DNA of 64,000 nt, from positions 735,234 through 799,233 of the forward strand of contig ML992503.1 of NCBI GenBank assembly GCA_010093995.1. The letters are read 5' to 3'. How positions within the stretch are numbered: the first letter of the stretch is position 1; each line of letters opens with the position of its first letter. The stretch comes from Elsinoe ampelina (lineage: Eukaryota). Under the pieces are notes generated by a model that saw only the letters and a list, made by a program, of their open reading frames with translations, did no database searches and was not told the DNA's origin. A program made the position numbers and the translations under genes. Below are positions 1 to 64,000 of the stretch, piece by piece.

Positions 1-1
1 A

Positions 2-718
2 GCACCGATAGTAGTCACAACGACAACTCAGCAGCCGATCGCGGTCCCTACAACCACAGTGGCGCCCGCTTTGATCCCTACTACAACAGTCGCTCCAGTT
101 GTGGTACCTACAACTACACAAGCGCCGATTGTGGTCACTACCACGACGGTAGCACCAATTGTGGTCCCTACGACGACAGTGGCGCCGATTTTGATCTCAA
201 CGACGACGACAGCAGCAGTTGTGATTCCTACTACGACAGCGGCACCTGCAGTCGTCCCTACGACGACAGTGGCTCCAATTCAAGTACCTACAACGACTGT
301 GGCTCCGGTCGTAGTACCTGTAACTACGCAGGCGCCAGCCGCGGTCACAACTACGACAGTAGCGCCAATAATAGCCCCAACGACGACTACAGTGGCACCA
401 GTCGTGGTTCATACAACGACTGCTGCCCCGATTGTACTACCCACGACGACAGTAGCACCAATCGTAGCCCCAACCACCACCACAGCACCAATTGTAATCC
501 CTACCACGACAGCAGCCCCAGCGGTGGTACCAACAACAACCGCAGCACCCATAGTGGTGGCCCCCACCACGACCGCGGCACCTGTAGTCGTGGCACCGAC
601 GACAACAGCTGCCCCAGTGGTCGTCGCTCCACGGACAACGACTACGACAATCACGCCGACAACGGCGGCAGCAGGCGGTCTTCTGGGTGGCAATGTGCTG
701 CCCGGTGTCCTTCGCTAA
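2..718 (+). CDS. 3' part of a Thr/Pro/Val/Ala-rich tandem-repeat (mucin-like, probably cell-surface or secreted) protein; 5' end lies outside the window
   Basis: Frame is open from position 2 to TAA 716-718; about 20 copies of a ~10-aa unit (PTTTVAPIVV) with synonymous variation between copies. Confidence 0.75.
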   Translation, partial: APIVVTTTTQQPIAVPTTTVAPALIPTTTVAPVVVPTTTQAPIVVTTTTVAPIVVPTTTVAPILISTTTTAAVVIPTTTAAPAVVPTTTVAPIQVPTTTVAPVVVPVTTQAPAAVTTTTVAPIIAPTTTTVAPVVVHTTTAAPIVLPTTTVAPIVAPTTTTAPIVIPTTTAAPAVVPTTTAAPIVVAPTTTAAPVVVAPTTTAAPVVVAPRTTTTTITPTTAAAGGLLGGNVLPGVLR

Positions 719-1892
719 GCCTTTTGGAAAAGGAGACACTTATTTCCTCTTGCTTCTACTATTCTCATTGATACCCGGACATTTCCTTGATATATGTTGT
801 AGTAGTGTCACGGACACGGTACGCCCTTGGACGGGGTGATTTCTCATATAGTCTCACGTCTGACAATGTGATTTTTATACTGAAGTCCTTCTCTCGTCCA
901 TCAGATCAATGGTGACCTTGACGTATCTTACAGGGCTATATAGTCCTTAGCGCTTGTCAGATGTTATACAGGTCGATAGCTTTCTACAAAGCGATTAACA
1001 GGGTCAAGTTGGTTCCCGTGTCTACAGCGGTATAGTATTTGCCACGCCATCCATCGTTGACCTCACCACTCGCCTTTCCGAGTAAGCTTATCCGCGTCAT
1101 ATGATATACTGGCGATACACATCATCCTCTCCAAACGACTCATCGTCCCACCTCTTCTCGAGACTGCATCATTCCGCCTCCAGGTCCTTGCCATCTACGA
1201 AGCGAAATCACGCACTCAAGAACCTGATGAAACAGGCCCCTTGGCACTTCTGGTCAATCAGTTCGTCGACGTGGACAAGCGGAGCTGCCCAAGAAATACT
1301 AATCCTCCCCCTTGAATGAAGAACTGCATGTGCAGCTTATGGAAGGAGTCGGAAGCTGGTTAGGCGGAGCCCAGCGCATCTCCAGCAAGATCTGGCGCGA
1401 CGTGCAGTGTGTGATAGACGCCTGGCAGGGGTGTGTGGTATACTTTGGTTGCGAAGTATACCCCTTGGGCGACACGCTCGCGTCTACCGTGGTATGCGAT
1501 GTGTTCTTGATGTGTGGACCTTGGCGGGTCGATCACGTGCAGTGGTTATCAGATGCCTGTTGTTGTAGAGACGAATGCGCTGAGGTGGTCTGCAGACCTG
1601 AATGACTGTGTCTTGCCGCGTCTGGGGGAGATGTGTGGATGCTCATGGGCAAGTCGGGTGGAACGGTAGGTTCATCCGTCCTGATTGGGAGGTGTTGTCT
1701 GTGGGGTATCCGATTGGAATGATTGTGCCGGATTAGCGGTATTCGCTCGACATCCCATGAGAATTTGCCATCCTCAATTGCGAACTGATCAATTGGATGC
1801 CGCTTCAAGCATCTCGAAAAGGTGTCATCCTCGGTCCAGTAACGTACTGTTGCGCCGCTTGATCACAGCCCCATGATCCCTTCATCCGCAGC

Positions 1893-2765
1893 TCAAGCTC
1901 CCAGACTCTTCTCCCCAGCATGTCTCTGCTTCAACATCTTCTCCGTCCGCATGAACTCCCTGATCCCCACCGGGATACCACCAAAAAGATCATCCTCACC
2001 ACTGTTCAACGTCCAATTCGTCTCACTTCCCCCTCCATCATCGTCCATACTAACAGCCACATGCGTCGGCACCTTCCCAATTCCCGTACTCAATCCCTCA
2101 CCCATGATCTCCTCTCGCCCCTCTTCCCGCTTCCCTGCCCCTCTCACTTCTCCACCCTCCTGCTTCTCCGCCTTCATAGCAGCCAACTTCGCCTTGGCTT
2201 CTGCATTCGCAGCCGCCCACTCTTCGAGCTCGTCTCGGTATAGATCCCATACGCAGTTCACGCAGCCGCTCATGCAGCAGTTGTCCGGCTCTTCGGGTCG
2301 CGCGGGGATCTTCACCCCGGCGATGTATGTGGCGCCTTTGTCGAGTTCGCGCTTACGTTCGGGGCCGGCGAGGCGAGAGCCGAAGACGACGCGGGCGCGG
2401 GCTTCGACTGTCTCTCTTTCTGACACAGGCGCGGGCTGGGCAGGAGAAGGTGTGCCATGGGTCGGAGGAGTGGGCGATGCGGACTGGGGCGTGGGCTGGG
2501 CAGGTGTCGTGTTGGCGGGGACTGGTGTGGAAGGCTTCGAGTCGGAAGTCGATCGCGAAGGTCTTGAGAGGATGTCCGCGTAGTAACCTTCCAACGGGAT
2601 CTTCTGGGTGGGATCTGCTTTGGTGTTGCGGTGACGGCGTTGGAAGCCAGGTCTTATCGTGCGATTGACGAGCACGGAGGGGTTTGGTGATCGTAAAGCA
2701 TTGCCTGTATGCAATTCCAGAAGAGATCCTGCGCGGCCAAGGGACCGCGCTACGATTGTTCGCAT
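1893..2765 (-). CDS. Mitochondrial Oxidoreductase-like domain protein (UPF0651 / yeast YPL107W-like)
   Basis: 290-aa ORF with an Arg-rich presequence-like N-terminus and the family motif PARPEEPDNCCMSGCVNCVWDLY; C-terminal IPVGIREFMRTEK. Confidence 0.85.
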   Translation of the reverse strand: MRTIVARSLGRAGSLLELHTGNALRSPNPSVLVNRTIRPGFQRRHRNTKADPTQKIPLEGYYADILSRPSRSTSDSKPSTPVPANTTPAQPTPQSASPTPPTHGTPSPAQPAPVSERETVEARARVVFGSRLAGPERKRELDKGATYIAGVKIPARPEEPDNCCMSGCVNCVWDLYRDELEEWAAANAEAKAKLAAMKAEKQEGGEVRGAGKREEGREEIMGEGLSTGIGKVPTHVAVSMDDDGGGSETNWTLNSGEDDLFGGIPVGIREFMRTEKMLKQRHAGEKSLGA

Positions 2766-2927
2766 CTTTGCCGTTTTGTTGAAGGAGAAGTGAAAGTTGT
2801 TTGTTGCAGGTCAAAATTTACCACTGCAGCTTGACGTCACAGCATAGATGGCGGCAGCGGGACCAGCTTCACATTGTGGCAACATTCAATGCTAATGGTA
2901 GATAATTCGTACATTTGTCATTATATC

Positions 2928-4112
2928 TCAGGTATCTCTGAACATAAATACACCCTTGCCGGCTCTGAAGCCGCCGAGTGTACCTTCTACAGCTCCAATG
3001 AGAGTCTCTTCTGTCGTGTTTCTCGTCCACTCCACCTCTTGCACAGGAATGTCCTTGAACTTGCCTTCTCTTGTCAGATCTAGTACATGCTCTACTGTCC
3101 GCAGCTTCTCTTCTGGATTCTCCTCACTCCACTTGCTGACCCAAAAGCCGTCAAACGAGATGTTCTTGAAGATGAGCATTGCAGTCGGTAGAGTGACGGG
3201 CTGTTTTGACATGCCACCATACGTGACCATGTGGGCGTATGGGGACAGTACTTTGGCCATGTTGTTGACTAGCTTACCTCCCACACAGTTCAGACCAAGT
3301 CGGACTGGCTCCCGACCTCCGTTAGTCCATTCCTTGACTCTTTGCGGGAAGCCCTTGTCGGCCACTTCTTCATCCGTGACCACGATATCGGCACCGAGGG
3401 CTTTGAGATCGTTCACAAGCTCTTCGTGCCCTTGTTCTCGTTTCCGAACAACGTTGATGCTCTTGTAGCCCCATTCTTTGCCGAGTTGGATGGCAGCCCG
3501 ACCCACACCCGAATTTGCTCCGTTTTGTATGAACCACTCGCCTTCTTTCAGACTCGAAAAGTCTTTTAGCATCCTATACGCAGTACACGGATTGACACTG
3601 ACTGTGCCGGCTTGAAGCGCAGTGATGTTGTCCGTATTACGTATTGGTAGAAATTTGTCTCTTGTCGTTTGTGCATGTGTCCGCCATGTACCAAAACCAG
3701 GTGCCTTCATGACCACCCAATCCCCCTTTTTGAGATCTTTGACGCTTCCGCCTACGCTGATGACTTCTGCAACACCTTCATTGCCAGCCACTGCTATCGG
3801 ATCTGCTGTCGAAAGACTGGTCGTGAAGGTTGGTTTGGTAGGGTAGACTCCTTGTATTTGGTTGATGTCGGCTGGATTGATTGGCGAACACAGGTATCGT
3901 ACTGTCAGAAGATCTCCATGCGCCGGCGAGATCGAGTGCGAGTGAAGCTTGAGCACATCCTGAGGCTCGCCATATTTTGGAAAGGTCAGAGCTTTAGCTT
4001 GCTCGTATCCGTACGCTGAGATACATCGTCGCCATTGTCGAGGGAGATGAGAGATTTGACTCGAGTTCAGCACGCGTACAGCTGGTGTCGATAACGGTTT
4101 TGCGATTGACAT
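2928..4112 (-). CDS. ETR1: Mitochondrial enoyl-[ACP] reductase / trans-2-enoyl-CoA reductase (MDR family)
   Basis: 394 aa; motifs SPINPADINQIQGVYP, GNEGVAEV, VNPCTAYRML, IQNGANSGVG, VTYGGMSKQP, GFWVS. Confidence 0.93.
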   Translation of the reverse strand: MSIAKPLSTPAVRVLNSSQISHLPRQWRRCISAYGYEQAKALTFPKYGEPQDVLKLHSHSISPAHGDLLTVRYLCSPINPADINQIQGVYPTKPTFTTSLSTADPIAVAGNEGVAEVISVGGSVKDLKKGDWVVMKAPGFGTWRTHAQTTRDKFLPIRNTDNITALQAGTVSVNPCTAYRMLKDFSSLKEGEWFIQNGANSGVGRAAIQLGKEWGYKSINVVRKREQGHEELVNDLKALGADIVVTDEEVADKGFPQRVKEWTNGGREPVRLGLNCVGGKLVNNMAKVLSPYAHMVTYGGMSKQPVTLPTAMLIFKNISFDGFWVSKWSEENPEEKLRTVEHVLDLTREGKFKDIPVQEVEWTRNTTEETLIGAVEGTLGGFRAGKGVFMFRDT

Positions 4113-4262
4113 GATCGGGTGATGTCTACCAGTAGGAGAAGCATGTCCATTGATGGTCCGTCGCCCACGTGGGAACTCGGAAAAGTGTCAGGGCTCAGAA
4201 CAAATTCCCGATGACGTCGACGGCGTCGATTTGTTCGACTTCACCTGTCGAGTTTTTAACAA

Positions 4263-5009
4263 TCAGATTATTTCCATTCTCCATAGTTTAATCACACATT
4301 CGAGTTTCTTTCGTCGAAGCCAAATCCGAATCAGCTCTTCTGTTCTGTGAATTCTTCTGAGCGGTCGCAATGCTCCTCTGCTGCGGTCGATCAGTGAAGA
4401 GCACTGCTGAAGAACGTGATCCAACGTACTCGAGCTCACGACACCTGACCGAGTCGCATCCATCTCCATCGGACTGAACTGTGCGATAGAAGCCATGAGG
4501 TGGTCATAATCGACCTTGGCGACGTTCAGGCTCCTCTTGTCGACCATTTCCCATTCCCAGTCAGGACGTCTCTTGAAGTCATCCAGAGTCTCATCCAGCT
4601 TCTCCGGAACGAACAACTCGAGCGTGAAAAGACTCATTCGGGGCAGGGTGTGCGGTTTGTTCATATTCCAGAATTTGACCATCTCCATAGCGTATTCCGG
4701 TCGGTACTCTCCGTCACTTCCTCGAAATTGCTCGACACAACCAAGTCTGCGACGCCACGCTTCAAGAAAGTTCTGCTCGTTCATGTCCATGGTCTCTTCA
4801 TCTTCGATCGTTTCTAACCGTCTTTCCAAGTGGCTCCAGCTTCTATCACGCACAGTCCATAACCCTTTTTGCACTTTGGCGCCATACTCAGCCGCGGTCA
4901 AGTAATAGAATTTGGCCAAACGCTTGGAGCGCTTGGCTACAGCAATATCACGATGCATGCTGGTCTCAAAATTGTCGATCATCCTGATCTTAGGGCTGGG
5001 ACGATACAT
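4263..5009 (-). CDS. Hypothetical protein
   Basis: 248-aa ATG-initiated ORF with ordinary protein composition; no motif recognised. Confidence 0.5.
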   Translation of the reverse strand: MYRPSPKIRMIDNFETSMHRDIAVAKRSKRLAKFYYLTAAEYGAKVQKGLWTVRDRSWSHLERRLETIEDEETMDMNEQNFLEAWRRRLGCVEQFRGSDGEYRPEYAMEMVKFWNMNKPHTLPRMSLFTLELFVPEKLDETLDDFKRRPDWEWEMVDKRSLNVAKVDYDHLMASIAQFSPMEMDATRSGVVSSSTLDHVLQQCSSLIDRSRGALRPLRRIHRTEELIRIWLRRKKLECVIKLWRMEII

Positions 5010-5403
5010 GTTGGCTGGTTTGTGGCGTCGTGGTTTTGCTCTGTCCGAAAGGTAGGGGTTGTGGAGCTCTTGGTGGAAATGCGTATAGGATCACAACGCA
5101 CAGTATTGACATTATCTATTCGAGCTTCACTTCTTTTTTCAGATCACTCTTCGCGAGATCACCCTTCTGACGAATCTGGATGGCAAAAAGCAGGATCACG
5201 AACTTTAACGACGTGTGGCAGGATGGGATTCATTGCGAGTTGTGCTTTTCCCGCGAATAAGTAAAGGGAGATTGATCTAGGCCCGCGACCTTTCAATCAT
5301 ATACCACGCATTCCCCGTCCATCATCGTCCCTCTCTCACACACTTCTACACAAACTACCACAAATTCTTACAATTTTATCAACCACTCCGACACACACCA
5401 GAA

Positions 5404-5640
5404 CTCTGATAGTACCAACACACTACCTCCTACCACAAACCTCGCCAGATCGTCAACTGTGTCTCTTCCACCTACCTTCTGGTAGTATCAACACACCACG
5501 TCCTACCACAAACCTCGACAGATCGTCGCCCTCTATTCCTCCTACAACGCTTTCTGGTAGTACCGACACACCAGATCCTACCACAAATCCCTCTCCGCCT
5601 CCACCACCTCTACCCCTCGACCTAAAACCTGGTAGTACCA
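5404..5640 (+). repeat. Degenerate minisatellite, ~75-bp period (3 copies plus a partial)
   Basis: Core CTGRTAGTAYCRACACAC..TCCTACCACAAA recurs at 5406, 5479 and 5554, with a partial copy at 5629. Confidence 0.75.
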
Positions 5641-6296
5641 TGCCTCACCAAACTACCATCAAAATGGGCCGCTTCACCCGCTCCGTCTCCCCCTCCCCCT
5701 CCGCCGGCCCCGCCTTTCCCCCCTTCATCCCCCGCAGCCGCCCCCACCAAGCCGACGCCACGGGCCTCTACCCCCTCCAGCGCGTCCACGCCCGCAACGA
5801 CAGCGGATACAACTCCACCAAGGAGCCCAGCACTTCCCTCCCCACCCCCTCCGCCACCTCGGACACCACGTCCTCCCCCTCCAACCCCCCCACCCCCTCC
5901 CCGCCACCCGCCTCCCTCCGCCCCTCCACCCCCTCCGACAACGACGAGGACATCCCCGCCCTCTCCCTCGGACCGAGCCTCCTCCCTCTCTCGCCCCCCG
6001 CAGTGGCGTCCATCAAGATCGGAGACAAGCGCCACTTCACGGTCGTGGTGCATCCCAAGCCCAAGGTCAAAGTCGCCTTCTCCCTCGAGGCCGTCGTGAT
6101 CGGGACGTCTGCTGGCCCTGCCCCACTTCGGGAGGGAGTCAAGGGGTTTGTGCGCAGGCAGATGGGGAGGTGCAAGGTGGTTGCTGCCAAGGTCATGATG
6201 GCTGGAAAAGGGGAGAGTGATGAGGAGGTGGAGATGAGTGTGCTTAGTAAGGGGCAGAGGAGTTTGGGGACTAGGGTTCTGATGCAGAGCGAGTAG
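5640..6296 (+). CDS. Hypothetical Pro/Ser-rich protein
   Basis: 218-aa ORF, low complexity, with the C-rich 5' / G-rich 3' skew seen in other genes of this window. Confidence 0.45.
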   Translation: MPHQTTIKMGRFTRSVSPSPSAGPAFPPFIPRSRPHQADATGLYPLQRVHARNDSGYNSTKEPSTSLPTPSATSDTTSSPSNPPTPSPPPASLRPSTPSDNDEDIPALSLGPSLLPLSPPAVASIKIGDKRHFTVVVHPKPKVKVAFSLEAVVIGTSAGPAPLREGVKGFVRRQMGRCKVVAAKVMMAGKGESDEEVEMSVLSKGQRSLGTRVLMQSE

Positions 6297-6742
6297 GGAT
6301 GGATTTGTGTGACTTGGAGTTTGGAGTGTATAGATTGGGATACCCTTGCAGATCGGATACAAGCTGTGGCGTTTGGGTCGTTGGATTAGTGTTCACAGAT
6401 TGTTCAAATAATGCATGTCTTTCACCGTCTCCTTGGGTCTTCTTCCACTTTGCTTGACTTGTCTGAATGATTGAGATTTGCTCGCTGCTGCTTTAGGTAT
6501 ATCATACACTTTTGCTCCCTTCTTCTGGCCGTTCAAAGAAAAGAGCCCTGCTCTGTGGTTGCGCCGGACGCTTGCTAAAAAGGAAACCGAAAGCTATGGT
6601 GTTTGTGCAGTATCATACACGGATGTGAATTTTTTGACGTTGGGTATGCTCCTGCTCTTCTGGCGTCGCTCATGGACACTGCTCGACTTCATCGACTTGC
6701 GACCGTGGGCTAGCCATTGCAACCTTCAAGTGGTCGTAAAGC

Positions 6743-7738
6743 TCATCGCCCAATCCCGGCGAACATGCCGTCTCCCCATGTCTGACCTTCTCTCGGACTG
6801 TCGAAGGCTTTGATCTCTGGCAGCACGGGTACACCAGGACTCCTCGGGTCCCTATCCTTGCCCTGGCTGCCTGCACTACCGCTCTTGGTTGTGTAGTTCT
6901 CCTTGCCTTCGGGTACGTTCTCCAACTCTTCGTTGCCCCACATGACGCTTGCTCTTCTGAACCAATTCCCGCTCTTGCGCTTCCTAAGTCGAGGCGAGCT
7001 ATTCTCATTCCCGGGCGAGGGGGCTGGTGTGTTGCCGCCCGACACAGAAGCGGTGTACGTCTGCCATGTCCCTGTCGATGGGGTCGGCGATAGGGTGGAC
7101 GAGACGCTTGGCGAGGATGGGCGTTTGAGGCCGGGCGATGGGCGAGAGATTCCCGAGGAAGGATGACTGATGATAGGCTTTGGCTCTGGACTTGCCTGAT
7201 TGAGAGAGGTGCGAGAAGAGCTGAATGAGGAGCGAAGCGATGTCAGCGACAAGAGCTTGCGAACACCGGTGCTATTGCGGCGCTGTGGCTTCGTCGACGC
7301 GTTAGCCGACGCGGGTGTCAGTGGTTTGCGAGGAATAGAAGACTTGATCGGCGTAGTGGTCGTCGAGGATGTCTTGAGGTGTGACGAGGAAGGACGAGAA
7401 GTAGCTGCAGAGGCAATGGCTGCTGCTTCGGTGACGGGGATTGACTTTGGCGTCTTGGTCGGGGTGGTGTTCTCGAGCGGTGTCGTGGCCGTGACGCTAT
7501 CGGCCTTGACTGGCTCACTCACAGGCTCGTCACTCCCTGGTGGTGGAGGCGGTTGGAAACGGTCGTTCGTCGGGACCGGTGTAGCGGGATGGGACGACAG
7601 CGGACCACCGCCAGGCGTTGGAGGACGCGCCATGGGAGAAGGTGTAGAAGGAGTGTCGTCCCTGCTGGTAGTAAAAGAAGTCGTATCTATGGATAAGGGA
7701 GCCTTGTCATTTGACGTGGCAGGTTGAGGTTCCGCCAT
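6743..7738 (-). CDS. Hypothetical Ser/Thr/Pro-rich disordered protein
   Basis: 331-aa ORF; conserved-looking C-terminal LRKRKSGNWFRRAS...GDGMFAGIGR. Confidence 0.7.
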   Translation of the reverse strand: MAEPQPATSNDKAPLSIDTTSFTTSRDDTPSTPSPMARPPTPGGGPLSSHPATPVPTNDRFQPPPPPGSDEPVSEPVKADSVTATTPLENTTPTKTPKSIPVTEAAAIASAATSRPSSSHLKTSSTTTTPIKSSIPRKPLTPASANASTKPQRRNSTGVRKLLSLTSLRSSFSSSRTSLNQASPEPKPIISHPSSGISRPSPGLKRPSSPSVSSTLSPTPSTGTWQTYTASVSGGNTPAPSPGNENSSPRLRKRKSGNWFRRASVMWGNEELENVPEGKENYTTKSGSAGSQGKDRDPRSPGVPVLPEIKAFDSPREGQTWGDGMFAGIGR

Positions 7739-8940
7739 TGTGGGCCGACACGGAAGAATATCGCAGTGACAAGGCTACTTCTTGTGTTGGTGAGATCGGA
7801 AAAAAGACGACGAGACGAGGCAGCTGGTAGGACCTGAAGGGGCCCGTGTCAGGATGTCGCGCGCGGCACGGTGCCCTGAGTGGTCAGCAAATTAAGCTTA
7901 TCTTTCCGTCGCGTGGAAAAGAGCTTCTGTTCGGAAAGAGAAGAATATGTGCTCAGACTGTTGGCAAGGACATGTCTCCGTCCATGTGACAGTGTGCGAT
8001 TCATTCATTCATTCAGGGGGAACTACCAGTCCCACGGCTGAGAGGAATTGGTGTGATGCCCAAGAAATCACGACTCTTCTTTCCGTCCAACAGAATCGTG
8101 GAGATCGTCCCTTGATGCAGGAACCACTCGGGAACTATTTGCAGATCCCCCACAGTGCTTGCTGTTTCGGGGTGTGAACAATCTGCGGCTCCAAAAAGGT
8201 CCCATTGGCCTGAAATCACCATGACAGATAGTTCTGGTAGTTATTAGCTCTGTCTCTAACTACCAGATATCCAAGTCATCTGCTCGTGTTGTGATAGCTG
8301 TTACAACTAACCACACATTTCAGATTGCGGAAAAAGGACGCAAACTTTTGCGAGTGGAGAGGTGGGCTTTTGTTCAGGCCATTCTGCTCGTTTCGCATCA
8401 TTCTGACACTGTCGTTCATCCATATCAGATCTTTACTACCAGTCATTCTCGAGATCCCATCAGTCGTCATCATGATAAAGCACCTCTCTATCCTTCACTG
8501 ACTCACTGTGTCACTTGCGGACATTTTTCAATCCCACACATTCGGTAGGCAGGATCGATTTGCTTGCGGGGCTGTTTCACAATTTGGAAAAATCCAGTAC
8601 CAAACATCAACATATACTTCGTCGTGGGAGGTTGACGGGTCCCAACAAGTTAACAAGCTTTCTATCCCCTCGCAGGATACTTCCGTGTGCCCGGTTCTGA
8701 ACTGCAGAGTCATGTTCTCATTCGTCATTCAGCTATGCTACCGTTTACCATCAGCGGTCTAGCAGTACTCACCTGGTTTCTCGAAGGCCGACTTGTCGGC
8801 GAAAAGGGCCGAAACCACCTCCAGGCGTAGCACGGCTCATCTTTCCGTTGCTCTGTTGCTTTGCCACTCTGCTGGTGGGCAAACACTTGCATGAGGGAGT
8901 GATGCATACCATCTGTTAGGTTTCCATTGGTTGGCGGAGC

Positions 8941-10005
8941 TCAAGGTCCTTGGAGACGGGCTAGCTCTTCCTTTGTGATGGGTAGTACGGTTCCATGGCG
9001 AGGCGACCTAGGCAAATTGTACGATGAGGCGAGCTTCCACTCCGGGTTGTTGATGTCGGTCGTCTCCAAGGGCAAGTAACCTCGACCACCGAATTCGTCG
9101 ACAAACAGGTACCACTTATCCCCATTGACATCCCCTGAATTGGTATGAAATGCGTCAGGACCTTCGATATCCGCGAACCCATTACTCCTGCCGATACAGG
9201 TAGCAACCACTTCCCAGTCTTGCAGAGTGGCCCTAAGGTTTGGGCTCTTCTCATGGACAATGTCGACGCAGCCCCCTGGACCGGCACCGCCGATGGACTT
9301 GGTGAAACGGTGATAGGTACCAGTCTCATCTCTCACGACAGTCGAATCGATACGCTCCCTGGTTGGACCGCCCTCATCCTGCCAGAGTCGCGGCTCACTG
9401 AATGTCGCAAAATCGGCAGTGGTAGCGTACCAGATCCGAGAATATGCAGGACCAGTGCGATTCGTGTCCGACTCGGGATATGTCCTGGACGACCAGTGCA
9501 CGACGTACTCACCAATTGTGTCGTCAAAGTACGCTTCTGGCGCCCAAGTCATGCCTGCAGAGGGAGGGGACACAAGCACATGTCGTTGCTCGCCCCAATT
9601 GACGAGATCTGTCGACTCCCAGATCTCCAGATACCTGCTACCGAAGGTGTAAGACTCGGGCCAGGTCGTGCCAGATCCGATCGACAAATCAGTGGCTACG
9701 AGCCATGCTTTGGACCCGTCTTGTGAACGAATCATGAAAGGATCCCGTAGACCAAGGGTGCCTTGCGTGGAGGCAATCGAAGGTTCGCCATTGTTCAGCT
9801 CAGTCCAATCCAATGCATTATTGCCGTTGCTGACTGCAAAGTAGATCTTTTCTCCCTCGATAGTATCACCGGTGAAGTAGGCAAACAGGTACGCCTCGTA
9901 TTGTGTTGTATTCGAGACAGTGGCAGTAAGTTGCGAGTATGGTCTACCAGAGGCTATGCCGCCTAGTAAGGAGAGCGTGAGAAACGAGGGCCAGGAGAAT
10001 CGCAT
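8941..10005 (-). CDS. Secreted glycoside hydrolase family 43 (arabinofuranosidase/arabinanase-like five-bladed beta-propeller)
   Basis: Signal peptide; YLFAYFTG, GLRDPF (base), WAPEA, IDSTV, IEGP (acid), PRHGTV motifs. Confidence 0.9.
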   Translation of the reverse strand: MRFSWPSFLTLSLLGGIASGRPYSQLTATVSNTTQYEAYLFAYFTGDTIEGEKIYFAVSNGNNALDWTELNNGEPSIASTQGTLGLRDPFMIRSQDGSKAWLVATDLSIGSGTTWPESYTFGSRYLEIWESTDLVNWGEQRHVLVSPPSAGMTWAPEAYFDDTIGEYVVHWSSRTYPESDTNRTGPAYSRIWYATTADFATFSEPRLWQDEGGPTRERIDSTVVRDETGTYHRFTKSIGGAGPGGCVDIVHEKSPNLRATLQDWEVVATCIGRSNGFADIEGPDAFHTNSGDVNGDKWYLFVDEFGGRGYLPLETTDINNPEWKLASSYNLPRSPRHGTVLPITKEELARLQGP

Positions 10006-11089
10006 GGCGACGAATCGCTTTGAGGGCAGGATAAAAATGAGCCGCCGCCATGTCCGCCGACCTTCATCTTCTTATACCATCTTCTCATTCTGAACACCGC
10101 CACTGCCCTTGGTTGACATGACTTGGCCCGCCGGCGGGGGTGAAGGCTTGTGGAGATTGCCAAGTCGCGAGATCTGCGGATCCCCGCCTGCAAAAAAGTG
10201 CTCGACGATGAGCCGGACCACGTCATAGTATGTTGTATTCTCATCTCCGGTGGAAATGGTACGACAGGTGTGGTAGTGTTGTGTAAATGTGTAGCTCTTC
10301 TTGGGTATGCATGGCACGACGAGCGTAAGTGGCGCTGTCAGTCACGTGATCATTTGCAGATAGCCGAGGTAAAGTAAATCGCTTTCTTGTGAAGGTGTAC
10401 GGACGTCCCTGGAAATTAGACTTGTAGTACTACCTTGCTAGTAGTATTAAAGCTATAGCATAGCACTTGCCTATTAGCTCGATAGAAGCTAATTTAAGTC
10501 ATTAAATAGCGAATTATATATAGGGCTTTTTAGTTTAAACGAGCTACTCTAGAGCTTAGCGTAATTGTTTTAGATGTTACATTACTAAATTTGGCTAGCT
10601 AGATGTCTAGATAGATTATAGTTATAATTGTTATTAAAATTGCTTAATTTTTAAAGCTAAAAAAAGATATAATAGTATAGTAAACTATTAACGTTACGAA
10701 ATCCCTAACGCTAGAGAGCTACGTTAAACTACTTCTAAGTAACTAACTTAGTTTAACTTAGTTCAATATAATTCCCTAGTTACCTCTAGGTCCTACTTAG
10801 AAGTAATATAGTTTTTCCCCGTAGAAATCTAAAAACCCCTAATACGTAGTAAATAGAGATAGTCTAATAGTAGATAGCGCACTACGTGTATCTCTTATCT
10901 TAGTTTAAGCGTTTCTTAGTTCGCGAAGTAATTAGTTCGTGTCTACTCTATAAGCTTAATAATATCGATTATAGAAATATTCTATTATGTAGCTTATCTT
11001 GTAGTATATATTATATATATCTATATATTATATAGACCTTGTAATTCGTCTACTACGTCTAGAAAATTATATAAGGTTGCTAGAATATA

Positions 11090-13060
11090 TATATTACTTT
11101 ATATTCTACCTAACGCTACTCTCGATAATAATATATATACTATCTTCTTATAATTCTATATCCTTATCCCTTAGTTCTATAAAAGTATCTCTATCTAGCG
11201 GATGTCTATTCTCCTTAATGTCTAAGATACTACTACTATACTTTAGGCCGATTTAGTACTACAAGACTAGTTTATATAGTAGGCCTCTAAACTTCTTATA
11301 TATAAAGGACAAAAAGTTTATCTACGTCTATATACCTAAGAAATCCTTCTACTACGCCTCGACCGCTAGTAAATCGCTATTAAGTTGTCTATCTTAGGAT
11401 AGTATAGTACATATATAATCGAGTAGCCTAGGTAAATGTCGCTATTAAGTCTATCGATTCTTGTATATACTAACTATAACTTAACTTAGTTTAGTAGTAG
11501 TTAAAGTCACGACAAGGTTACTGTCTATATTAGGCATCTACGCCGGCTATGCTTCTATCGTAGGAGTTGCTATAGAGCGATTTAGTACTTTACTCCTACA
11601 CGCGAACTAAGTAGTACCTTAATACGCTATAATAGAGTATTTAGCCTTAATTAGACGCTCTTCTCGATCTATTAGTATTAAACTTAAGAAGCTAATAGAA
11701 GAATTAAGCTTACCTCTTAAAAGGTACTTAGTAGAAGCATTTCGTACCGGTACTATATAATAGCTATTACTCCCGCTATTAGGCCCGTTATTATATACCT
11801 AACTTCTCTATAAGTTAGTTCGAAGTTAGGTAGGCTAAACTAAAACGAGAAGGTATATACGTACCTTTCCCTTGTATTTTCTCTATCTAATAGTCCCTCT
11901 ATAGTATTAGTATAAAGGGATATATTTAACACTACTACTACGACGGTAAGTCTATTTCTCTCGACGTACTTAGCAAAGCTAAGTTTTAGCTAACGAAGGA
12001 TAAGAACCTATCTCGGGCTAATCTACGCTAGAAAGTTATTCTAAATGCTTAGTTAGACATAATCGAGTTCTAAAGGTTCTATACGTTTAAATACTAGTAT
12101 TCCCTTAGGTAAGTAGGACTTGACCCTATCTACTTACTTAACTAAGAGTATATAAATCGTTGCTAGGAGAGAGGAAATAAGAAAGAGTATTAGTTCGTTA
12201 AAGTAATAGCAAGTACTAGCTATTATAGCTAAGCCTATATGTCTAACAAAGGCTGCTTAGAAGGCTTTATATATTAAAGAACTTCTAAAGCGTTTACGCT
12301 ACTATATATAAGTAATTAATTAATAAGTATATCTAGCGCGTACTAAATTGCTGTCCTTATATTAGTACTTTCTTTTCTCTAGTAGCCTACGTGCCTAATT
12401 CGGTAGCTCGCTATTCTCTAGCCCCTTAGCTAGCTATTCGTAGTAGAGCATCTCGCTTACTATTCGTGTAATATTGTTACGACTATAGCGGAGCGCCTCT
12501 TAGAGCTACACGTATGTTAATAAGTAATTAGCTTTAGCTACGTGACCTACCTTACTAGCTATAACTACGGAAGAGTATTCGCCTATAGTCCTCTATAGAT
12601 AAAGTACTAGTAGCTAGTTACGGACCGAGCGCTAGTACTATATAATTCGTAGAAGTAGCTATTAATCATCTAATGTTAGTAATATTGTATTATAATCTAC
12701 TTCGATAGCTATACTTATATGTAGATTGTTATACACCGCCTCGAAAATGTCGAGATACTAGTTTAGTACGTTCTATTACCTCCGCTTTACTATCTTAACT
12801 AGTATAGAGGCTAACGTTAGGCTATTCTCGTTAGGTTATAGCTTCCTTAAACTCGGATTAAGAGTAGTAATGTCTAATTTATACCTTCTTCTTCGTCTTC
12901 GATATTATATTTATAGCCTACGTAGTTAGCTTAGTCTCTCTTAATGCTAAAGCCTTACTCTACTTTATCCTAGTTAAAATAACCTAAATTATTATCTTCG
13001 GAATACTTATTAGTCTTATAGTCTAAGCTATATAGGCGCCGACGTGCCTAAGATATCTTA
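11090..13060 (-). pseudogene. RIP-degraded cargo gene of unknown function (acidic N-terminus, intron-containing)
   Basis: One minus-strand frame over ~11720-12780 reads as protein with only TAA/TAG stops; acidic exon at ~12880-13020 is followed by a GT...CTAAC...AG intron. Boundaries approximate. Confidence 0.4.
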
Positions 13061-13599
13061 GTTTATAATAGTTCTAATAAAGAGGTATATAGGTATAAGA
13101 GAGTTAGCAAGGCAGGCCGGAATAATATATACTATAAGGGAGATAGATAGTTATCTTATGTGCGTTATAGTAATTTAGCGTTAGTTTAAGTTAGATAATA
13201 GCTTAGTTAGGTATTTAAAGTACGTAACTTTCTTCTAATTAGAATTAGTTATATCCGCCTATACCCTAAGGTAATCTTAACTAGTAAGAGTATTAAATTA
13301 GACTTATAGCTAGGTCTAACTTACGGAGTACTAATTGCTAGAAGCTAAACTAAAAAAGAAAGCTACTTAAACTTACTTAGACTAAATACTTAAACTAAAT
13401 ATAGTATTTGTTATTAGGTTAAGCAATAATTAGAGTAGAAATACGTAGAGAGAAATTGTAGATTAAACTTAGACCGAGTAATTATATACTAATTCGAAAG
13501 ACTATAGGAACTAGCTATTATATATATAGATAAGTAGCATAATTCATATAGTGGCTCCCTTATTAATTACGTTAGTAGTTCCCTCTTTACTAAGTAGTA

Positions 13600-15237
13600 T
13601 ATCTTCTAAGTGCTAAAAGCATTAATTGCTTACTATCTCGCTATCTAGGGTGTCTAAATAAGACACGCTAGATAGAGTAGCTTATCTTCTACTAATTATG
13701 TCGTAATAGAGAGCAAGCGTCGATTAGCTATTAGTAACTATACATAGTAATAGTAGAGTAGTACTATTAGTATAGCGTTATATACTCTTGTTTAATCTAA
13801 ATAAGCCCCTTAATACCCTACTAGTAAGGTCCGTAGAGGCGACGCTAAACGCGTAAAAAGCTTTACTAATATACTCCCTAAGTATATTATTCTCTCGCTA
13901 GAGTTGTCCGATTAAGCTTACGTTCTTCTCCGCTATTAATTGTAATTAGCCTACTTCCTACTAAATAAGTGTAATATCTTCCTCTAGGAGTTACTATCTA
14001 TTAAGCTATTTAGGCTACTAGGTCCTACGTCGCTTTTACTAGCTACTAATATAATTATACTCTTCTCTATACGTGTGTAGTAGAGAGCTTCTAATTTAAG
14101 CCTCTAGCTAGTTAGGGAGACTATTAGAAGACTATACTTTAACACCTAAATAGATAAGAGAAGCCTATATACTTAATCCTATAGTCTAGATGTTAGCCGC
14201 TAGAGAAATAAGGTCGGTGTAATTAATATTTATACTTAGAAGCCTAGCTAAAAGATACTAATAAACCCGATAGATTAATAGTAGAAGGATAGATAAGTAA
14301 TTCTAAAGGGCGATTTAGTTAAAAGGCAAGGAAGGATAAAGCGTAGTAAACGAACTAAAACTCTAAAGTTTAGTAGTAGGTATAGCTTAGCGTAGATTAC
14401 TCTACTACTTTTTAGTTCGACTTAGTCTACTACCGGACTATTCTCCTTTATGCTTACTTCGGCTAGATGCTTTCCTTAATCTCGTTGCCTTATTAGAATA
14501 TAAAGAGGTAAACTGTGTAATATCTTAGATAAGATAATAGTCTTAAACTAGATAGCATTCTCTATTATAGCGAAATGTAGCGTTCTATTGTCCTTCTAAC
14601 CTATGATATTGCTTTGCTTATTATATATATAGTAGTCCGTTATAATTGATATTACTCTTAGCTAATCGAACTTAATATCTATATCCTCCTTAGATATAGT
14701 AGTTATAGCTTTATAACGTATAAGTAGAAGATCTCTAATCGAGTAGATAGGATATATTTCTCTATCCTTACGAACTACTAATAGTATGTCGTCTAGTTAA
14801 TTAGAGAGTAAAGGCGCTTATAATTACAATTAGCAATTCGAGGATTTATTCGAGGTAAGCGTATTAGCACTGTTCTACGCTCCTCTAGGCTTATATAATC
14901 TTAAGTGTAACTATACCCGCTAACGTCTAAAATTGGTACTTATCTTATAGACGAGAGCACGGAAGGTAGCTTAACTATCGCCGCTCTCTAAGAGCTCTAT
15001 TATACGCCGAAACGTATACCGAATGTTATTACTGTCTAGTACTACTAGAAGTACCTCCTGCTCTAACCTTCTCCTATTAGAAATCGACCTAAATGTTCTT
15101 CTAACTATGCCTTTACCTATTATAATATCCTCTAAGAGACTATATAAGTCTCTATAGCCTTTATCGTTAAGAGCAAAAGCTTGCTTAATAGCTTTAATTA
15201 AGTATATCGCTAGTTAATAAGAAGTAGATATAGGTAT
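13600..15237 (-). pseudogene. RIP-degraded cargo gene of unknown function
   Basis: Nearly stop-free minus-strand frame over 15237-14900 (AIKQAFALNDKGYRDLYSLLEDII...RRRLEQEVL...ATFRALVYKISTNFRR). 3' extent uncertain. Confidence 0.35.
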
Positions 15238-15467
15238 AGCTACGGAGGAAAGGAGAGAGATAGAGGTAGAAGAGTAGCGGTATAGGTAGTAATTCGGTAC
15301 AAGTATTACTTACAATAGATAAGCCTTAGATCTTAGTTTACTTACGAGAGAGGCATACTAGAATTGTGCTTAGTTATAATTAGTTAGCCTAAACTAACAC
15401 TCGTAGAACTATAAAGTTTAATATGCTAAACTTTATCTTTTCTTAGTTTTGTCGTATGCTTATTACG

Positions 15468-16270
15468 TAGTAATATAACTATATTACAAATACGATTCGT
15501 AATAACGCCTTAGTTTACGCTCTCTACTTATACCGACCTAAATGTAGGCGTTAGCGTCCCTAGTATAATCTTTTCTCTCCTCTCTATCCGACCTTAATAA
15601 TAGCTAGCTATCTATTATAGTAGATTCCTACGCCTAGTATACTACAATTATTAATTGTTATATATACTATAGCGACTCTAATATTTACTCCTACCTTGCT
15701 GTCGCTACTACTTCTAATAGTATTCTCTATACTAGCTACGTCGTGTTTATAGGATTAACTACTACTAGTACCTAGTAGTTACGCCGGAGCAAATCTATTA
15801 TAGTATACCTCTCTATCTTGCCTACTACGCTACTATAGGCTTAAGGGTACGTAAGGAGACTCCGATACCTCTTTTCCTCTCCCCGCTACTACTACTCTCT
15901 ATAGCTTCCTTTACACTAGCTACGTATCATTAGTAGAATTAGCTACCGTCTCTATCTAGTAGCTACGACTAAGCGAATCTATTACGGAGCATCTCCTAAT
16001 CTTACGGACAGCGCTACTAGGAGTTCTAGCGTACGTAAAGAGAGTAGAGGAGCTAGCGTCTACTAGGAATTATCTACCTTATAGTATAAGAATATTAAGG
16101 GGAGAATTATAGAGAAACAACTAGTATAATAAAGAGAAAGAGATAGAGGCATATCGCGGGTAAAGATACGTCTACTACCTCCTACTAGATAGTAGCTTAC
16201 TATAGAGAGCGTTATAGGCGGAGCTATATTAGTAGTATTCTCTTTTATAATTACTTTTATAGCGGAGTTT
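15468..16270. repeat. Direct repeat X, copy 1 (~800 bp; copy 2 at ~29664-30465)
   Basis: Collinear with 29664-30465 (offset ~14195), e.g. TTACGCCGGAGYAAATCTATTATAGTATA and GGAGCATCTCCTAATCTTA; differences are mostly C/T and G/A. Confidence 0.92.
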
Positions 16271-17049
16271 TATTATTAGTAGCGCTTTATTATAACTTCC
16301 TTACGTTAGTAATGCACTTCTTTCTATATAGATTATATACCTATTACTTTAATTCCTCTCCTCTAACTAGTAAACAAAATCTTCTTATCTAATACGTATA
16401 AGTATACTATATATCTTTCTTTATTCCTTATTATTCGTCTTATCTTCTATCTGCTATAAAGACATTAAGGTTGTTGCTTTACACGATAATACTCTTTATT
16501 AAATAGTCTACTAGCTATTCGAAGCATATATAACTTCGTATATAGTACTAATATATAAGCGTTTAGTATAGTTAATTACTTTAATACTAATTTTCTACAA
16601 TAATTAGCACTTATAACATCCTCCGATAGCTACGTTTTGTTTACTTACCTAATTTACGCCTTATAATATTTATTAGTAGTAAACTAACTTATTTACTTTT
16701 AGTTCTAGTATCGACCTAATATTAGTAATTATTACATATCACTATTAGCACGTACGAAATATAGACTTAGTTAACCTAGTTTACTTTTAGGTTGAGGCCT
16801 AAACTAGATCTTAGTTATAAGTATACTACTTACTTTAGTATACTATCTTAAATACAAATTTTATTATATTTAAGAAGTTACTACTTACTTTCCGCATAGT
16901 ATTTTAATATTATACTAGGTGGCAGGTATTTATAATTGCTACTATTTGCTCTATAGCGCTTAACTTACTACGCTTAGTTCCTAGCTATATAATCTTAACT
17001 CCTCTAACCTTACCTATCTTATACGACGCCTTTACTAGTAGATATTCTT

Positions 17050-17512
17050 TGTCACGAACTGTCTAAATATAGCCTATACTAGTAGTCTAAGCTAAGCTAG
17101 GAACGAGGTAGTTCTACTTCTATAGTAGTATAGCACTAAGGTAAGAGTCGGAGAAGGTATGTCTTATAGATAATAAAGTACAATTAGATAGTATTATAAA
17201 GGCTAGCCTTAGTAATACTAGTATTCGCTATCTAGACAAGGTTAACTATAGTACTTATATAAGGTAAGGACTATTCCTATATATATATATTCTCTATTAT
17301 GTTCTCTATATGCTCTATATACTCTATAGCGAGAGTTAGAGGCAATATAGAGTACACGTCCGCTAGTAACCTACGTGCTCTATAGTTTTAGAGGTAGAGC
17401 CGCTAGAGAAGATAGAGAACTAGGTAAACATCGGGCTAGGTCACGTAATAATCTCGGTAGCTTAATTAGTCCTAACGTCCTTACATTTTAGCTATCCTAC
17501 TAGTTTATAACA
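17050..17512 (-). repeat. 3' LTR
   Basis: TGTCACGAAC...TTTATAACA; adjacent minus-strand purine tract AAAGGAGAAGAGTAA. Confidence 0.95.
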
Positions 17513-18099
17513 TTACTCTTCTCCTTTAATCGAGTTGTCCTAATAAGTAAGTATCCTTCCTTGTCCTTACGCGCTATGTACTAAATATGCCTTCTAGTCG
17601 TTAAAGGCATAGCAAATCTAGTATATCCGTACGAAAGAATCTCTTAGAGTTTATTAAACTATTCGGAACTAACATGCTATAGGCTTATTCTCGTTATAAA
17701 TCGAAGGGGCTAGACTACAAGGTCTATATTTAGTCGGGTATCTATAGCTAGTATATCGTAAGTAACTACTTAGGTTATAATATTTAGATAACAAAATTAG
17801 AATAGTAGCGTCTTTAGTCTAAGTGTATTTATTTACGAAAGGAATTAGTTATAGCTAAGGCTACTAGAAGAGAAGCTAAAGAAGCTTATAAAAAGGCAAA
17901 AGAGACTTATTAAAGAGCTATAGGTAATAAGCTTTACCTACGCGAAGAGATACAAAAGTTAGAGAATAAGGCGGAGAAAGTAATCTCTCTAGAAAAGACT
18001 CGTATTTAAGTCTTAGAGTAGGAGGAAATACTATTGTCGGTGAATCTCGTCCTACTATAGAACTAGTAGTTATTTATGCCTAACTCCGATTAGAGTTCC

Positions 18100-21000
18100 T
18101 TACTTAGTAATAATTAAGGTACTTCTATTAGTTAAGTAATCTTCCTTAGACATTCTCGTTTTTGTTTAGTGTTTAGAGTACTAGGTCCGTCTAGTCGATT
18201 TACTTAGGATAGGTTCTCGATCTAGTAATCTAGAATTACTTACGAGGTAAAGTACTCCTCTAGTTCCTATGTTACTTTACTATACTAATGTTCCTTCTAG
18301 TAAATAAGATAGTAATGTTTTTCTTTTATAAGTTTATAACGTAAAACTCTTTCTATCTTATACTATAGCTCCTATGTTTCTTCCTCTAGTTCGATAGGTC
18401 TAGGTATAGTATTCTATAGTGCTTTCTCTAGTAGTAATATATAAAAGACTAGATAAATCCTTATATGTCTTAGTAGTTCTAGTTTATATACGTTCTTGTT
18501 TTTCTTTTCTAGGATCTTAAAGAGTCCTAGTTTAGTATAGTTAAGTTTCTTACTCAGTTGTTTCGTTTTAATGTTTTTACTAAGGAGGTAAACTTTCTCT
18601 CTCTCCTATAGAATTAGTTCTATAATTCTCTTTTAGTTAGCAAACTCTACTATTCTTTATAATATAAATGCTATATTATAGTATAGCTAGTCGTGTAGTT
18701 TCTTAATGTTAGCTACTAGTGTATTAGTATCCTTAGATACTAGCTTAATTCTAAGTGTGTCGTAGTATAGATCTAGGTATATCCTATAGTTTACGTAGAA
18801 TAGTAAAATTCTATTTACTAACTTTCTATTATTAACGGCGAGCTCTATAAGTAGTAATAGCGTCGCCTATAAGTCTTGCTTATAGTTTAGGTAGTATTAT
18901 AGGTACTACTCTAGTACTTAATTTGCCCGTTTAGTTTATCTGTCCGTTTGTAGGTAAAAGAAGATTAATAGCTTATATTTGACTTCTAGTAGGTCTATAA
19001 ATAATTACTAGAATTATAACGTAAATAGCTTATCCCTATTGGTTATTAAGTCTCGTAGTACTCTATGTTATAAAACAATTATTCGAAGGAAGGTAAAGGC
19101 TATATCCTCGGTAGTTACTATTGTCTTATATAGGACAAAGTAGTAATACTTCGTAAATCTATCTACTAGGACTAGAATGCTATTATACTTTATACTTGTA
19201 AGAGGTTCTTCTAATAGCGGTAGAGGTCCTATAAAGTCTATCGTAACTAATTACTATAGTTTGTCTAGTAGTAGTAAGAGTTATAGTAGGCTATATAGTC
19301 TATGTTAAGAGTACTTAGACTTATAGTATGTATCGTAGGCGGCGATATACGTCTTAATATTGTTTCGGAGTTCTTTCTAGAGGTAGTTTTATATAATAAG
19401 TTTAATAGTCTTATTAATTCTGCTATATTCCGCTATTAGGTTATTATAGTGTATTTAAATAACTTCTTTCTTCCGTTCTTACGTAAGCTCCTAGGTAAAG
19501 CTATATAACTGCTTTACTTTCGGGTGCTTATAGACTAGAGCGCCGTCCTACTACTTTAGTATAGAGGCCTCTATTATTGTTATGTTTTTTAAGTAATCTA
19601 GCTAGCGGCTAAGAGCGTCTACTTCGCTATTCTCTAATTCCTTAACATAGTAGATCTAGAAGTTGTAGCTTATAAGTGTTTCTAACTATCGAACCTGTTG
19701 TTTATTAAGAACCTTAGTTATTGTCTAATATAGAAGGTTCTTATAGTTAGTATAGACTTATACGAGTAAGGTTGTCCCTTCTAGGTATACTCTCTATTCG
19801 CGGAACGCTTCTATAATCGCGAGTAATTCTTTATCGTGTATGTCGTAGTTAAGTTTAGGTCTAGTCATTTTTCGTAAGTAGTATATAATTGGGCAGCGTT
19901 GTCCTTCTACGCCCTTCTACGCTAGATACGCTTCTATTACAAAGTCCGAGGCATTCGTTTCTAGTAGTGCTTATTAGTCTAGGTCAAAGAGTACTAGGAC
20001 AGGTGCTATTATAAGTCTAAGCTTTAGCTCCTTAAAGGCCTACCTATACCTCTTATTAAAGACAAAGCTAGTTTCCTTTTTCGTAAGGTTAGATATTAGC
20101 GTAGCTACCTTAGAGAATCCTTTAATAAACTTATAGTAGTAGTTAAAGAACTCTAGTAGCACTTAAACCTCCTTAACCGTCGTAGGTTCCGGCTAGTTAT
20201 TTACTAACTTAATCTTCTTTAGATCGGGTCTAATACTATAAGTAGATATAACATAGTCTAGAAATTGTATCTTATGTTTATAGAACTTACACTTAGAGAG
20301 TTTTACTAGTAGGTCTTTTTCTTTTAGTTTCTATAGCACTTTATAAATATGTCCTATGTGTTTATTATACATCTTTAAAAAGATAATAATATTATCTAAA
20401 TATACTAAGATAAAATTGTTAAGGTATTCTTGTAGAGTATTATTAATTAACTCTTAGAAGGTTACAAGAGCGTTAGTTAACCTAAAGAGTATAACGAGGT
20501 ACTTATATAGACTCTATTACGTCCTAAAAGCCGTCTTCTACTCCTTGCCCTCCTTTATTTATACTTAATAATAGGCATCTCTAATGTTAATTATAGTGAA
20601 CTATTTAGCTCTAAGTAGTTAGTCTTAAAGTTCGTCGATCCTTAGTAGAGGATAGCGATTCTTCCTAGTAAGTGCATTAAGTTTCTAGTAATTAATATAT
20701 ATTTGTAACGTTCTATTCTTTTTTAGTACAAAAAGCACTCCGTACGTAATAGGTAATTTTAATAGTTGTATAAATCCTTTAAGTAAGTACTTATCGATGT
20801 AGTCCTTAAGGATATTCTTCTCTTGTTTCAATAGTAGTATAAGACCTTAATAGTGTGTTGGGGATTTACCTTCTTTAAAAGGTATTTTGTAATTCTATAG
20901 TTTATATTAGAGTAAGGCTATAATATCTTTCCTTTCTTTAAATAAGTCCTCGAAGTCTTTATATTCTAGCGGAAGTACTTAATTACTTACGCTAGCGATA

Positions 21001-23490
21001 GCTCTAACTATTAGTTATACCTATACTATCCTTATAGTTAGTATCTACGGAGCTAATTATACTCCCTATATTCTATAATTACACTTAGGGAATTCGAGTG
21101 TTTCTTTAATCTAGTCTACGTCTAGATTGTATTATTAAAGCTAGTCTATGCTAAGTACTATATTGTACTACATGTTAACTATATCGATTAATTATTTTTC
21201 CGTATATGTTTCAATTTAGATTATAACGTTTTATAGTTCCTAAGTAACTTTCCCGTTCTTCCCTATAGAGGTTTTATCCGCTATAGTAAGTAAGTAAGGT
21301 AACTCCTTCTAGTGTTAATAAGGTTTAAGCTAATTAGCAACTGTTATAGAGACGTAGCTATAGTTAGCTCCTAAATCTATTATTGCTTTTACCTTACTCC
21401 CTTATATTTCGACTTCTAGTATAAAGTAGTTTAACGTGTAGATCTTTATTATATTAAGGCTTTAGCTAGTGTTATTGTCTTGCCTTATTAGGCAACAACT
21501 AGCTAGTTTTTTGTCATTGTAGCTCCTTAGATAAGTAGCTAATCTCTTTCTACACGTATCTACTATTAGTACTATATCTATTAGGCAAGTCGTATTTTGT
21601 TGCTATTTAATATAGTAAGGTAAACTTCTAGCGCCTAAGTCCCTTAGTGACTATAAAGTCTAATAATTCTCTACTAGTTACACTAAGTAGTATTATACAC
21701 CCGTATAGGTATAACTATTTCTTCTAGGTATAGCTAGGTATTAGTATTAAAGACAAAAACAAGTTATATAGATTCGTCTTATCGCGTCCTATTCTAGTAG
21801 TAGGTGTATATTATTATATAATTCCTCTATATCTCTATAAGGTATGCTTTAAGTCGTCTACTTAATAGTAGTACGTCGTTGTTATTGTTATTAGATAAGT
21901 TCTTATTTGTGTTATTACATCGTAGTTGTTCGGTGTATTCTTTATTATATTTCTCTTCGTCGCTACTACCCCTAGTATAGTTATAGTTAGTAAGGCTATA
22001 CCGAGTATATTCTTTTACTTAGCTATAGGGAATAGTACTATCTATCTCGATTACTAAGAAGTCCGTAGTGTATTTAAGACTAATAGTATCTTCTCTAAGC
22101 ACATTGTATAAGTAAATAGTATAGTACTATTTATAATTTAGATTTATATATTTCTAGAGCGACATATAATACGCCTTTCCTTATAGTTCGCCGTAAGGGC
22201 TAAAGGTAAGACTACTATATTATCGCGTAGTACTTACGTCCTAATACTTTATCTCGATAATCGTATATTAGTAATTGTTACTAACTACCTTCTAAGGTTA
22301 GTTAATGTTACTACTAATTATAGAGAGCCTTTCTAGGTTAAGCCCCTAGTCTAGCTATTTTATTAGTTACCTACGCTTAGATAGCTTATATAGGAACTAA
22401 CTAGATCCCTACTTGTCTAATAAGTAAATGTAATAAGAGTTATCGTAATATACTATCTATAATAGCGTCGCGTATTAGCTTTATTGTTCGCTATTAGTCG
22501 TAGAGATATTAAGTATAATATCTAGAGAGGATTCTATTGCCTCTCGAGTCGTTATAGACCCCTTCTATGTTTCCTTACCTATACTAAAGGTTATTAGGTC
22601 TTCTATAGTAGTGTCGGCCTTTTTTTCTACTAGCCTAGTAACTATTATATATAATTCATCGGCTAGCGCCCCTTATCGGTAGTCCCTAGCCTAATGCCTA
22701 GGTCTTTTATACTTAAAATATAAGTTATCTTATCTATACTTCTCTCTCTCTTTTCTACTAAGGAACTTTCCTCTATAACTATAGCCTCGTACCTATAAGG
22801 GGCAGCCTTCGTGTATAGTATTAAGTTCTATAGAGTCTCTATAGTTTCGAGAGAAACGCGTATATCTAGTATTTACCTTATATCCCCTATAACGTTCTAT
22901 ACGTCGTTTGTAAAGTCTATTATTAATAGCAATTATAGTGTCTACTAGTTCCTAAAGGCTATTAGGCGGCTTAAGTATTATTTAGTCTTTGACCGAGTCG
23001 CTTAGTCCTTAATAGAATACTAAGTGTTTAGTACTATCGTCCTAGTCTAGGTGTATTACGAGTTGTTAGAACTAGAAATAGTACTAGGCTATAGACCTAT
23101 ATTGTTGTAATTGTTAGATCTTTGTCGTAGCAACGTGTTCCTCGTTAGATACGTTAAAGACTTACTTAATCTTTGCCTAGAAGATACTAAAGCTCTTAAA
23201 GATAGCCTTTATATCTAGGCCTAGTTATCTATCTAGGTAGCCACTTATATAAGGCTCGAACTACCCGAAGGCGGCGCCCTTAAGGTATATCTTAGTATAG
23301 AGGACCTTTGCCGCGTCGTTACTATACTTATCTCTCTCTAGAGCAAAGAAGGCTTTAAGTTAAACAAGGAAGCGCCTTAAGTAGGCGCGGTCCCTATAGA
23401 AGAGTTCTACCTCTAACTTAGGCCTACTCTATCCTTCTATACTAAAAGACCTTCTATATTCGCCCGAGGTTAAACTAGTAGTAGATATGT
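18100..23490 (-). pseudogene. gag-pol relic
   Basis: Motifs after RIP reversal: gag FHGDRAHLRRFLVQ (~23400), CCHC knuckle (~22680-22725), protease AMIDSGA (~21370), RT EWKTAFRT / YEYLVMPFGLTNAP / VYLDD (~20390-20545), RNase H ETDASDF and NYDIHDKELL (~19820-19965), integrase TMDFIGPLP and HPQTDGQT (~18930-19245), chromodomain YEIERVL...YLIHWK...TWEPEE (~18250-18365). Confidence 0.93.
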
Positions 23491-23604
23491 CGTTAATAGT
23501 AAGCTTTTCTAGCTTACTAGCGATTAAAGATACTAATAGTAACTTAGAGTAAGAGTTACTTATTAACCTCGTAGCGTGCTATACTATAGTAAGGGTAGTT
23601 AAAA

Positions 23605-24067
23605 TGTTATAAACTGTCTAAACATAGCCTACGCTAGTAGTCTAAGCTAAGCCGGGAATAAGGTAGTTCTACTTCTATAGTAGTATAGTACTAAGGTAAG
23701 AGTCGGAGAAGATATATCTTATAGATAATAAAGTACAATTAGATAGTATTATAAAGGCTAGCCTTAGCAATACTAGTGTTCGCTATCTAGACGAGGTTAA
23801 CTATAGTACTTATATAAGGTAAGAACCATTCCTATATATATATATTCTCTATTATGTTCTCTATGTGCTCTATATACTCCGTAGCGAGAGTCGGGGGCAA
23901 TATAGAGTACACGTCCGCTAGTAACCTATATACTCTATAGTTTTAGAGGTAGAGCTACTAGAGAAGATAGAGAACCGAGTAAATGTCGAGCTAGGTCACG
24001 TAATAATCTCGGCAGCTTAATTAGTCCTAACGTCTCTACATTCTAGCTGTCCTACTAGTTCGTAACA
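23605..24067 (-). repeat. 5' LTR
   Basis: TGTTATAAAC...GTTCGTAACA; same length as, and collinear with, 17050-17512. Confidence 0.95.
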
Positions 24068-24100
24068 TTCTTATACTTATTAAATACATATAATAGTACT

Positions 24101-27100
24101 ATACTACCGAAGATAAAGAAGCTAAAGGTCGCTACTAAACCTATAGAAAAGATTCTACTTAATAACCTTATACTAGCTCTTATTAAGAATACGCTTTATA
24201 ATAACAATATTAGTAAGAAATCTATCTAATTCTTCTTTAATTAGGACGACTAGTAATACTCTACTACATTTGTAAGAATAAAGGAAACAATCTTAAAAGT
24301 CTTTACGGAATTTAATATTAAAATTAAGAAATAAGATAGAAGTAAGTTATGCAATTCTAAAGTGCTTAAAGCACGCCTTAAAATTAAAACTAGGCTACTA
24401 AATAGCACGCCTAACAATTTCTAGCTCTTTGTTAACCGACTAGATTAGAAAGATCTAGACTAGTTTAAGGAGAACTTACGAACTATAGTTAATATCGATA
24501 AGATAAAAGCTATATAGCGATTATTCCGAAATACTATACAATTAATAAGGGCAAATCTCCTGTTAGTTAAAAGGGAAAGAATAACGTTACTAGGTAAAGA
24601 AGGCACCTAGAGTCTATATCCTTTAGCTACCTCGTCTATATAGATACTAATACTCTTCTAAGTAAGAACACTATCCTTAGAGAGACATATAACTTATATA
24701 AAGACAGGCGATAAGAGATTAGATTTATATATATAGCCTTATTATAGAATATTCGGCTTTAACTAGGGGCTAGTGTCTAATCGTGTCTAGATTAATATCG
24801 AATTTGCTACGATTTAGATTATAGAGGTTATCGAAGTAGATACTATTCCGTATCTAACATTAAGAAAGAACATCTACGTCTACGACTTAAGAAAGCCTAG
24901 TGCCGGTAAGGACAAGAATTATTACGTTAATTACTATATTAGTAAGCTTAGGCAGATCCTTAACATTAGAGGTAATTACCTCTAACTTTACTAGCTTAAT
25001 ATATATAACTCCGTATAAGTCTTCGCTATTAAAGACTCTTTCGATCTAGACGCTACTATTACTAAGTATATTACGACTCTTATCCCCGGTGCCTATAAGA
25101 TCTTTCTCTATCTTACTTCTTCTATAGTATTTATTAAAGATCTTCTCGACTTTATACGAAGTAAGTTTATCTCTTTCCTATTTATCTATATATACTAACA
25201 CTTATAGATAACTCTTATTAATATTGTAGTAGCTAGCGACTACTTCCTATAGCCGAGGCCACTATAGAAGAGAACTTAGAAGTGTTTCTTACTCCTAAGA
25301 AGCTTCGCTTTATAGATATTAACACTAATAAGAAGCGTAAAGGAGATTAGTAGAAAGAGAATATTATAATATAGAACGTTTAATACCCGTAATAGCGACT
25401 AAACCGCTAAAGGCAAGAGTAGTAATACTACTATATTTTATTTGCTATTACGTTATTTATAAAACTGTTTAGTTCTTAACTAATAAAGTTTTATTTAGCT
25501 TGTTCTACCCCTAAGAGGCTATAGCCTCTATAAATTCTATAATTTCTATTATTATTATTAGAAGCAAACTTGCTCGATAGTCCTATAACTATAGCTAGAC
25601 GGATTTTAACTAACCTAGCGACTTAGTTTAGAGTATAGTCTTACTTTACATAGTTTTAGAAGAATATAGCTCCTTCTCCCCTACTAGAAGAACATAGCCT
25701 ATTTAGACTATAGCATATGCCGCTAAGGCGCTATCTATATTCCTACTACTTTAATAGCTTAAAGAATATTATATAAGCTACTATACACCTAAGGCCGGCT
25801 ATCTATCTAGATAAATGTAATCTCTCGAAGCTCTCTAATACCTCTCCTAAGTTCTACTTTGTTACTAGTAACTTCCTATAGCTCGCCTAGCACGCTATAA
25901 CGTATTAGAGTAAAGAGAGTAAGTCCGAGAAGATAATAACTTACTTCTACTAATACGAGATTAATATCAGTATTAAAAAAGTAATATGTTTTTAATATTA
26001 TCGACAATAGAAACGAAGTAATACCACTATAGATATAATAGACTAGGGCGTTTAATAATAAGTAAAACAAGTTAGCGGAATAGAATCTTATTCCCTATTA
26101 TAGTAGAAGCAATAGTACAAGTTTTAGTTCTATACCGAACTTAGAGTTAACTAAATTAAATAAGAATAGTATAGTGCTATAAAGAAGCGCGTAGGTATTA
26201 CTACTAACACAGTTATTAGGCTTTACCCTCGTATACTAGCGAGGTTTACACGTAGTATACTTAGAAGTTAATAAAGAATTCTCGCTAACTATTATTAGTT
26301 CTAGCTACTACCTCCCGACAAATAGTAGAGACGCTTTAAGTTAGGTTACGCCTCCTAACTAAGTATAAACTTAAGTTAGTTTAGTTAGCCTAAAACTAGA
26401 GACAAACTTATTTTATATTAGGGCGGATAAGTCCTTTAAGGGAACGCTATAACGCCTAGCTATCTTATACCTCTCCTTATTAGGTAATTACTACTCGGCA
26501 TTAGCACGGCTCTACTAACTACATACGTAGGTTTAGTATTAAGCTTAACATTTGATATAAGATCGATTATACCGAGAGAAAGAGATTAGATGTCTACTAC
26601 TTAATAAAGGCAGCTTCGACATAGTAGAGCTAGTCTCTATCTATAGGCGGCAAAGACGTACCTATTACAAAGAATAAGAGAGGATAAACTAGACACGATT
26701 TAACTTAATATTACTATATAATATAATAAGAGGCAGCTCTCTACCTATGTAAAGGTAACGTAAGAATAGTTAAAGCCTATTATAGCTTCCTTTTTGTAAA
26801 TATAATAGTCACTTCTCGTTTCTAGTTTAAAATCTTTATATTAGTCCCTATATAGATAGCTAGACTTCTATTTATTCCTCTCGATATGTATCTTAACCTA
26901 ATTATAAAACATCTAGTAGCTACGCCTACTTTTATGTCTTATTAGGTTTGAGATATTTCTAACTAGAACTCTAAAGTTTTAATCGAGAATAGATATCTTA
27001 TTTCTTTAGTAGCACTATATACATAAATTGCTTCGCGTATAGGGGAGTATACCTTAACTACGATTATAGAGACGCTATATAGGAGAGAGTAGCACGGGAT

Positions 27101-28001
27101 AATATCTATATTTAACAAGTAAAAGGAACCTAGAGATAATTATACTAGATATTGTTGCGAGCTTACTTTATTCGCTCCGCTACCTCGCTAGTATAGGAAG
27201 AGTAATAACATCGACCGACATTATAGTAGAGGCTATAGACACTTCTTAAACTTTATACCCCGAGCCGAAGCAGTAGACAAGTATATAGCTAGCGCTACGC
27301 TAGATTAGAAATATAAGGCCTTTATATTATTATTCCCGAGATTATAGAACAGAAAGTCTATAGTTAGAAGACTAAGAGGCAGTAAGGAATTATTCGTATA
27401 TATAACTCTATAGCGCTAGTAGTAGCTATAGTAGTTAGTTTAACTTAGTTAGTCTAGTTTAGTTGTTACTAATAAGAGAGCTATATCTACGATAACTTAA
27501 GAGAATCCTAAATAGCTAAGCTATTAGGATCGGTAAGGGCACTAAAGTCGTTATTGTCGATTATAGAGAGAAGTCTATAGTAAGCTACGTAGGTATTATC
27601 GAGGTAGCTATATTAAAGTAAACTTACTTCGAGAAGGCTACGCTAGTTAGTTTATAACTAGAAATAGTATATAGTTCTATAACGAGTAGAGTACTAGTGC
27701 TTCTACCTTAATAGTATAACTTTGCTTAATACAAAGTTAGTATATAGATCTAATTATTATAGTAGGCTTCCGATAGTGCCTTAAAGAATATAATATTTAC
27801 TAGCGTAGATATAATAATAGCGTTTATGCTTAAGCTAACTATACTATTCTATCGGCCGAAGAAGTAGGTTAACTATAGCTACGATACACCGACGATAATA
27901 TAGAAGGTTATATAAGACAATATAGCGAAGCGAACGAACTAAAAGTATAGTTGTTTAAACTAATAGAGGAGTAACGGCAAATTATTAGTTTATCCTTATT
28001 A
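24101..28001 (+). pseudogene. RIP-degraded SNF2-like helicase paralog A with degenerate ATPase motifs
   Basis: Collinear protein similarity to 31362-35343 at the N-terminus (FFNQDDxQY; DxDWFKxN) and C-terminus (RIxKxTxxVIV; AFMxKLxxLFYRP...MMWKVI), but canonical helicase motifs are not recoverable. Confidence 0.7.
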
Positions 28002-28488
28002 AGATTAGTTAAGGGAACGCCTACAATTTTCACCTAAAAAGCACTAGTTTTAGTTTAGCGAACTAATTAACTACCCCTAATAGATTAACTATAGGTATAA
28101 ACGACCTAACGTTATATAGCCGAGGCATCTTTGTATACTACTATTACTATTTTTTCGTAGAGGCTATTTATAACTAACTTATTATAATACTAGCGACAAG
28201 TCGAGACATAAGATAGTAAGAGCTATAAATCGTTTACTAGCTAAAATTATTATACCTACGTAGCACCTCCTATTTTATAATTGCTATAAAAGCCTCTACT
28301 AAAGACAATAGCGCGACAATAGCTAATTAAGTATAGCATTTAATATTATCCTTAAGCGAGAGACAGCTAATAAACTCTATTACCTAGATATATTAGAGTA
28401 AACTCTGTCTCGACATGTCTAGTACTATAGCGTAGATACAATTTTAGCTTTAGTTCGCCGATACTATATAATAGCTTAGTCCTATTAG

Positions 28489-28962
28489 CTCTACTACGAA
28501 TTACAGTAAATAAGAACTAAACTAAGTAACGAGGTAGAAACGATAGTCTATAGCTAGTGTTAGGTGTCCTTTCTCCTTCGCCTACTATATAGTATAGTAT
28601 AGTAGATAATCCTCTTAGTCTCTTTACTAACCTTAACCCTCGACCTCTAGCACGTAGAATAGACAGTAATAGTAATAGTAGGCTCGATAGCGACATATAC
28701 AAGAAAGAGAAGAGTATAGACGAGGTTATAATAGAAAGCACACACGAGAAAGAGTAAGTAATTATAGTAAGTATAACTAGTAGCACGTCTATAGAGTAGA
28801 GTACTAGGAGGTTGTCCTTATCTAGTAGAGCTATATCCGATTGTACTACGTTCGAGATAGTAACTAGTATACTAGCTAGTAGCGAGGAGTTAGTAATAGA
28901 TATAGTTTATCCTTAGTTTATATTAACTAATCTTGTCTAGATCTTCCTAAGTCTATAATATA
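28489..28962 (+). repeat. Direct repeat Y, copy 1: truncated duplicate of the 5' part of the Plavaka transposase gene (copy 2 at ~35841-36314)
   Basis: Near-identical to 35917-36314 from 28565 (offset 7352), including the same small intron; diverges after TAAGTCTATAATATAT. Confidence 0.9.
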
Positions 28963-29336
28963 TCCTTTGCCTCGAGCGATTAACAAGATATAGCTTAGCT
29001 AGAGACTCTCGGCTCGGCACTCTAACGTTTAATAAAAGGTAAGCTACTAACTTAGATAGATAATTTTAATTCGAGTTAGGTCGTCGTAGTAGAAGTACCT
29101 TCTAGTAGAATACACTCGCCGCGGACTACTAGCCTCTATATAATGTTCTAACAAATCTACTTCTACCTACGTAAAGGTACTAAAGATATATCTAAGTTAC
29201 ATATATAAAGGCTATAGTAGTCTAACTAATAGTAAAACAGTATTTACTAGTAGGAAGCTTACTCGGCTTAAATTTAGTAGTGCGAATCGTCGCTTTACTC
29301 TATCTCTAGCATATTATATATAGCAGTAGTAGAGGG

Positions 29337-29536
29337 TAGCTAGCAGGGGACAGCTAGTAGTTTATTATGTCGAACTAACAATTTCTTAGTTCTCTCTCTC
29401 GAAGTTTAAAGATAACTTAAAATTTCGACCTAACTATAGCTAGTAGGGGACAGCTAGTAGTTTATTGCGTCGAACTAACAATTTCTTAGTCCTCTCTCTC
29501 GAAGTTTAAGAATAATCTAAAATTTTAACCTAACTA
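29337..29536. repeat. Tandem duplication, 2 x 100 bp
   Basis: TAGYAGGGGACAGCTAGTAGTTTATT...CTCTCTCGAAGTTTAA...CCTAACTA at 29341 and 29441. Confidence 0.93.
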
Positions 29537-29663
29537 GATTAAGCACTCCTCGGAACTTAATTACGTAATGCTATCTAATTATATTCTTCTCTAAAGTTAA
29601 GTATCGTATATTTAGAGACTTATAATCTTTATAGCATTATAAATGCGTTGCAAACTCTGTTTA

Positions 29664-30465
29664 TAGTAACACAACTATATCGTAGATACGATTTACTATA
29701 ACGCTTTAGTTTGCGCCCTCTACTTACACTAATCTAAATATAGGTATTAGCGTCCCTAGTATAACCTTTTCTCTTCTCTCTATCTAACCTCGATAATAGC
29801 TAGCTATCTATTATAGTAGATTCCCCGCTTAGTATACTATAATTATCTATTGCTATATATACGATAGCAACTCTAATATTTACTTCTATATTACTGTCGC
29901 TACTACTTCTAATAGTATCCTCTATACCGGCTATATCGTGTTTATAGAATTAACTACTGCTAGTACCTAGTAGTTACGCCGGAGTAAATCTATTATAGTA
30001 TATCTCTCTATCTTGCCTACTACGCCGCTATAGGCTTAAGGGTGTATAAGGAGACTCTAATATCTCTTTCTCTCTCCCCGCTACTACTACTCTTTATAGC
30101 TTCCTTTACACTAGCTATGTATTATTAGTAGGACTAGCTACTATCTCTACCTAGTAGCTACGACTAAGCGAATCTATCGCGGAGCATCTCCTAATCTTAT
30201 AGATAGCGCTACTAGAGGTTCTAGCGTACGTAAAGAGAGTAGAGAAGCTAGCGTTTACCGGGGATTACCTACCTTATAGTATAAGAATGTCGAGGGGAGA
30301 ATTATAGAGGAACAACTAGTATAACAAAGAGGAAGAGATAGAGGAATATTACGGGTAAAGATACGTCTACTACCTCCTACTAGATAGTAGCTTACTATAG
30401 AGAGCGTTATAGGCGGAGCTATACTAGTAGTGTCCTCTCTTGCTATTGCCTTTCTAGTAGAGCTA
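29664..30465. repeat. Direct repeat X, copy 2
   Basis: Collinear with 15468-16270. Confidence 0.92.
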
Positions 30466-31361
30466 GGCGAGGAATAAAGCGTATTTGTAATTATATAGAA
30501 TATACTATTAACTGCCTATTCCGCGGAATGTATAGCCTTTACTCTACTCTACTACTTAATTCTATATATAGCAATTATAAAGTCTAGATAATTAGATAGT
30601 AGTATATTACTTTCTTTATTCCTTTACTAGCATCTATAAGCTATACTATACGCTATACATACTATGCCCTTTATTCCGCTATAGGCTACTAACCACCTTC
30701 TATTTATATTCTATTACTATTGTCCTTTATATACGAATACTAGTTTTGCTATTAAAATATTGTTTCATTATTTCACGTTAACTACTACTATATTTCCTCT
30801 ATTTATTAGACTATTATTCCTTAAGATCTACCCTAAACACGACAATAGTATCCTTAGTGTATATAGTATATAAAATAAAAGGTAACTAAGTACACGAACT
30901 ATAGTTACTCTTAGTTTAGTGTCTAAACTAAGTAATTTACTATTATATATATGCTATATCTAGTATACTACTACGTGCTTAGTTCGGGGCCTAACCTAAG
31001 TCGACTAAATTTAGGTTACTTCTCTCCTTAATTGCTTTAGTTTACCTTTGTTTATACTCTCTTATATATAAATAAATAACTTATATAGCTCTCTAGTATT
31101 TCTTTAACCTCTTTAATCTCTCTTTTAAGCGCTCTTTACTTAAATATCTCCTCTTTAGTTAAGTCTTAGTTAGGTATATATCACGAAGTGTATAGACCTA
31201 CTATGTTAATAAATTCTCTTCTTAATTCTTCTAAACTTATAAATACGTAACACCTTTATAGAATCTCTTCTTTAACATCTACTACACCTACTTAACCTAT
31301 TTACTAGATATTATTCTAAGCTTTATTTGTAGTATATACTAAGCTTATAGATGTATATAAT

Positions 31362-34300
31362 ATGTCTAAGAATTAGCCTAACGGCGCTAGTATAGCTACT
31401 AATAACATTCCGCTCTACGAAAGACCTCCTATAGAAATTTAAGCATAGCTTAATAAAAACCTTAAGATTAAGAGATTCTTCCTTGAATTCTTTAACTAGG
31501 ATAACAACTAGTACGCCGCCGCACGCGTAAGAGCGTAGGAAGAATATAAGAATGCCTATATAGTTCTAGAACTCGAATATAAGGAACCTTAGAATAGTAA
31601 TGTTAATATAACTATAATTATAAATAACATTAAAACTTCCCTATAATACTCTTAGGATAACTATACGAAGATCTTCTTTTAAAGACTATACTATTAAGAC
31701 TAAGACTAGTTTAAGAGGAACGTTAGAAACTATAATAATATATCTAGTTATAATGTCATTAAAGATTTTATCCTTACTATTAAGGCGTAAGAGCTTAGGA
31801 ATAAGAAGAATTAGACTAAAGTAGATAAGAAGGCTTATTCTAAGAAGCACATTAGAAAGCGCCTCTCTACTATCTAGTCTAATAGTAGACTCTTCGAAAG
31901 ATTAGAGACTTCTATACTTAGTAGCGGACTTATAGGTATAGATATTAATTACTATACTAGTTAGCCTATATGTTAGTAGTAAATACTAGAGGACATGTCT
32001 TGTCTAGTCTAGAGTATTATCGATAAAACTATTATCGACTTTATAATTGTTAAGTAATTAGATATTAGCCCGGGCGTAATTATAAAGAGAGGATATTTAC
32101 ATTATCTATAGGTGTTTAGTCTAAGAATTTTAAGGTCACATCCGGGGGATTATAATCTAAACGTATATAGCCTTAATAATATTAGGCTATTCCTAAAGGA
32201 GAAGAAGTTAGTTAGCAATAATATTATTCTTATATAGATAGATTATATAGAGCTATATAACATCCTACCTATCTTAGACAACTATAACCTACGTGCTACT
32301 ATAATTAACTATGTTAACTCCCTAGTTAAAGGTAGTAATATAATCTTTATCTATCTTACGCCTAGTATAGATCTAGTTAAGAAGCTCCCTAAAGAAGTAC
32401 TTTATAAGTTTAACACTTAGTTCGACTTAGGTATATACTAATATACTTAGTTAACTCTCTTTAGTATTGTAATAGTTAGAAGCTATTAACTCTAGTCTAG
32501 GAGGAAGAGAAAGAGAAACCTCTAGCCCCTCTATCTCTAGCTAAGTGCCTACTACTACATAAACCTACCCCTAAGAAGTAACCTAGCTCTCTACTACCTA
32601 ACGAGGATAATACTACTATTAACTATCGTCCTACTCGGGTGATAGAAGACAAATACTATAAGCAATACCGAGACAGCAATTAGTATCCCTTTATAATTAT
32701 GCCTAGCGAGGAGCAAGTAAGGTACTATATTCCGTTAGTCTCTAAGACGCTATCTATACCTATCCTAGCGCTTATAACTTGCATATTTAATAAGACTCTT
32801 AGCAGCTCGAACTTTATTAAACTTTATACTATAAACAATAACAACGACGAGTAAACTAGTAATAATCTAGCTAACTAAAGCTTTATCTCTATAGGTACTA
32901 GAATTAATTACTAGTCTAAAGAGTTCTAGGAGAGAGTCTATAACTTTATAGGCTTTAAGAAAGACATCTACTTACTAAACGCTAGTATATAGTGTTTTAG
33001 TTAGAATAAGAAGTATCTAGTCGAGGCAGTATAGATATACTTAGCGCTTATTATACTTAAGAAATACCTCGAAGGCTATCTAGTATTTATATTTATATAT
33101 AAGATAGAATTTAGAAAGACTCCGATAGGACTCTTCTTTCTCTTACTAATTCGGAACTTAAATAAAAAGGTTATCTAGAATACTAACTATACTACTATAC
33201 CTAAGGATAAGTAGAGTAAGTACTAGAAGGTAAAGATACTAGTTAACGAGCTATAGCTAGATATTACTTCTACGGATACTATTAGCTATAATCTAATTAT
33301 TGGCGGATTAAATGTAATAAAATAGTAGGCGCGAGAGATACGAAAGTTTATACCTAATATAAAGGTCGTCCTATACTAGGGAAGAATATTCTAAGCTATG
33401 TAAGAACATAAGTACGGCGACGTATATAATATAGACACTTTAATTTGTAAAGAGGATCTACCTATAGGCTGCCGCTAATAGGAGTCTTAGCTAATAGATA
33501 AGTCTAGTAAGTCTATCGACACTATTATAGTCTTATAACTAGTCGATATACGTAAGTGACACCCCTAGACCTTATAGATAAATAATTAGTTCTTCTTTAC
33601 TACTTGCGATACTATAATCTACTACTTCCTTAGTAAGAACAATATAAATACTAAGGATTAGGACTTTATTCCTAAGGGACAAGAGAGAAAGCCGGGGTCT
33701 ACGCCTATAAACTAAGCTACTATTATCTTTAATAAGTTCTATTAGGTTACTAGCTAGAAGACGTAGACCTAGTATTATCTAGGAATACTACTAGAGAGGC
33801 CTTTTATACTAGATATAAGCGAGATACTATTTATTAAGTGCTTAAATGTAGTAGCGTTCTTAATAGCGGCTATATATAAGGACTTTAGATTAGAAAAGCT
33901 TAATATAAATAGAAGTAGAATAGGAGAATTTAACGAGAACTATATCTATAAATCTAAGTAGAAGCTAACTAAGGCTAAGAATAATAAACATTAAGTAACA
34001 CTAAAGACAACACTAGACAAGACTTAATAAGCTATCGCTAATAAGCTTAACTTCTAAATAGTATTAGACTATGCCTTTGTAATTAATAAATAGTATAAGG
34101 CAAATAACAACTCTAGTAAGTTTAACAAAAAGAGAGGTATATAGTTTATAAAAGAAATTATAGTAATAGTTAGTAAATAGAGTACTATCCTTACGAATAT
34201 TCTTATTAAGATAAACGTAAACTATATCTAGAAACCTTTTAATACTACTCCTAGTCTACTAGCTATTAGAGTTCTACTATATTCTACCTTCGACCTAGAG

Positions 34301-35343
34301 ATCGCTATCGAGGATAAGTATCTTTATAGTCTTATAAATATATAGAAGAAGATTAAACGAGATATAGATAAGAGTATATAAGAGGTAATCGATAGGTAAA
34401 AGGACAAATCCGATAAGCCCGAAGTAACATTAGAGATAATCCTTAATAAGAAGACTAAGGAGTAAATACTAAGCCTAGTTATGCTACTACTACTTTTCTC
34501 TATGTTTCTTGCTCTTATAGATATATTCTAGAACAATCCCGCGGTTATAGAAGAGTTTAGTAACTTTACTATTAAGTTTACCTACGAAATTATATATAAC
34601 TCCTCGGAGATAGCGCTATAGTAGCATATAGATAAGATCTACGCTAGTTCTTAGATAAAGGTCCTTTATAGTGTTATTTCCGAGATTATTAAGTAGAACA
34701 TCTCCTATTCGAAGGAGCTAAAGAGGTAAGTAATTGTCTATACATTTACACTGTTAGTGCTAGTAGTTGCTACAATAGTTAGTTCGGTCTATTTAGTCTA
34801 TTTAGGTTATTACTAATAAGGGTATAGTATCTAAAATAGCTCGAGAAGCACCTAGACGGCAAAGCAATTAGAATTGATAAGGATACTAATATAGTTATTG
34901 TCTACTATAGAATAATATCTATACCTGCCTATATAGATATCGTCGACATAGCTATATCTAATAATACATTTATCGAACCTAATAGGCCGGAAGGCTTAAG
35001 GATCTTAATTGCCTAGGGTAGAGCTATTAAGACTAGTCTTAATCTAAACTGCTTTAACACTATAATCTCGCTTAATATAGCGTTAGTGTTATAATCTATT
35101 CTTTAGTGTCTAGCTTAGGTCCGTAGGAACATTAAGTCTTAGAAAGCTAACTATATAGAGGCATTTATAATAAAGCTAATAGCTCTGTTCTATAGGCCTC
35201 TAGAATAGCTTAATAGTAGACAGGGTAGGCCGTTAATAATATAGAAGGTCATCTACGAGGAAATAGAGAAGTAGAAGGCAAAGATCTAGAAACTTTAATA
35301 AGCTATAGCGAAGAAGAACACAATTATTATAGATAATAATTAA
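31362..35343 (+). pseudogene. RIP-degraded SWI2/SNF2-like SF2 helicase/ATPase gene B with a long N-terminal extension
   Basis: ATG 31362. After RIP reversal: Walker A HEMGFGKT (TAT AAG ATA GAA TTT AGA AAG ACT, 33098-33121), Walker B IIFDEFH (AAT AAG TTC TAT, 33731-33742), motifs V-VI TGLNLNCFNTIISLD...SILQCLAxVRR (35032-35127). Confidence 0.82.
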
Positions 35344-35840
35344 GATTGCTAGATAATAGTCTAACTATATCACCTAAAAATATAATTCTTTAGTTTAGCG
35401 AACTAATTTAGTTCCCTGTGTATATTAAACTATCTTTTAGGTTACCTAATATAATATAGTATCTAAATGTTTTCTACTTTCTACTATCGCTAAAATTTAG
35501 CTAGCTAACTCTAACTACGAATTTAGATCTTAAGCGACAAACATAGATATACTAAGGCAAATTAGTAAATACTCGGCCTATAGGAAGATTATATAATCTA
35601 GTAGAGGCCTTGTCTAACATCTACTGTATTACTAGAGAAGAGAGCTACTAATAAGTAATATAGCGTAAGTCTTACTAGAGTAACGTAGCGATAGACATCT
35701 ACGTAGAGATAACGCTAGTAATAATCCTTGCTTATTTAATAAGGGAGAGCGCTTACTATCTAATAAAGGCCGACGAGGTAGTATTACTAGTAATGTATAA
35801 TATAGTCCGCTAACGCCGAATAACCTACTAGTCTACTTTA

Positions 35841-38800
35841 CTCTGCTACGAATAATAGTAACTAAGAATCGAACTAAACACTAGAGTAGAAACGAAAGTC
35901 TATAGCCGGTAGAGAGTGTCCTTTCCCCTTCGCCTACTATATAGTATAGTATAGCGGATAATCCTCTTAGTCTCTTTACCGACCTTAACTCTTAACCTCT
36001 AGTATATAGAACGGATAGTAATAGTGATAGTAGGCTCGATAGCGACGTACACGAGAAAGAAGAGAGCATAGACAAGGTTATAATAGAAGGCACGCACGAG
36101 GAAGAGTAAGTAATTATAGTAAGCATAACTAGTAGCACGTCTATAGAGCGAAGTACTAGGAGGTTGTCCTTATCTAGTAGAGCTATATCCGATTATACTA
36201 TGTTTAAGATAGCTACTAGTATACTAGCTAGTAGCGAAGAGTTAGTTATAGACATAGTTTATCCTTAGTTTACGTTAACTAATCTTGTCTAGATCTCCCT
36301 AAGTCTATAATATATATACTAACACTGACGATAAACTAAATTACAATTAGTTAGGCGAGACTTAACTAAAGAAAGCCTTTATTAGTAGTATAGACGTAGG
36401 TCTTACCTAGTAGCTTATAAAAGAGAAACTTAGTAGAGCTATAATTACGTAATTACTTAAAGACCTACATATATAACCTCTAGTAGAGAGCCTTAGTTAG
36501 CGAACTACGAATGAACTAATAGAGAAGATAGAGAATTTAGATACGGGTAGGGGCATTAACGGCTAGTAGACCTTAAGCTTTATACTAAACACTAATCGTG
36601 GGCCTAAAAGACACACGTTCTAGCATCTAGATATTCTTATAGCGATACGCTTCTTGCTTAGCTATCGCAGTTTCGTAGTAGATATAGACTATAGCCTATA
36701 TAGAGTCTTTATAGAAGCTATCGAGAGTAAGCCGCTATAACAAGTGTATACCGAAATAGTAAGCGGCGACTAGTAGTAGAATATATAAAAGCGACTTAGA
36801 ATACTAGGGGCTACTATTATTCTATTAATTGTCGCGAGTAATTAGACCTAGGTAATAAACTATTAAGGAGATCTTATAGCACACGCTATCTATCTATTAT
36901 TAGGCAACCTAAAGGTAGAAGCACGTAATAGTAACTACCGGCCGAGGTAGTTACTAATTAGCTTACTTTCTATTATTAAAGATAGTAGCAATGTTGTTAA
37001 GGAGAAGACCTACTACGCTTGTATAAAGAAAATCTTTAATGCTGTTATTAATTACTACTCGAGAGAGAGCGAAATAATCTCCTATATAAATAGAAAGAGG
37101 TAGAGGTACTTCCCTATACTTACTACTATACCTACGAATTACGCCGAATAGGTTACTATAACCGGTGTAAAGTTACTATATCATTGTATAAGTTGCCTAA
37201 TTAGTAAGAACGAAAGGGAGGACCTAGTAGTTACTATGCTATTCTAAACTTACTACTCTACGTAGCGATAATAGCGCTTATAAAGAGAAGTACGCGAGAG
37301 TTAGTAGCGGAGTAAGAAGATAGATATAAGCTCTTAGGTTTATATAGTTAGTTACTTTACGTAGGATCTTCCGTATACTAATATTTACTACGCGATAGTA
37401 CTAGATATTCTACACTAACTTCTTAAAGGCGTTTTAATACACGTCTTACACTAGACTTAAAAATTGCTCTAGGATTTAATGCCTATATAGAGATTACTAC
37501 GGTATATAAAGGCTAGAGAGACTATATAGTAAATAGGCTACTAGCGCTTAGTAAAGGAGATTATACTTAATATTATTGACAAGCGTTTTAATAGTATACT
37601 AGTGTTTCCTAGCATCTAACACTTCTTATACTACTTAGCTATTAAGTAATAGATAGGTTAAGAGTAGAAGAGTATCGTACGCTAGATGCTTCTAGTATTT
37701 ATGCCGCTACTTAAGGAGGTTAAGGCGCCTTAAGCTATTAAGTTTATACGTATACTAGTCGACTTTATATTACTAGTAAACTATAAGACCTATAATAACG
37801 ACATACTCTAGTATATTAACCTTATGCTCTTTAGGATAAACAAGTATAAAGAAACCTTCCGGGCCTATTATAGCAATAGGAAAGAAGAGAGCAACTTTAA
37901 CTTTCTAAAATAGCACTTAATAATATATTTTTTAAAGGCTATCTATAATTTCGAAGTAGTTACTAGCCTCGATTCTAATTATTTAAAGTACAATTATATA
38001 TGCTTTATTAAGGACGCCTTTAAACTTATAAACAAGAAGGCTAGATAGAAAGACTAGGTTACTACTTATAATACTAAACTAGTAAACATGTTAGTAATAT
38101 TCGACAACCCCTCGAAGTTAGTTAGGCTATTAGCTACTAAACTAATTAAGATCTAGAGTACGCTAGTTAGCGTAAGCGATATAGTAAACGTCACTTCTTA
38201 GTTTAGCTAGCCTAGCGCTAAGGAGAGAGCTATATAGCGTATAGTAAGAGAACTAGAGGCGCTTATTAACATACTACCTAGGCTATTACTATAGCAAGTA
38301 ATAGCGGTGTTTGTCCGCGAGGCTCGTTAAGGTATAGCTAATATAGGCTCTAACTCGAGAACTAAACACTCTAATTAGTTTAACGCTAAACTAGATCCCG
38401 ATAGACTCGAACTAGATTCTTCCTAGGTAAGTGACCTCTATATTAAGTTCTACTATTCTTTAAAGTGTAGGAAACTATCCGACTATAATTCTAATAATCC
38501 TAATATAGACGAATAAGACTTTATCTAGTGTATAACTAAATAGCAGAGAATACGTAGCAATAAGAGGCAAGACTAGCTCTAGGTATAAGAATAGATAACG
38601 AACAACGAAGGCACTAACGGAGTATTACCTAATAGCCTACAAGGTAAGTTACTAGCTTATATTATATTTATAATAACTATAGAGGATAGCTTCTAGTCTA
38701 GTAGATTAGGCCGGCGTTAACGCCTATACTACACGGGAGCGCTAGTAGATCTATATTAGCCTACTTAGCCGGATAGAGTAGCTAATTAAGAGCATAGCAT

Positions 38801-39086
38801 GACACTAATTAAGCCTTAGACAAATCGACGCGTACGAGCTAGATAGAACGCTCTTACTAGTAGGCGTGTCTACTCTACCTCGTAAATCTACTATAGTATC
38901 TACGTTGTACTAGTAGATAAAACAAGACTATATAGCTAGATATACATTAATAACATAGCTAACTTCGATATATATAACATGCTATAGAATAAGTTATAGA
39001 AGTCTAAATAGCTCTACCTAGCTAAGGCTTTAAAACGAGAAAGGTTAAGATCCCTAGGCATAGTTAGTAAGTGTAGTAGGTATTAA
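35841..39086 (+). pseudogene. Plavaka-family transposase relic (true start probably somewhat further upstream)
   Basis: After RIP reversal: VYTEMxSGDWWW..Q...PGATIIPLIVASDQT...AIYLSLGNL (36744-36911), DYAEQV..TGVK...HCxSC (~37137-37197), PDILHQLLKG (37401-37430), DKRF..IPVFPGIRHF, QWTG, FNFPKWH (37896-37916), C-terminal YINNxADFD. An intron at ~36241-36293 joins repeat Y in frame. Confidence 0.88.
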
Positions 39087-39399
39087 CGAAGCTAGAGTAC
39101 TTCTTTCGTAGCTAGAATAATTGTCTCTTACGTTAACGGCCTAACGCTTAGGTATACTTAGGTTAACTACTAGACTATGTTAGGTAGGCGAGTTATAATA
39201 ACTTCCGTAGGTATTACTCTAACTAGTTAGTTTATACCTATATGTTATTAGGTTAGTCCCTAAACTATATAGGGTTCGTAGCCTAAGGTACCTTATGTAG
39301 TTTTTACGCTAAAGAGTTAGTCTATTCCTTTACTAATTATAATAGCTTAGAAAATTATAGTAAGGCGTTATAGAAGTTAGTCTTTAAGATGCTTAAGAC

Positions 39400-41300
39400 A
39401 TACCTTAAGTATTTAGTAACAGCGGTAAAAGGCTTAGGTTAGTAAGTTATCTTTAGGTTAGTTTTACTAATAGAGTTAGCGGTCTAAGAGGAAAGTTTAT
39501 TCTCTATAATAAGTTTACTAATAAGACTCCGATGTAGACGATAGTACTTTACTCTATTCGCTATTATATCGCAGAGATCTACTTAATACTACTAGAGTAG
39601 TTACTAAGGACTTATTCCTTTCTATCTAACGGATAAGATCTATAATAACACTAGCTTAGAAGACTCGCTAGAGAACATTCTTATTAATCTCTATATATAT
39701 ACTATACGTAGGAAACGAGTTAAGGAAGAAGCTACCCTTTAGTACAGCAAGTAGCCTCTTCCTTGTCCTTTAAAGTCTCCTTTATATCTATGTAGGTCGT
39801 AAGTATTTTCTTATAAGATTATTAGTATATAATATATATATAATAAATCCTGTCTATAAAATTATATACTAGATTATCCTACACGCGCTATTACTGTAAC
39901 TACTACTTAGTAGTAGTAATAGTAGAGTAGCGGGATATAGTAGGAAAAAGTATTATTATACCTACCTCTAAGAGGGGGATACTCTCTTTCTCCCCTATAC
40001 CTTCCTCCTTGCTCTCTACTATAGTAAGGTATACTATAACTAAAGCTACTACTACTACTCTCTCTATAACTACTATTACTCGTATATAGCTATAACTATA
40101 GGTTATTACTAGAAGCTTAGTACGCGTCGGAGTAACCTTATCTTTAATATATAGCAATAAAGTGCTATAATCTCAACCTAGACACTGCCTTTATTACCTC
40201 TCTAACAACTGTTATAACTAGCGCCGAGAGCTAGTAAGGTAAGAAGCGTACTACCTCTACCTTCGCTAGTGTCTATAGCTATACTAGTATTAAGCTCGGC
40301 AAGGTAGAGAAGAAGAGTAAGAAGCGGAAGGAGCCTCTTATTATTACTAATTACCTCCTTACTAATAACCTTATAGATAGACAGTTAGGGTAGATCTTAA
40401 ACTTCCTAGAAAGAGTATTTACTTCTCTACTATAACTGCCTTCGAGCTGTCGTTTAGACTACTATATCCTTAGTACTATCTCTAGAGCTACTTAGACACT
40501 ATACTAATGTCTATTAGACCTTACTTTTCTAAGTAGTCTTTCGTAGCTCTAGAATTATCCTTCTAGTAGGTATACTATTCTATGTTAGTAGACAAGGAAT
40601 TAGCTTAGCCTAAACTAAATATCTATTATATTTCTCGCACCTGTCTATGTTAGTATTAATCTTCTTAGAATAGGCTATAGCCTCGCTACTATAGCCACTA
40701 TTAATGTAGTATATCTAGCTTCTATTATTATTCTCTTCCTACGTTACTAACGACTTCTAAGTACTAGAATAGGTCTATAGGTATTTATACTCGATGTTGT
40801 AACTATACTTAGCTATAATAATTAAGTCCTTCTCGGGAAAAGCTTTCTTACATCTACAAGCCTAAGTTATAAATGCCCCTCTATAAGCTTATTTTACATT
40901 GTCGACGATATAGGCTACTAGATAGTAGAACTCGTAGGCTATAGAGTAATAGAGGCGCTTTTCGTTAGTGTTAACCTTTGTTACTAGCTATATAGTCGCG
41001 CGAAAGTGCTTATCTTTAGAGACATCTAACACCTTAATAGATAACTAAGTAGAGACGATAAAATAGAGTTAGAATAAGTATATATTAGTTTAGGGTTTTA
41101 TATTATAAGCTAGAGAATAAGGCGTATAATGTCTACTTTCCTATTATAGCGAAAGTGCTTCTATACTAAGCTTCGATAATATAGAGCATATACTTCCCCT
41201 CTATCTAGCGGACAAGATCTATAATAACACTAGCTTAGAGAGCTCTCTCCGGAAGATGCTCGTTAATTTCTATATCTATTCTAGTCGCGGCAAGTAGAGC
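39400..41300 (+). pseudogene. RIP-degraded cargo gene(s) resembling fungal BTB/POZ-domain proteins (two related C-terminal segments)
   Basis: ~100-bp repeat at ~39617-39720 and ~41198-41300 translating YLxDKIYNNTSLExSLxxxLxNxYIY; upstream IILLVG (~40553) and YIVARKCLSLETSNTLID (~40990-41043). Confidence 0.4.
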
Positions 41301-41320
41301 GTTTATCTAATCTAAGGCAC

Positions 41321-41392
41321 GTATAGTGCGTTTAACTAAAATTAGATAGGTATAGTGCATTTAACTAAATTTAGGTAGGTGTAGTACGTTTA
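41321..41392. repeat. Subterminal 29-bp tandem repeats (2.5 copies) near the right TIR of the Plavaka element
   Basis: GTATAGTGCGTTTAACTAAAATTAGATAG / GTATAGTGCATTTAACTAAATTTAGGTAG / GTGTAGTACGTTTA. Confidence 0.8.
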
Positions 41393-41475
41393 TAGCGACC
41401 TAACGTAGTTAAACTTAGTTTAATATAGAGAAACTTAATATTCTAACTCTCTACACTTAGGACTTTCGTAACGAA

Positions 41476-42463
41476 ATTACTCTAGCTAAACTAGCTAATA
41501 TTAAATTCCTTCTAGCTAAAGGCTATTTAGACCGTGCTATCTATAGTACTACTAAGGTTACTTACTCTACTATCCGGAGAATAAGGCTATTAATTAAGTT
41601 CTTTAGTGTGCCTTAGTTACCTAATAATATTAAGTACTACTTAAGGCTACTCTCTCTAGCTCTTAAAGATGTAAGTCTTACTCTTTCTAGCCTTCTCTAC
41701 TATACTAATACTACTTAAGTAAGTTATTCTATACCTTAACAACATCTCTATAGCCTACCTTAATAAGGTAAGGGACTTCCTCTTTAAAATCCACGCTATA
41801 CTAGTCTCTATTAGCACTATCTAGAGAATAATTAAGCGCCGGAGGTAGTTAAGGAAGGTAGCTAAGAAGGTGGCTATAGAAAGAGATAAGGTACTAAGGA
41901 GTAATTAGAGTATACACTATAAGAGCTAGCTAGTTAAGAGTATTATTTACATTGACAAGTTAGCTTATAATAAGTATACTATATAGAGGAGATATAGATA
42001 GGCACCTATTAGTGTTAACTATATAGATAGTTAGCTAAAGTAAAGAAGTAAGTACTAGAGTATACTTCTAGTAATTACTATAAATAGATACCTTAATAGA
42101 GTACTTATCTACTATAACTCTATTATAGGGAATATCTTTATCTAGTAGCTAAGAGAGTTAGTGCTACTATAGCTACTAGCTAGCATAATTCTAGTTATAG
42201 ATAATGCCTTAATACATCGCTATAATAAGGTAAAAGAGCTTATAATTAAATACGAAAGTTACCTTAAGTACCTACTACTATATTTACTAGATTTTAACTC
42301 TATTAAGTAGTTATTCTTAGTGCTTAAAGCGTAGGTAAAGAGGTACTACTATTTAGCTATAGAATTTAACGAATACTAGGACTTCTTAATATTAGTAGTT
42401 TAGTTATACTATAGAAAGGACGCTAGGAACTATTTTAAGAGCTATAGATATAGTATAAGATAA
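41476..42463 (+). pseudogene. Tc1/IS630-like DD34E transposase relic (its first 5 codons lie at 10677-10691)
   Basis: After RIP reversal: YLDEVRDFL...VSISTIxR...GWSRK, YIDESA...RRYGWAPIG (41948-42013), VMDNASIH (D at 42200), YLPPYSPDFNPIE (E at 42305). GTAAGT intron at ~41671-41719. Confidence 0.92.
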
Positions 42464-42579
42464 ATAGACAAGTATAAAGAGATAGGAGCCTTATAAGGTT
42501 AAACTTAGCTTTAATATCTACTAGTACTAAGAGGTTAAAAATTCTATACTATAGCCTTAGTCCTTCTACTACCTTATTT

Positions 42580-44485
42580 TACACCTCTTTTTAGAAGGCT
42601 ATCTAGTCTACTAAGTAGTATAATATTACTATTAAAGGCGCTAGCGCTTAAAGGAGCTTATCTTGCTAATTATCTACACTAAGAGGCCTTTATTAAAGTA
42701 CTACTTCTCTCTCTAATAAGAAGGATTAATACCTCTAAGGCTATTAATATTATAATTCTTACTCTTTAATCTAAACTCTATATTATCGAGTATAGCCTTC
42801 TACCTTTTAAAGGCCCCCTTCCTTTTTAGCTAGTTAAAGAATTTAGCTAAAACTTCTACTAGATTAGTATTAGAACTAATAGGTAAGAATCGCTCGAAGT
42901 TAGTAATTATACTACTTAAAGAAGGTAAGGATTAGAGAAGTACATAGCGTAGTAGTTCTAAGTACATGTTAGTAATATTAATAGTATTAACTAGTACTAG
43001 TAAAGCTAAATAGGACAGTAGTAGAGTTAGTAGTATAGGACGAGGTAAGTTAATAGAGGCCTCTAAGGTAGCTCTTCTTAGAGGTCTAGTTCTATTAAGA
43101 GTAATTATAAGCACTAGAGAAGGCTAATTAATACTATAGCTATTACTCCTTACTATAGCGCTCTATTAAAGCCTTATAGCCTTATCTAGCTTATAGTGCT
43201 CGCCCTTAATAGTCCTCTAGCATACATTACTAAAATTTATATAAGTTCGATCCTTACACTTCTAACGCTATACTAAATCTAGCTCTTAATTGCTATTTAC
43301 CGCCGCTAGTATACTATATAGTTAGCTAGTTACCGAGACATAGCCTTAAGAAGGCATAGTAGCGTCTTAAAAAGACTATAAAGAGAAGAAGAGAGAGTAT
43401 AGCTAAGCTACTACTAGTAAGAGGTTAGAAAAGGCTTATAGTATAGAAGGTAGTACTATCGGTGCTAGCTAAGAGATTAGTACTATTAAAAGAGGCTATA
43501 GCTAAGAGGCTTAAGTAGAGAATAGTACTAGAGTTACTCTCTTTATTACTGTACTTAGGCTAGCCTTTAATAGTAGTCGCTTTTATTAAGCCTACGTTTC
43601 TAGCTTAGTAGTTAAGCTATTAAAGTTAGCTAACTATACTATAGTAAAGGCTATATAGTTGTCTCTTTTTAGGCTACTATATTAAGTAACTATATTAACC
43701 TTAAGAAGGATAATATTATACTCTAAGCTAGTCGACTTCTTCTTTACTACCTAATTCGATATAGAAGACTATAATATCTTAGCTAGCTAGCTAAAGGTGT
43801 ACTTGTCTTAAGCTACCTTCTTCGATCTAAGCCTTACTATTAATTTTACATCTACTAAGCAACTAGTAAAGGAGTTATCTAAGTAATTCTCTTACGTCTC
43901 TAGTAGAAGTAACAACTAAGGTAGTTATATAGAGGCTACTATAGCCTCTATAGTAGCCTTCTTCTTCTTCTTCTCCTTCTCTTAAGTAGCTACTCTCTAG
44001 ATAAACTACCTTCTTCTCTCTACTAGTATCTTCTCTACTAACTCTAGCTCCTTATTCGACCTCTTCTCTTTCGCCGCTACTGCTACTCTCCTCTAGATAG
44101 AAGGCCTCCTTAGCGGCGGTTGCTTAATTAAAGGCCTTAGCTAGTTAGTAGTAGAAGATATAGTAGTAGCTTTAGCTATAATACGCTTAAGAAGAGCTTA
44201 GTCTATATTTAGTAGGTTTAGATAAGAGAGTGCTAGTATTTAGCTAGCTCGTAGAAAGAGCCTTAGTAGCTTCTACTAGTTTAGATTAATCTCTCTAAGA
44301 GAGCTAGAAGAGCAGCAAGAAGACTATAATACTACTAGTGACAAGGCTAGTAAAGGGGACTCTACTACTACCTCTTTCTCTTATAAAGTAGTAACTACCT
44401 CTTCGGCCTTATAAGTAGCTCTTAAAGGCCTCTTATTATAAGCCGGCTAGCGGCGAGGGGGGGTAGCAGGGTGCTTTTTGGCCAT
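42580..44485 (-). pseudogene. Second, convergent gene of the Tc1-like element, unknown function
   Basis: Intact ATG at 44485 (MAKKHPATPPRR...), acidic EEEEE tract at ~43960, C-terminal RFSPIGSDTDPVEVLAEFFDWLKRK after RIP reversal (~42820-42895); lies inside the TIRs. 3' end approximate. Confidence 0.6.
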
Positions 44486-44544
44486 TGTGCGCTTACGTAA
44501 AGGTATACTACCTTTATTATACCTTTTTTTAGCTTTACTTTTAA

Positions 44545-45517
44545 TTAATAACAACGACAATTCATGGAATTACAACTGTACACTATCTGGACCTCTGGCC
44601 ACCAAAATTTGCAGCTGAGAAGTCGGTGAAGCGTACGCCAAGACCTGGGGTGGCTCGTTTGAACTGAAAAGCCCTGTATATAATCGAGCTGTGGCGGAGT
44701 TCTGGCGCCAGGATCATCGGGATCCTTGAAACGTGACATATCGATTTGGTACCTTGGATCCTCTCTTATCCCTGGGGCCCAAAAGCGCCTCCTCCCAAAA
44801 TCTTCCCGCTCTCTGATCTTCCTCGTTTTCCAGCGCCTCCAATTGGTCCCTGTCAAAGTTAGCTCAGCTTCCTCATTATAACCATGAAGATGAAGAAGCC
44901 TCACTCCCCACTGAATGTCTCCATTGCACTTCCGTTGGCAACGCCCAGTTCCAGCCCGCACGAATGACGTCTACAGGGAATGGATACTCGAGCTTGTCGC
45001 ACAAGGCGAAGAACGCATCCTTCTCCGGTAGTACCACTCTCCATAATAGATCTCTGGGGTCGGCCGGTAAGTCCTCCGGCGTCTCATGAAAATCGACACT
45101 GAAGTCACTAAGATGCTTTCCAAATTCGAAAAGCTGCATGAAAGCCTCGAGTCTGTTCACCACCTCGTTGTCGACTGGCAGGTCGATAGCCAAACATCTC
45201 AAATCCTTCATCGAGACGGCCGATGGAAAGCGAGACAAGGCGCTGGTGTAGAAATTGATCTGATAAGCATCATCCGGTATGAAGACGTAGATCTCAAGCG
45301 AGCCGTACAGCAAGGTGAGAGCCTCGCGGTAAGTAGTTTTACAGCCTGACGCAATCGCCCAGAGATTCGGGACAGTATCGTCAGGTCCTTCAAGACGCCA
45401 GACTTTCTCGGAATGGGCGTCCAGGTGGAGGCTATACTGGAGGCGTTGCGATTCCGCGATGTCCTGGTAGATCATCATGCGGATCTCGAATGGAAGGGCG
45501 AGGAGGTCGAACGCCAT
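44545..45517 (-). CDS. F-box-like hypothetical protein; two exons (45517-44905 and 44849-44545), last 11 aa supplied by the transposon TIR
   Basis: N-terminal FDLLALPFEIRMMIYQ; a 55-nt intron GTGAGG...GCTAAC...CAG (44904-44850) joins the 213-aa and 138-aa ORFs in frame, giving 305 aa. Confidence 0.7.
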
Positions 45518-45854
45518 GATGCTTTCGGGGCAAGTGAGGTGAGGGCAGCGCGAAGGGCAGGAAAAGGATGATTTTGGAGATTTTATGAGGGATGCTGCAC
45601 GTAAAAGGTTGGTTCTGAGTCATGACTTGTGGAAGAAGAAAGGTGTTGCACGTGATTCGGGATCTGAGAGATTTTGGCCTCATGAATCTGGGGTGAAGAA
45701 CAGTCATCAGATTCGGATCAGCCGAGATCACGGACAAGGTGAGACGTGGAACCTTGTGTGACTTCGTAGTGAACAGAGGCCGTTGGGTCACATTTCATAA
45801 CGCTTAATCGCTAGCATTGTGTACAGACTGCATACTGATACACTGTCGCCTCAT

Positions 45855-48000
45855 CTAAAAGCGCCTGTACTTCCTCTTGTACCCACCCGTCACGTTCCCA
45901 CCCTGGAAAGTATCCAAAACAGCCACGCTCAACTGCGGCAAGCTGAAAGCGAAGACACCACTATCATCGGCCGTCACCTCGGTCGACTCGGTGTTGACAA
46001 TGTTCACGCCAGTGAACGGGTCGTTGTAGGCGTAGTTGTCCTCGACCTTGTTCGTCAAGACAGTCAGGTTGGCCTTTGTGCCAGCGGCAACACCATCGAA
46101 GGCCACAGTGATGGGCACATCTGCACCGTCGGTAGTGTTATAGACTGCTCCTTTCCAGACGAGAGCGTCGTTGCGGTTCTCATCCTTGCCGGCACCCCAG
46201 TAGACGGGACCGTAGGCGGACTCGCTGGTGGTGGGCAGGGTGTGAGTGATGGGATGGTGGGCGAAGAGAGACCAGCAGTACCATGTAACGGCGCGGGTGG
46301 TCTGGCTGGAGTCTGCGGTGTACTGGATCAAGGTGATGGGCCACTGGAAGCGGTTCTCGTTCTTGAGGACGGGGGCGTAGAAGGTGCCGGGAATGCGGTC
46401 GGAGTTGCGCTCGTAGCCGATGAGGGAGACGGCTTCGCCCACGGCGCCTTGCCACCAGGGGTACTTGTAAAGGGGGCCTTCCCAGCGGGGAGTCTGACCA
46501 CCGTTCACGTGGGTGGCGGCGACCTCGCCGATGATGTGGCCGATGTCGTTGTCGAAGCGGTCGAACTCACCGACGAGCTCATCTGGACGGCGGTAGGGGT
46601 GGTAGTCGCCGATGGCACCAGGGGTCTTAGAGAAGTCTAGGCCGTTGACAGTGTTGGGGCCGAATGTTTCGCCCTCTGGAGCAGGGTCGCTGGTTGCGGA
46701 GGAAGCGATGATCTGGATATCGGGATACTTGGCCTTGATGGCGTCGTGGAACATCTGGAAGCGGTATTGGCGGTATGACTCCCATCCACCAGGATATCCA
46801 GCAAGCCAGTCCTCGTTGCCGATCTCCACGTAGTTGAGCTCGAAGGGCTCAGGATGGCCTAGCTCAGCACGGCGAGCTCCCCAGGTCGAGTCAGCCGGAC
46901 CATTGACGAATTCAATTTCGTTGAGTGCATCATCGATGAAAGGCTGAAGGTCTGCTTGAGGGGCCACGTCGCCATTGAGTGCGAGACCGGCCCAGACGCC
47001 GATCACAATTTGCAGGCCCATATCCTCTGCCCACTCAAGGTACTCGAGCATACCGAGACCATGAGTCTGCTGATAGCCCCACACACCTTGGAAGCCTGGA
47101 CGTTCCTTGAGAGGACCAAGGGTGTCTTTCCAGTCCCAGTATGTGGTATTCTCGAGACCCTCGAGCATGTTGCCGCCAGGGAAGCGAAGGAAGGTCTGGT
47201 CGGAATTAGTGATAGAAATTACTAGGCAACATGGTGACGTACAGGGTTCATGTCCGCAAGAGCCTGGGCAATATCGACGCGGAGACCATTCTTCCTGTTC
47301 TTGTAGGTCGGTGGGAAGAGACTGATCAGATTGAAGTCAAGCGATGCGGTAGCGTCGAAGGTGATGGCGAGTGTGTTGTTGGAGTTGGGCGCAACCGCCT
47401 CCGGGACAAGCTCGAAAGTGTGCTCGGTCCACTCATCCTCGACGGACTTGGACTCCACCTCGACAGAGGCGAAGACCTCGTCTGTAAGGTTGGACTGGAT
47501 CGCCGCAGTAAAAGAGCCCTCGTAGGCACCCTTGACCCAGAATGACCCGGTGTAGGTCTGCGGCCGGATGTCCATGCCCCAGTAGCCCTCGTTCTTGAAG
47601 CCGATCTTGCCGGTGCCGTTGGTGGCGGTGGCGCTCACGCGCATGGATGCGGGGAGTGCCTCTGAAAGGGGAGCCTCGAGGAATTGGATGCTTAGGTTGG
47701 CGGCGTTGATGGGGAAGTAGTGGGCGGTAGAGACAGGGAATGCCCGACTGAATTGGAAGGCTCGGTTCTGGACCAGCTCGGCGTAGATACCGCCATCACC
47801 AGAGTTGTTGATGTCCTGGTAAGGTCAGTATGATACATGGTAGTTGAGAGGAGTACACGAACCTCGTGGAGGAATCCATAGCCATAAGGGTGTCCGAACT
47901 TGCCAGTCAGGTTGCCACCCGTACCTTGAACAGCAATATCGATGGCGGCGACAGACGCGGCGCAGCCAAGCGCGGCGACAGCTTGTGTGAGCTTGACCAT
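45855..48000 (-). CDS. Secreted GH51 alpha-L-arabinofuranosidase (multi-exon)
   Basis: Signal peptide MVKLTQAVAALG; GFLHE-DINNSGDGGIYAELVQNRAFQ, NEGYWG, RFPGGNMLEG, VEIGNED, DYHPY, IGEVA; short introns near 47820-47860 and 47195-47240. Confidence 0.93.
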
Positions 48001-48594
48001 TTTGCAGCAGTCAAGGGGCGTGTACTCAGTGGGACCAGGGATGAGCTATAGGCCATCTTATACAAACCCAGTCGGCCATTGAGGTGATCAATTACCCACC
48101 GGAGACACGTGAAAACCATACTCTCAAGTTCCTAATGCGGCTGGTGGGAAGAGCAAAGCCATCCGGCAGATGGCCCTTCTTCGGCCTTGAGGCTAACAGC
48201 ATTTCGCCTCCCGAATCGTGGTCAGCGGGCGGTGTGAAAGGTACATCACTGGTGGAACTTGGGCTCCACGGTGCGCTATGGTCAGAAAACAAGCGGGGCG
48301 AGAGATTGTGACGGGTTGTTTCTCTCCAGATTCCCCAGGGACCAAGACCTGGGTGAGCACGACGATCATTACGCAAAGTTTTATATTGCCGCCAATTTCC
48401 AAGCCAAGTATGAGGGAGCCCTGGATGGCCCGTGTCTTGTCTGCGGGGGTGAGCTCGGAGTGAAAGTGGGGGAGAGCCATGGATCAAGGGAAACTTCATT
48501 TTTCCATCTGCCTGTCATAATTTATCCGGCTAGCATATGGTTGTTCCTGCGAAGGGCATATAAGAACTTGGGCGCCCAGGAATGCTTGGCCACC

Positions 48595-50457
48595 TCATGC
48601 TCTGCCAAGTCCGAGCAGCACCAGATTCGCTACGTTCATGATGACGATAATCAGCCAAATTACCCCTGCAAGTGCCGCAACCCACCACGAATTAGCCATC
48701 TTCACCTGTTGGTCGCCGCCAGCATCGCCACTCTCTGTACCCGTGTCGCTTGATCCACGCTGCTCCAAAGATCCCCGCCCTTCGATGTGGTAGCTTGCTC
48801 GTCCAGAATTGACCGTCATATACTTGTTGAAACAGGTGTACCAGATCAGGGGAGCCGATACAAATGGTAAGACAATGCTAAGAGCTACTTGGCTGCCAGT
48901 CAAGGCATCATTGAGCTTCTCCCGTCCTGCGGCACCGGCAATGATAATGCTCGGCGTAATGCTGATGCTGCGAGTGACCAGCCGTCGCAGCCAAGGCTTC
49001 ATCCGCCACTTCAGGGCACCTTCCGCAACCATCTGACCAGAGATGGTGCAGATGATGCCAGCTGATACTCCAGAGAACAGCAGCGCCAGCGCGAACAAAG
49101 TACCAGCATTCTTGCTGATGCTCATAACCAAGAGGTCGTGAATGCCGAAGATGTCAGACTCCAATGCCTTGTCGTTATTGTACAGACTGGCTCCAGCGAC
49201 GATGAGGATGGCACTGTTGACGAAGAGCGCGAAAGTGAACAGCGATATGGCGAGCTCGGCGTAGGAGTACTTGAGCGAGTGCTTGATCGCTCGGAGGCTC
49301 GGAATGTAGAAGACTTTGTCGTAGTCCCTGAGACTGGTCGAATTCGAGTCCTCTTGAGGTGGGTCTGGCAAGAGCCCTTTCTTTCCGTCATAGTCCCGGA
49401 GCCGGCTCTGTACCATACCCGAGCCAAGGTAGAGGGAGTGTGGCATGACAGTGGCTCCCAAAATACCACACGCCTGATACAGACCCTTCGACTCAGTCAC
49501 AGCGCTATTCGGGATATAGCCTTTGAAGACTTCGCCTGGTGTAACACCTTCGATGAGAGACAGCTGTATGCAAAAGCAGACTACCACACCCAGGACAAGC
49601 GCGGCGACAAAGAATTCAAAGCCTCGTAAAGCTTTCATGGAGCCGTCCGGTCGGTAGAACAGCAGAATGAGCATAACATCAAGGATGGACAGAGCGCACC
49701 CAGCTACGAGCGGGATCTTCGGGCAGAGCAGATTGAGTGCGATAGCTGTACCGATGACTTCGGCAATGTCTGTAGCTATGATGGCTGCCTCGGCCATTCC
49801 GTAAAGAATGTAGTTGAGCCAACGTGGTAGGAAAGCCCGATTTGCTTCGGCAAGGTTTAGACCAGTGACACTTCCTAGCTTAATCGAGAGGCTCTGTAGC
49901 ATGATGGCGAACAAATTGCTGATGAGGACGATGAACAGCAGCCGGAAGCGGTACGATGAGCCTGCTTCGATGGCGGTGGCGTAGTTACCAGGATCAACTA
50001 CCAGGGTCAGTACCTCTTCTGGTAGGTACACATAGACATGTCACTCACTGTATGCTACAGAGACAAGAAATCCAGGTCCGATAAATCTCCCAAAGGTCCT
50101 GACTGCCTTGAGGGTCCTGGCAAAAGGCGTGCCCCTACTCGTCCTTTCTTGGCCGGTAAGACTGCGGCTTGCGGACGACTGAGCCACGTTGTTGTTCGAA
50201 GGTCTTCTGAGTGAGGCTCCTGTGCCAGCTATATGCTGCAGCATCGTGTCGCGATCCTTGCCCCCCCGTAAGCTCAAATTCGCTACATCCGGTATGTCGG
50301 AGCTATCGTCTATCCGATCGTCAAGTTGTCGATGTGTGCGGGTATTGCTAATACCATTCATGTCTTCGTTTGTCGTCAGGTCATTAGAGAATCGATTCGG
50401 ACTCTGGTTATAGCCGTCTCCCTCGAAAGGTTCGTCTGTCCTGGATGTCTTATTCAT
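48595..50457 (-). CDS. NRAMP-family Mn2+/divalent metal transporter (Smf1/Smf2-like), one intron at ~50000-50049
   Basis: FIGPGFLVSVAY / DPGNYAT, IIATDIAEVIGTAIA, ILGATVMPHSLYLGS, GQMVAEG, SQVALS motifs. Confidence 0.95.
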
Positions 50458-51086
50458 GACGACTGTCTCGACGGCCGAACGCCGACCTCTTAAATAGTCT
50501 TGCGCAGTAGAGTTTTGCTGTACAGCATTTGCTCTTTGCGTGCGAAATCAAAGATCAACTAGGTCAGAATTATAGGGAAAGCGTCAAAGCAAGCTGCGCG
50601 AAAAGGAAAAGAGGGGATTTAGGACGTTTGACTTGTGTATGCTGACGTTGATGGTGTCCATCCACCATCGAAAAAGGATCGGGTCCAGCCCAGACAGAAA
50701 GGCGGCTCCGCTTTTGCTTCCTCGGCTGCCGAGGGCGTCCAAATGCTTGGCGAGCTTGTCGCAGAGCCGCAAACCCACCTCGACCTCTGCCTTGCAGCTC
50801 TCCATCTCTGGCATTTATTACACGCACACCCTGGTTCGTTTTCGGCGTAGTTATCGCTCATCGTCGGGGGCCGGACCAAGTGCTCGCCGACAGTCGTTAC
50901 ACTTGCCGAATCTGGTGACATTGCTAGTGAACAGCTAAGTTCAAGGCCACCAACACATTGCGGTGAGTCCGAAAAGACACCGTGCTGACTAAACTATAAT
51001 CACCACATATAATCGAGCATAATCTCCTGACATCCTCCGACCTGGTGCGCGTGCTCGATCAAGACCAAAGCCATATTCATACCGTC

Positions 51087-51725
51087 ATGCAGCCGGTCCA
51101 GGATCCTGCGCAATCTGCCCGCCTGGTATACAGGCCAGCAGAATCTCCACAGGATGACACCTTCTTCCAGACGATCAATAATGACAGAGTCGGCTACATG
51201 AATAGCAATGGAGCCAATGCTCTGCTCTCCAACAATGCCAATGCCAAGCGATTTCAGGACTATGTCTCCGGCAAAGCTCTTCTCGGCGCTGTAATCTGCC
51301 TCCCACCATCCTCATCATCTGACGCTGCCACGTCACCAGATATCAAGGAAGGAACATCAGAAAAACCCAAACCTACGCCGATAGGTTGCATCCACCTTCA
51401 GCCTTCGAGTCCGGAGATGGCCCACCACCGGCACACAGAAATCGGCATCGACATCCTGCCAGAGTGGCAAGGCAAGGGCTATGGCGGAGAGGCGATCAGC
51501 TGGGTGCTTGATTGGGCTTTCGATCGCCTCAACCTGCACAAGGTCATGATCCGGGCCTTCGAATACAATGAAGGTGCTATCCGGCTTTATGAGCGAATTG
51601 GATTCAGTAGAGAGGGGCGATGGAAGGAGTACCTGTGGCATGATGGACGGTATTGGGATGACATTCAGTTGGGAATGCTGGCGAGGGAGTGGAAAGAGAT
51701 CAAAAACAATCGAGCGCAGAGTTGA
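51087..51725 (+). CDS. GNAT acetyltransferase (RimJ/RimL-like)
   Basis: EIGIDILPEWQGKGYGGEAISW, NEGAIRLYERIGF, REGRWKE; first ATG at 51087. Confidence 0.9.
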   Translation: MQPVQDPAQSARLVYRPAESPQDDTFFQTINNDRVGYMNSNGANALLSNNANAKRFQDYVSGKALLGAVICLPPSSSSDAATSPDIKEGTSEKPKPTPIGCIHLQPSSPEMAHHRHTEIGIDILPEWQGKGYGGEAISWVLDWAFDRLNLHKVMIRAFEYNEGAIRLYERIGFSREGRWKEYLWHDGRYWDDIQLGMLAREWKEIKNNRAQS

Positions 51726-52026
51726 GTGATCCTCGATCCAAGGGGTGGGGTTGACATTGTCAAGAACGTTGGCGTCGGCGATGCGGAACATGTTGTGCTC
51801 TTTCGTGTATCGAATTGATACACGTGCAGCCACTCCACGACCTGTGTATGGGCTGCACTTATTGGGCTTAAACTTGACATCTCATTTGTCTTTGAGCGCT
51901 TCTTTGAAGTCACCGACAGATGGGACTGTCATCTTCTCATCAGTTCGTCGTACGATGGATATAGGATTGCACAGGGTGAGCCAGGCGAGAAGAGAAAGGC
52001 AGAAGAGATAGAGAATGAGTCTCATA
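51726..52026 (-). pseudogene. Small secreted protein, or its pseudogene (in-frame TGA after 47 aa)
   Basis: MRLILYLFCLSLLAWLTLCNP signal peptide and an RR motif; the frame stays open after TGA 51882-84 (DVKFKPNKCSPYTG...). Confidence 0.4.
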
Positions 52027-52755
52027 TTCGCCGTTGATGTGGAGGCATTGATCGGGTTCAAAGAAGCGATGATGAGTGAGTCTGGTAGGTGTTCATCTTT
52101 CCCCAAGTCGCACAGCATCAATATATATCAAAGCTTCCTCAGCACTGTTGTGGAAATGACAAGCCATCTGTGAGGTAGAGCTCATGGTGGTACCTTAATG
52201 ACAAAGTCCACTTTCGCGTCGAATTTGTCCGTTCTTCTGTGTCATCATCCAACAATCGAGGCTCGAGAATTACCACATTATGGTCTTCTCAAGTTTTGAT
52301 ATCCTGCCTTGTAGACAGGGGAGCATTTTATGATTTGATGTGAGACGTAGGTGTGATACAGACTACCCCTGGAGATATGCAGCGGGGTGGGTTCATGAAG
52401 AACATCCAATCGACATGTCTGCTGCATCTGCCACGACACAGAGTCACCGACACGCTATCGGCTATCAGCCGTGACGGAGGCTCCGATTTGTCAAGGTGTC
52501 AGGAGGATTGCCCATGAGCTGGAGCGAAGCTCATGCAGTGCAGAATTACCTGACACCTTCCACTTCTCGATAGAATGCTATGAAACTGATGACATGTCAC
52601 CTCCGTCATCGGTGTCACATATCACACTCTTAGGCATCGCTGTCCTGCATTCCAGGTTTCGGCAGCAACTTGGCGTCTGAAATTGTTCCACCTCCATTAA
52701 CGAATCCTCACATGACACCTCGCCAACTGGTTATCGCATCTCAGGCATTGTCAAG

Positions 52756-53600
52756 ATGTTCTCGCTTTCGCCCCAACAAGAGGCGGTCATGGAGATATTC
52801 GCGACCCAGCCATTGGAAGATGCGCTCCTCCAATTCCAGCAGTCAGGCGCCTCGCTCAGTCCGAGATCACAGACATCGCTGTCCGCCTGGATGATAATCG
52901 ACTCCTGCATCATATCCTTGCCGAGAATACTTCTACTCCACTACATCGCTACATGCCCTTCTGGAATCTCATCAAAAAGCAGGACACCTCCAAGCTTTAG
53001 CTTCTGCTAGTTGCTGGCTTCGAAATCAAAGAGAATCTCGGGAATTACTGGGGCTCTCCACTTACTGTACCCTCTCGATCTTCTTCCGCTCCGCACCCGA
53101 CTATATTCAGTGGCTTCTCGAAAATGGCGCCGATCCCAACGGCGATGCATCTGGCGTCGATTATACCGGCACACCTTTGCGACTCCTCTTGGAGCGGTCA
53201 CGGACAGATGTTGTCTCCCCAGTGGCAAGGATGCTGACAGGATCTGGAGCGAATGTCGATCAGTCCAAAGCATTGCACAAGGCTGCCATGGACGGAAAGC
53301 TCACCTGGGCTAAAGCTCTGATCGAAGAGTTCGGGGCGGATGTTGATGGGGAAGACTTCGACCCATTCTATTATTATGCGGAAATTACCAGGAAGAGAGG
53401 GATCGGAAGTCCCCTACATTACGCCGCTCGCCTGCCCGGCTCCGAGATGGCAAGCTACCTGATCTCAAAGGGAGCCAGCCTCAGCAGCAAAGACAACATC
53501 GGCCGCACACCACAACAAGTCGCAGAGCATGAAGGAAATACCACACTCGCCTCGTATTTTGCGACTATAGGCACTAAGCAGACATCATCAAACAACCCAC
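52756..53600 (+). pseudogene. Ankyrin-repeat protein pseudogene
   Basis: Ankyrin motifs YIQWLLENGADPN, ALHKAAMDG, GSPLHYAA...YLISKGAS...DNIGRTP; frameshifts and an in-frame TAG (~52998) in the 5' half. Confidence 0.75.
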
Positions 53601-53613
53601 ATCATTCCCCAGC

Positions 53614-54321
53614 TCACCAAACCCTCTCCACAACCCACCCCTCCCCACCCTGCCTCCCCTCCAGAAACGGCCTAAAAATCTCCCTCACAATCACCTCCGG
53701 CTCACTCTTCGTCTGCCACCCTCCTCCCTCCTTGGGCATAATCGCCTCCACAACAAGCGGCATACCCACCAGAATCCCCTTCTCCCCGAGCACATCCACA
53801 AACATCCTACTCACCGCCTGACTCGCCGCTTTCGCCGCCGTGAGACTCGCGACGTGCGCATTGGGATCCTTGTCCAACGTCCCGCCCGTGACGAGGAACA
53901 AGGGCTTCAGGCCCCCGGTAGGTGAGGAGGGGGCGTTGTCCGCGAACCATTGCCCAGCGACCAGTGTCCCGACAGCAGCGACGCGGAAGTCCTGCACGAA
54001 GACCTCGGGGTCGGTGCCAAGGAGAGGAGTGGGCTGGACGCGAGCGGCGTTGTAGATGAGGACGTCGACGTGGGCCAGTTTCTGCTTCAGGGCGTCGAGG
54101 GCGGTGGTGAGGCTTGTGGGGTCGGAGGCGTCGGCGGCATGGGTGAAGACTGGGGTGGAGGGGTGGAGAGAGGAGATCTCGGAGGAGAGGGAGGAGAGAG
54201 TGTCGGGGTTGCGGGTGATGAGGCCGAGGGAGTAGGATTGGCCGGCGAGGTGCAGGGCGAGGGAGCGGGAGATGAAGGGGCCGATGCCGATTATGATGGC
54301 TGTTTGGGCGGAGGGGGACAT
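53614..54321 (-). CDS. Short-chain dehydrogenase/reductase-like protein
   Basis: Rossmann-like AIIIGIGPFIS, DVLIYNAA, FLVTGG, ASLTAAKAA; ATG at 54321. Confidence 0.85.
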   Translation of the reverse strand: MSPSAQTAIIIGIGPFISRSLALHLAGQSYSLGLITRNPDTLSSLSSEISSLHPSTPVFTHAADASDPTSLTTALDALKQKLAHVDVLIYNAARVQPTPLLGTDPEVFVQDFRVAAVGTLVAGQWFADNAPSSPTGGLKPLFLVTGGTLDKDPNAHVASLTAAKAASQAVSRMFVDVLGEKGILVGMPLVVEAIMPKEGGGWQTKSEPEVIVREIFRPFLEGRQGGEGWVVERVW

Positions 54322-54796
54322 GGTGGTCGATTGGTGGGGAGAAGGTGTCTGTTCGTGGGACAGGAGGGAGGGGGATGATGAAAGGGTGGAGTTCAATGCT
54401 TTATGTCGAAGACGTACAAGCTAGATGCTGTAGATGGAGCTGAGATTGAGCACGTGTATTGGGGTTCATGGCTGCGGGTAGGTGTAGTTGGGCTTACGTC
54501 AGAAACGAATTCCGTCAGCGAATCGTCGAGCTGTGGCGATCGCATTTGCAAGCTTAATTTTGACTTCGAATCAAAGTATGCACGCTTTCGATATGTGATA
54601 GGTGCGTGTCCATTAATAAATTGGTGGCCCTGGACATGAGATCTGGTAGGAGATGATGAGCAAGGCATGCTCGGGGGCCTTACCAAGACATAGGGCGATG
54701 AGGCTCTACGATCACGTGATCAGCGACGGTGACCAGCAAAAAGACTATAACCTAACTCAACTACGACCGGTGTACCAGGGCTTCTCAACTCATTCC

Positions 54797-54933
54797 GAGG
54801 AGGACTTGATTTGAACCCGAGGCCTTTGCTCTGTGTCAGAGCTACGCCGAGAATAGGAGATATTCTTAACTCGGTCAACTGCTTTTGAGGGCAGAGACTT
54901 GGTTTTCGCTACTTAACCACTGAGCCAAAGCTC
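54797..54933 (-). ncRNA. tRNA-like / Pol III promoter-containing element (not a canonical tRNA)
   Basis: A box TGGCTCAGTGG (54927-54917), B box GGTTCAAATC (54817-54808), T5 run at 54742-54738, TATA-like sequence at ~54972-54978; acceptor and T stems pair poorly. Confidence 0.5.
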
Positions 54934-55229
54934 ACACGTTGTTCGCTGGGGTACGGACGGCGAATGTGACAATATATAGTTAGTCTTACTGTGGGGGGAC
55001 TTGGCGGCATGTGACAGCAGGTGAGGTGAGAGGACATGGGTGAATATCACATTGCATTTCCAATTCACCATGAATGAATGTCTTAAGTATCTATTTGAAA
55101 GAATGGTAGTAAGTCATGTACAGTCATGACAGCAGTCTTACATGCTGCGTATGCCCCTCATTGATCATAGCTCACTGAGCATGTTCATAGCTTTCCAGAG
55201 CTGATCATCAAATCATAGTCGAGCACAAC

Positions 55230-55892
55230 TCAACCGAGGCAAGCCTGCTCGCTTCCATCAAGCTTGACGTTCATGACAGCAAGGTCGGTCTTCACCTGGG
55301 AATAGCCTGCCAATGCTCCGTCGGCGCAGTAGACGGGGTTCGGTCCAGTACACTTCTGATCCTTCCCCATGGTGCAGCAGTCGTTGACAAAGTCAAGAAG
55401 AACACCATTCTGAGCGACCCAGGAGTTCGGCGAGCTGGCCTGGCACTCGTTGAGGAAGTTGGGGCTGAGGGCGAGGAAGGGAAGCTTCTTCTGTCCGTCC
55501 TCTTCGTAGTAGATGAGGTCCTCGCACTGGTCCATGGTGACGGGGAAGACCTCCATCGGGGTACCACCGTCGTAAGCAGCGGCGTTGCCTTCTGGCGTGT
55601 CGGGCTGACCCTTGAGCTCGACGTACCGCTTCCAGCTGATATCGTACACAGTCGGGGCAGATGATGTACCGATGGTAAGGACAGTCTTCTCGATACCAGT
55701 CGCAGGGTTCCGGACCTTGGCGCAGATACTGTCACAGTCTCCAGTGGTCGGCCAGTATGCGACGGCGTTGGTATTGACTTTGCAGCCAAGAACGCCGATG
55801 GTGGAGCGGTACTCGACATGGCCTGTGACTGTCTGCAAGGTGGCGGCGGTAAAGGCAGCAAGCCCACCGAGGGCGATGAGTAACGAATTCAT
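55230..55892 (-). CDS. Small secreted Cys-rich cerato-platanin-like protein
   Basis: Signal peptide; YRSTIGVLGCKVNTNAVAYWP...CDSICAKV, YDISW; 10 Cys in 220 aa. Confidence 0.75.
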   Translation of the reverse strand: MNSLLIALGGLAAFTAATLQTVTGHVEYRSTIGVLGCKVNTNAVAYWPTTGDCDSICAKVRNPATGIEKTVLTIGTSSAPTVYDISWKRYVELKGQPDTPEGNAAAYDGGTPMEVFPVTMDQCEDLIYYEEDGQKKLPFLALSPNFLNECQASSPNSWVAQNGVLLDFVNDCCTMGKDQKCTGPNPVYCADGALAGYSQVKTDLAVMNVKLDGSEQACLG

Positions 55893-56968
55893 TTCTGTAG
55901 GGACTGTGGTTGGATCTGTTGAAGGAGCGATAAGACAAGAAAGACGTAAAGACTGCGGTCCAGATCGATACTGGGTGGTGAAAAAGAATGGAATGAATCT
56001 ATGAACTCAATATAAAACATGAAAGGGCAAGAGGCTTTATGTATTTTTCGATCCAACATTATCGACCCACAATAAGTTTTCATATACAAAGCGACATGCT
56101 TGCCATGTGCTACGGCATGCTTACGGACTGCGGGATCCATAGAGGGTCGGCTGAAGTCAAGAAAGTCGGCGAGCAACCACGAGCGAGAAGAGAATGCAGG
56201 GTGACGTGAGAGGCTATGATCTACACGCATGGCAGACAGCGCCAGGTACGGCGAAACCATCATTGGTCGGGTACCTGGCCGCTTCAGGAGGCATACCAAG
56301 CGGCGGGTGAACGTGGCATCGTTTCCATTCAGAATTCAGCACGTTGAGGTGGGGTGGAGAAAGATGTTCTTGGTCCCACTACCAGGATGTCCGGAGAGGT
56401 CTTCTCCGTCCAGCATGGTATGTTGAAGTGGATTTGTGGGTCGAGTGGGCTTGAAGACTTTGTCGTCGCAGCCGTGCCGAATGTCTGAGATCTCCTCTTG
56501 TCGAGTCTTCGGAGCAAGTGGCTTCAACAAGACCCTTCTGATATGGAGTAGGCTGCGATGTCAACAAGCCAGTCTCGTAGAGCCTATCAAAGACTCCCTG
56601 CCTCTCCTCCAGGGAAGCAGGGCTGAGGGACGCGGCAGTAGGCTGAGGTTTTGCAGCCGCACGAGGAGTGCGGTTCCGGATGCCGTTGTCTCTCAAGCTT
56701 GCATCACCGAGGCGTACCCTCCCTCCTGTTCGGATACAAGGACTTTCGATTCCATGGCCCGCGAGATGGGTGGGATGAGAAAAATGACAAGGGAGAAAGA
56801 AAACGCGGACAAGATCGGCGACCCGGATTTCCCGATTTGCGCCGAACCACTCCACTGCTTGACATGGCATTCTCATCCGCACGCAATCTTCGAGCATGTC
56901 AACCTGCCCCGGTATCATTAAAACCTCACTACTTCTTTGACAACCAGAGCTATTCTGAGCCAGCAATT

Positions 56969-58591
56969 TCACATGACCAGTGACGACCTCCAATCCCGAG
57001 TCGGAGCTCTACATCGTTGCCATACCTGCAGCCTCCGATCTCTCGACTCGAGGAAGCGTAATTGCGCATCATTGACGAGCAATATACAATCCACCCCTGC
57101 AATCGTACACCGACCAGCAAGCTCCATAACAGCCCGCCTCTCGCCCTCGAACCATTCCTCCGTCGATTCCAAGACAAGCAGCTCCAGAGCTTGGAACCGG
57201 TCCTTCTGTGTACCAATCAGGTGTGTTAGCTCTATGGCCAGCCTGGGAAACGCCTCTGGATATACGTGTAACCAAAGCTGCTCTAGATTGGCTGGTAGCA
57301 TGTCAGCTAGCCGGTACGTGGGCATTGTATTAGTCTCTGGTAGGCTTGTCGAACGCGGCATAAGAATACCGCCGTGCCAAAAACACGCCTTCCACCATTT
57401 GGACAGCGACCAAGTGTCCATGTGCAGCCGCCTGCATGACCAGCTTCTGATATCTCCTAGGCGAGTCCCAACTGTAGTCCAAGCTGACCACGCGTTTTGA
57501 ATGTAGAATGTTATGGTCACCGATACTACGCCGGGAGAAGAGCTTAGAGCCTCCAATACTTCGTGCGGCGGAACGTCTCGGTCCTCGAACTTCCATGACT
57601 GGTCGACCTTCAGAATGAACGTGGTGAGCTTCGGCATGTGAGCAAGCGAGTCCTCGAGGCCTTCGCGCACTTGGTCTCCAAAACTACAACGATCAAGCTC
57701 CAGACGACGCAAAGGGATCGGATCGTGTTGGATGTGGTCATCGCCTACTTGTCCGCAGAGCAATTTTAGATCATGCAGATTGCCCAGCCCGCGAACTGCG
57801 TACACAAGCTCCGCCAGCACCGCGCCTTTCACCACTAGAGTGGTCAACTTGTCCCAACGCTGCAGCTGTGTCTCTGATATGCCACCTGTCGGTGCATTCC
57901 TTGAAAGAAATATCTTGTCACGTACGTGGCCGCTCAATGCTGTCATCATCCACGCTAGGCTACCTTTATGGAAAGACTCCAGCCCCATCGACTGACTGGA
58001 TCGTGACCGTGACTCGTAAATGGACAATCGGACGACTGTGCTAGCAACCAGCGCGAGCACGACTGCCGAGTATGCGCTGCCATAGGTGTCGGCAAAGGCA
58101 AGTGCAGACTTCCAAGATGGATTATGATGGCCACTGACGACACCATCTATCCCATCATCGACTGCCTCACTAACCTGGTCCGGGATTGCATGTGGCTGGA
58201 AGCCAGTCTTGCGACGAGTCTTCAAGCTGGGATGATAGGCGACGATCCGTAAGTGTTTGACCTGCCTGCGTAGATCCGGCCGTGCAACCAGCGTTTTCAC
58301 GATGTCGATGAGGTGTGGCCAGTCACGGCTCGGTGGCGTGCGAGGCCGCTTTCGTGTATGCGCCGTCGCGGCTTCGTCTACTTCGTAGCAAGCACATTGC
58401 ATTTGGTCAGTCGGAAGCATCAGTCTAGTCTTGCTCTTGATGTCCAGCGTTTCCCAGGCTCGACGCTGGTACCGAGCCTTCAGTAATCTTGAGGTTCGAG
58501 AGACTGCGGTTAGGCATCGATTGCACTCCAGCGAGTCGAACACGCAGTAGAGGACATCCCAAGGTAGGTCGGAGATTAGGCTTGAATTCAT
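56969..58591 (-). CDS. F-box-like / degenerate LRR protein (paralog 1)
   Basis: ISDLPWDVLYCVFDSL..LTAVSRTSR, LRRQVKHLRI, LRRLELDRC, MLPANLEQLWL; paralogous to 60589-62238. Confidence 0.75.
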   Translation of the reverse strand: MNSSLISDLPWDVLYCVFDSLECNRCLTAVSRTSRLLKARYQRRAWETLDIKSKTRLMLPTDQMQCACYEVDEAATAHTRKRPRTPPSRDWPHLIDIVKTLVARPDLRRQVKHLRIVAYHPSLKTRRKTGFQPHAIPDQVSEAVDDGIDGVVSGHHNPSWKSALAFADTYGSAYSAVVLALVASTVVRLSIYESRSRSSQSMGLESFHKGSLAWMMTALSGHVRDKIFLSRNAPTGGISETQLQRWDKLTTLVVKGAVLAELVYAVRGLGNLHDLKLLCGQVGDDHIQHDPIPLRRLELDRCSFGDQVREGLEDSLAHMPKLTTFILKVDQSWKFEDRDVPPHEVLEALSSSPGVVSVTITFYIQNAWSAWTTVGTRLGDIRSWSCRRLHMDTWSLSKWWKACFWHGGILMPRSTSLPETNTMPTYRLADMLPANLEQLWLHVYPEAFPRLAIELTHLIGTQKDRFQALELLVLESTEEWFEGERRAVMELAGRCTIAGVDCILLVNDAQLRFLESRDRRLQVWQRCRAPTRDWRSSLVM

Positions 58592-58860
58592 GGTTATTGC
58601 TGAGATGTGCGAAGCGCAGAGATGAGAGCAGACTCGGATTGCATGCGAAACCGAGTGGCCTTTCTTTAAGGCGCTTGTGCGACCTGCACCCAACCGAGAA
58701 CAGCACATCAAGTAGCACAAAGCGGCACGCCCCTCCTCAAGCAACTACCACACTGCGGATCCAGAAGACACATCAGCGAATGAGACATGCATGTAACAAA
58801 GGCCACCAATCTATCCCTCCATTTCCAAAGAGGCCAACCCGAGCATGCGCCGCCGCCAGA

Positions 58861-58892
58861 ACCACCACCACCACCACCACCACCACCACCAC
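58861..58892 (+). repeat. (ACC)n microsatellite
   Basis: About 10 perfect ACC units just downstream of the GH16 stop codon. Confidence 0.95.
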
Positions 58893-58896
58893 ATGC

Positions 58897-59781
58897 CTAT
58901 GAATTATACACCGCCACATAATCCACCAACATCGGCCGCCCAGGCACCGTCCCATTCGTCGGCGTCGAAACATTCGTCAACGCATTCGGAAAAGTCCCTC
59001 CCATCGCCAAATTCAGCAAAACAAAATGGCCCTCATGAATCGCCTGCTCCCACGTCTCCCTCCCCACCACCGTCTCCGTGACATTATGGTAATACTCCCC
59101 ATCGACAAACCACCTCACGGTCTCCGGTCTGCGTGTCCGATCCACCTCGATAGCGTAGACATGCCAGTTGCCCGGACACGGCGAGTTGGGACACGCTTGG
59201 TTGGCGCCGAGACCGCTGGGTTCGTTGCAGGGTCCGCCCGGGTTGATGCCGCAGTGCATGACGCCAAAGTGTCTGTCCTCCCCGTTCAAGTTTTCCATGA
59301 TGTCTAGCTCGCCGATGCTGGGCCAGTTCTGGTAGTTGCCTCGCAGGTCACGCCCGAGGGTCCAGAACGCGGCCCAGTACCCCAGTGCTTCGCGGCCGGA
59401 GACGTCGGGGGTTTGGATGCGCGCTTGGATGCGCATCTTGCCTCCTTTGCGGGCTTTGAAGTTTGTGCGTTGGGTTTCGATGCGGGCGGAGGTCCAGGTG
59501 CCGTTGGGGGAGCGGAGGGGGGTGATTTGGAGGTTGCCGTCGCCTGTCAGGCGGAGGTTGGCGGGGTCGTCCGTGTAGTATTGGGCTTCGCCGTTGCCCC
59601 AGTTTGGTGGGCCGCCGGGGTAGCTGGTGCCGATGTCGATGATCCAGTCGTCTTTGTTGGGGAGGGTGCCGAAGGGGCCGGTGAAGTCGTCTGACCAGGT
59701 GAGGTTGAAGCCACGGATCGTGGGGATAGCGAGGACAGGGGTAAAGATGGTGAGGAAGGTCAAGGGAGTGTGGAGAAACAT
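58897..59781 (-). CDS. Secreted GH16 endo-1,3(4)-beta-glucanase (laminarinase-like)
   Basis: Signal peptide MFLHTPLTFLTIFTPVLA; WSDDF, WTSARIET, WAAFWTLG, catalytic WPSIGELDIME, LNLAMGG, MLVDYVAVY. Confidence 0.93.
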   Translation of the reverse strand: MFLHTPLTFLTIFTPVLAIPTIRGFNLTWSDDFTGPFGTLPNKDDWIIDIGTSYPGGPPNWGNGEAQYYTDDPANLRLTGDGNLQITPLRSPNGTWTSARIETQRTNFKARKGGKMRIQARIQTPDVSGREALGYWAAFWTLGRDLRGNYQNWPSIGELDIMENLNGEDRHFGVMHCGINPGGPCNEPSGLGANQACPNSPCPGNWHVYAIEVDRTRRPETVRWFVDGEYYHNVTETVVGRETWEQAIHEGHFVLLNLAMGGTFPNALTNVSTPTNGTVPGRPMLVDYVAVYNS

Positions 59782-60588
59782 GGTGGTGATGGTGGGATAC
59801 CTCTTATAGCGAGTGAAATGAATGAGATTGCTGAACGAAGGACAAAGAAATGGAAGGAATGGATTCCGGTCTGACAGAATAGTGTTTGTTTGGGTAGGTC
59901 TTGAAAAATATCGGCTGTATAATAATGATCTGCAGCGAGGGTCGACCAAGAGTAGGCCCTGGTTAGGGCTGAACAGTTGTGTATTGTCGACTCTGGGCGA
60001 TTTAACATACTGAAATGATTCTCCAAAGAAGTCTCTCTGACCAGTCGTGTGCAATCGCAGATGGCTCATTCCATTGAAGAAAATTGCTGGTAGTATATTT
60101 TATGTTATGGTCTTACGCCATCGGCACGCACTCAAGTACCCGCTGGTAAAGATGCAAGCATGATTCTCCAGCGAATCACTAGCGACGGCGACGGCGTGAA
60201 AGGTTGATTTGTGGTTCCAGCTCATCCGATAGGAAGACGTGGTATACATATATACCTACAAGAGACCTGGGAAAACATAACACTGTTCATGCTCGGGGGT
60301 GTTACTAATGCACCTACAACAAGATCCCAAGCGGGTCTACTCGTTTCGCAGACCATGCGCTGCACTCGAGATCTCCGTGACTCGATAAATGCTAACGGAC
60401 CGAAGTCTTGACTATTCCCTCGGCTGGCTCGGCCTTCTTCCTCAATATCGTTGCAATTTGCCACAGCTCTGAAGGCAATGAGACACAATGGTCGATGGCT
60501 CGAGTGAGAGCACGGTAGTCTTCCTCGATACTCCACCGGCCTGGTAGGGTCCAATGGACATCACATCCGACGGTCTGCGGTCATACCA

Positions 60589-63182
<2,594 letters not shown>

Positions 63183-64000
63183 GGTGGTGGTCATCAGGGG
63201 CTGGTATAGGGGTTCTGGTAGGCACTTCGGGCGTCGGCGTTCGGGCATCAGCCGGAAGCATTTTGATATCAGGCAGCGTGAGATCACACGAAACGAGAAC
63301 CAGTTTACGCCATATTCAATATGGCCCTACGCTATAATTGTCGTCAGGCCATGCATTGAGCAATTGGAGGTCGTGCGAGATGAAGCAAAAATGAGCTCAT
63401 TGCATGTACAGGGGTATCATGTGCAGCCTACTTGAGGCCGCTGAAATCCAGTAAAAGGTACATACTGGCAGATCAGAGCTACAAATCACCATAATGCAAA
63501 AGTTAGGTTTGTCTTCCATTCATCTGCTGTGTTGGCCCGCACGTGATCTGTGTCCAAATTCTGGGGCGCAAACTCCTCCGCGAAACACTTTCAATTTTTG
63601 CCACAACATCGACGAAGGTTTCATTTGTGACTGTGACTCGAGCGGACACAAGCGCTATCTATGCTGTAGGCACGAGTGATGGGCTACAATTCATGCAGAA
63701 ACTCATTGGTGTCTCAGTTCGGTCCCCAAAGACTGTCAGCGAAATGCTGCAGGCGATCATGTTGTCCTGGCAGGAGCAACTGAAGTACCATCGTGCCTGC
63801 CCTCCATGACAGTCCGGTTTTGCAAGCTGTCCTGGGTCATCCTTGATATGCTCCCATCCTTGACAGTCTTTACTAGTGCACATCGTCCCCTCGTCCACCT
63901 TCCTGTCATACGCGCTGAACTACCCATCATTTCAACCTTGTTGAATCGGAGGTGGATTCTCAGACTATCGCGCCTGTACAGCACTGCCGAAACCTCTCGG

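Follow-up and report, generated by a model that had tools for sequence, protein, structure and literature searches.

A probable RIP-inactivated Plavaka transposon with defined termini inside a Tc1/mariner-like element of Elsinoe ampelina

Plavaka transposons were long known chiefly from their transposase, and complete elements have been described in 2021 to 2025, mostly in mushrooms. Starships are giant transposons of Pezizomycotina that use a tyrosine recombinase. Complete Plavaka elements of 6.6 to ~22 kb, bounded by TIRs and 2-bp TSDs, appeared in a December 2025 paper (Kojima 2025, Biology 14:1741, PMC12730594), which gives 2-bp TSDs for PlavakaA and in whose supplement (part 16) all six PlavakaA entries start with a TGTCG(G/C)A.A..TCC-like word. 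PlavakaB-1_ScCi and the other long PlavakaB families listed there (Data S1, PMC12730594) reach 13-22 kb and end in CATCA..TGATG, so large size is not new for Plavaka. Among ascomycetes, a November 2025 paper on the Chinese white truffle, Tuber, presents Plavaka elements with TIRs and 2-bp TSDs (Genome Res, PMC12581995), and in the wider clade, enlarged EnSpm/CACTA elements of 16-20 kb with 4-5 ORFs from Chondrus crispus are cited in Arkhipova & Yushenova 2019 (PMC6431247). A preliminary description of the locus presented here had supposed its architecture to be novel for an ascomycete, a claim that these 2025 publications have overtaken (PMC12730594, PMC12581995).

We analyzed a 64,000-nt window of Elsinoe ampelina (GCA_010093995.1 ML992503.1:735234-799233); "the window" is this whole stretch of DNA, and coordinates are positions within it. 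The interval 10692-41473 is probably one RIP-inactivated copy of a many-copy, cut-and-paste Plavaka transposon (CMC/CACTA-related, with a DDE transposase). The parts of the locus, with strand where one applies, are as follows.

10513..10691, plus strand: left arm of the Tc1/mariner-like host element, with the long TIR and then the first 5 gene codons from 10677
10690..10691: left copy (AA) of the putative 2-bp TSD; right copy AA at 41474-41475
10692..10718, plus strand: left TIR, beginning CGTTACGAAATCCC, pairing with the right end at 22/27
10719..15467: left part L, with no recognisable gene and no internal homology; 0 Pfam families in six frames
15468..17049, plus strand: module U1, piece 1, with block A1 (15468-16262) 87.7% identical to A2; 0 Pfam families
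17050..24067, minus strand: nested Ty3/Gypsy LTR retrotransposon with LTRs, TSD, and RT and RNaseH domains
24073..28963, plus strand: module U1, piece 2, with terminal block B1 (28489-28963) 87% identical to B2; 0 Pfam families
28964..29663: 0.7-kb spacer between U1 and U2, with a 100-bp tandem pair at 29336-29536
29664..36315, plus strand: module U2, directly 5' of the transposase gene, many-copy and present in a second organism (B) too; 0 Pfam families
36300..39086, plus strand: full-length Plavaka transposase relic, one frame of 929 codons with 78 stops
39087..41446: right part R, with a 29-bp tandem repeat; 0 Pfam families in six frames
41447..41473, minus strand: right TIR; depth falls in bin 41422-41935, and the match of a contig from organism B stops at 41473
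41476..44684, plus strand: remainder of the Tc1/mariner-like host element, with DDE_3 at ~41942-42343 and the right TIR arm at 44495-44684

The transposase gene at 36300-39086 is genuine Plavaka. The Pfam Plavaka domain, PF18759, matched nt 36510-37448 over profile positions 5-322 of 325 (E=7.6e-30; 104.7 bits, cut-off 26.3); the same domain is carried by all five of the nearest intact relatives tested. Word matching recovered no homologue of the relic, and HMMER afterwards gave many, with 646 proteins at E<=1e-3 among 1.84 billion representatives. The top intact relatives (905-963 aa; E=1e-104 and 1e-103) are colinear with the relic in a single stretch, the best of them (P0001, E=1.2e-104) covering relic residues 63-919 unbroken, and a Dothideomycete protein (KAF2715839.1) is among the relatives. 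All five motifs first reported from the sequence (GDWWW, ASDxT, DYxEQ, PDILHQLLKG, and FNFPKxH) are present in the alignment in RIP-altered form. The FPKFH..H motif is retained with RIP-type changes; the relic has HCISC where its relatives have HCxxC, keeping C-x-x-C, and KXHLIIY where they have KFHAxxH, the second H having become Y by a C-to-T change. The stops comprise 54 TAG and 24 TAA and no other kind. When the six frames of the window were compared with 80 Plavaka loci from metagenomes, all 127 HSPs fell in 36000-39000.

The termini at 10692 and 41473 are genuine as well. Of the 27 positions of 10692-10718, 22 agree with 41447-41473 read as its reverse complement, including all 10 of the outermost, and this is the sole match of at least 20/27 within the window; in simulations of the 34-kb AT-rich block (first-order Markov) the best score was 20, and 22 was reached in 0 of 300. 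The imperfect TIRs 30.8 kb apart that had been noted from the sequence therefore hold. The word YRTTAYRAAA occurs in the AT block at the two element ends only, plus one weak match within the Gypsy. The AA duplication claimed for both sides is present at 10690-91 and 41474-75, and a 3-bp version fails (TAA vs AAA); it comes from one insertion, an AA/AA match arises by chance in ~1/10 of AT-rich pairs, and two bases alone are weak evidence. Subterminal 29-bp repeats had also been claimed, and these exist as a three-copy tandem at 41295-41381 (100/72/69% identity), but at the right end only; near both ends lies the 7-mer RTTTAAC/GTTAAAY, with 2 of its 16 occurrences in the element within the left 200 bp and 3 within the right 200 bp.

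The insertion point lies 15 nt inside the coding region of a 3.4-kb element whose Tc1-like nature, proposed earlier, is borne out by a DDE_3 match (PF13358, E=3.6e-7; 30.6 bits vs a cut-off of 28.6) and by TIR arms of ~180 bp flanking the insertion (10513-10690 matches 44684-44495 as an inverted repeat); the junction reading, ATA GTA AAC TAT TAA joined to ATT ACT, agrees with the sequence. It is highly improbable that the ends match by chance and that the block is a pile of unrelated RIP-degraded repeats within the Tc1-like element. RIP sequence is AT-rich and of low complexity, the TSD is only 2 bp, and contig placement (below) began at 29600, but the simulations never reached the observed score, a depth step and the end of a contig match from organism B both fall at 41473, excision would leave the host frame and TIR arms intact, and the subterminal motif is over-represented near the two ends.

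Inside the Plavaka element lies a Ty3/Gypsy insertion that matches its earlier description as a 7-kb Gypsy: it is 7.0 kb long and cleanly nested, with LTRs at 17050-17514 and 23605-24067 (91.5% identical, TG..CA ends), the TSD TTCTT at 17045-49 and 24068-72, and Pfam domains RVT_1 (5e-14), RT_RNaseH_2 (1.5e-20), and SH3_Tf2-1. The integrase core had no Pfam match, unlike SH3_Tf2-1. The entire nested block bears strong RIP signatures, with TpA/ApT of 1.8-2.4 vs 0.57-0.65 in the flanks and (CpA+TpG)/(ApC+GpT) of 0.2-0.3 vs 1.1-1.3.

Contigs of public runs were placed on 29600-44999 (15.4 kb; the left end and L are outside that range), giving 8793 contig pieces (X1) and 6610 (X2) from the source organism and a third set (X3) from organism B. 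In the source organism at least the right-hand 11.9 kb, 29.6-41.47 kb, occurs many times over, at an even and high contig depth. Summed word depth in X1, which is no copy number, was 7.4-17.0k across 29600-41421, fell to 2.1k in bin 41422-41935, and stood at 1.2-1.4k from 42450 to 44999, a ~5-fold drop at the right terminus; one unique flank contig had a depth of 191. Transitions made up 1419 of the 1494 places in X1 at which kinds of change were recorded. In organism B, X3 contig 23 matches exactly to 41473 and then continues with 16 unlike letters, and X3 contig 20 covers 36141-36855 without a break, passing from the end of U2 into transposase sequence. Since U2 is as deep as the transposase and R in all three sets, and since U2 is contiguous with the transposase in organism B, U2 at least belongs to the family unit; U2, the transposase, and R (11.8 kb) act as one repeated unit. 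Among the contigs on 29600-44999 we saw neither a second full copy nor one with a different TSD, nor an empty site. X3 bins 42964-44505 were without cover.

Outside the Gypsy the element totals 23.8 kb, of which L takes up 4.8 kb, the spacer 0.7 kb, and R 2.4 kb, and it contains a large diverged internal repeat (15468-28963 vs 29664-36315) made of two paralogous ~6.5-kb modules. The ends of U1 and U2 (first ~0.8 kb, last ~0.5 kb) are 85-89% identical with 0-1% transversions, whereas their middles share 60-68% identity, with transversions at 10-20% and 327 gaps, mostly of 1-2 nt, 69 of them divisible by 3. The differences between the modules show no codon periodicity (transversions by phase 188/206/194, p=0.65), the module ends showed neither a TSD nor a TIR or LTR, the spacer is not homologous to L, U, or R, and RIP-tolerant alignments of L to U2, to R, and to the spacer stayed within noise. 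A deletion joint at 35913 was ruled out as a candidate, the contig sequence there being U1-type. Because the two modules are diverged and their ends near-identical, the mobile unit may be 10.6, 16.6, or 23.8 kb, and we consider it a little short of an even chance that both modules were in the unit that moved, i.e., 23.8 kb rather than 16.6 kb.

The interior may possibly, though we would not expect it, be composite, in which case the moved unit was 16.6 kb (one module) or 10.6 kb (U being a separate element inserted twice), and U1 and the spacer came later, by recombination with or insertion from a diverged family member. The module middles do diverge far beyond RIP while the ends stay near-identical, which is typical for family members sharing cis-acting ends; the spacer lacks homology elsewhere in the element; and 10.6 kb fits the usual 8.5-10 kb of the Plavaka families in Kojima (PMC12730594). 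Such an origin is harder to square with module ends bare of TSD, TIR, and LTR, with the equal depth of U2 and the transposase and R and their contiguity in organism B, and with U having no match to a reverse transcriptase or another transposase.

The preliminary description went further and saw a giant cargo-carrying Plavaka with at least six gene relics. Plavaka identity, defined ends, and RIP stand, but no cargo gene was detected, and in the non-Gypsy DNA Pfam shows the transposase only. In 10692-17063, 24070-36153, and 39100-41477, six-frame Pfam searches (stops as X) detected no family, in a block where the transposase and the host DDE_3 are still detectable; the lack of a Pfam cargo match is absence of evidence, as RIP may hide weak relics. 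The U1/U2 deRIP consensus contains a 208-aa open stretch on the minus strand at ~35634-36258 (shuffle maximum, 162), at most a lead, which had no tblastn match in the 80 loci. L001 and L002 are the two closest metagenome relatives for which 2 kb or more of upstream sequence exists, and both have an SNF2/Helicase_C-type ORF 5' of the transposase, in the same orientation. With these two helicases, phmmer found nothing significant in the raw window frames and only nonsignificant matches in the deRIP consensus (E=0.0085 and E=0.29, against 6 sequences), and a word search with the L002 helicase matched itself alone. A candidate SNF2 relic at 33260-33400 (plus strand), suggested by motif resemblance by eye, was rejected, Pfam at E<=10 giving 0 families for 32870-34069.

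We regard it as unlikely that everything but the Gypsy formed the canonical unit, a ~23.8-kb multi-gene cargo carrier that moved whole with at least six gene relics. A single TIR pair encloses all parts, and blocks A and B, which U1 and U2 share, are 1.2-1.75x as deep as the U2 middle, the transposase, and R, which is what one would expect with both modules in most copies, but this extra depth may also stem from a related subfamily or from non-autonomous derivatives. Six X1/X2 contigs have U1-type sequence at 35913, the helicase ORFs of L001 and L002 imply that accessory genes are usual in the lineage, and a ~22-kb Plavaka family is on record (PMC12730594). Weighing on the other side are the 0 Pfam families outside the Gypsy and the transposase in six frames, the 80-locus comparison matching 36000-39000 alone, the nonsignificant helicase searches, and the module differences, which lack codon periodicity and have gaps mostly not in multiples of 3. 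Equally doubtful is a broader reading of the 23.8-kb two-module unit: that a Pezizomycotina Plavaka lineage with termini of its own (5'-CGTTACG) had this as its canonical form while active, that it amplified to tens of copies prior to RIP and is present in two or more organisms, and that it carried accessory genes such as the SNF2-like helicase of its nearest intact relatives.

Under the reading we prefer, a single RIP-inactivated copy of a many-copy Plavaka transposon, the unit has ~27-bp imperfect TIRs starting 5'-CGTTACGAAA, subterminal RTTTAAC at both ends, and one ~930-codon transposase gene near the right end. The Plavaka transposase would have bound the TIRs and subterminal repeats and excised the unit, which would then have been pasted at an AA dinucleotide with duplication of 2 bp, like the published PlavakaA. 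The Ty3/Gypsy element presumably inserted into the Plavaka element later, with TSD TTCTT, and RIP may afterwards have mutated the entire nested block.

The TIRs of this element, which start CGTTACG, differ from the published TGT..ACA and CATCA..TGATG (PMC12730594) and CATAC (PMC12581995) and partly resemble the start of the PlavakaA entries, each compared by its first 400 letters; the terminal C at position 1 is not derivable from T via RIP. No metagenome contig contained an exact match to the shared TIR pattern, and the element's own 10-mer is absent from all 80 metagenome Plavaka loci. The PlavakaA start word is present in 20 of these 80 loci, but its placement there seems random. With PlavakaA as given in that paper (PMC12730594), the element shares a Plavaka transposase, a 2-bp TSD, one large transposase gene, and similar terminal words, PlavakaA TGTCGGAAA(AA)TCC vs CGTTACGAAATCC here, with a start of 5'-(Y)GT...CG.AAATCC. 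It differs in its termini (5'-CGT..ACG vs TGT..ACA), in its size (16.6-23.8 kb vs ~8.5-9.5 kb), and in its host, a RIP-competent ascomycete, whereas the families published there are from Agaricomycotina (PMC12730594). In the Tuber (Pezizomycetes) elements the TIR motif is 5'-CATAC (PMC12581995), whereas the copy here is RIP-degraded and counts a Dothideomycete protein among its relatives. The enlarged Chondrus crispus elements are likewise oversized members of the wider clade, there with extra ORFs, but they have a red algal host, CACTA termini, and 3-bp TSDs (PMC6431247).

A well-bounded, many-copy, unusually long Plavaka in a RIP-competent ascomycete widens the spectrum of hosts and of end motifs in the group, and it indicates that high copy number, prior to RIP silencing, was attainable for a DDE transposon at least 12 kb and possibly 24 kb in length. 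The finding leaves ideas on Plavaka mechanism unchanged, and gene cargo is not demonstrable. Like Starships, the element is a large mobile unit of the same fungal subphylum. The earlier view that it is distinct from them agrees with our scans, in which no frame of the element matched a tyrosine recombinase or DUF3435; it lacks a detected captain tyrosine recombinase and differs from Starships in its DDE-type transposase, its TIRs, its tens of copies, and its much smaller size. Were the 23.8-kb unit with accessory genes indeed canonical, it would represent an ascomycete DDE-transposase cargo carrier independent of Starships.

The element at 10692 to 41473 largely bears out the preliminary description and is a genuine Plavaka-type DNA transposon copy. 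Its transposase is a single-frame relic of 929 codons at 36300-39086 with 78 stops, every one TAG or TAA, and it matched the Pfam Plavaka family (PF18759, E=7.6e-30). A word-based homologue search with the relic found nothing; HMMER, run against 1.84 billion representatives, returned 646 proteins with E of 1e-3 or lower. The top matches, of 905 and 963 amino acids (E=1e-104 and 1e-103), align with the relic in a single colinear stretch, and all five matches tested are Plavaka proteins, one of which, from the Dothideomycete Polychaeton citri, is a hypothetical protein. Codon changes in the alignment are of the RIP type (stops for W and Q, N for D, Y for H, L for P), and the Plavaka motifs previously read from the sequence are all visible in it in RIP-altered form.

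The AT-rich, RIP-mutated block around the element spans 34 kb (GC ~0.32, versus ~0.53 in its flanks within the window). Every part of it is extreme in TpA/ApT (1.8-2.4, flanks 0.57-0.65) and in the RIP index (CpA+TpG)/(ApC+GpT) (0.2-0.3, flanks 1.1-1.3), and it ends sharply at 44684. Adjoining the block is a glycoside hydrolase family 43-like gene whose product looks secreted (9001-10350, minus strand), a fragment scoring under the Pfam cut-off of 32.2 (27.8 bits, E=2e-6). The window starts, in GC-normal DNA, with a diverged tandem repeat of ~90-100 bp period (2-624; self-BLAST pairs of 66-69% identity). The block also holds the following elements, the first of which is split by the insertion.

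10513-10690 and 44495-44684: TIR arms (~180 bp) of the host Tc1/mariner-like element, which measures 3.4 kb when the insertion is left out
~41942-42343: DDE_3 domain of the host (Pfam E=3.6e-7, over the cut-off)
17050-24067, minus strand: Gypsy LTR retrotransposon, LTRs 91.5% identical, TG..CA ends, TSD TTCTT

The right arm of the host has a G+C content far above that of the left arm, i.e., it is less RIP-mutated.

Both ends of the element are defined by imperfect terminal inverted repeats, as had been proposed. From 10692, the left end (CGTTACGAAATCCCTAACGCTAGAGAG) matches the reverse complement of the end at 41473 in 22 of 27 bases, including all of the first 10; this pair is the window's sole match of at least 20/27, and Markov-simulated blocks reached 20/27 at best in 300 trials. 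Within the block, a RIP-tolerant form of the first-ten-base motif occurs only at the two termini and, as one weak match, inside the Gypsy. AA borders the element at either end, as claimed; a 3-bp target duplication was rejected, since the flanking bases do not fit. The junction read across the insertion, said to re-form the start of the host transposase gene, has the sequence reported for it and is in frame. Subterminal 29-bp repeats are present as three copies at 41295-41381, but they are confined to the right end. Of 16 sites for the 7-mer RTTTAAC, counted together with its complement, 5 fall within 200 bp of a terminus.

The Gypsy is a cleanly nested insertion and codes, on the minus strand, for reverse transcriptase, RNase H, and an SH3 domain of the Tf2 type. 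It lies in the first of two homologous modules of ~6.5 kb each in direct order, newly recognized here, U1 (15468-28963 less the Gypsy) and U2 (29664-36315). The modules share 85-89% identity over ~0.8 kb at their start and ~0.5 kb at their end, with differences that are nearly all transitions, whereas the middles share 60-68% identity and differ by 10-20% transversions and 327 small gaps. The pair therefore cannot have arisen by a recent duplication in place with subsequent RIP; gene conversion at the ends, or two diverged family members, may account for the pattern, and such near-identical ends around old, diverged middles merit follow-up. No TSD, TIR, or LTR was found at the module ends, and no codon periodicity was seen in the differences between U1 and U2. 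The 0.7-kb spacer between them (28964-29663) matched nothing in the rest of the element; it includes a tandem pair of 100-bp units with 90% identity at 29336-29536.

At least six gene relics had been counted in the element. A Pfam scan, with stops read as X, covered all six frames of 10692-17063, 24070-36153, and 39100-41477 and found zero families there; in 36154-39099 it covered the transposase frame, and it covered the Gypsy in part. Pfam detected the transposase, the Gypsy domains, and the host DDE_3 in the same AT-rich block, and therefore equally preserved relics would have shown up; relics weaker than the transposase or DDE_3 may be hidden from the scan. When six-frame translations of the element were compared with 80 metagenome Plavaka loci, matches were confined to 36000-39000. 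The two nearest loci with sufficient upstream DNA, both intact relatives, carry a helicase-type ORF upstream of the transposase.

L002 3295-7302, transposase strand: SNF2-related/Helicase_C ORF, 1335 aa
L001 12-635, transposase strand: SNF2-related/Helicase_C ORF

U2 occupies the place of this ORF in the element. A word-based search with the L002 helicase protein found no further homologue. Searches of the element for an SNF2-like helicase by phmmer, Pfam (best-looking stretch), and deRIP consensus gave nothing significant and were low in power, because the L001 and L002 helicases share just 24% identity. The deRIP consensus of both modules contains a 208-aa open stretch (~35634-36258, minus strand; maximum of 162 in 50 shuffles) just upstream of the transposase gene and divergent from it.

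The locus is present in two runs, X1 and X2, of a single sample (organism A), and a run of another organism (B; X3) contains 5% of the words. Of about 1086 change places in X3, 625 across 29600-41473 have G/C for the A/T of the window, and 321 show the reverse. Contigs aligned to 29600-44999 at 80% likeness gave 8793 pieces in X1, with transitions at 95% of its kinds-of-change places, and 6610 in X2. Summed depth in X1, which is not copy number, is 7-17k across 29600-41421, 2.1k in the terminus bin, 1.2-1.4k (about 6-7-fold) across most of the Tc1-like part, and 191 for a unique flank contig. Over 29600-44999, this depth marks a many-fold repeat whose right limit is consistent with 41473. The conserved module ends (blocks A and B) have 1.2 to 1.75 times the depth of the remainder, and sequence of the U1 type appears at 35913 in six contigs; U1-type modules are therefore repeated too. 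Organism B has contigs of 87-89% identity across U2, the transposase, and the right part of the element (39087-41446); one continues without a break from U2 into the transposase, and the match of another ends exactly at 41473. These copies are less RIP-mutated relatives of the same transposon family, and they may reflect common descent or transfer.

A giant, cargo-carrying Plavaka had been described: the Plavaka transposon is real, but neither "giant" nor "cargo-carrying" was established, and no cargo gene is demonstrable in the element. The moved unit is about 12 kb or more, with 10.6, 16.6, and 23.8 kb as candidate sizes.

The suggestion that no element of such architecture had been described does not stand: complete Plavaka families are now published (PMC12730594), and the architecture is already in the literature. 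Plavaka TIRs were characterized in Marasmius (Hiltunen 2021; PMC8290104), and a review cites EnSpm families of 16-20 kb (PMC6431247). For a truffle, an ascomycete, a Genome Research paper reports Plavaka with the end motif CATAC and 2-bp TSDs (PMC12581995). Kojima (2025) reconstructed complete families that comprise PlavakaA (2-bp TSDs, TGT..ACA ends) and PlavakaB (2-3-bp TSDs, CATCA..TGATG ends), with lengths in Data S1 of ~6.6-15 kb and one of ~22 kb (PMC12730594). All six PlavakaA entries compared start TGTCG(G/C)A.A..TCC-like, and the start of our element, CGTTACGAAATCC, resembles this start but does not equal it (PMC12730594).

Follow-up and report, generated by a model that had tools for sequence, protein, structure and literature searches.

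To our knowledge, transposons that carry their own chromatin-modifying enzymes are rare. VANC, TET/JBP and the PAG genes of red algae are known examples, and self-supplied enzymes of this kind reveal how mobile DNA fights host silencing. Plavaka elements, CACTA/EnSpm-like DNA transposons, have been described in fungi with an accessory TET/JBP dioxygenase (Kojima 2025, PMC12730594), and PAG1-3 of red-algal Plavaka combine methylase with SET and ParB with 2OG oxygenase (Bostrychia preprint, 10.1101/2025.02.11.637652). Such accessory genes, acting on DNA or chromatin, have been proposed to counter silencing (PMC12730594; 10.1101/2025.02.11.637652). The fungal Plavaka families described so far are mostly from Agaricomycotina, and their reported termini are TGT..ACA or CATCA..TGATG with target duplications of 2-3 bp (PMC12730594).

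Judged by described architecture and not by sequence, the closest published analogue of the locus presented here is X3X3R8 of Stagonospora (Parastagonospora) nodorum SN15, a RIPped 26-kb family with tandem Rad5/SNF2-like helicase genes (SNOG_09186, SNOG_01370) and uncharacterised ORFs (Hane & Oliver 2010, PMC3017866). Only some stretches of its second helicase unit match the first, at 10-20% divergence, and the family, some copies of which are intact, was taken for an endogenous gene cluster that had been amplified, no transposase being reported in the description used here (PMC3017866).

The window analysed here, a stretch of 64,000 nt from Elsinoe ampelina contig ML992503.1, contains two helicase-like genes on the plus strand, A (24101-28001) and B (31362-35343), inside an AT-rich, RIP-degraded block of 34 kb (~10450-44600, delimited by GC profile and RIP indices) that is a mosaic of several dead mobile elements. 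GC is 0.30-0.36 in the block and 0.48-0.58 in its flanks, and all three marks of a RIPped repeat were found: high TpA/ApT (1.75-2.34 vs 0.57-0.64 in the flanks), low (CpA+TpG)/(ApC+GpT) (0.21-0.32 vs 1.13-1.28) and many copies differing by transitions. In two runs, 12.8 kb were covered by 10,372 and 7,447 contig pieces of at least 80% likeness, which reached 30 of 30 bins. Summed contig depth was ~7-20 thousand and alike across A, the junction between the two genes and B (single contigs were listed at 120-360), a contig-based depth that does not equal copy number and that comes in both runs from one sample, possibly the window's own source. Between-copy differences (n = 1,068) were nearly all transitions; the X1 counts are A>G 223, T>C 242, C>T 292 and G>A 236, next to 18 transversion places in total. 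All genes of the locus are now destroyed by RIP and none is functional; the locus itself is a wreck, valuable as a pointer to intact relatives and not as a functional system. Because RIP erases TGA throughout, TGA-free stretches are useless for finding coding frames.

At 0.8-1.1 kb 3' of B, on the same strand, there is a RIP-degraded Plavaka transposase gene (36150-38798), whose Pfam domain (PF18759, at 36504-37448) was detected with an E-value of 2.6e-37 and 129 bits over profile positions 3-322 of 325; a database search for relatives of this transposase gave one, P0001 (E 5.5e-15). The preliminary description had taken A and B to be transposon-borne, and the transposase directly 3' of B speaks for this; however, no element ends enclosing both genes were found. 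The search for terminal inverted repeats gave none that was convincing (the best was 41 nt at 71%, and RIP may have erased the termini), no inverted copy of the left edge of R1, the upstream flank described below, was seen downstream, and neither the published Plavaka termini nor their target duplications were identifiable at the locus. Since terminal inverted repeats and target duplications were not found, the placement of A and B inside a transposon is putative, and we give an even chance to the view that they are dead remains within a many-copy repeat built around a Plavaka transposon. The proposed arrangement is like that of Plavaka elements with accessory genes, in which a DDE transposase is accompanied by extra genes acting on chromatin or DNA, but the accessory genes in the descriptions that we found are not of the SNF2 type, whereas the candidate here would be. 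No SNF2-type accessory gene of Plavaka is described in the literature that we found on the subject, and the link between Plavaka and a SNF2-like gene seems to be new.

A and B each occupy a module of ~7.3 kb bounded by near-identical flanks, R1 upstream and R3 downstream. R1a (15468-16262, plus strand), which lies ~870 nt upstream of A once an inserted retrotransposon is removed, is 87.7% identical over 795 nt to R1b (29664-30457, plus strand), 905 nt upstream of B; of 794 aligned sites, 90 differ by a transition and 7 by a transversion (12.2% divergent, transversions 0.9%). R3a (28450-29003, plus strand), cut at ~29003, shows 87% identity to R3b (35802-36355, plus strand), and in the R3 core 55 of 475 sites differ by a transition and 8 by a transversion (13.3% divergent, transversions 1.7%). 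R3 probably represents exon 1 of the transposase gene, as suggested by stop counts (2-5 per 100 codons in frame 2 of 35644-36243, 10-21 in the other frames) and by the continuity of R3b with the Plavaka domain. Because both genes sit between near-identical R1 and R3 flanks, what had been described as a pair of genes is a pair of tandem helicase-plus-transposase-start modules. In our preferred reading, the repeat would be one module present twice in tandem, consisting of R1, a spacer, a helicase-like gene of ~1300 codons, a 3' flank and the transposase start; the first module would end inside that start, and the second would continue into the full-length Plavaka transposase gene. The two modules would then combine near-identical flanks with anciently diverged gene bodies, and flanks ~99% identical before RIP next to saturated gene bodies are hard to explain by any simple model.

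Since each gene lies in its own R1/R3-bounded module, the pair may also represent two juxtaposed element variants with one helicase-like gene each, and whether both modules travel as one composite element or are two adjacent variants is close to a coin toss. A specific version of the latter, which we consider somewhat unlikely, supposes two mosaic subfamilies, an A-bearing and a B-bearing one, that have the upstream region and the transposase in common, and a truncated A-type copy that happens to abut a B-type copy without any partnership between the genes. The separate R1 and R3 of each gene, with so few transversions between copies, fit this idea, as do the sharp start of module homology at the same point (15468 and 29664), as an element end would give, the frequent nesting in the block, and one contig per run that joins R3a-like sequence to sequence beyond R3b (28958 to 36331), although the sides of this joint are of 41 nt and cross-alignment of R3 could explain it. 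However, the 660-bp junction between the modules (29004-29663, with a 100-bp unit present twice at 29337-29536 according to Tandem Repeats Finder) matches A and B in summed depth (X1: 9.3-11.2 thousand), which fits a unit repeated in its entirety; nothing downstream of the transposase corresponds to the end that an A-type element would have, and no inverted terminal copy was found. Elsewhere in the window, no counterpart of the junction was found either.

Gene B is probably the remnant of a SNF2-family ATPase. As the preliminary description had proposed, SNF2 motifs I, II, V and VI can be read in it once RIP is reversed: motif I (33098-33121) is now YKIEFRKT and recoverable as HEMGFGKT, motif II (33731-33742) is NKFY and recoverable as DEFH, motif V (35029-35046) is KTSLNL and recoverable as (E)TGLNL, and motif VI (35104-35133) reads CLA and VRRNI with a stop codon before each, every change required being the reversal of a C-to-T or G-to-A transition. 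In addition, motif Ia (33293-33385) was located by block scoring (which covers 4 of 8 profile blocks) with 30.3 bits, the runner-up among 68,122 positions having 9.1, and hhalign selects the same block without RIP reversal, with a weak match (P 0.037). Motifs I, Ia and II share one frame and are in the correct order; low-stop frames (coordinate modulo 3) are 0 at ~31800-~32500, 2 up to ~34760 and 1 to the end, with frame 1 having the fewest stops from 31362 to ~31960. A RIP-aware alignment to a cleaned profile of 26 SNF2 sequences gave B 39.3 bits, compared with 21.4±3.5 in 60 shuffles (maximum 29.3), 16.8 on the reverse strand and at most 29.1 in 22 other windows. In the C-lobe, G-L-N-L, D, P, Q and R stand at the canonical spacing of motifs V-VI, and the pattern G-L-N-L...(V/I)(V/I)..D....P....Q......R, which was chosen after seeing B, occurs once in the block and in none of 20 shuffles. 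Two residue pairs, the W-N of 'WNP' and, in motif VI, the G-Q of 'RxGQ', are missing, and the C-lobe alone is not significant (15.5 bits vs 11.4±1.8, maximum 18.4, in 40 codon shuffles, with a 31-sequence profile that included 5 wrong-strand ORFs). With that profile, a reduced chaining penalty merely raised the noise (B 86.4 vs 69.7±4.6; A 70.7 vs 66.6±3.5).

Standard searches, all made with read-through translations of RIP-degraded genes, gave no support to this assignment. Pfam matched no family at E ≤ 0.1 in the three frames of B with stops read through, including the SNF2 and Helicase_C models (PF00176 and PF00271), so that the identification of B made in the preliminary description stands on the motifs, the RIP-aware profile test and the weak hhalign match. 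The PDB search had no matches at E ≤ 10, phmmer with the 763-residue N-lobe gave no hit among 1,835,955,588 proteins, and word-indexed searches left none of 5,903 candidates at E ≤ 0.01 for the N-terminus and none of 8,000 at E ≤ 10 for the N-lobe. Since standard tools miss A and B, yet Pfam detects the transposase, RIPped to the same degree, with 129 bits, B would be a divergent SNF2 member at best. After transition reversal, its motifs I, Ia, II, V and VI follow one another in the same order, frame and spacing as in SNF2-family ATPases; however, compared with a bacterial SNF2 profile it has ~200 more codons between motif I and the C-lobe and, unlike these ATPases, shares with A an N-terminal domain of ~400 codons without recognisable family.

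The empty searches would also suit an unknown repeat-borne gene whose motifs arise by chance when T-to-C and A-to-G reversals are allowed in AT-rich DNA. Under relaxed reversal, the block yields 1.25 GxGK[ST] and 0.55 DExH sites per kb, MGxGKT appears about once per 34 kb in shuffles, sites like the TIIF-NKFY of B, recoverable as a hydrophobic strand followed by DEFH, come up by chance 0.3 times per 34 kb, and a motif I block score above that of B falls inside the gypsy retrotransposon. Still, the outlying Ia block, found by hhalign unaided, the common frame and right order of motifs I, Ia and II, and the exact V-VI spacing (a post hoc pattern) make it highly improbable that A and B are not SNF2 genes.

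By sequence comparison, A is an anciently diverged paralogue of B. Their lattice alignment has 342.7 bits, against 79.8-102.2 in 36 control comparisons, and the genes are homologous at the N-terminus (E 5e-18) and the C-terminus (E 2e-28), in line with the similar size and matching ends noted before; a RIP-aware aligner finds the middle homologous as well (81.5 bits; 25 shuffles, 44.4±3.3), and the blocks are collinear over the whole length at offsets of 7243-7344 nt. As DNA, the gene bodies are unalignable, with 19.5-31% transversions compared with 29.8% in an unrelated control. No third helicase-like gene was detected among nine other segments, which scored 79.8-102.2 against A and B on both strands (shuffles, 87.4±5.5), and a 25.9-bit SNF2 chain in 10450-15467 was rejected as a further helicase gene, being scattered across frames and 4 kb. 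The SNF2 profile does not match A alone significantly (22.4 bits vs 20.7±3.1), and Pfam returned no family at E ≤ 0.1 in its three frames with stops read through.

The C-lobe of A (27295-27933, plus strand) bears out the two divergent slots reported initially, SRVLVLLP and QQASDSALKNI. The motif V slot (27685-27708) reads VLVL for GLNL, and the codons of the motif VI slot (27760-27792) are two stops followed by ASDSALKNI, with QASDSAL(K/E) as the reading across copies. There is neither GLNL nor the conserved Asp, the two arginines of motif VI are absent as well, and the changes are not transitions, so that the claim that RIP did not make them holds for motifs V and VI; in the window alone, though, the K of ALKNI (AAG) could derive from AGG by a transition. 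The contigs of other copies have G at 27784 in 11 of 11 and 8 of 8 cases, giving GAG (Glu) at the second arginine slot, which supports the loss of that arginine. In the N-lobe the preliminary description fared worse. The LDMYL at 26880-26894, proposed as Walker B of A, aligns with 34205-34219 of B, between motifs III and IV and not with DEFH, and although no GxGKT was thought recoverable, A contains 10 GxGK[ST]-compatible sites. One of them, IRADKS (26417-26434), is GxGKS-compatible or alternatively compatible with D-E, lies in the low-stop frame and is within ~3 codons of the slot collinear with the DEFH of B; this motif II slot reads LILY-stop-GG in frame 1 and IRADKSF in frame 2, the low-stop one. 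Because of this site, and because the N-lobe motifs are not reliably readable, the description of A as dead holds, at the level of its codons, for the C-lobe only.

These data bear on the proposal that one element carried an active SNF2 remodeller, B, together with a retained, catalytically dead A acting as regulator, decoy or structural partner. The non-transition losses in the C-lobe, the Glu of the other copies, and the nearly equal length, collinearity and similar depth of the two genes would agree with it. However, A shows no sign of selection, its low-stop frame signal being absent over 25300-26050 and switching often, its N-lobe may not be dead, the linkage of both genes within one element is putative, and intact homologues were not found; we therefore consider this proposal improbable. 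In the tandem-module reading that we prefer, B would once have been an ATPase of the SNF2 type whose motifs I, Ia, II and V were canonical and which had most of VI, and A a paralogue from whose C-lobe the motif V GLNL and the two arginines of motif VI were already gone. The live ATPase may have served the transposon, either through chromatin opening or remodelling where the element or its targets lie or through anti-silencing, a role that we infer from TET/JBP and the other chromatin-modifying accessory genes of Plavaka/KDZ; an anti-silencing, regulator or decoy role is pure inference.

The likeness to X3X3R8 lies in the two tandem units, found here with R1 12.2% and the R3 core 13.3% divergent and with gene bodies unmatched as DNA. 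As far as its description goes, X3X3R8 lacks the transposase present at our locus; it has, instead, a gene for a Rad6/ubiquitin-conjugating enzyme, which we did not find: six-frame Pfam scans of 10300-24150, 27900-31500 and 35400-44700, with a sensitivity lowered by RIP, gave no UQ_con match. A Plavaka with a SNF2-type ATPase, if real, would add an ATP-driven remodeller to the chromatin enzymes borne by transposons and would offer a way to understand RIPped repeats with helicase genes, X3X3R8 among them, as transposons. The broader idea that Plavaka elements of RIP-competent ascomycetes carried a SNF2 remodeller and a catalytically degenerate paralogue, the two working together in anti-silencing or target access, with X3X3R8 as the same kind of giant transposon, is improbable at present.

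Directly upstream of A lies the Ty3/gypsy LTR retrotransposon (17057-24069, minus strand), which would have inserted there later. Its LTRs (17057-17514 and 23612-24069) have TG..CA ends and are 91.5% identical, with 39 transitions and 0 transversions, and its Pfam matches, all on the minus strand, are gag, protease, RVT_1, RNase H, integrase Zn and SH3_Tf2-1; no clear target duplication was found. The joints 24048 to 34673 and 24067 to 30967 were discarded as structural features of the repeat, as they mark places where LTR ends of the gypsy element meet other copies of B and its upstream region. With this gypsy element and a Tc1/mariner remnant, the block is rich in nesting.

Genes A (24101-28001, +) and B (31362-35343, +) lie in an AT-rich block of 34 kb (~10450-44600) set between ordinary fungal genes, with a GC content along the window of 0.30-0.36 in the block and 0.48-0.58 in its flanks. 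TpA/ApT is 1.75-2.34 in the block versus 0.57-0.64 in the flanks, and (CpA+TpG)/(ApC+GpT) is 0.21-0.32 versus 1.13-1.28; by the usual thresholds for these indices, this is a RIP signature. Everything at the A/B locus is now non-functional. Pfam scans of the block, with all six frames translated and stops read through, detected a Plavaka transposase (PF18759, 36504-37448, +, E 2.6e-37), which supports the transposon context proposed for A and B in the preliminary description. They also detected a Ty3/gypsy retrotransposon (17057-24069, -) with gag, protease, RT, RNase H and integrase, and a Tc1/mariner DDE_3 remnant (PF13358, 41942-42343, +, E 3e-9); there was no match in 10300-15000, in 27900-31500, or within A or B. 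Two 458-bp repeats (17057-17514 and 23612-24069) are the gypsy LTRs, since their ends are TG..CA and the 39 substitutions between them are all transitions (0 transversions). The gypsy element looks complete though RIPped, is Tf2-like, and lies as an insertion 30-70 bp upstream of A. The transposase has a single database relative (P0001; 607 aa, PF18759, 24% identity), whose composition is heavily weighted towards I, N, F and K and which has the appearance of a gene predicted from RIP-like or AT-rich sequence.

Gene B is very probably SNF2-like. No Pfam family matched its read-through frames, no PDB entry matched it at E<=10, full phmmer returned none of 1,835,955,588 proteins, and two word-indexed protein searches gave no match. 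The motifs first read in it are exact codon by codon and need only C-to-T or G-to-A reversals: by transition reversal, motif I (TAT AAG ATA GAA TTT AGA AAG ACT) gives HEMGFGKT, motif II (AAT AAG TTC TAT, just after the hydrophobic run TIIF) gives DEFH, and motif V (AAG ACT AGT CTT AAT CTA) gives ETGLNL, while the motif VI region reads Q-C-L-A-(Q/R)-V-R-R-N-I. Motifs I, Ia and II all fall in one low-stop frame, and motifs V-VI are at canonical spacing, a pattern picked after seeing B. Motifs are cheap under reversal (within the AT-rich block a GxGK[ST] can be reached 1.25 times per kb), so an SNF2 core profile was built from bacterial SNF2 genes retrieved by PF00176 and aligned to a table of the codons that could have existed before RIP, with frameshifts and jumps permitted. 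Against the cleaned profile of 26 sequences (5 wrong-strand ORFs were dropped from the original 31), B scored 39.3 bits, compared with 21.4±3.5 (maximum 29.3) for 60 shuffles, 16.8 for its reverse strand and a maximum of 29.1 among 22 other windows of the block; the uncleaned profile gave 32.4 bits (60 shuffles, 18.4±2.5). The motif Ia block (33293-33385) scored 30.3 bits, with a runner-up of 9.1 among 68,122 positions, and was the sole match, a weak one, of hhalign on B without RIP reversal (P 0.037, probability 1.4%). The C-lobe alone was not significant against the SNF2 profile, and B lacks the W-N and G-Q of SNF2 motifs. Since the equally RIPped transposase still reaches 129 bits in Pfam, B must have been a divergent SNF2 member.

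Alignment scores over the full length, together with collinear anchors (offsets 7243-7344 nt), show A and B to be full-length paralogues, and old ones. In blastp their read-through frames matched at both ends (N-terminal E 5e-18, C-terminal E 2e-28), and a RIP-aware pairwise aligner gave 81.5 bits for the middles (44.4±3.3 in 25 shuffles; 50.6/51.6 on reverse strands), or 51.2 versus 30.8±3.4 with B fixed to its coding frame. Over the whole length the score was 342.7 bits; nine other segments, on both strands and each against A and B, gave 79.8-102.2. The share of transversions is 19.5% (C-lobe), 28% (N-terminus) and 31% (middle), compared with 29.8% in an unrelated control.

A had been taken for a dead paralogue, which stands for the C-lobe, where motif V and VI residues are gone, and is unsupported for the N-lobe. 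In the C-lobe alignment (an ungapped stretch of 136 codons scoring 111 bits, followed by 50 codons scoring 43 bits), the motif V slot reads S-R-V-L-V-L-L-P in A versus K-T-S-L-N-L-N-C in B, and the motif VI slot Q-A-S-D-S-A-L-K versus Q-C-L-A-*-V-R-R. These differences are not RIP-made: VLVL cannot have arisen from GLNL by transitions, and the Ser that A has in place of the first arginine has no transition route to Arg. The Lys codon AAG of A could derive from AGG by the window sequence alone, but position 27784 is G in 11/11 and 8/8 other-copy contigs of two runs, giving GAG (Glu). In the N-lobe, LDMYL is not the Walker B site it was tentatively taken for; its counterpart in B is 34205-34219, within a block that separates motifs III and IV. 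Against the claim that no GxGKT is recoverable, IRADKS (26417-26434, in a low-stop frame) is compatible with GAGKS. This stretch lies at most ~3 codons from the slot collinear with DEFH of B and is also readable as D-E; at the slot collinear with motif I the reading is ambiguous. The frame signal of A is lost over 25300-26050 and shifts often, which could reflect introns or pre-RIP decay.

In a self-comparison of the window, these two genes, diverged to saturation, are enclosed by near-identical flanks. The upstream flank R1 (15468-16262 and 29664-30457) is 87.7% identical and the downstream flank R3 (28489-28963 and 35841-36315) 87%; the differences are nearly all transitions (transversions 0.9% and 1.7%, respectively), so the flanks were ~99% alike before RIP. 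R1 lies ~870 nt upstream of A (gypsy element removed) and 905 nt upstream of B, and R3 ~450-490 nt downstream of both. One frame of the second R3 copy has 2-5 stops per 100 codons (10-21 in the others) and runs into the Plavaka domain; judging from this sequence, R3 probably represents exon 1 of the transposase gene. A would then also precede a transposase start, cut at ~29003, and with an R1 and R3 each, the genes would belong to two tandem modules, each running from R1 through a helicase-like gene to a transposase start; of these, the second (B) is the only complete one. That both form a composite unit is about as likely as not in our judgment; in its favor, the 660-bp junction between them (29004-29663) is as deep in contigs as A and B. 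The same depth speaks against two adjacent variant elements, a less likely arrangement that would nonetheless account for the separate flanks around each gene and for the sharp left edge they share, features that count against a composite unit. Comparison of the window sequence revealed no element termini. The junction holds a 100-bp unit twice (29337-29536, 90% matches), a candidate subterminal repeat of the transposon.

Copies were taken from two runs of one sample, possibly the window's own source. At 80% likeness, 23600-36400 matched 10,372 and 7,447 contig pieces, with 30/30 bins covered. Summed contig depth, which is not true copy number, is alike over A, junction and B (in X1, one of the runs, 7.2-19.5 thousand), and listed single contigs have depths of 120-360. 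Differences between copies are almost solely transitions; with so many pieces, this places both modules in a many-copy family hit by RIP copy by copy. The gypsy LTR has a summed depth of ~2×10^5, about twentyfold the depth of A or B, making this element the dominant repeat of the genome. At joints in contig pieces, gypsy LTR ends abut other copies of B.

Compared by description only, the tandem-unit pattern resembles that of X3X3R8 in S. nodorum, a 26-kb RIPped family in which, according to the relevant sections of its report, Rad5/SNF2-like helicases stand in tandem and parts of the second unit match the first at 10-20% divergence (Hane & Oliver 2010, PMC3017866). The same sections give X3X3R8 a Rad6-like gene and unknown ORFs, whereas Pfam scans of our block found no ubiquitin-conjugating domain at the A/B locus. 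Plavaka elements carry TET/JBP or PAG1-3 accessory genes, according to portions of two sources (Kojima 2025, PMC12730594; Bostrychia preprint, 10.1101/2025.02.11.637652), and our literature search found no paper tying Plavaka or CACTA elements to a fungal SNF2 gene. Of the pair as originally proposed, we thus retain the transposon context, an SNF2-like B and the C-lobe loss of A, and find no support for the N-lobe death of A; A and B might have acted as partners, conceivably in anti-silencing.

The stretch 10450-15467 is 5 kb of RIPped DNA that matched Pfam in none of its frames and shows no likeness to the rest of the block, and a 29-bp unit is repeated 3.4 times at 41295-41392, near the DDE_3 remnant. 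Outside the block, 1-624 is internally repetitive (2-429 versus 182-615, ~67% identity) and lies inside an open frame without Pfam match. Both genes bordering the block encode plant-cell-wall enzymes: a GH43-like gene on the left (8941-10071, -, below the Pfam cut-off) and an alpha-L-arabinofuranosidase gene on the right (45855-47336, -), next to which comes an Nramp transporter gene (48595-50040).
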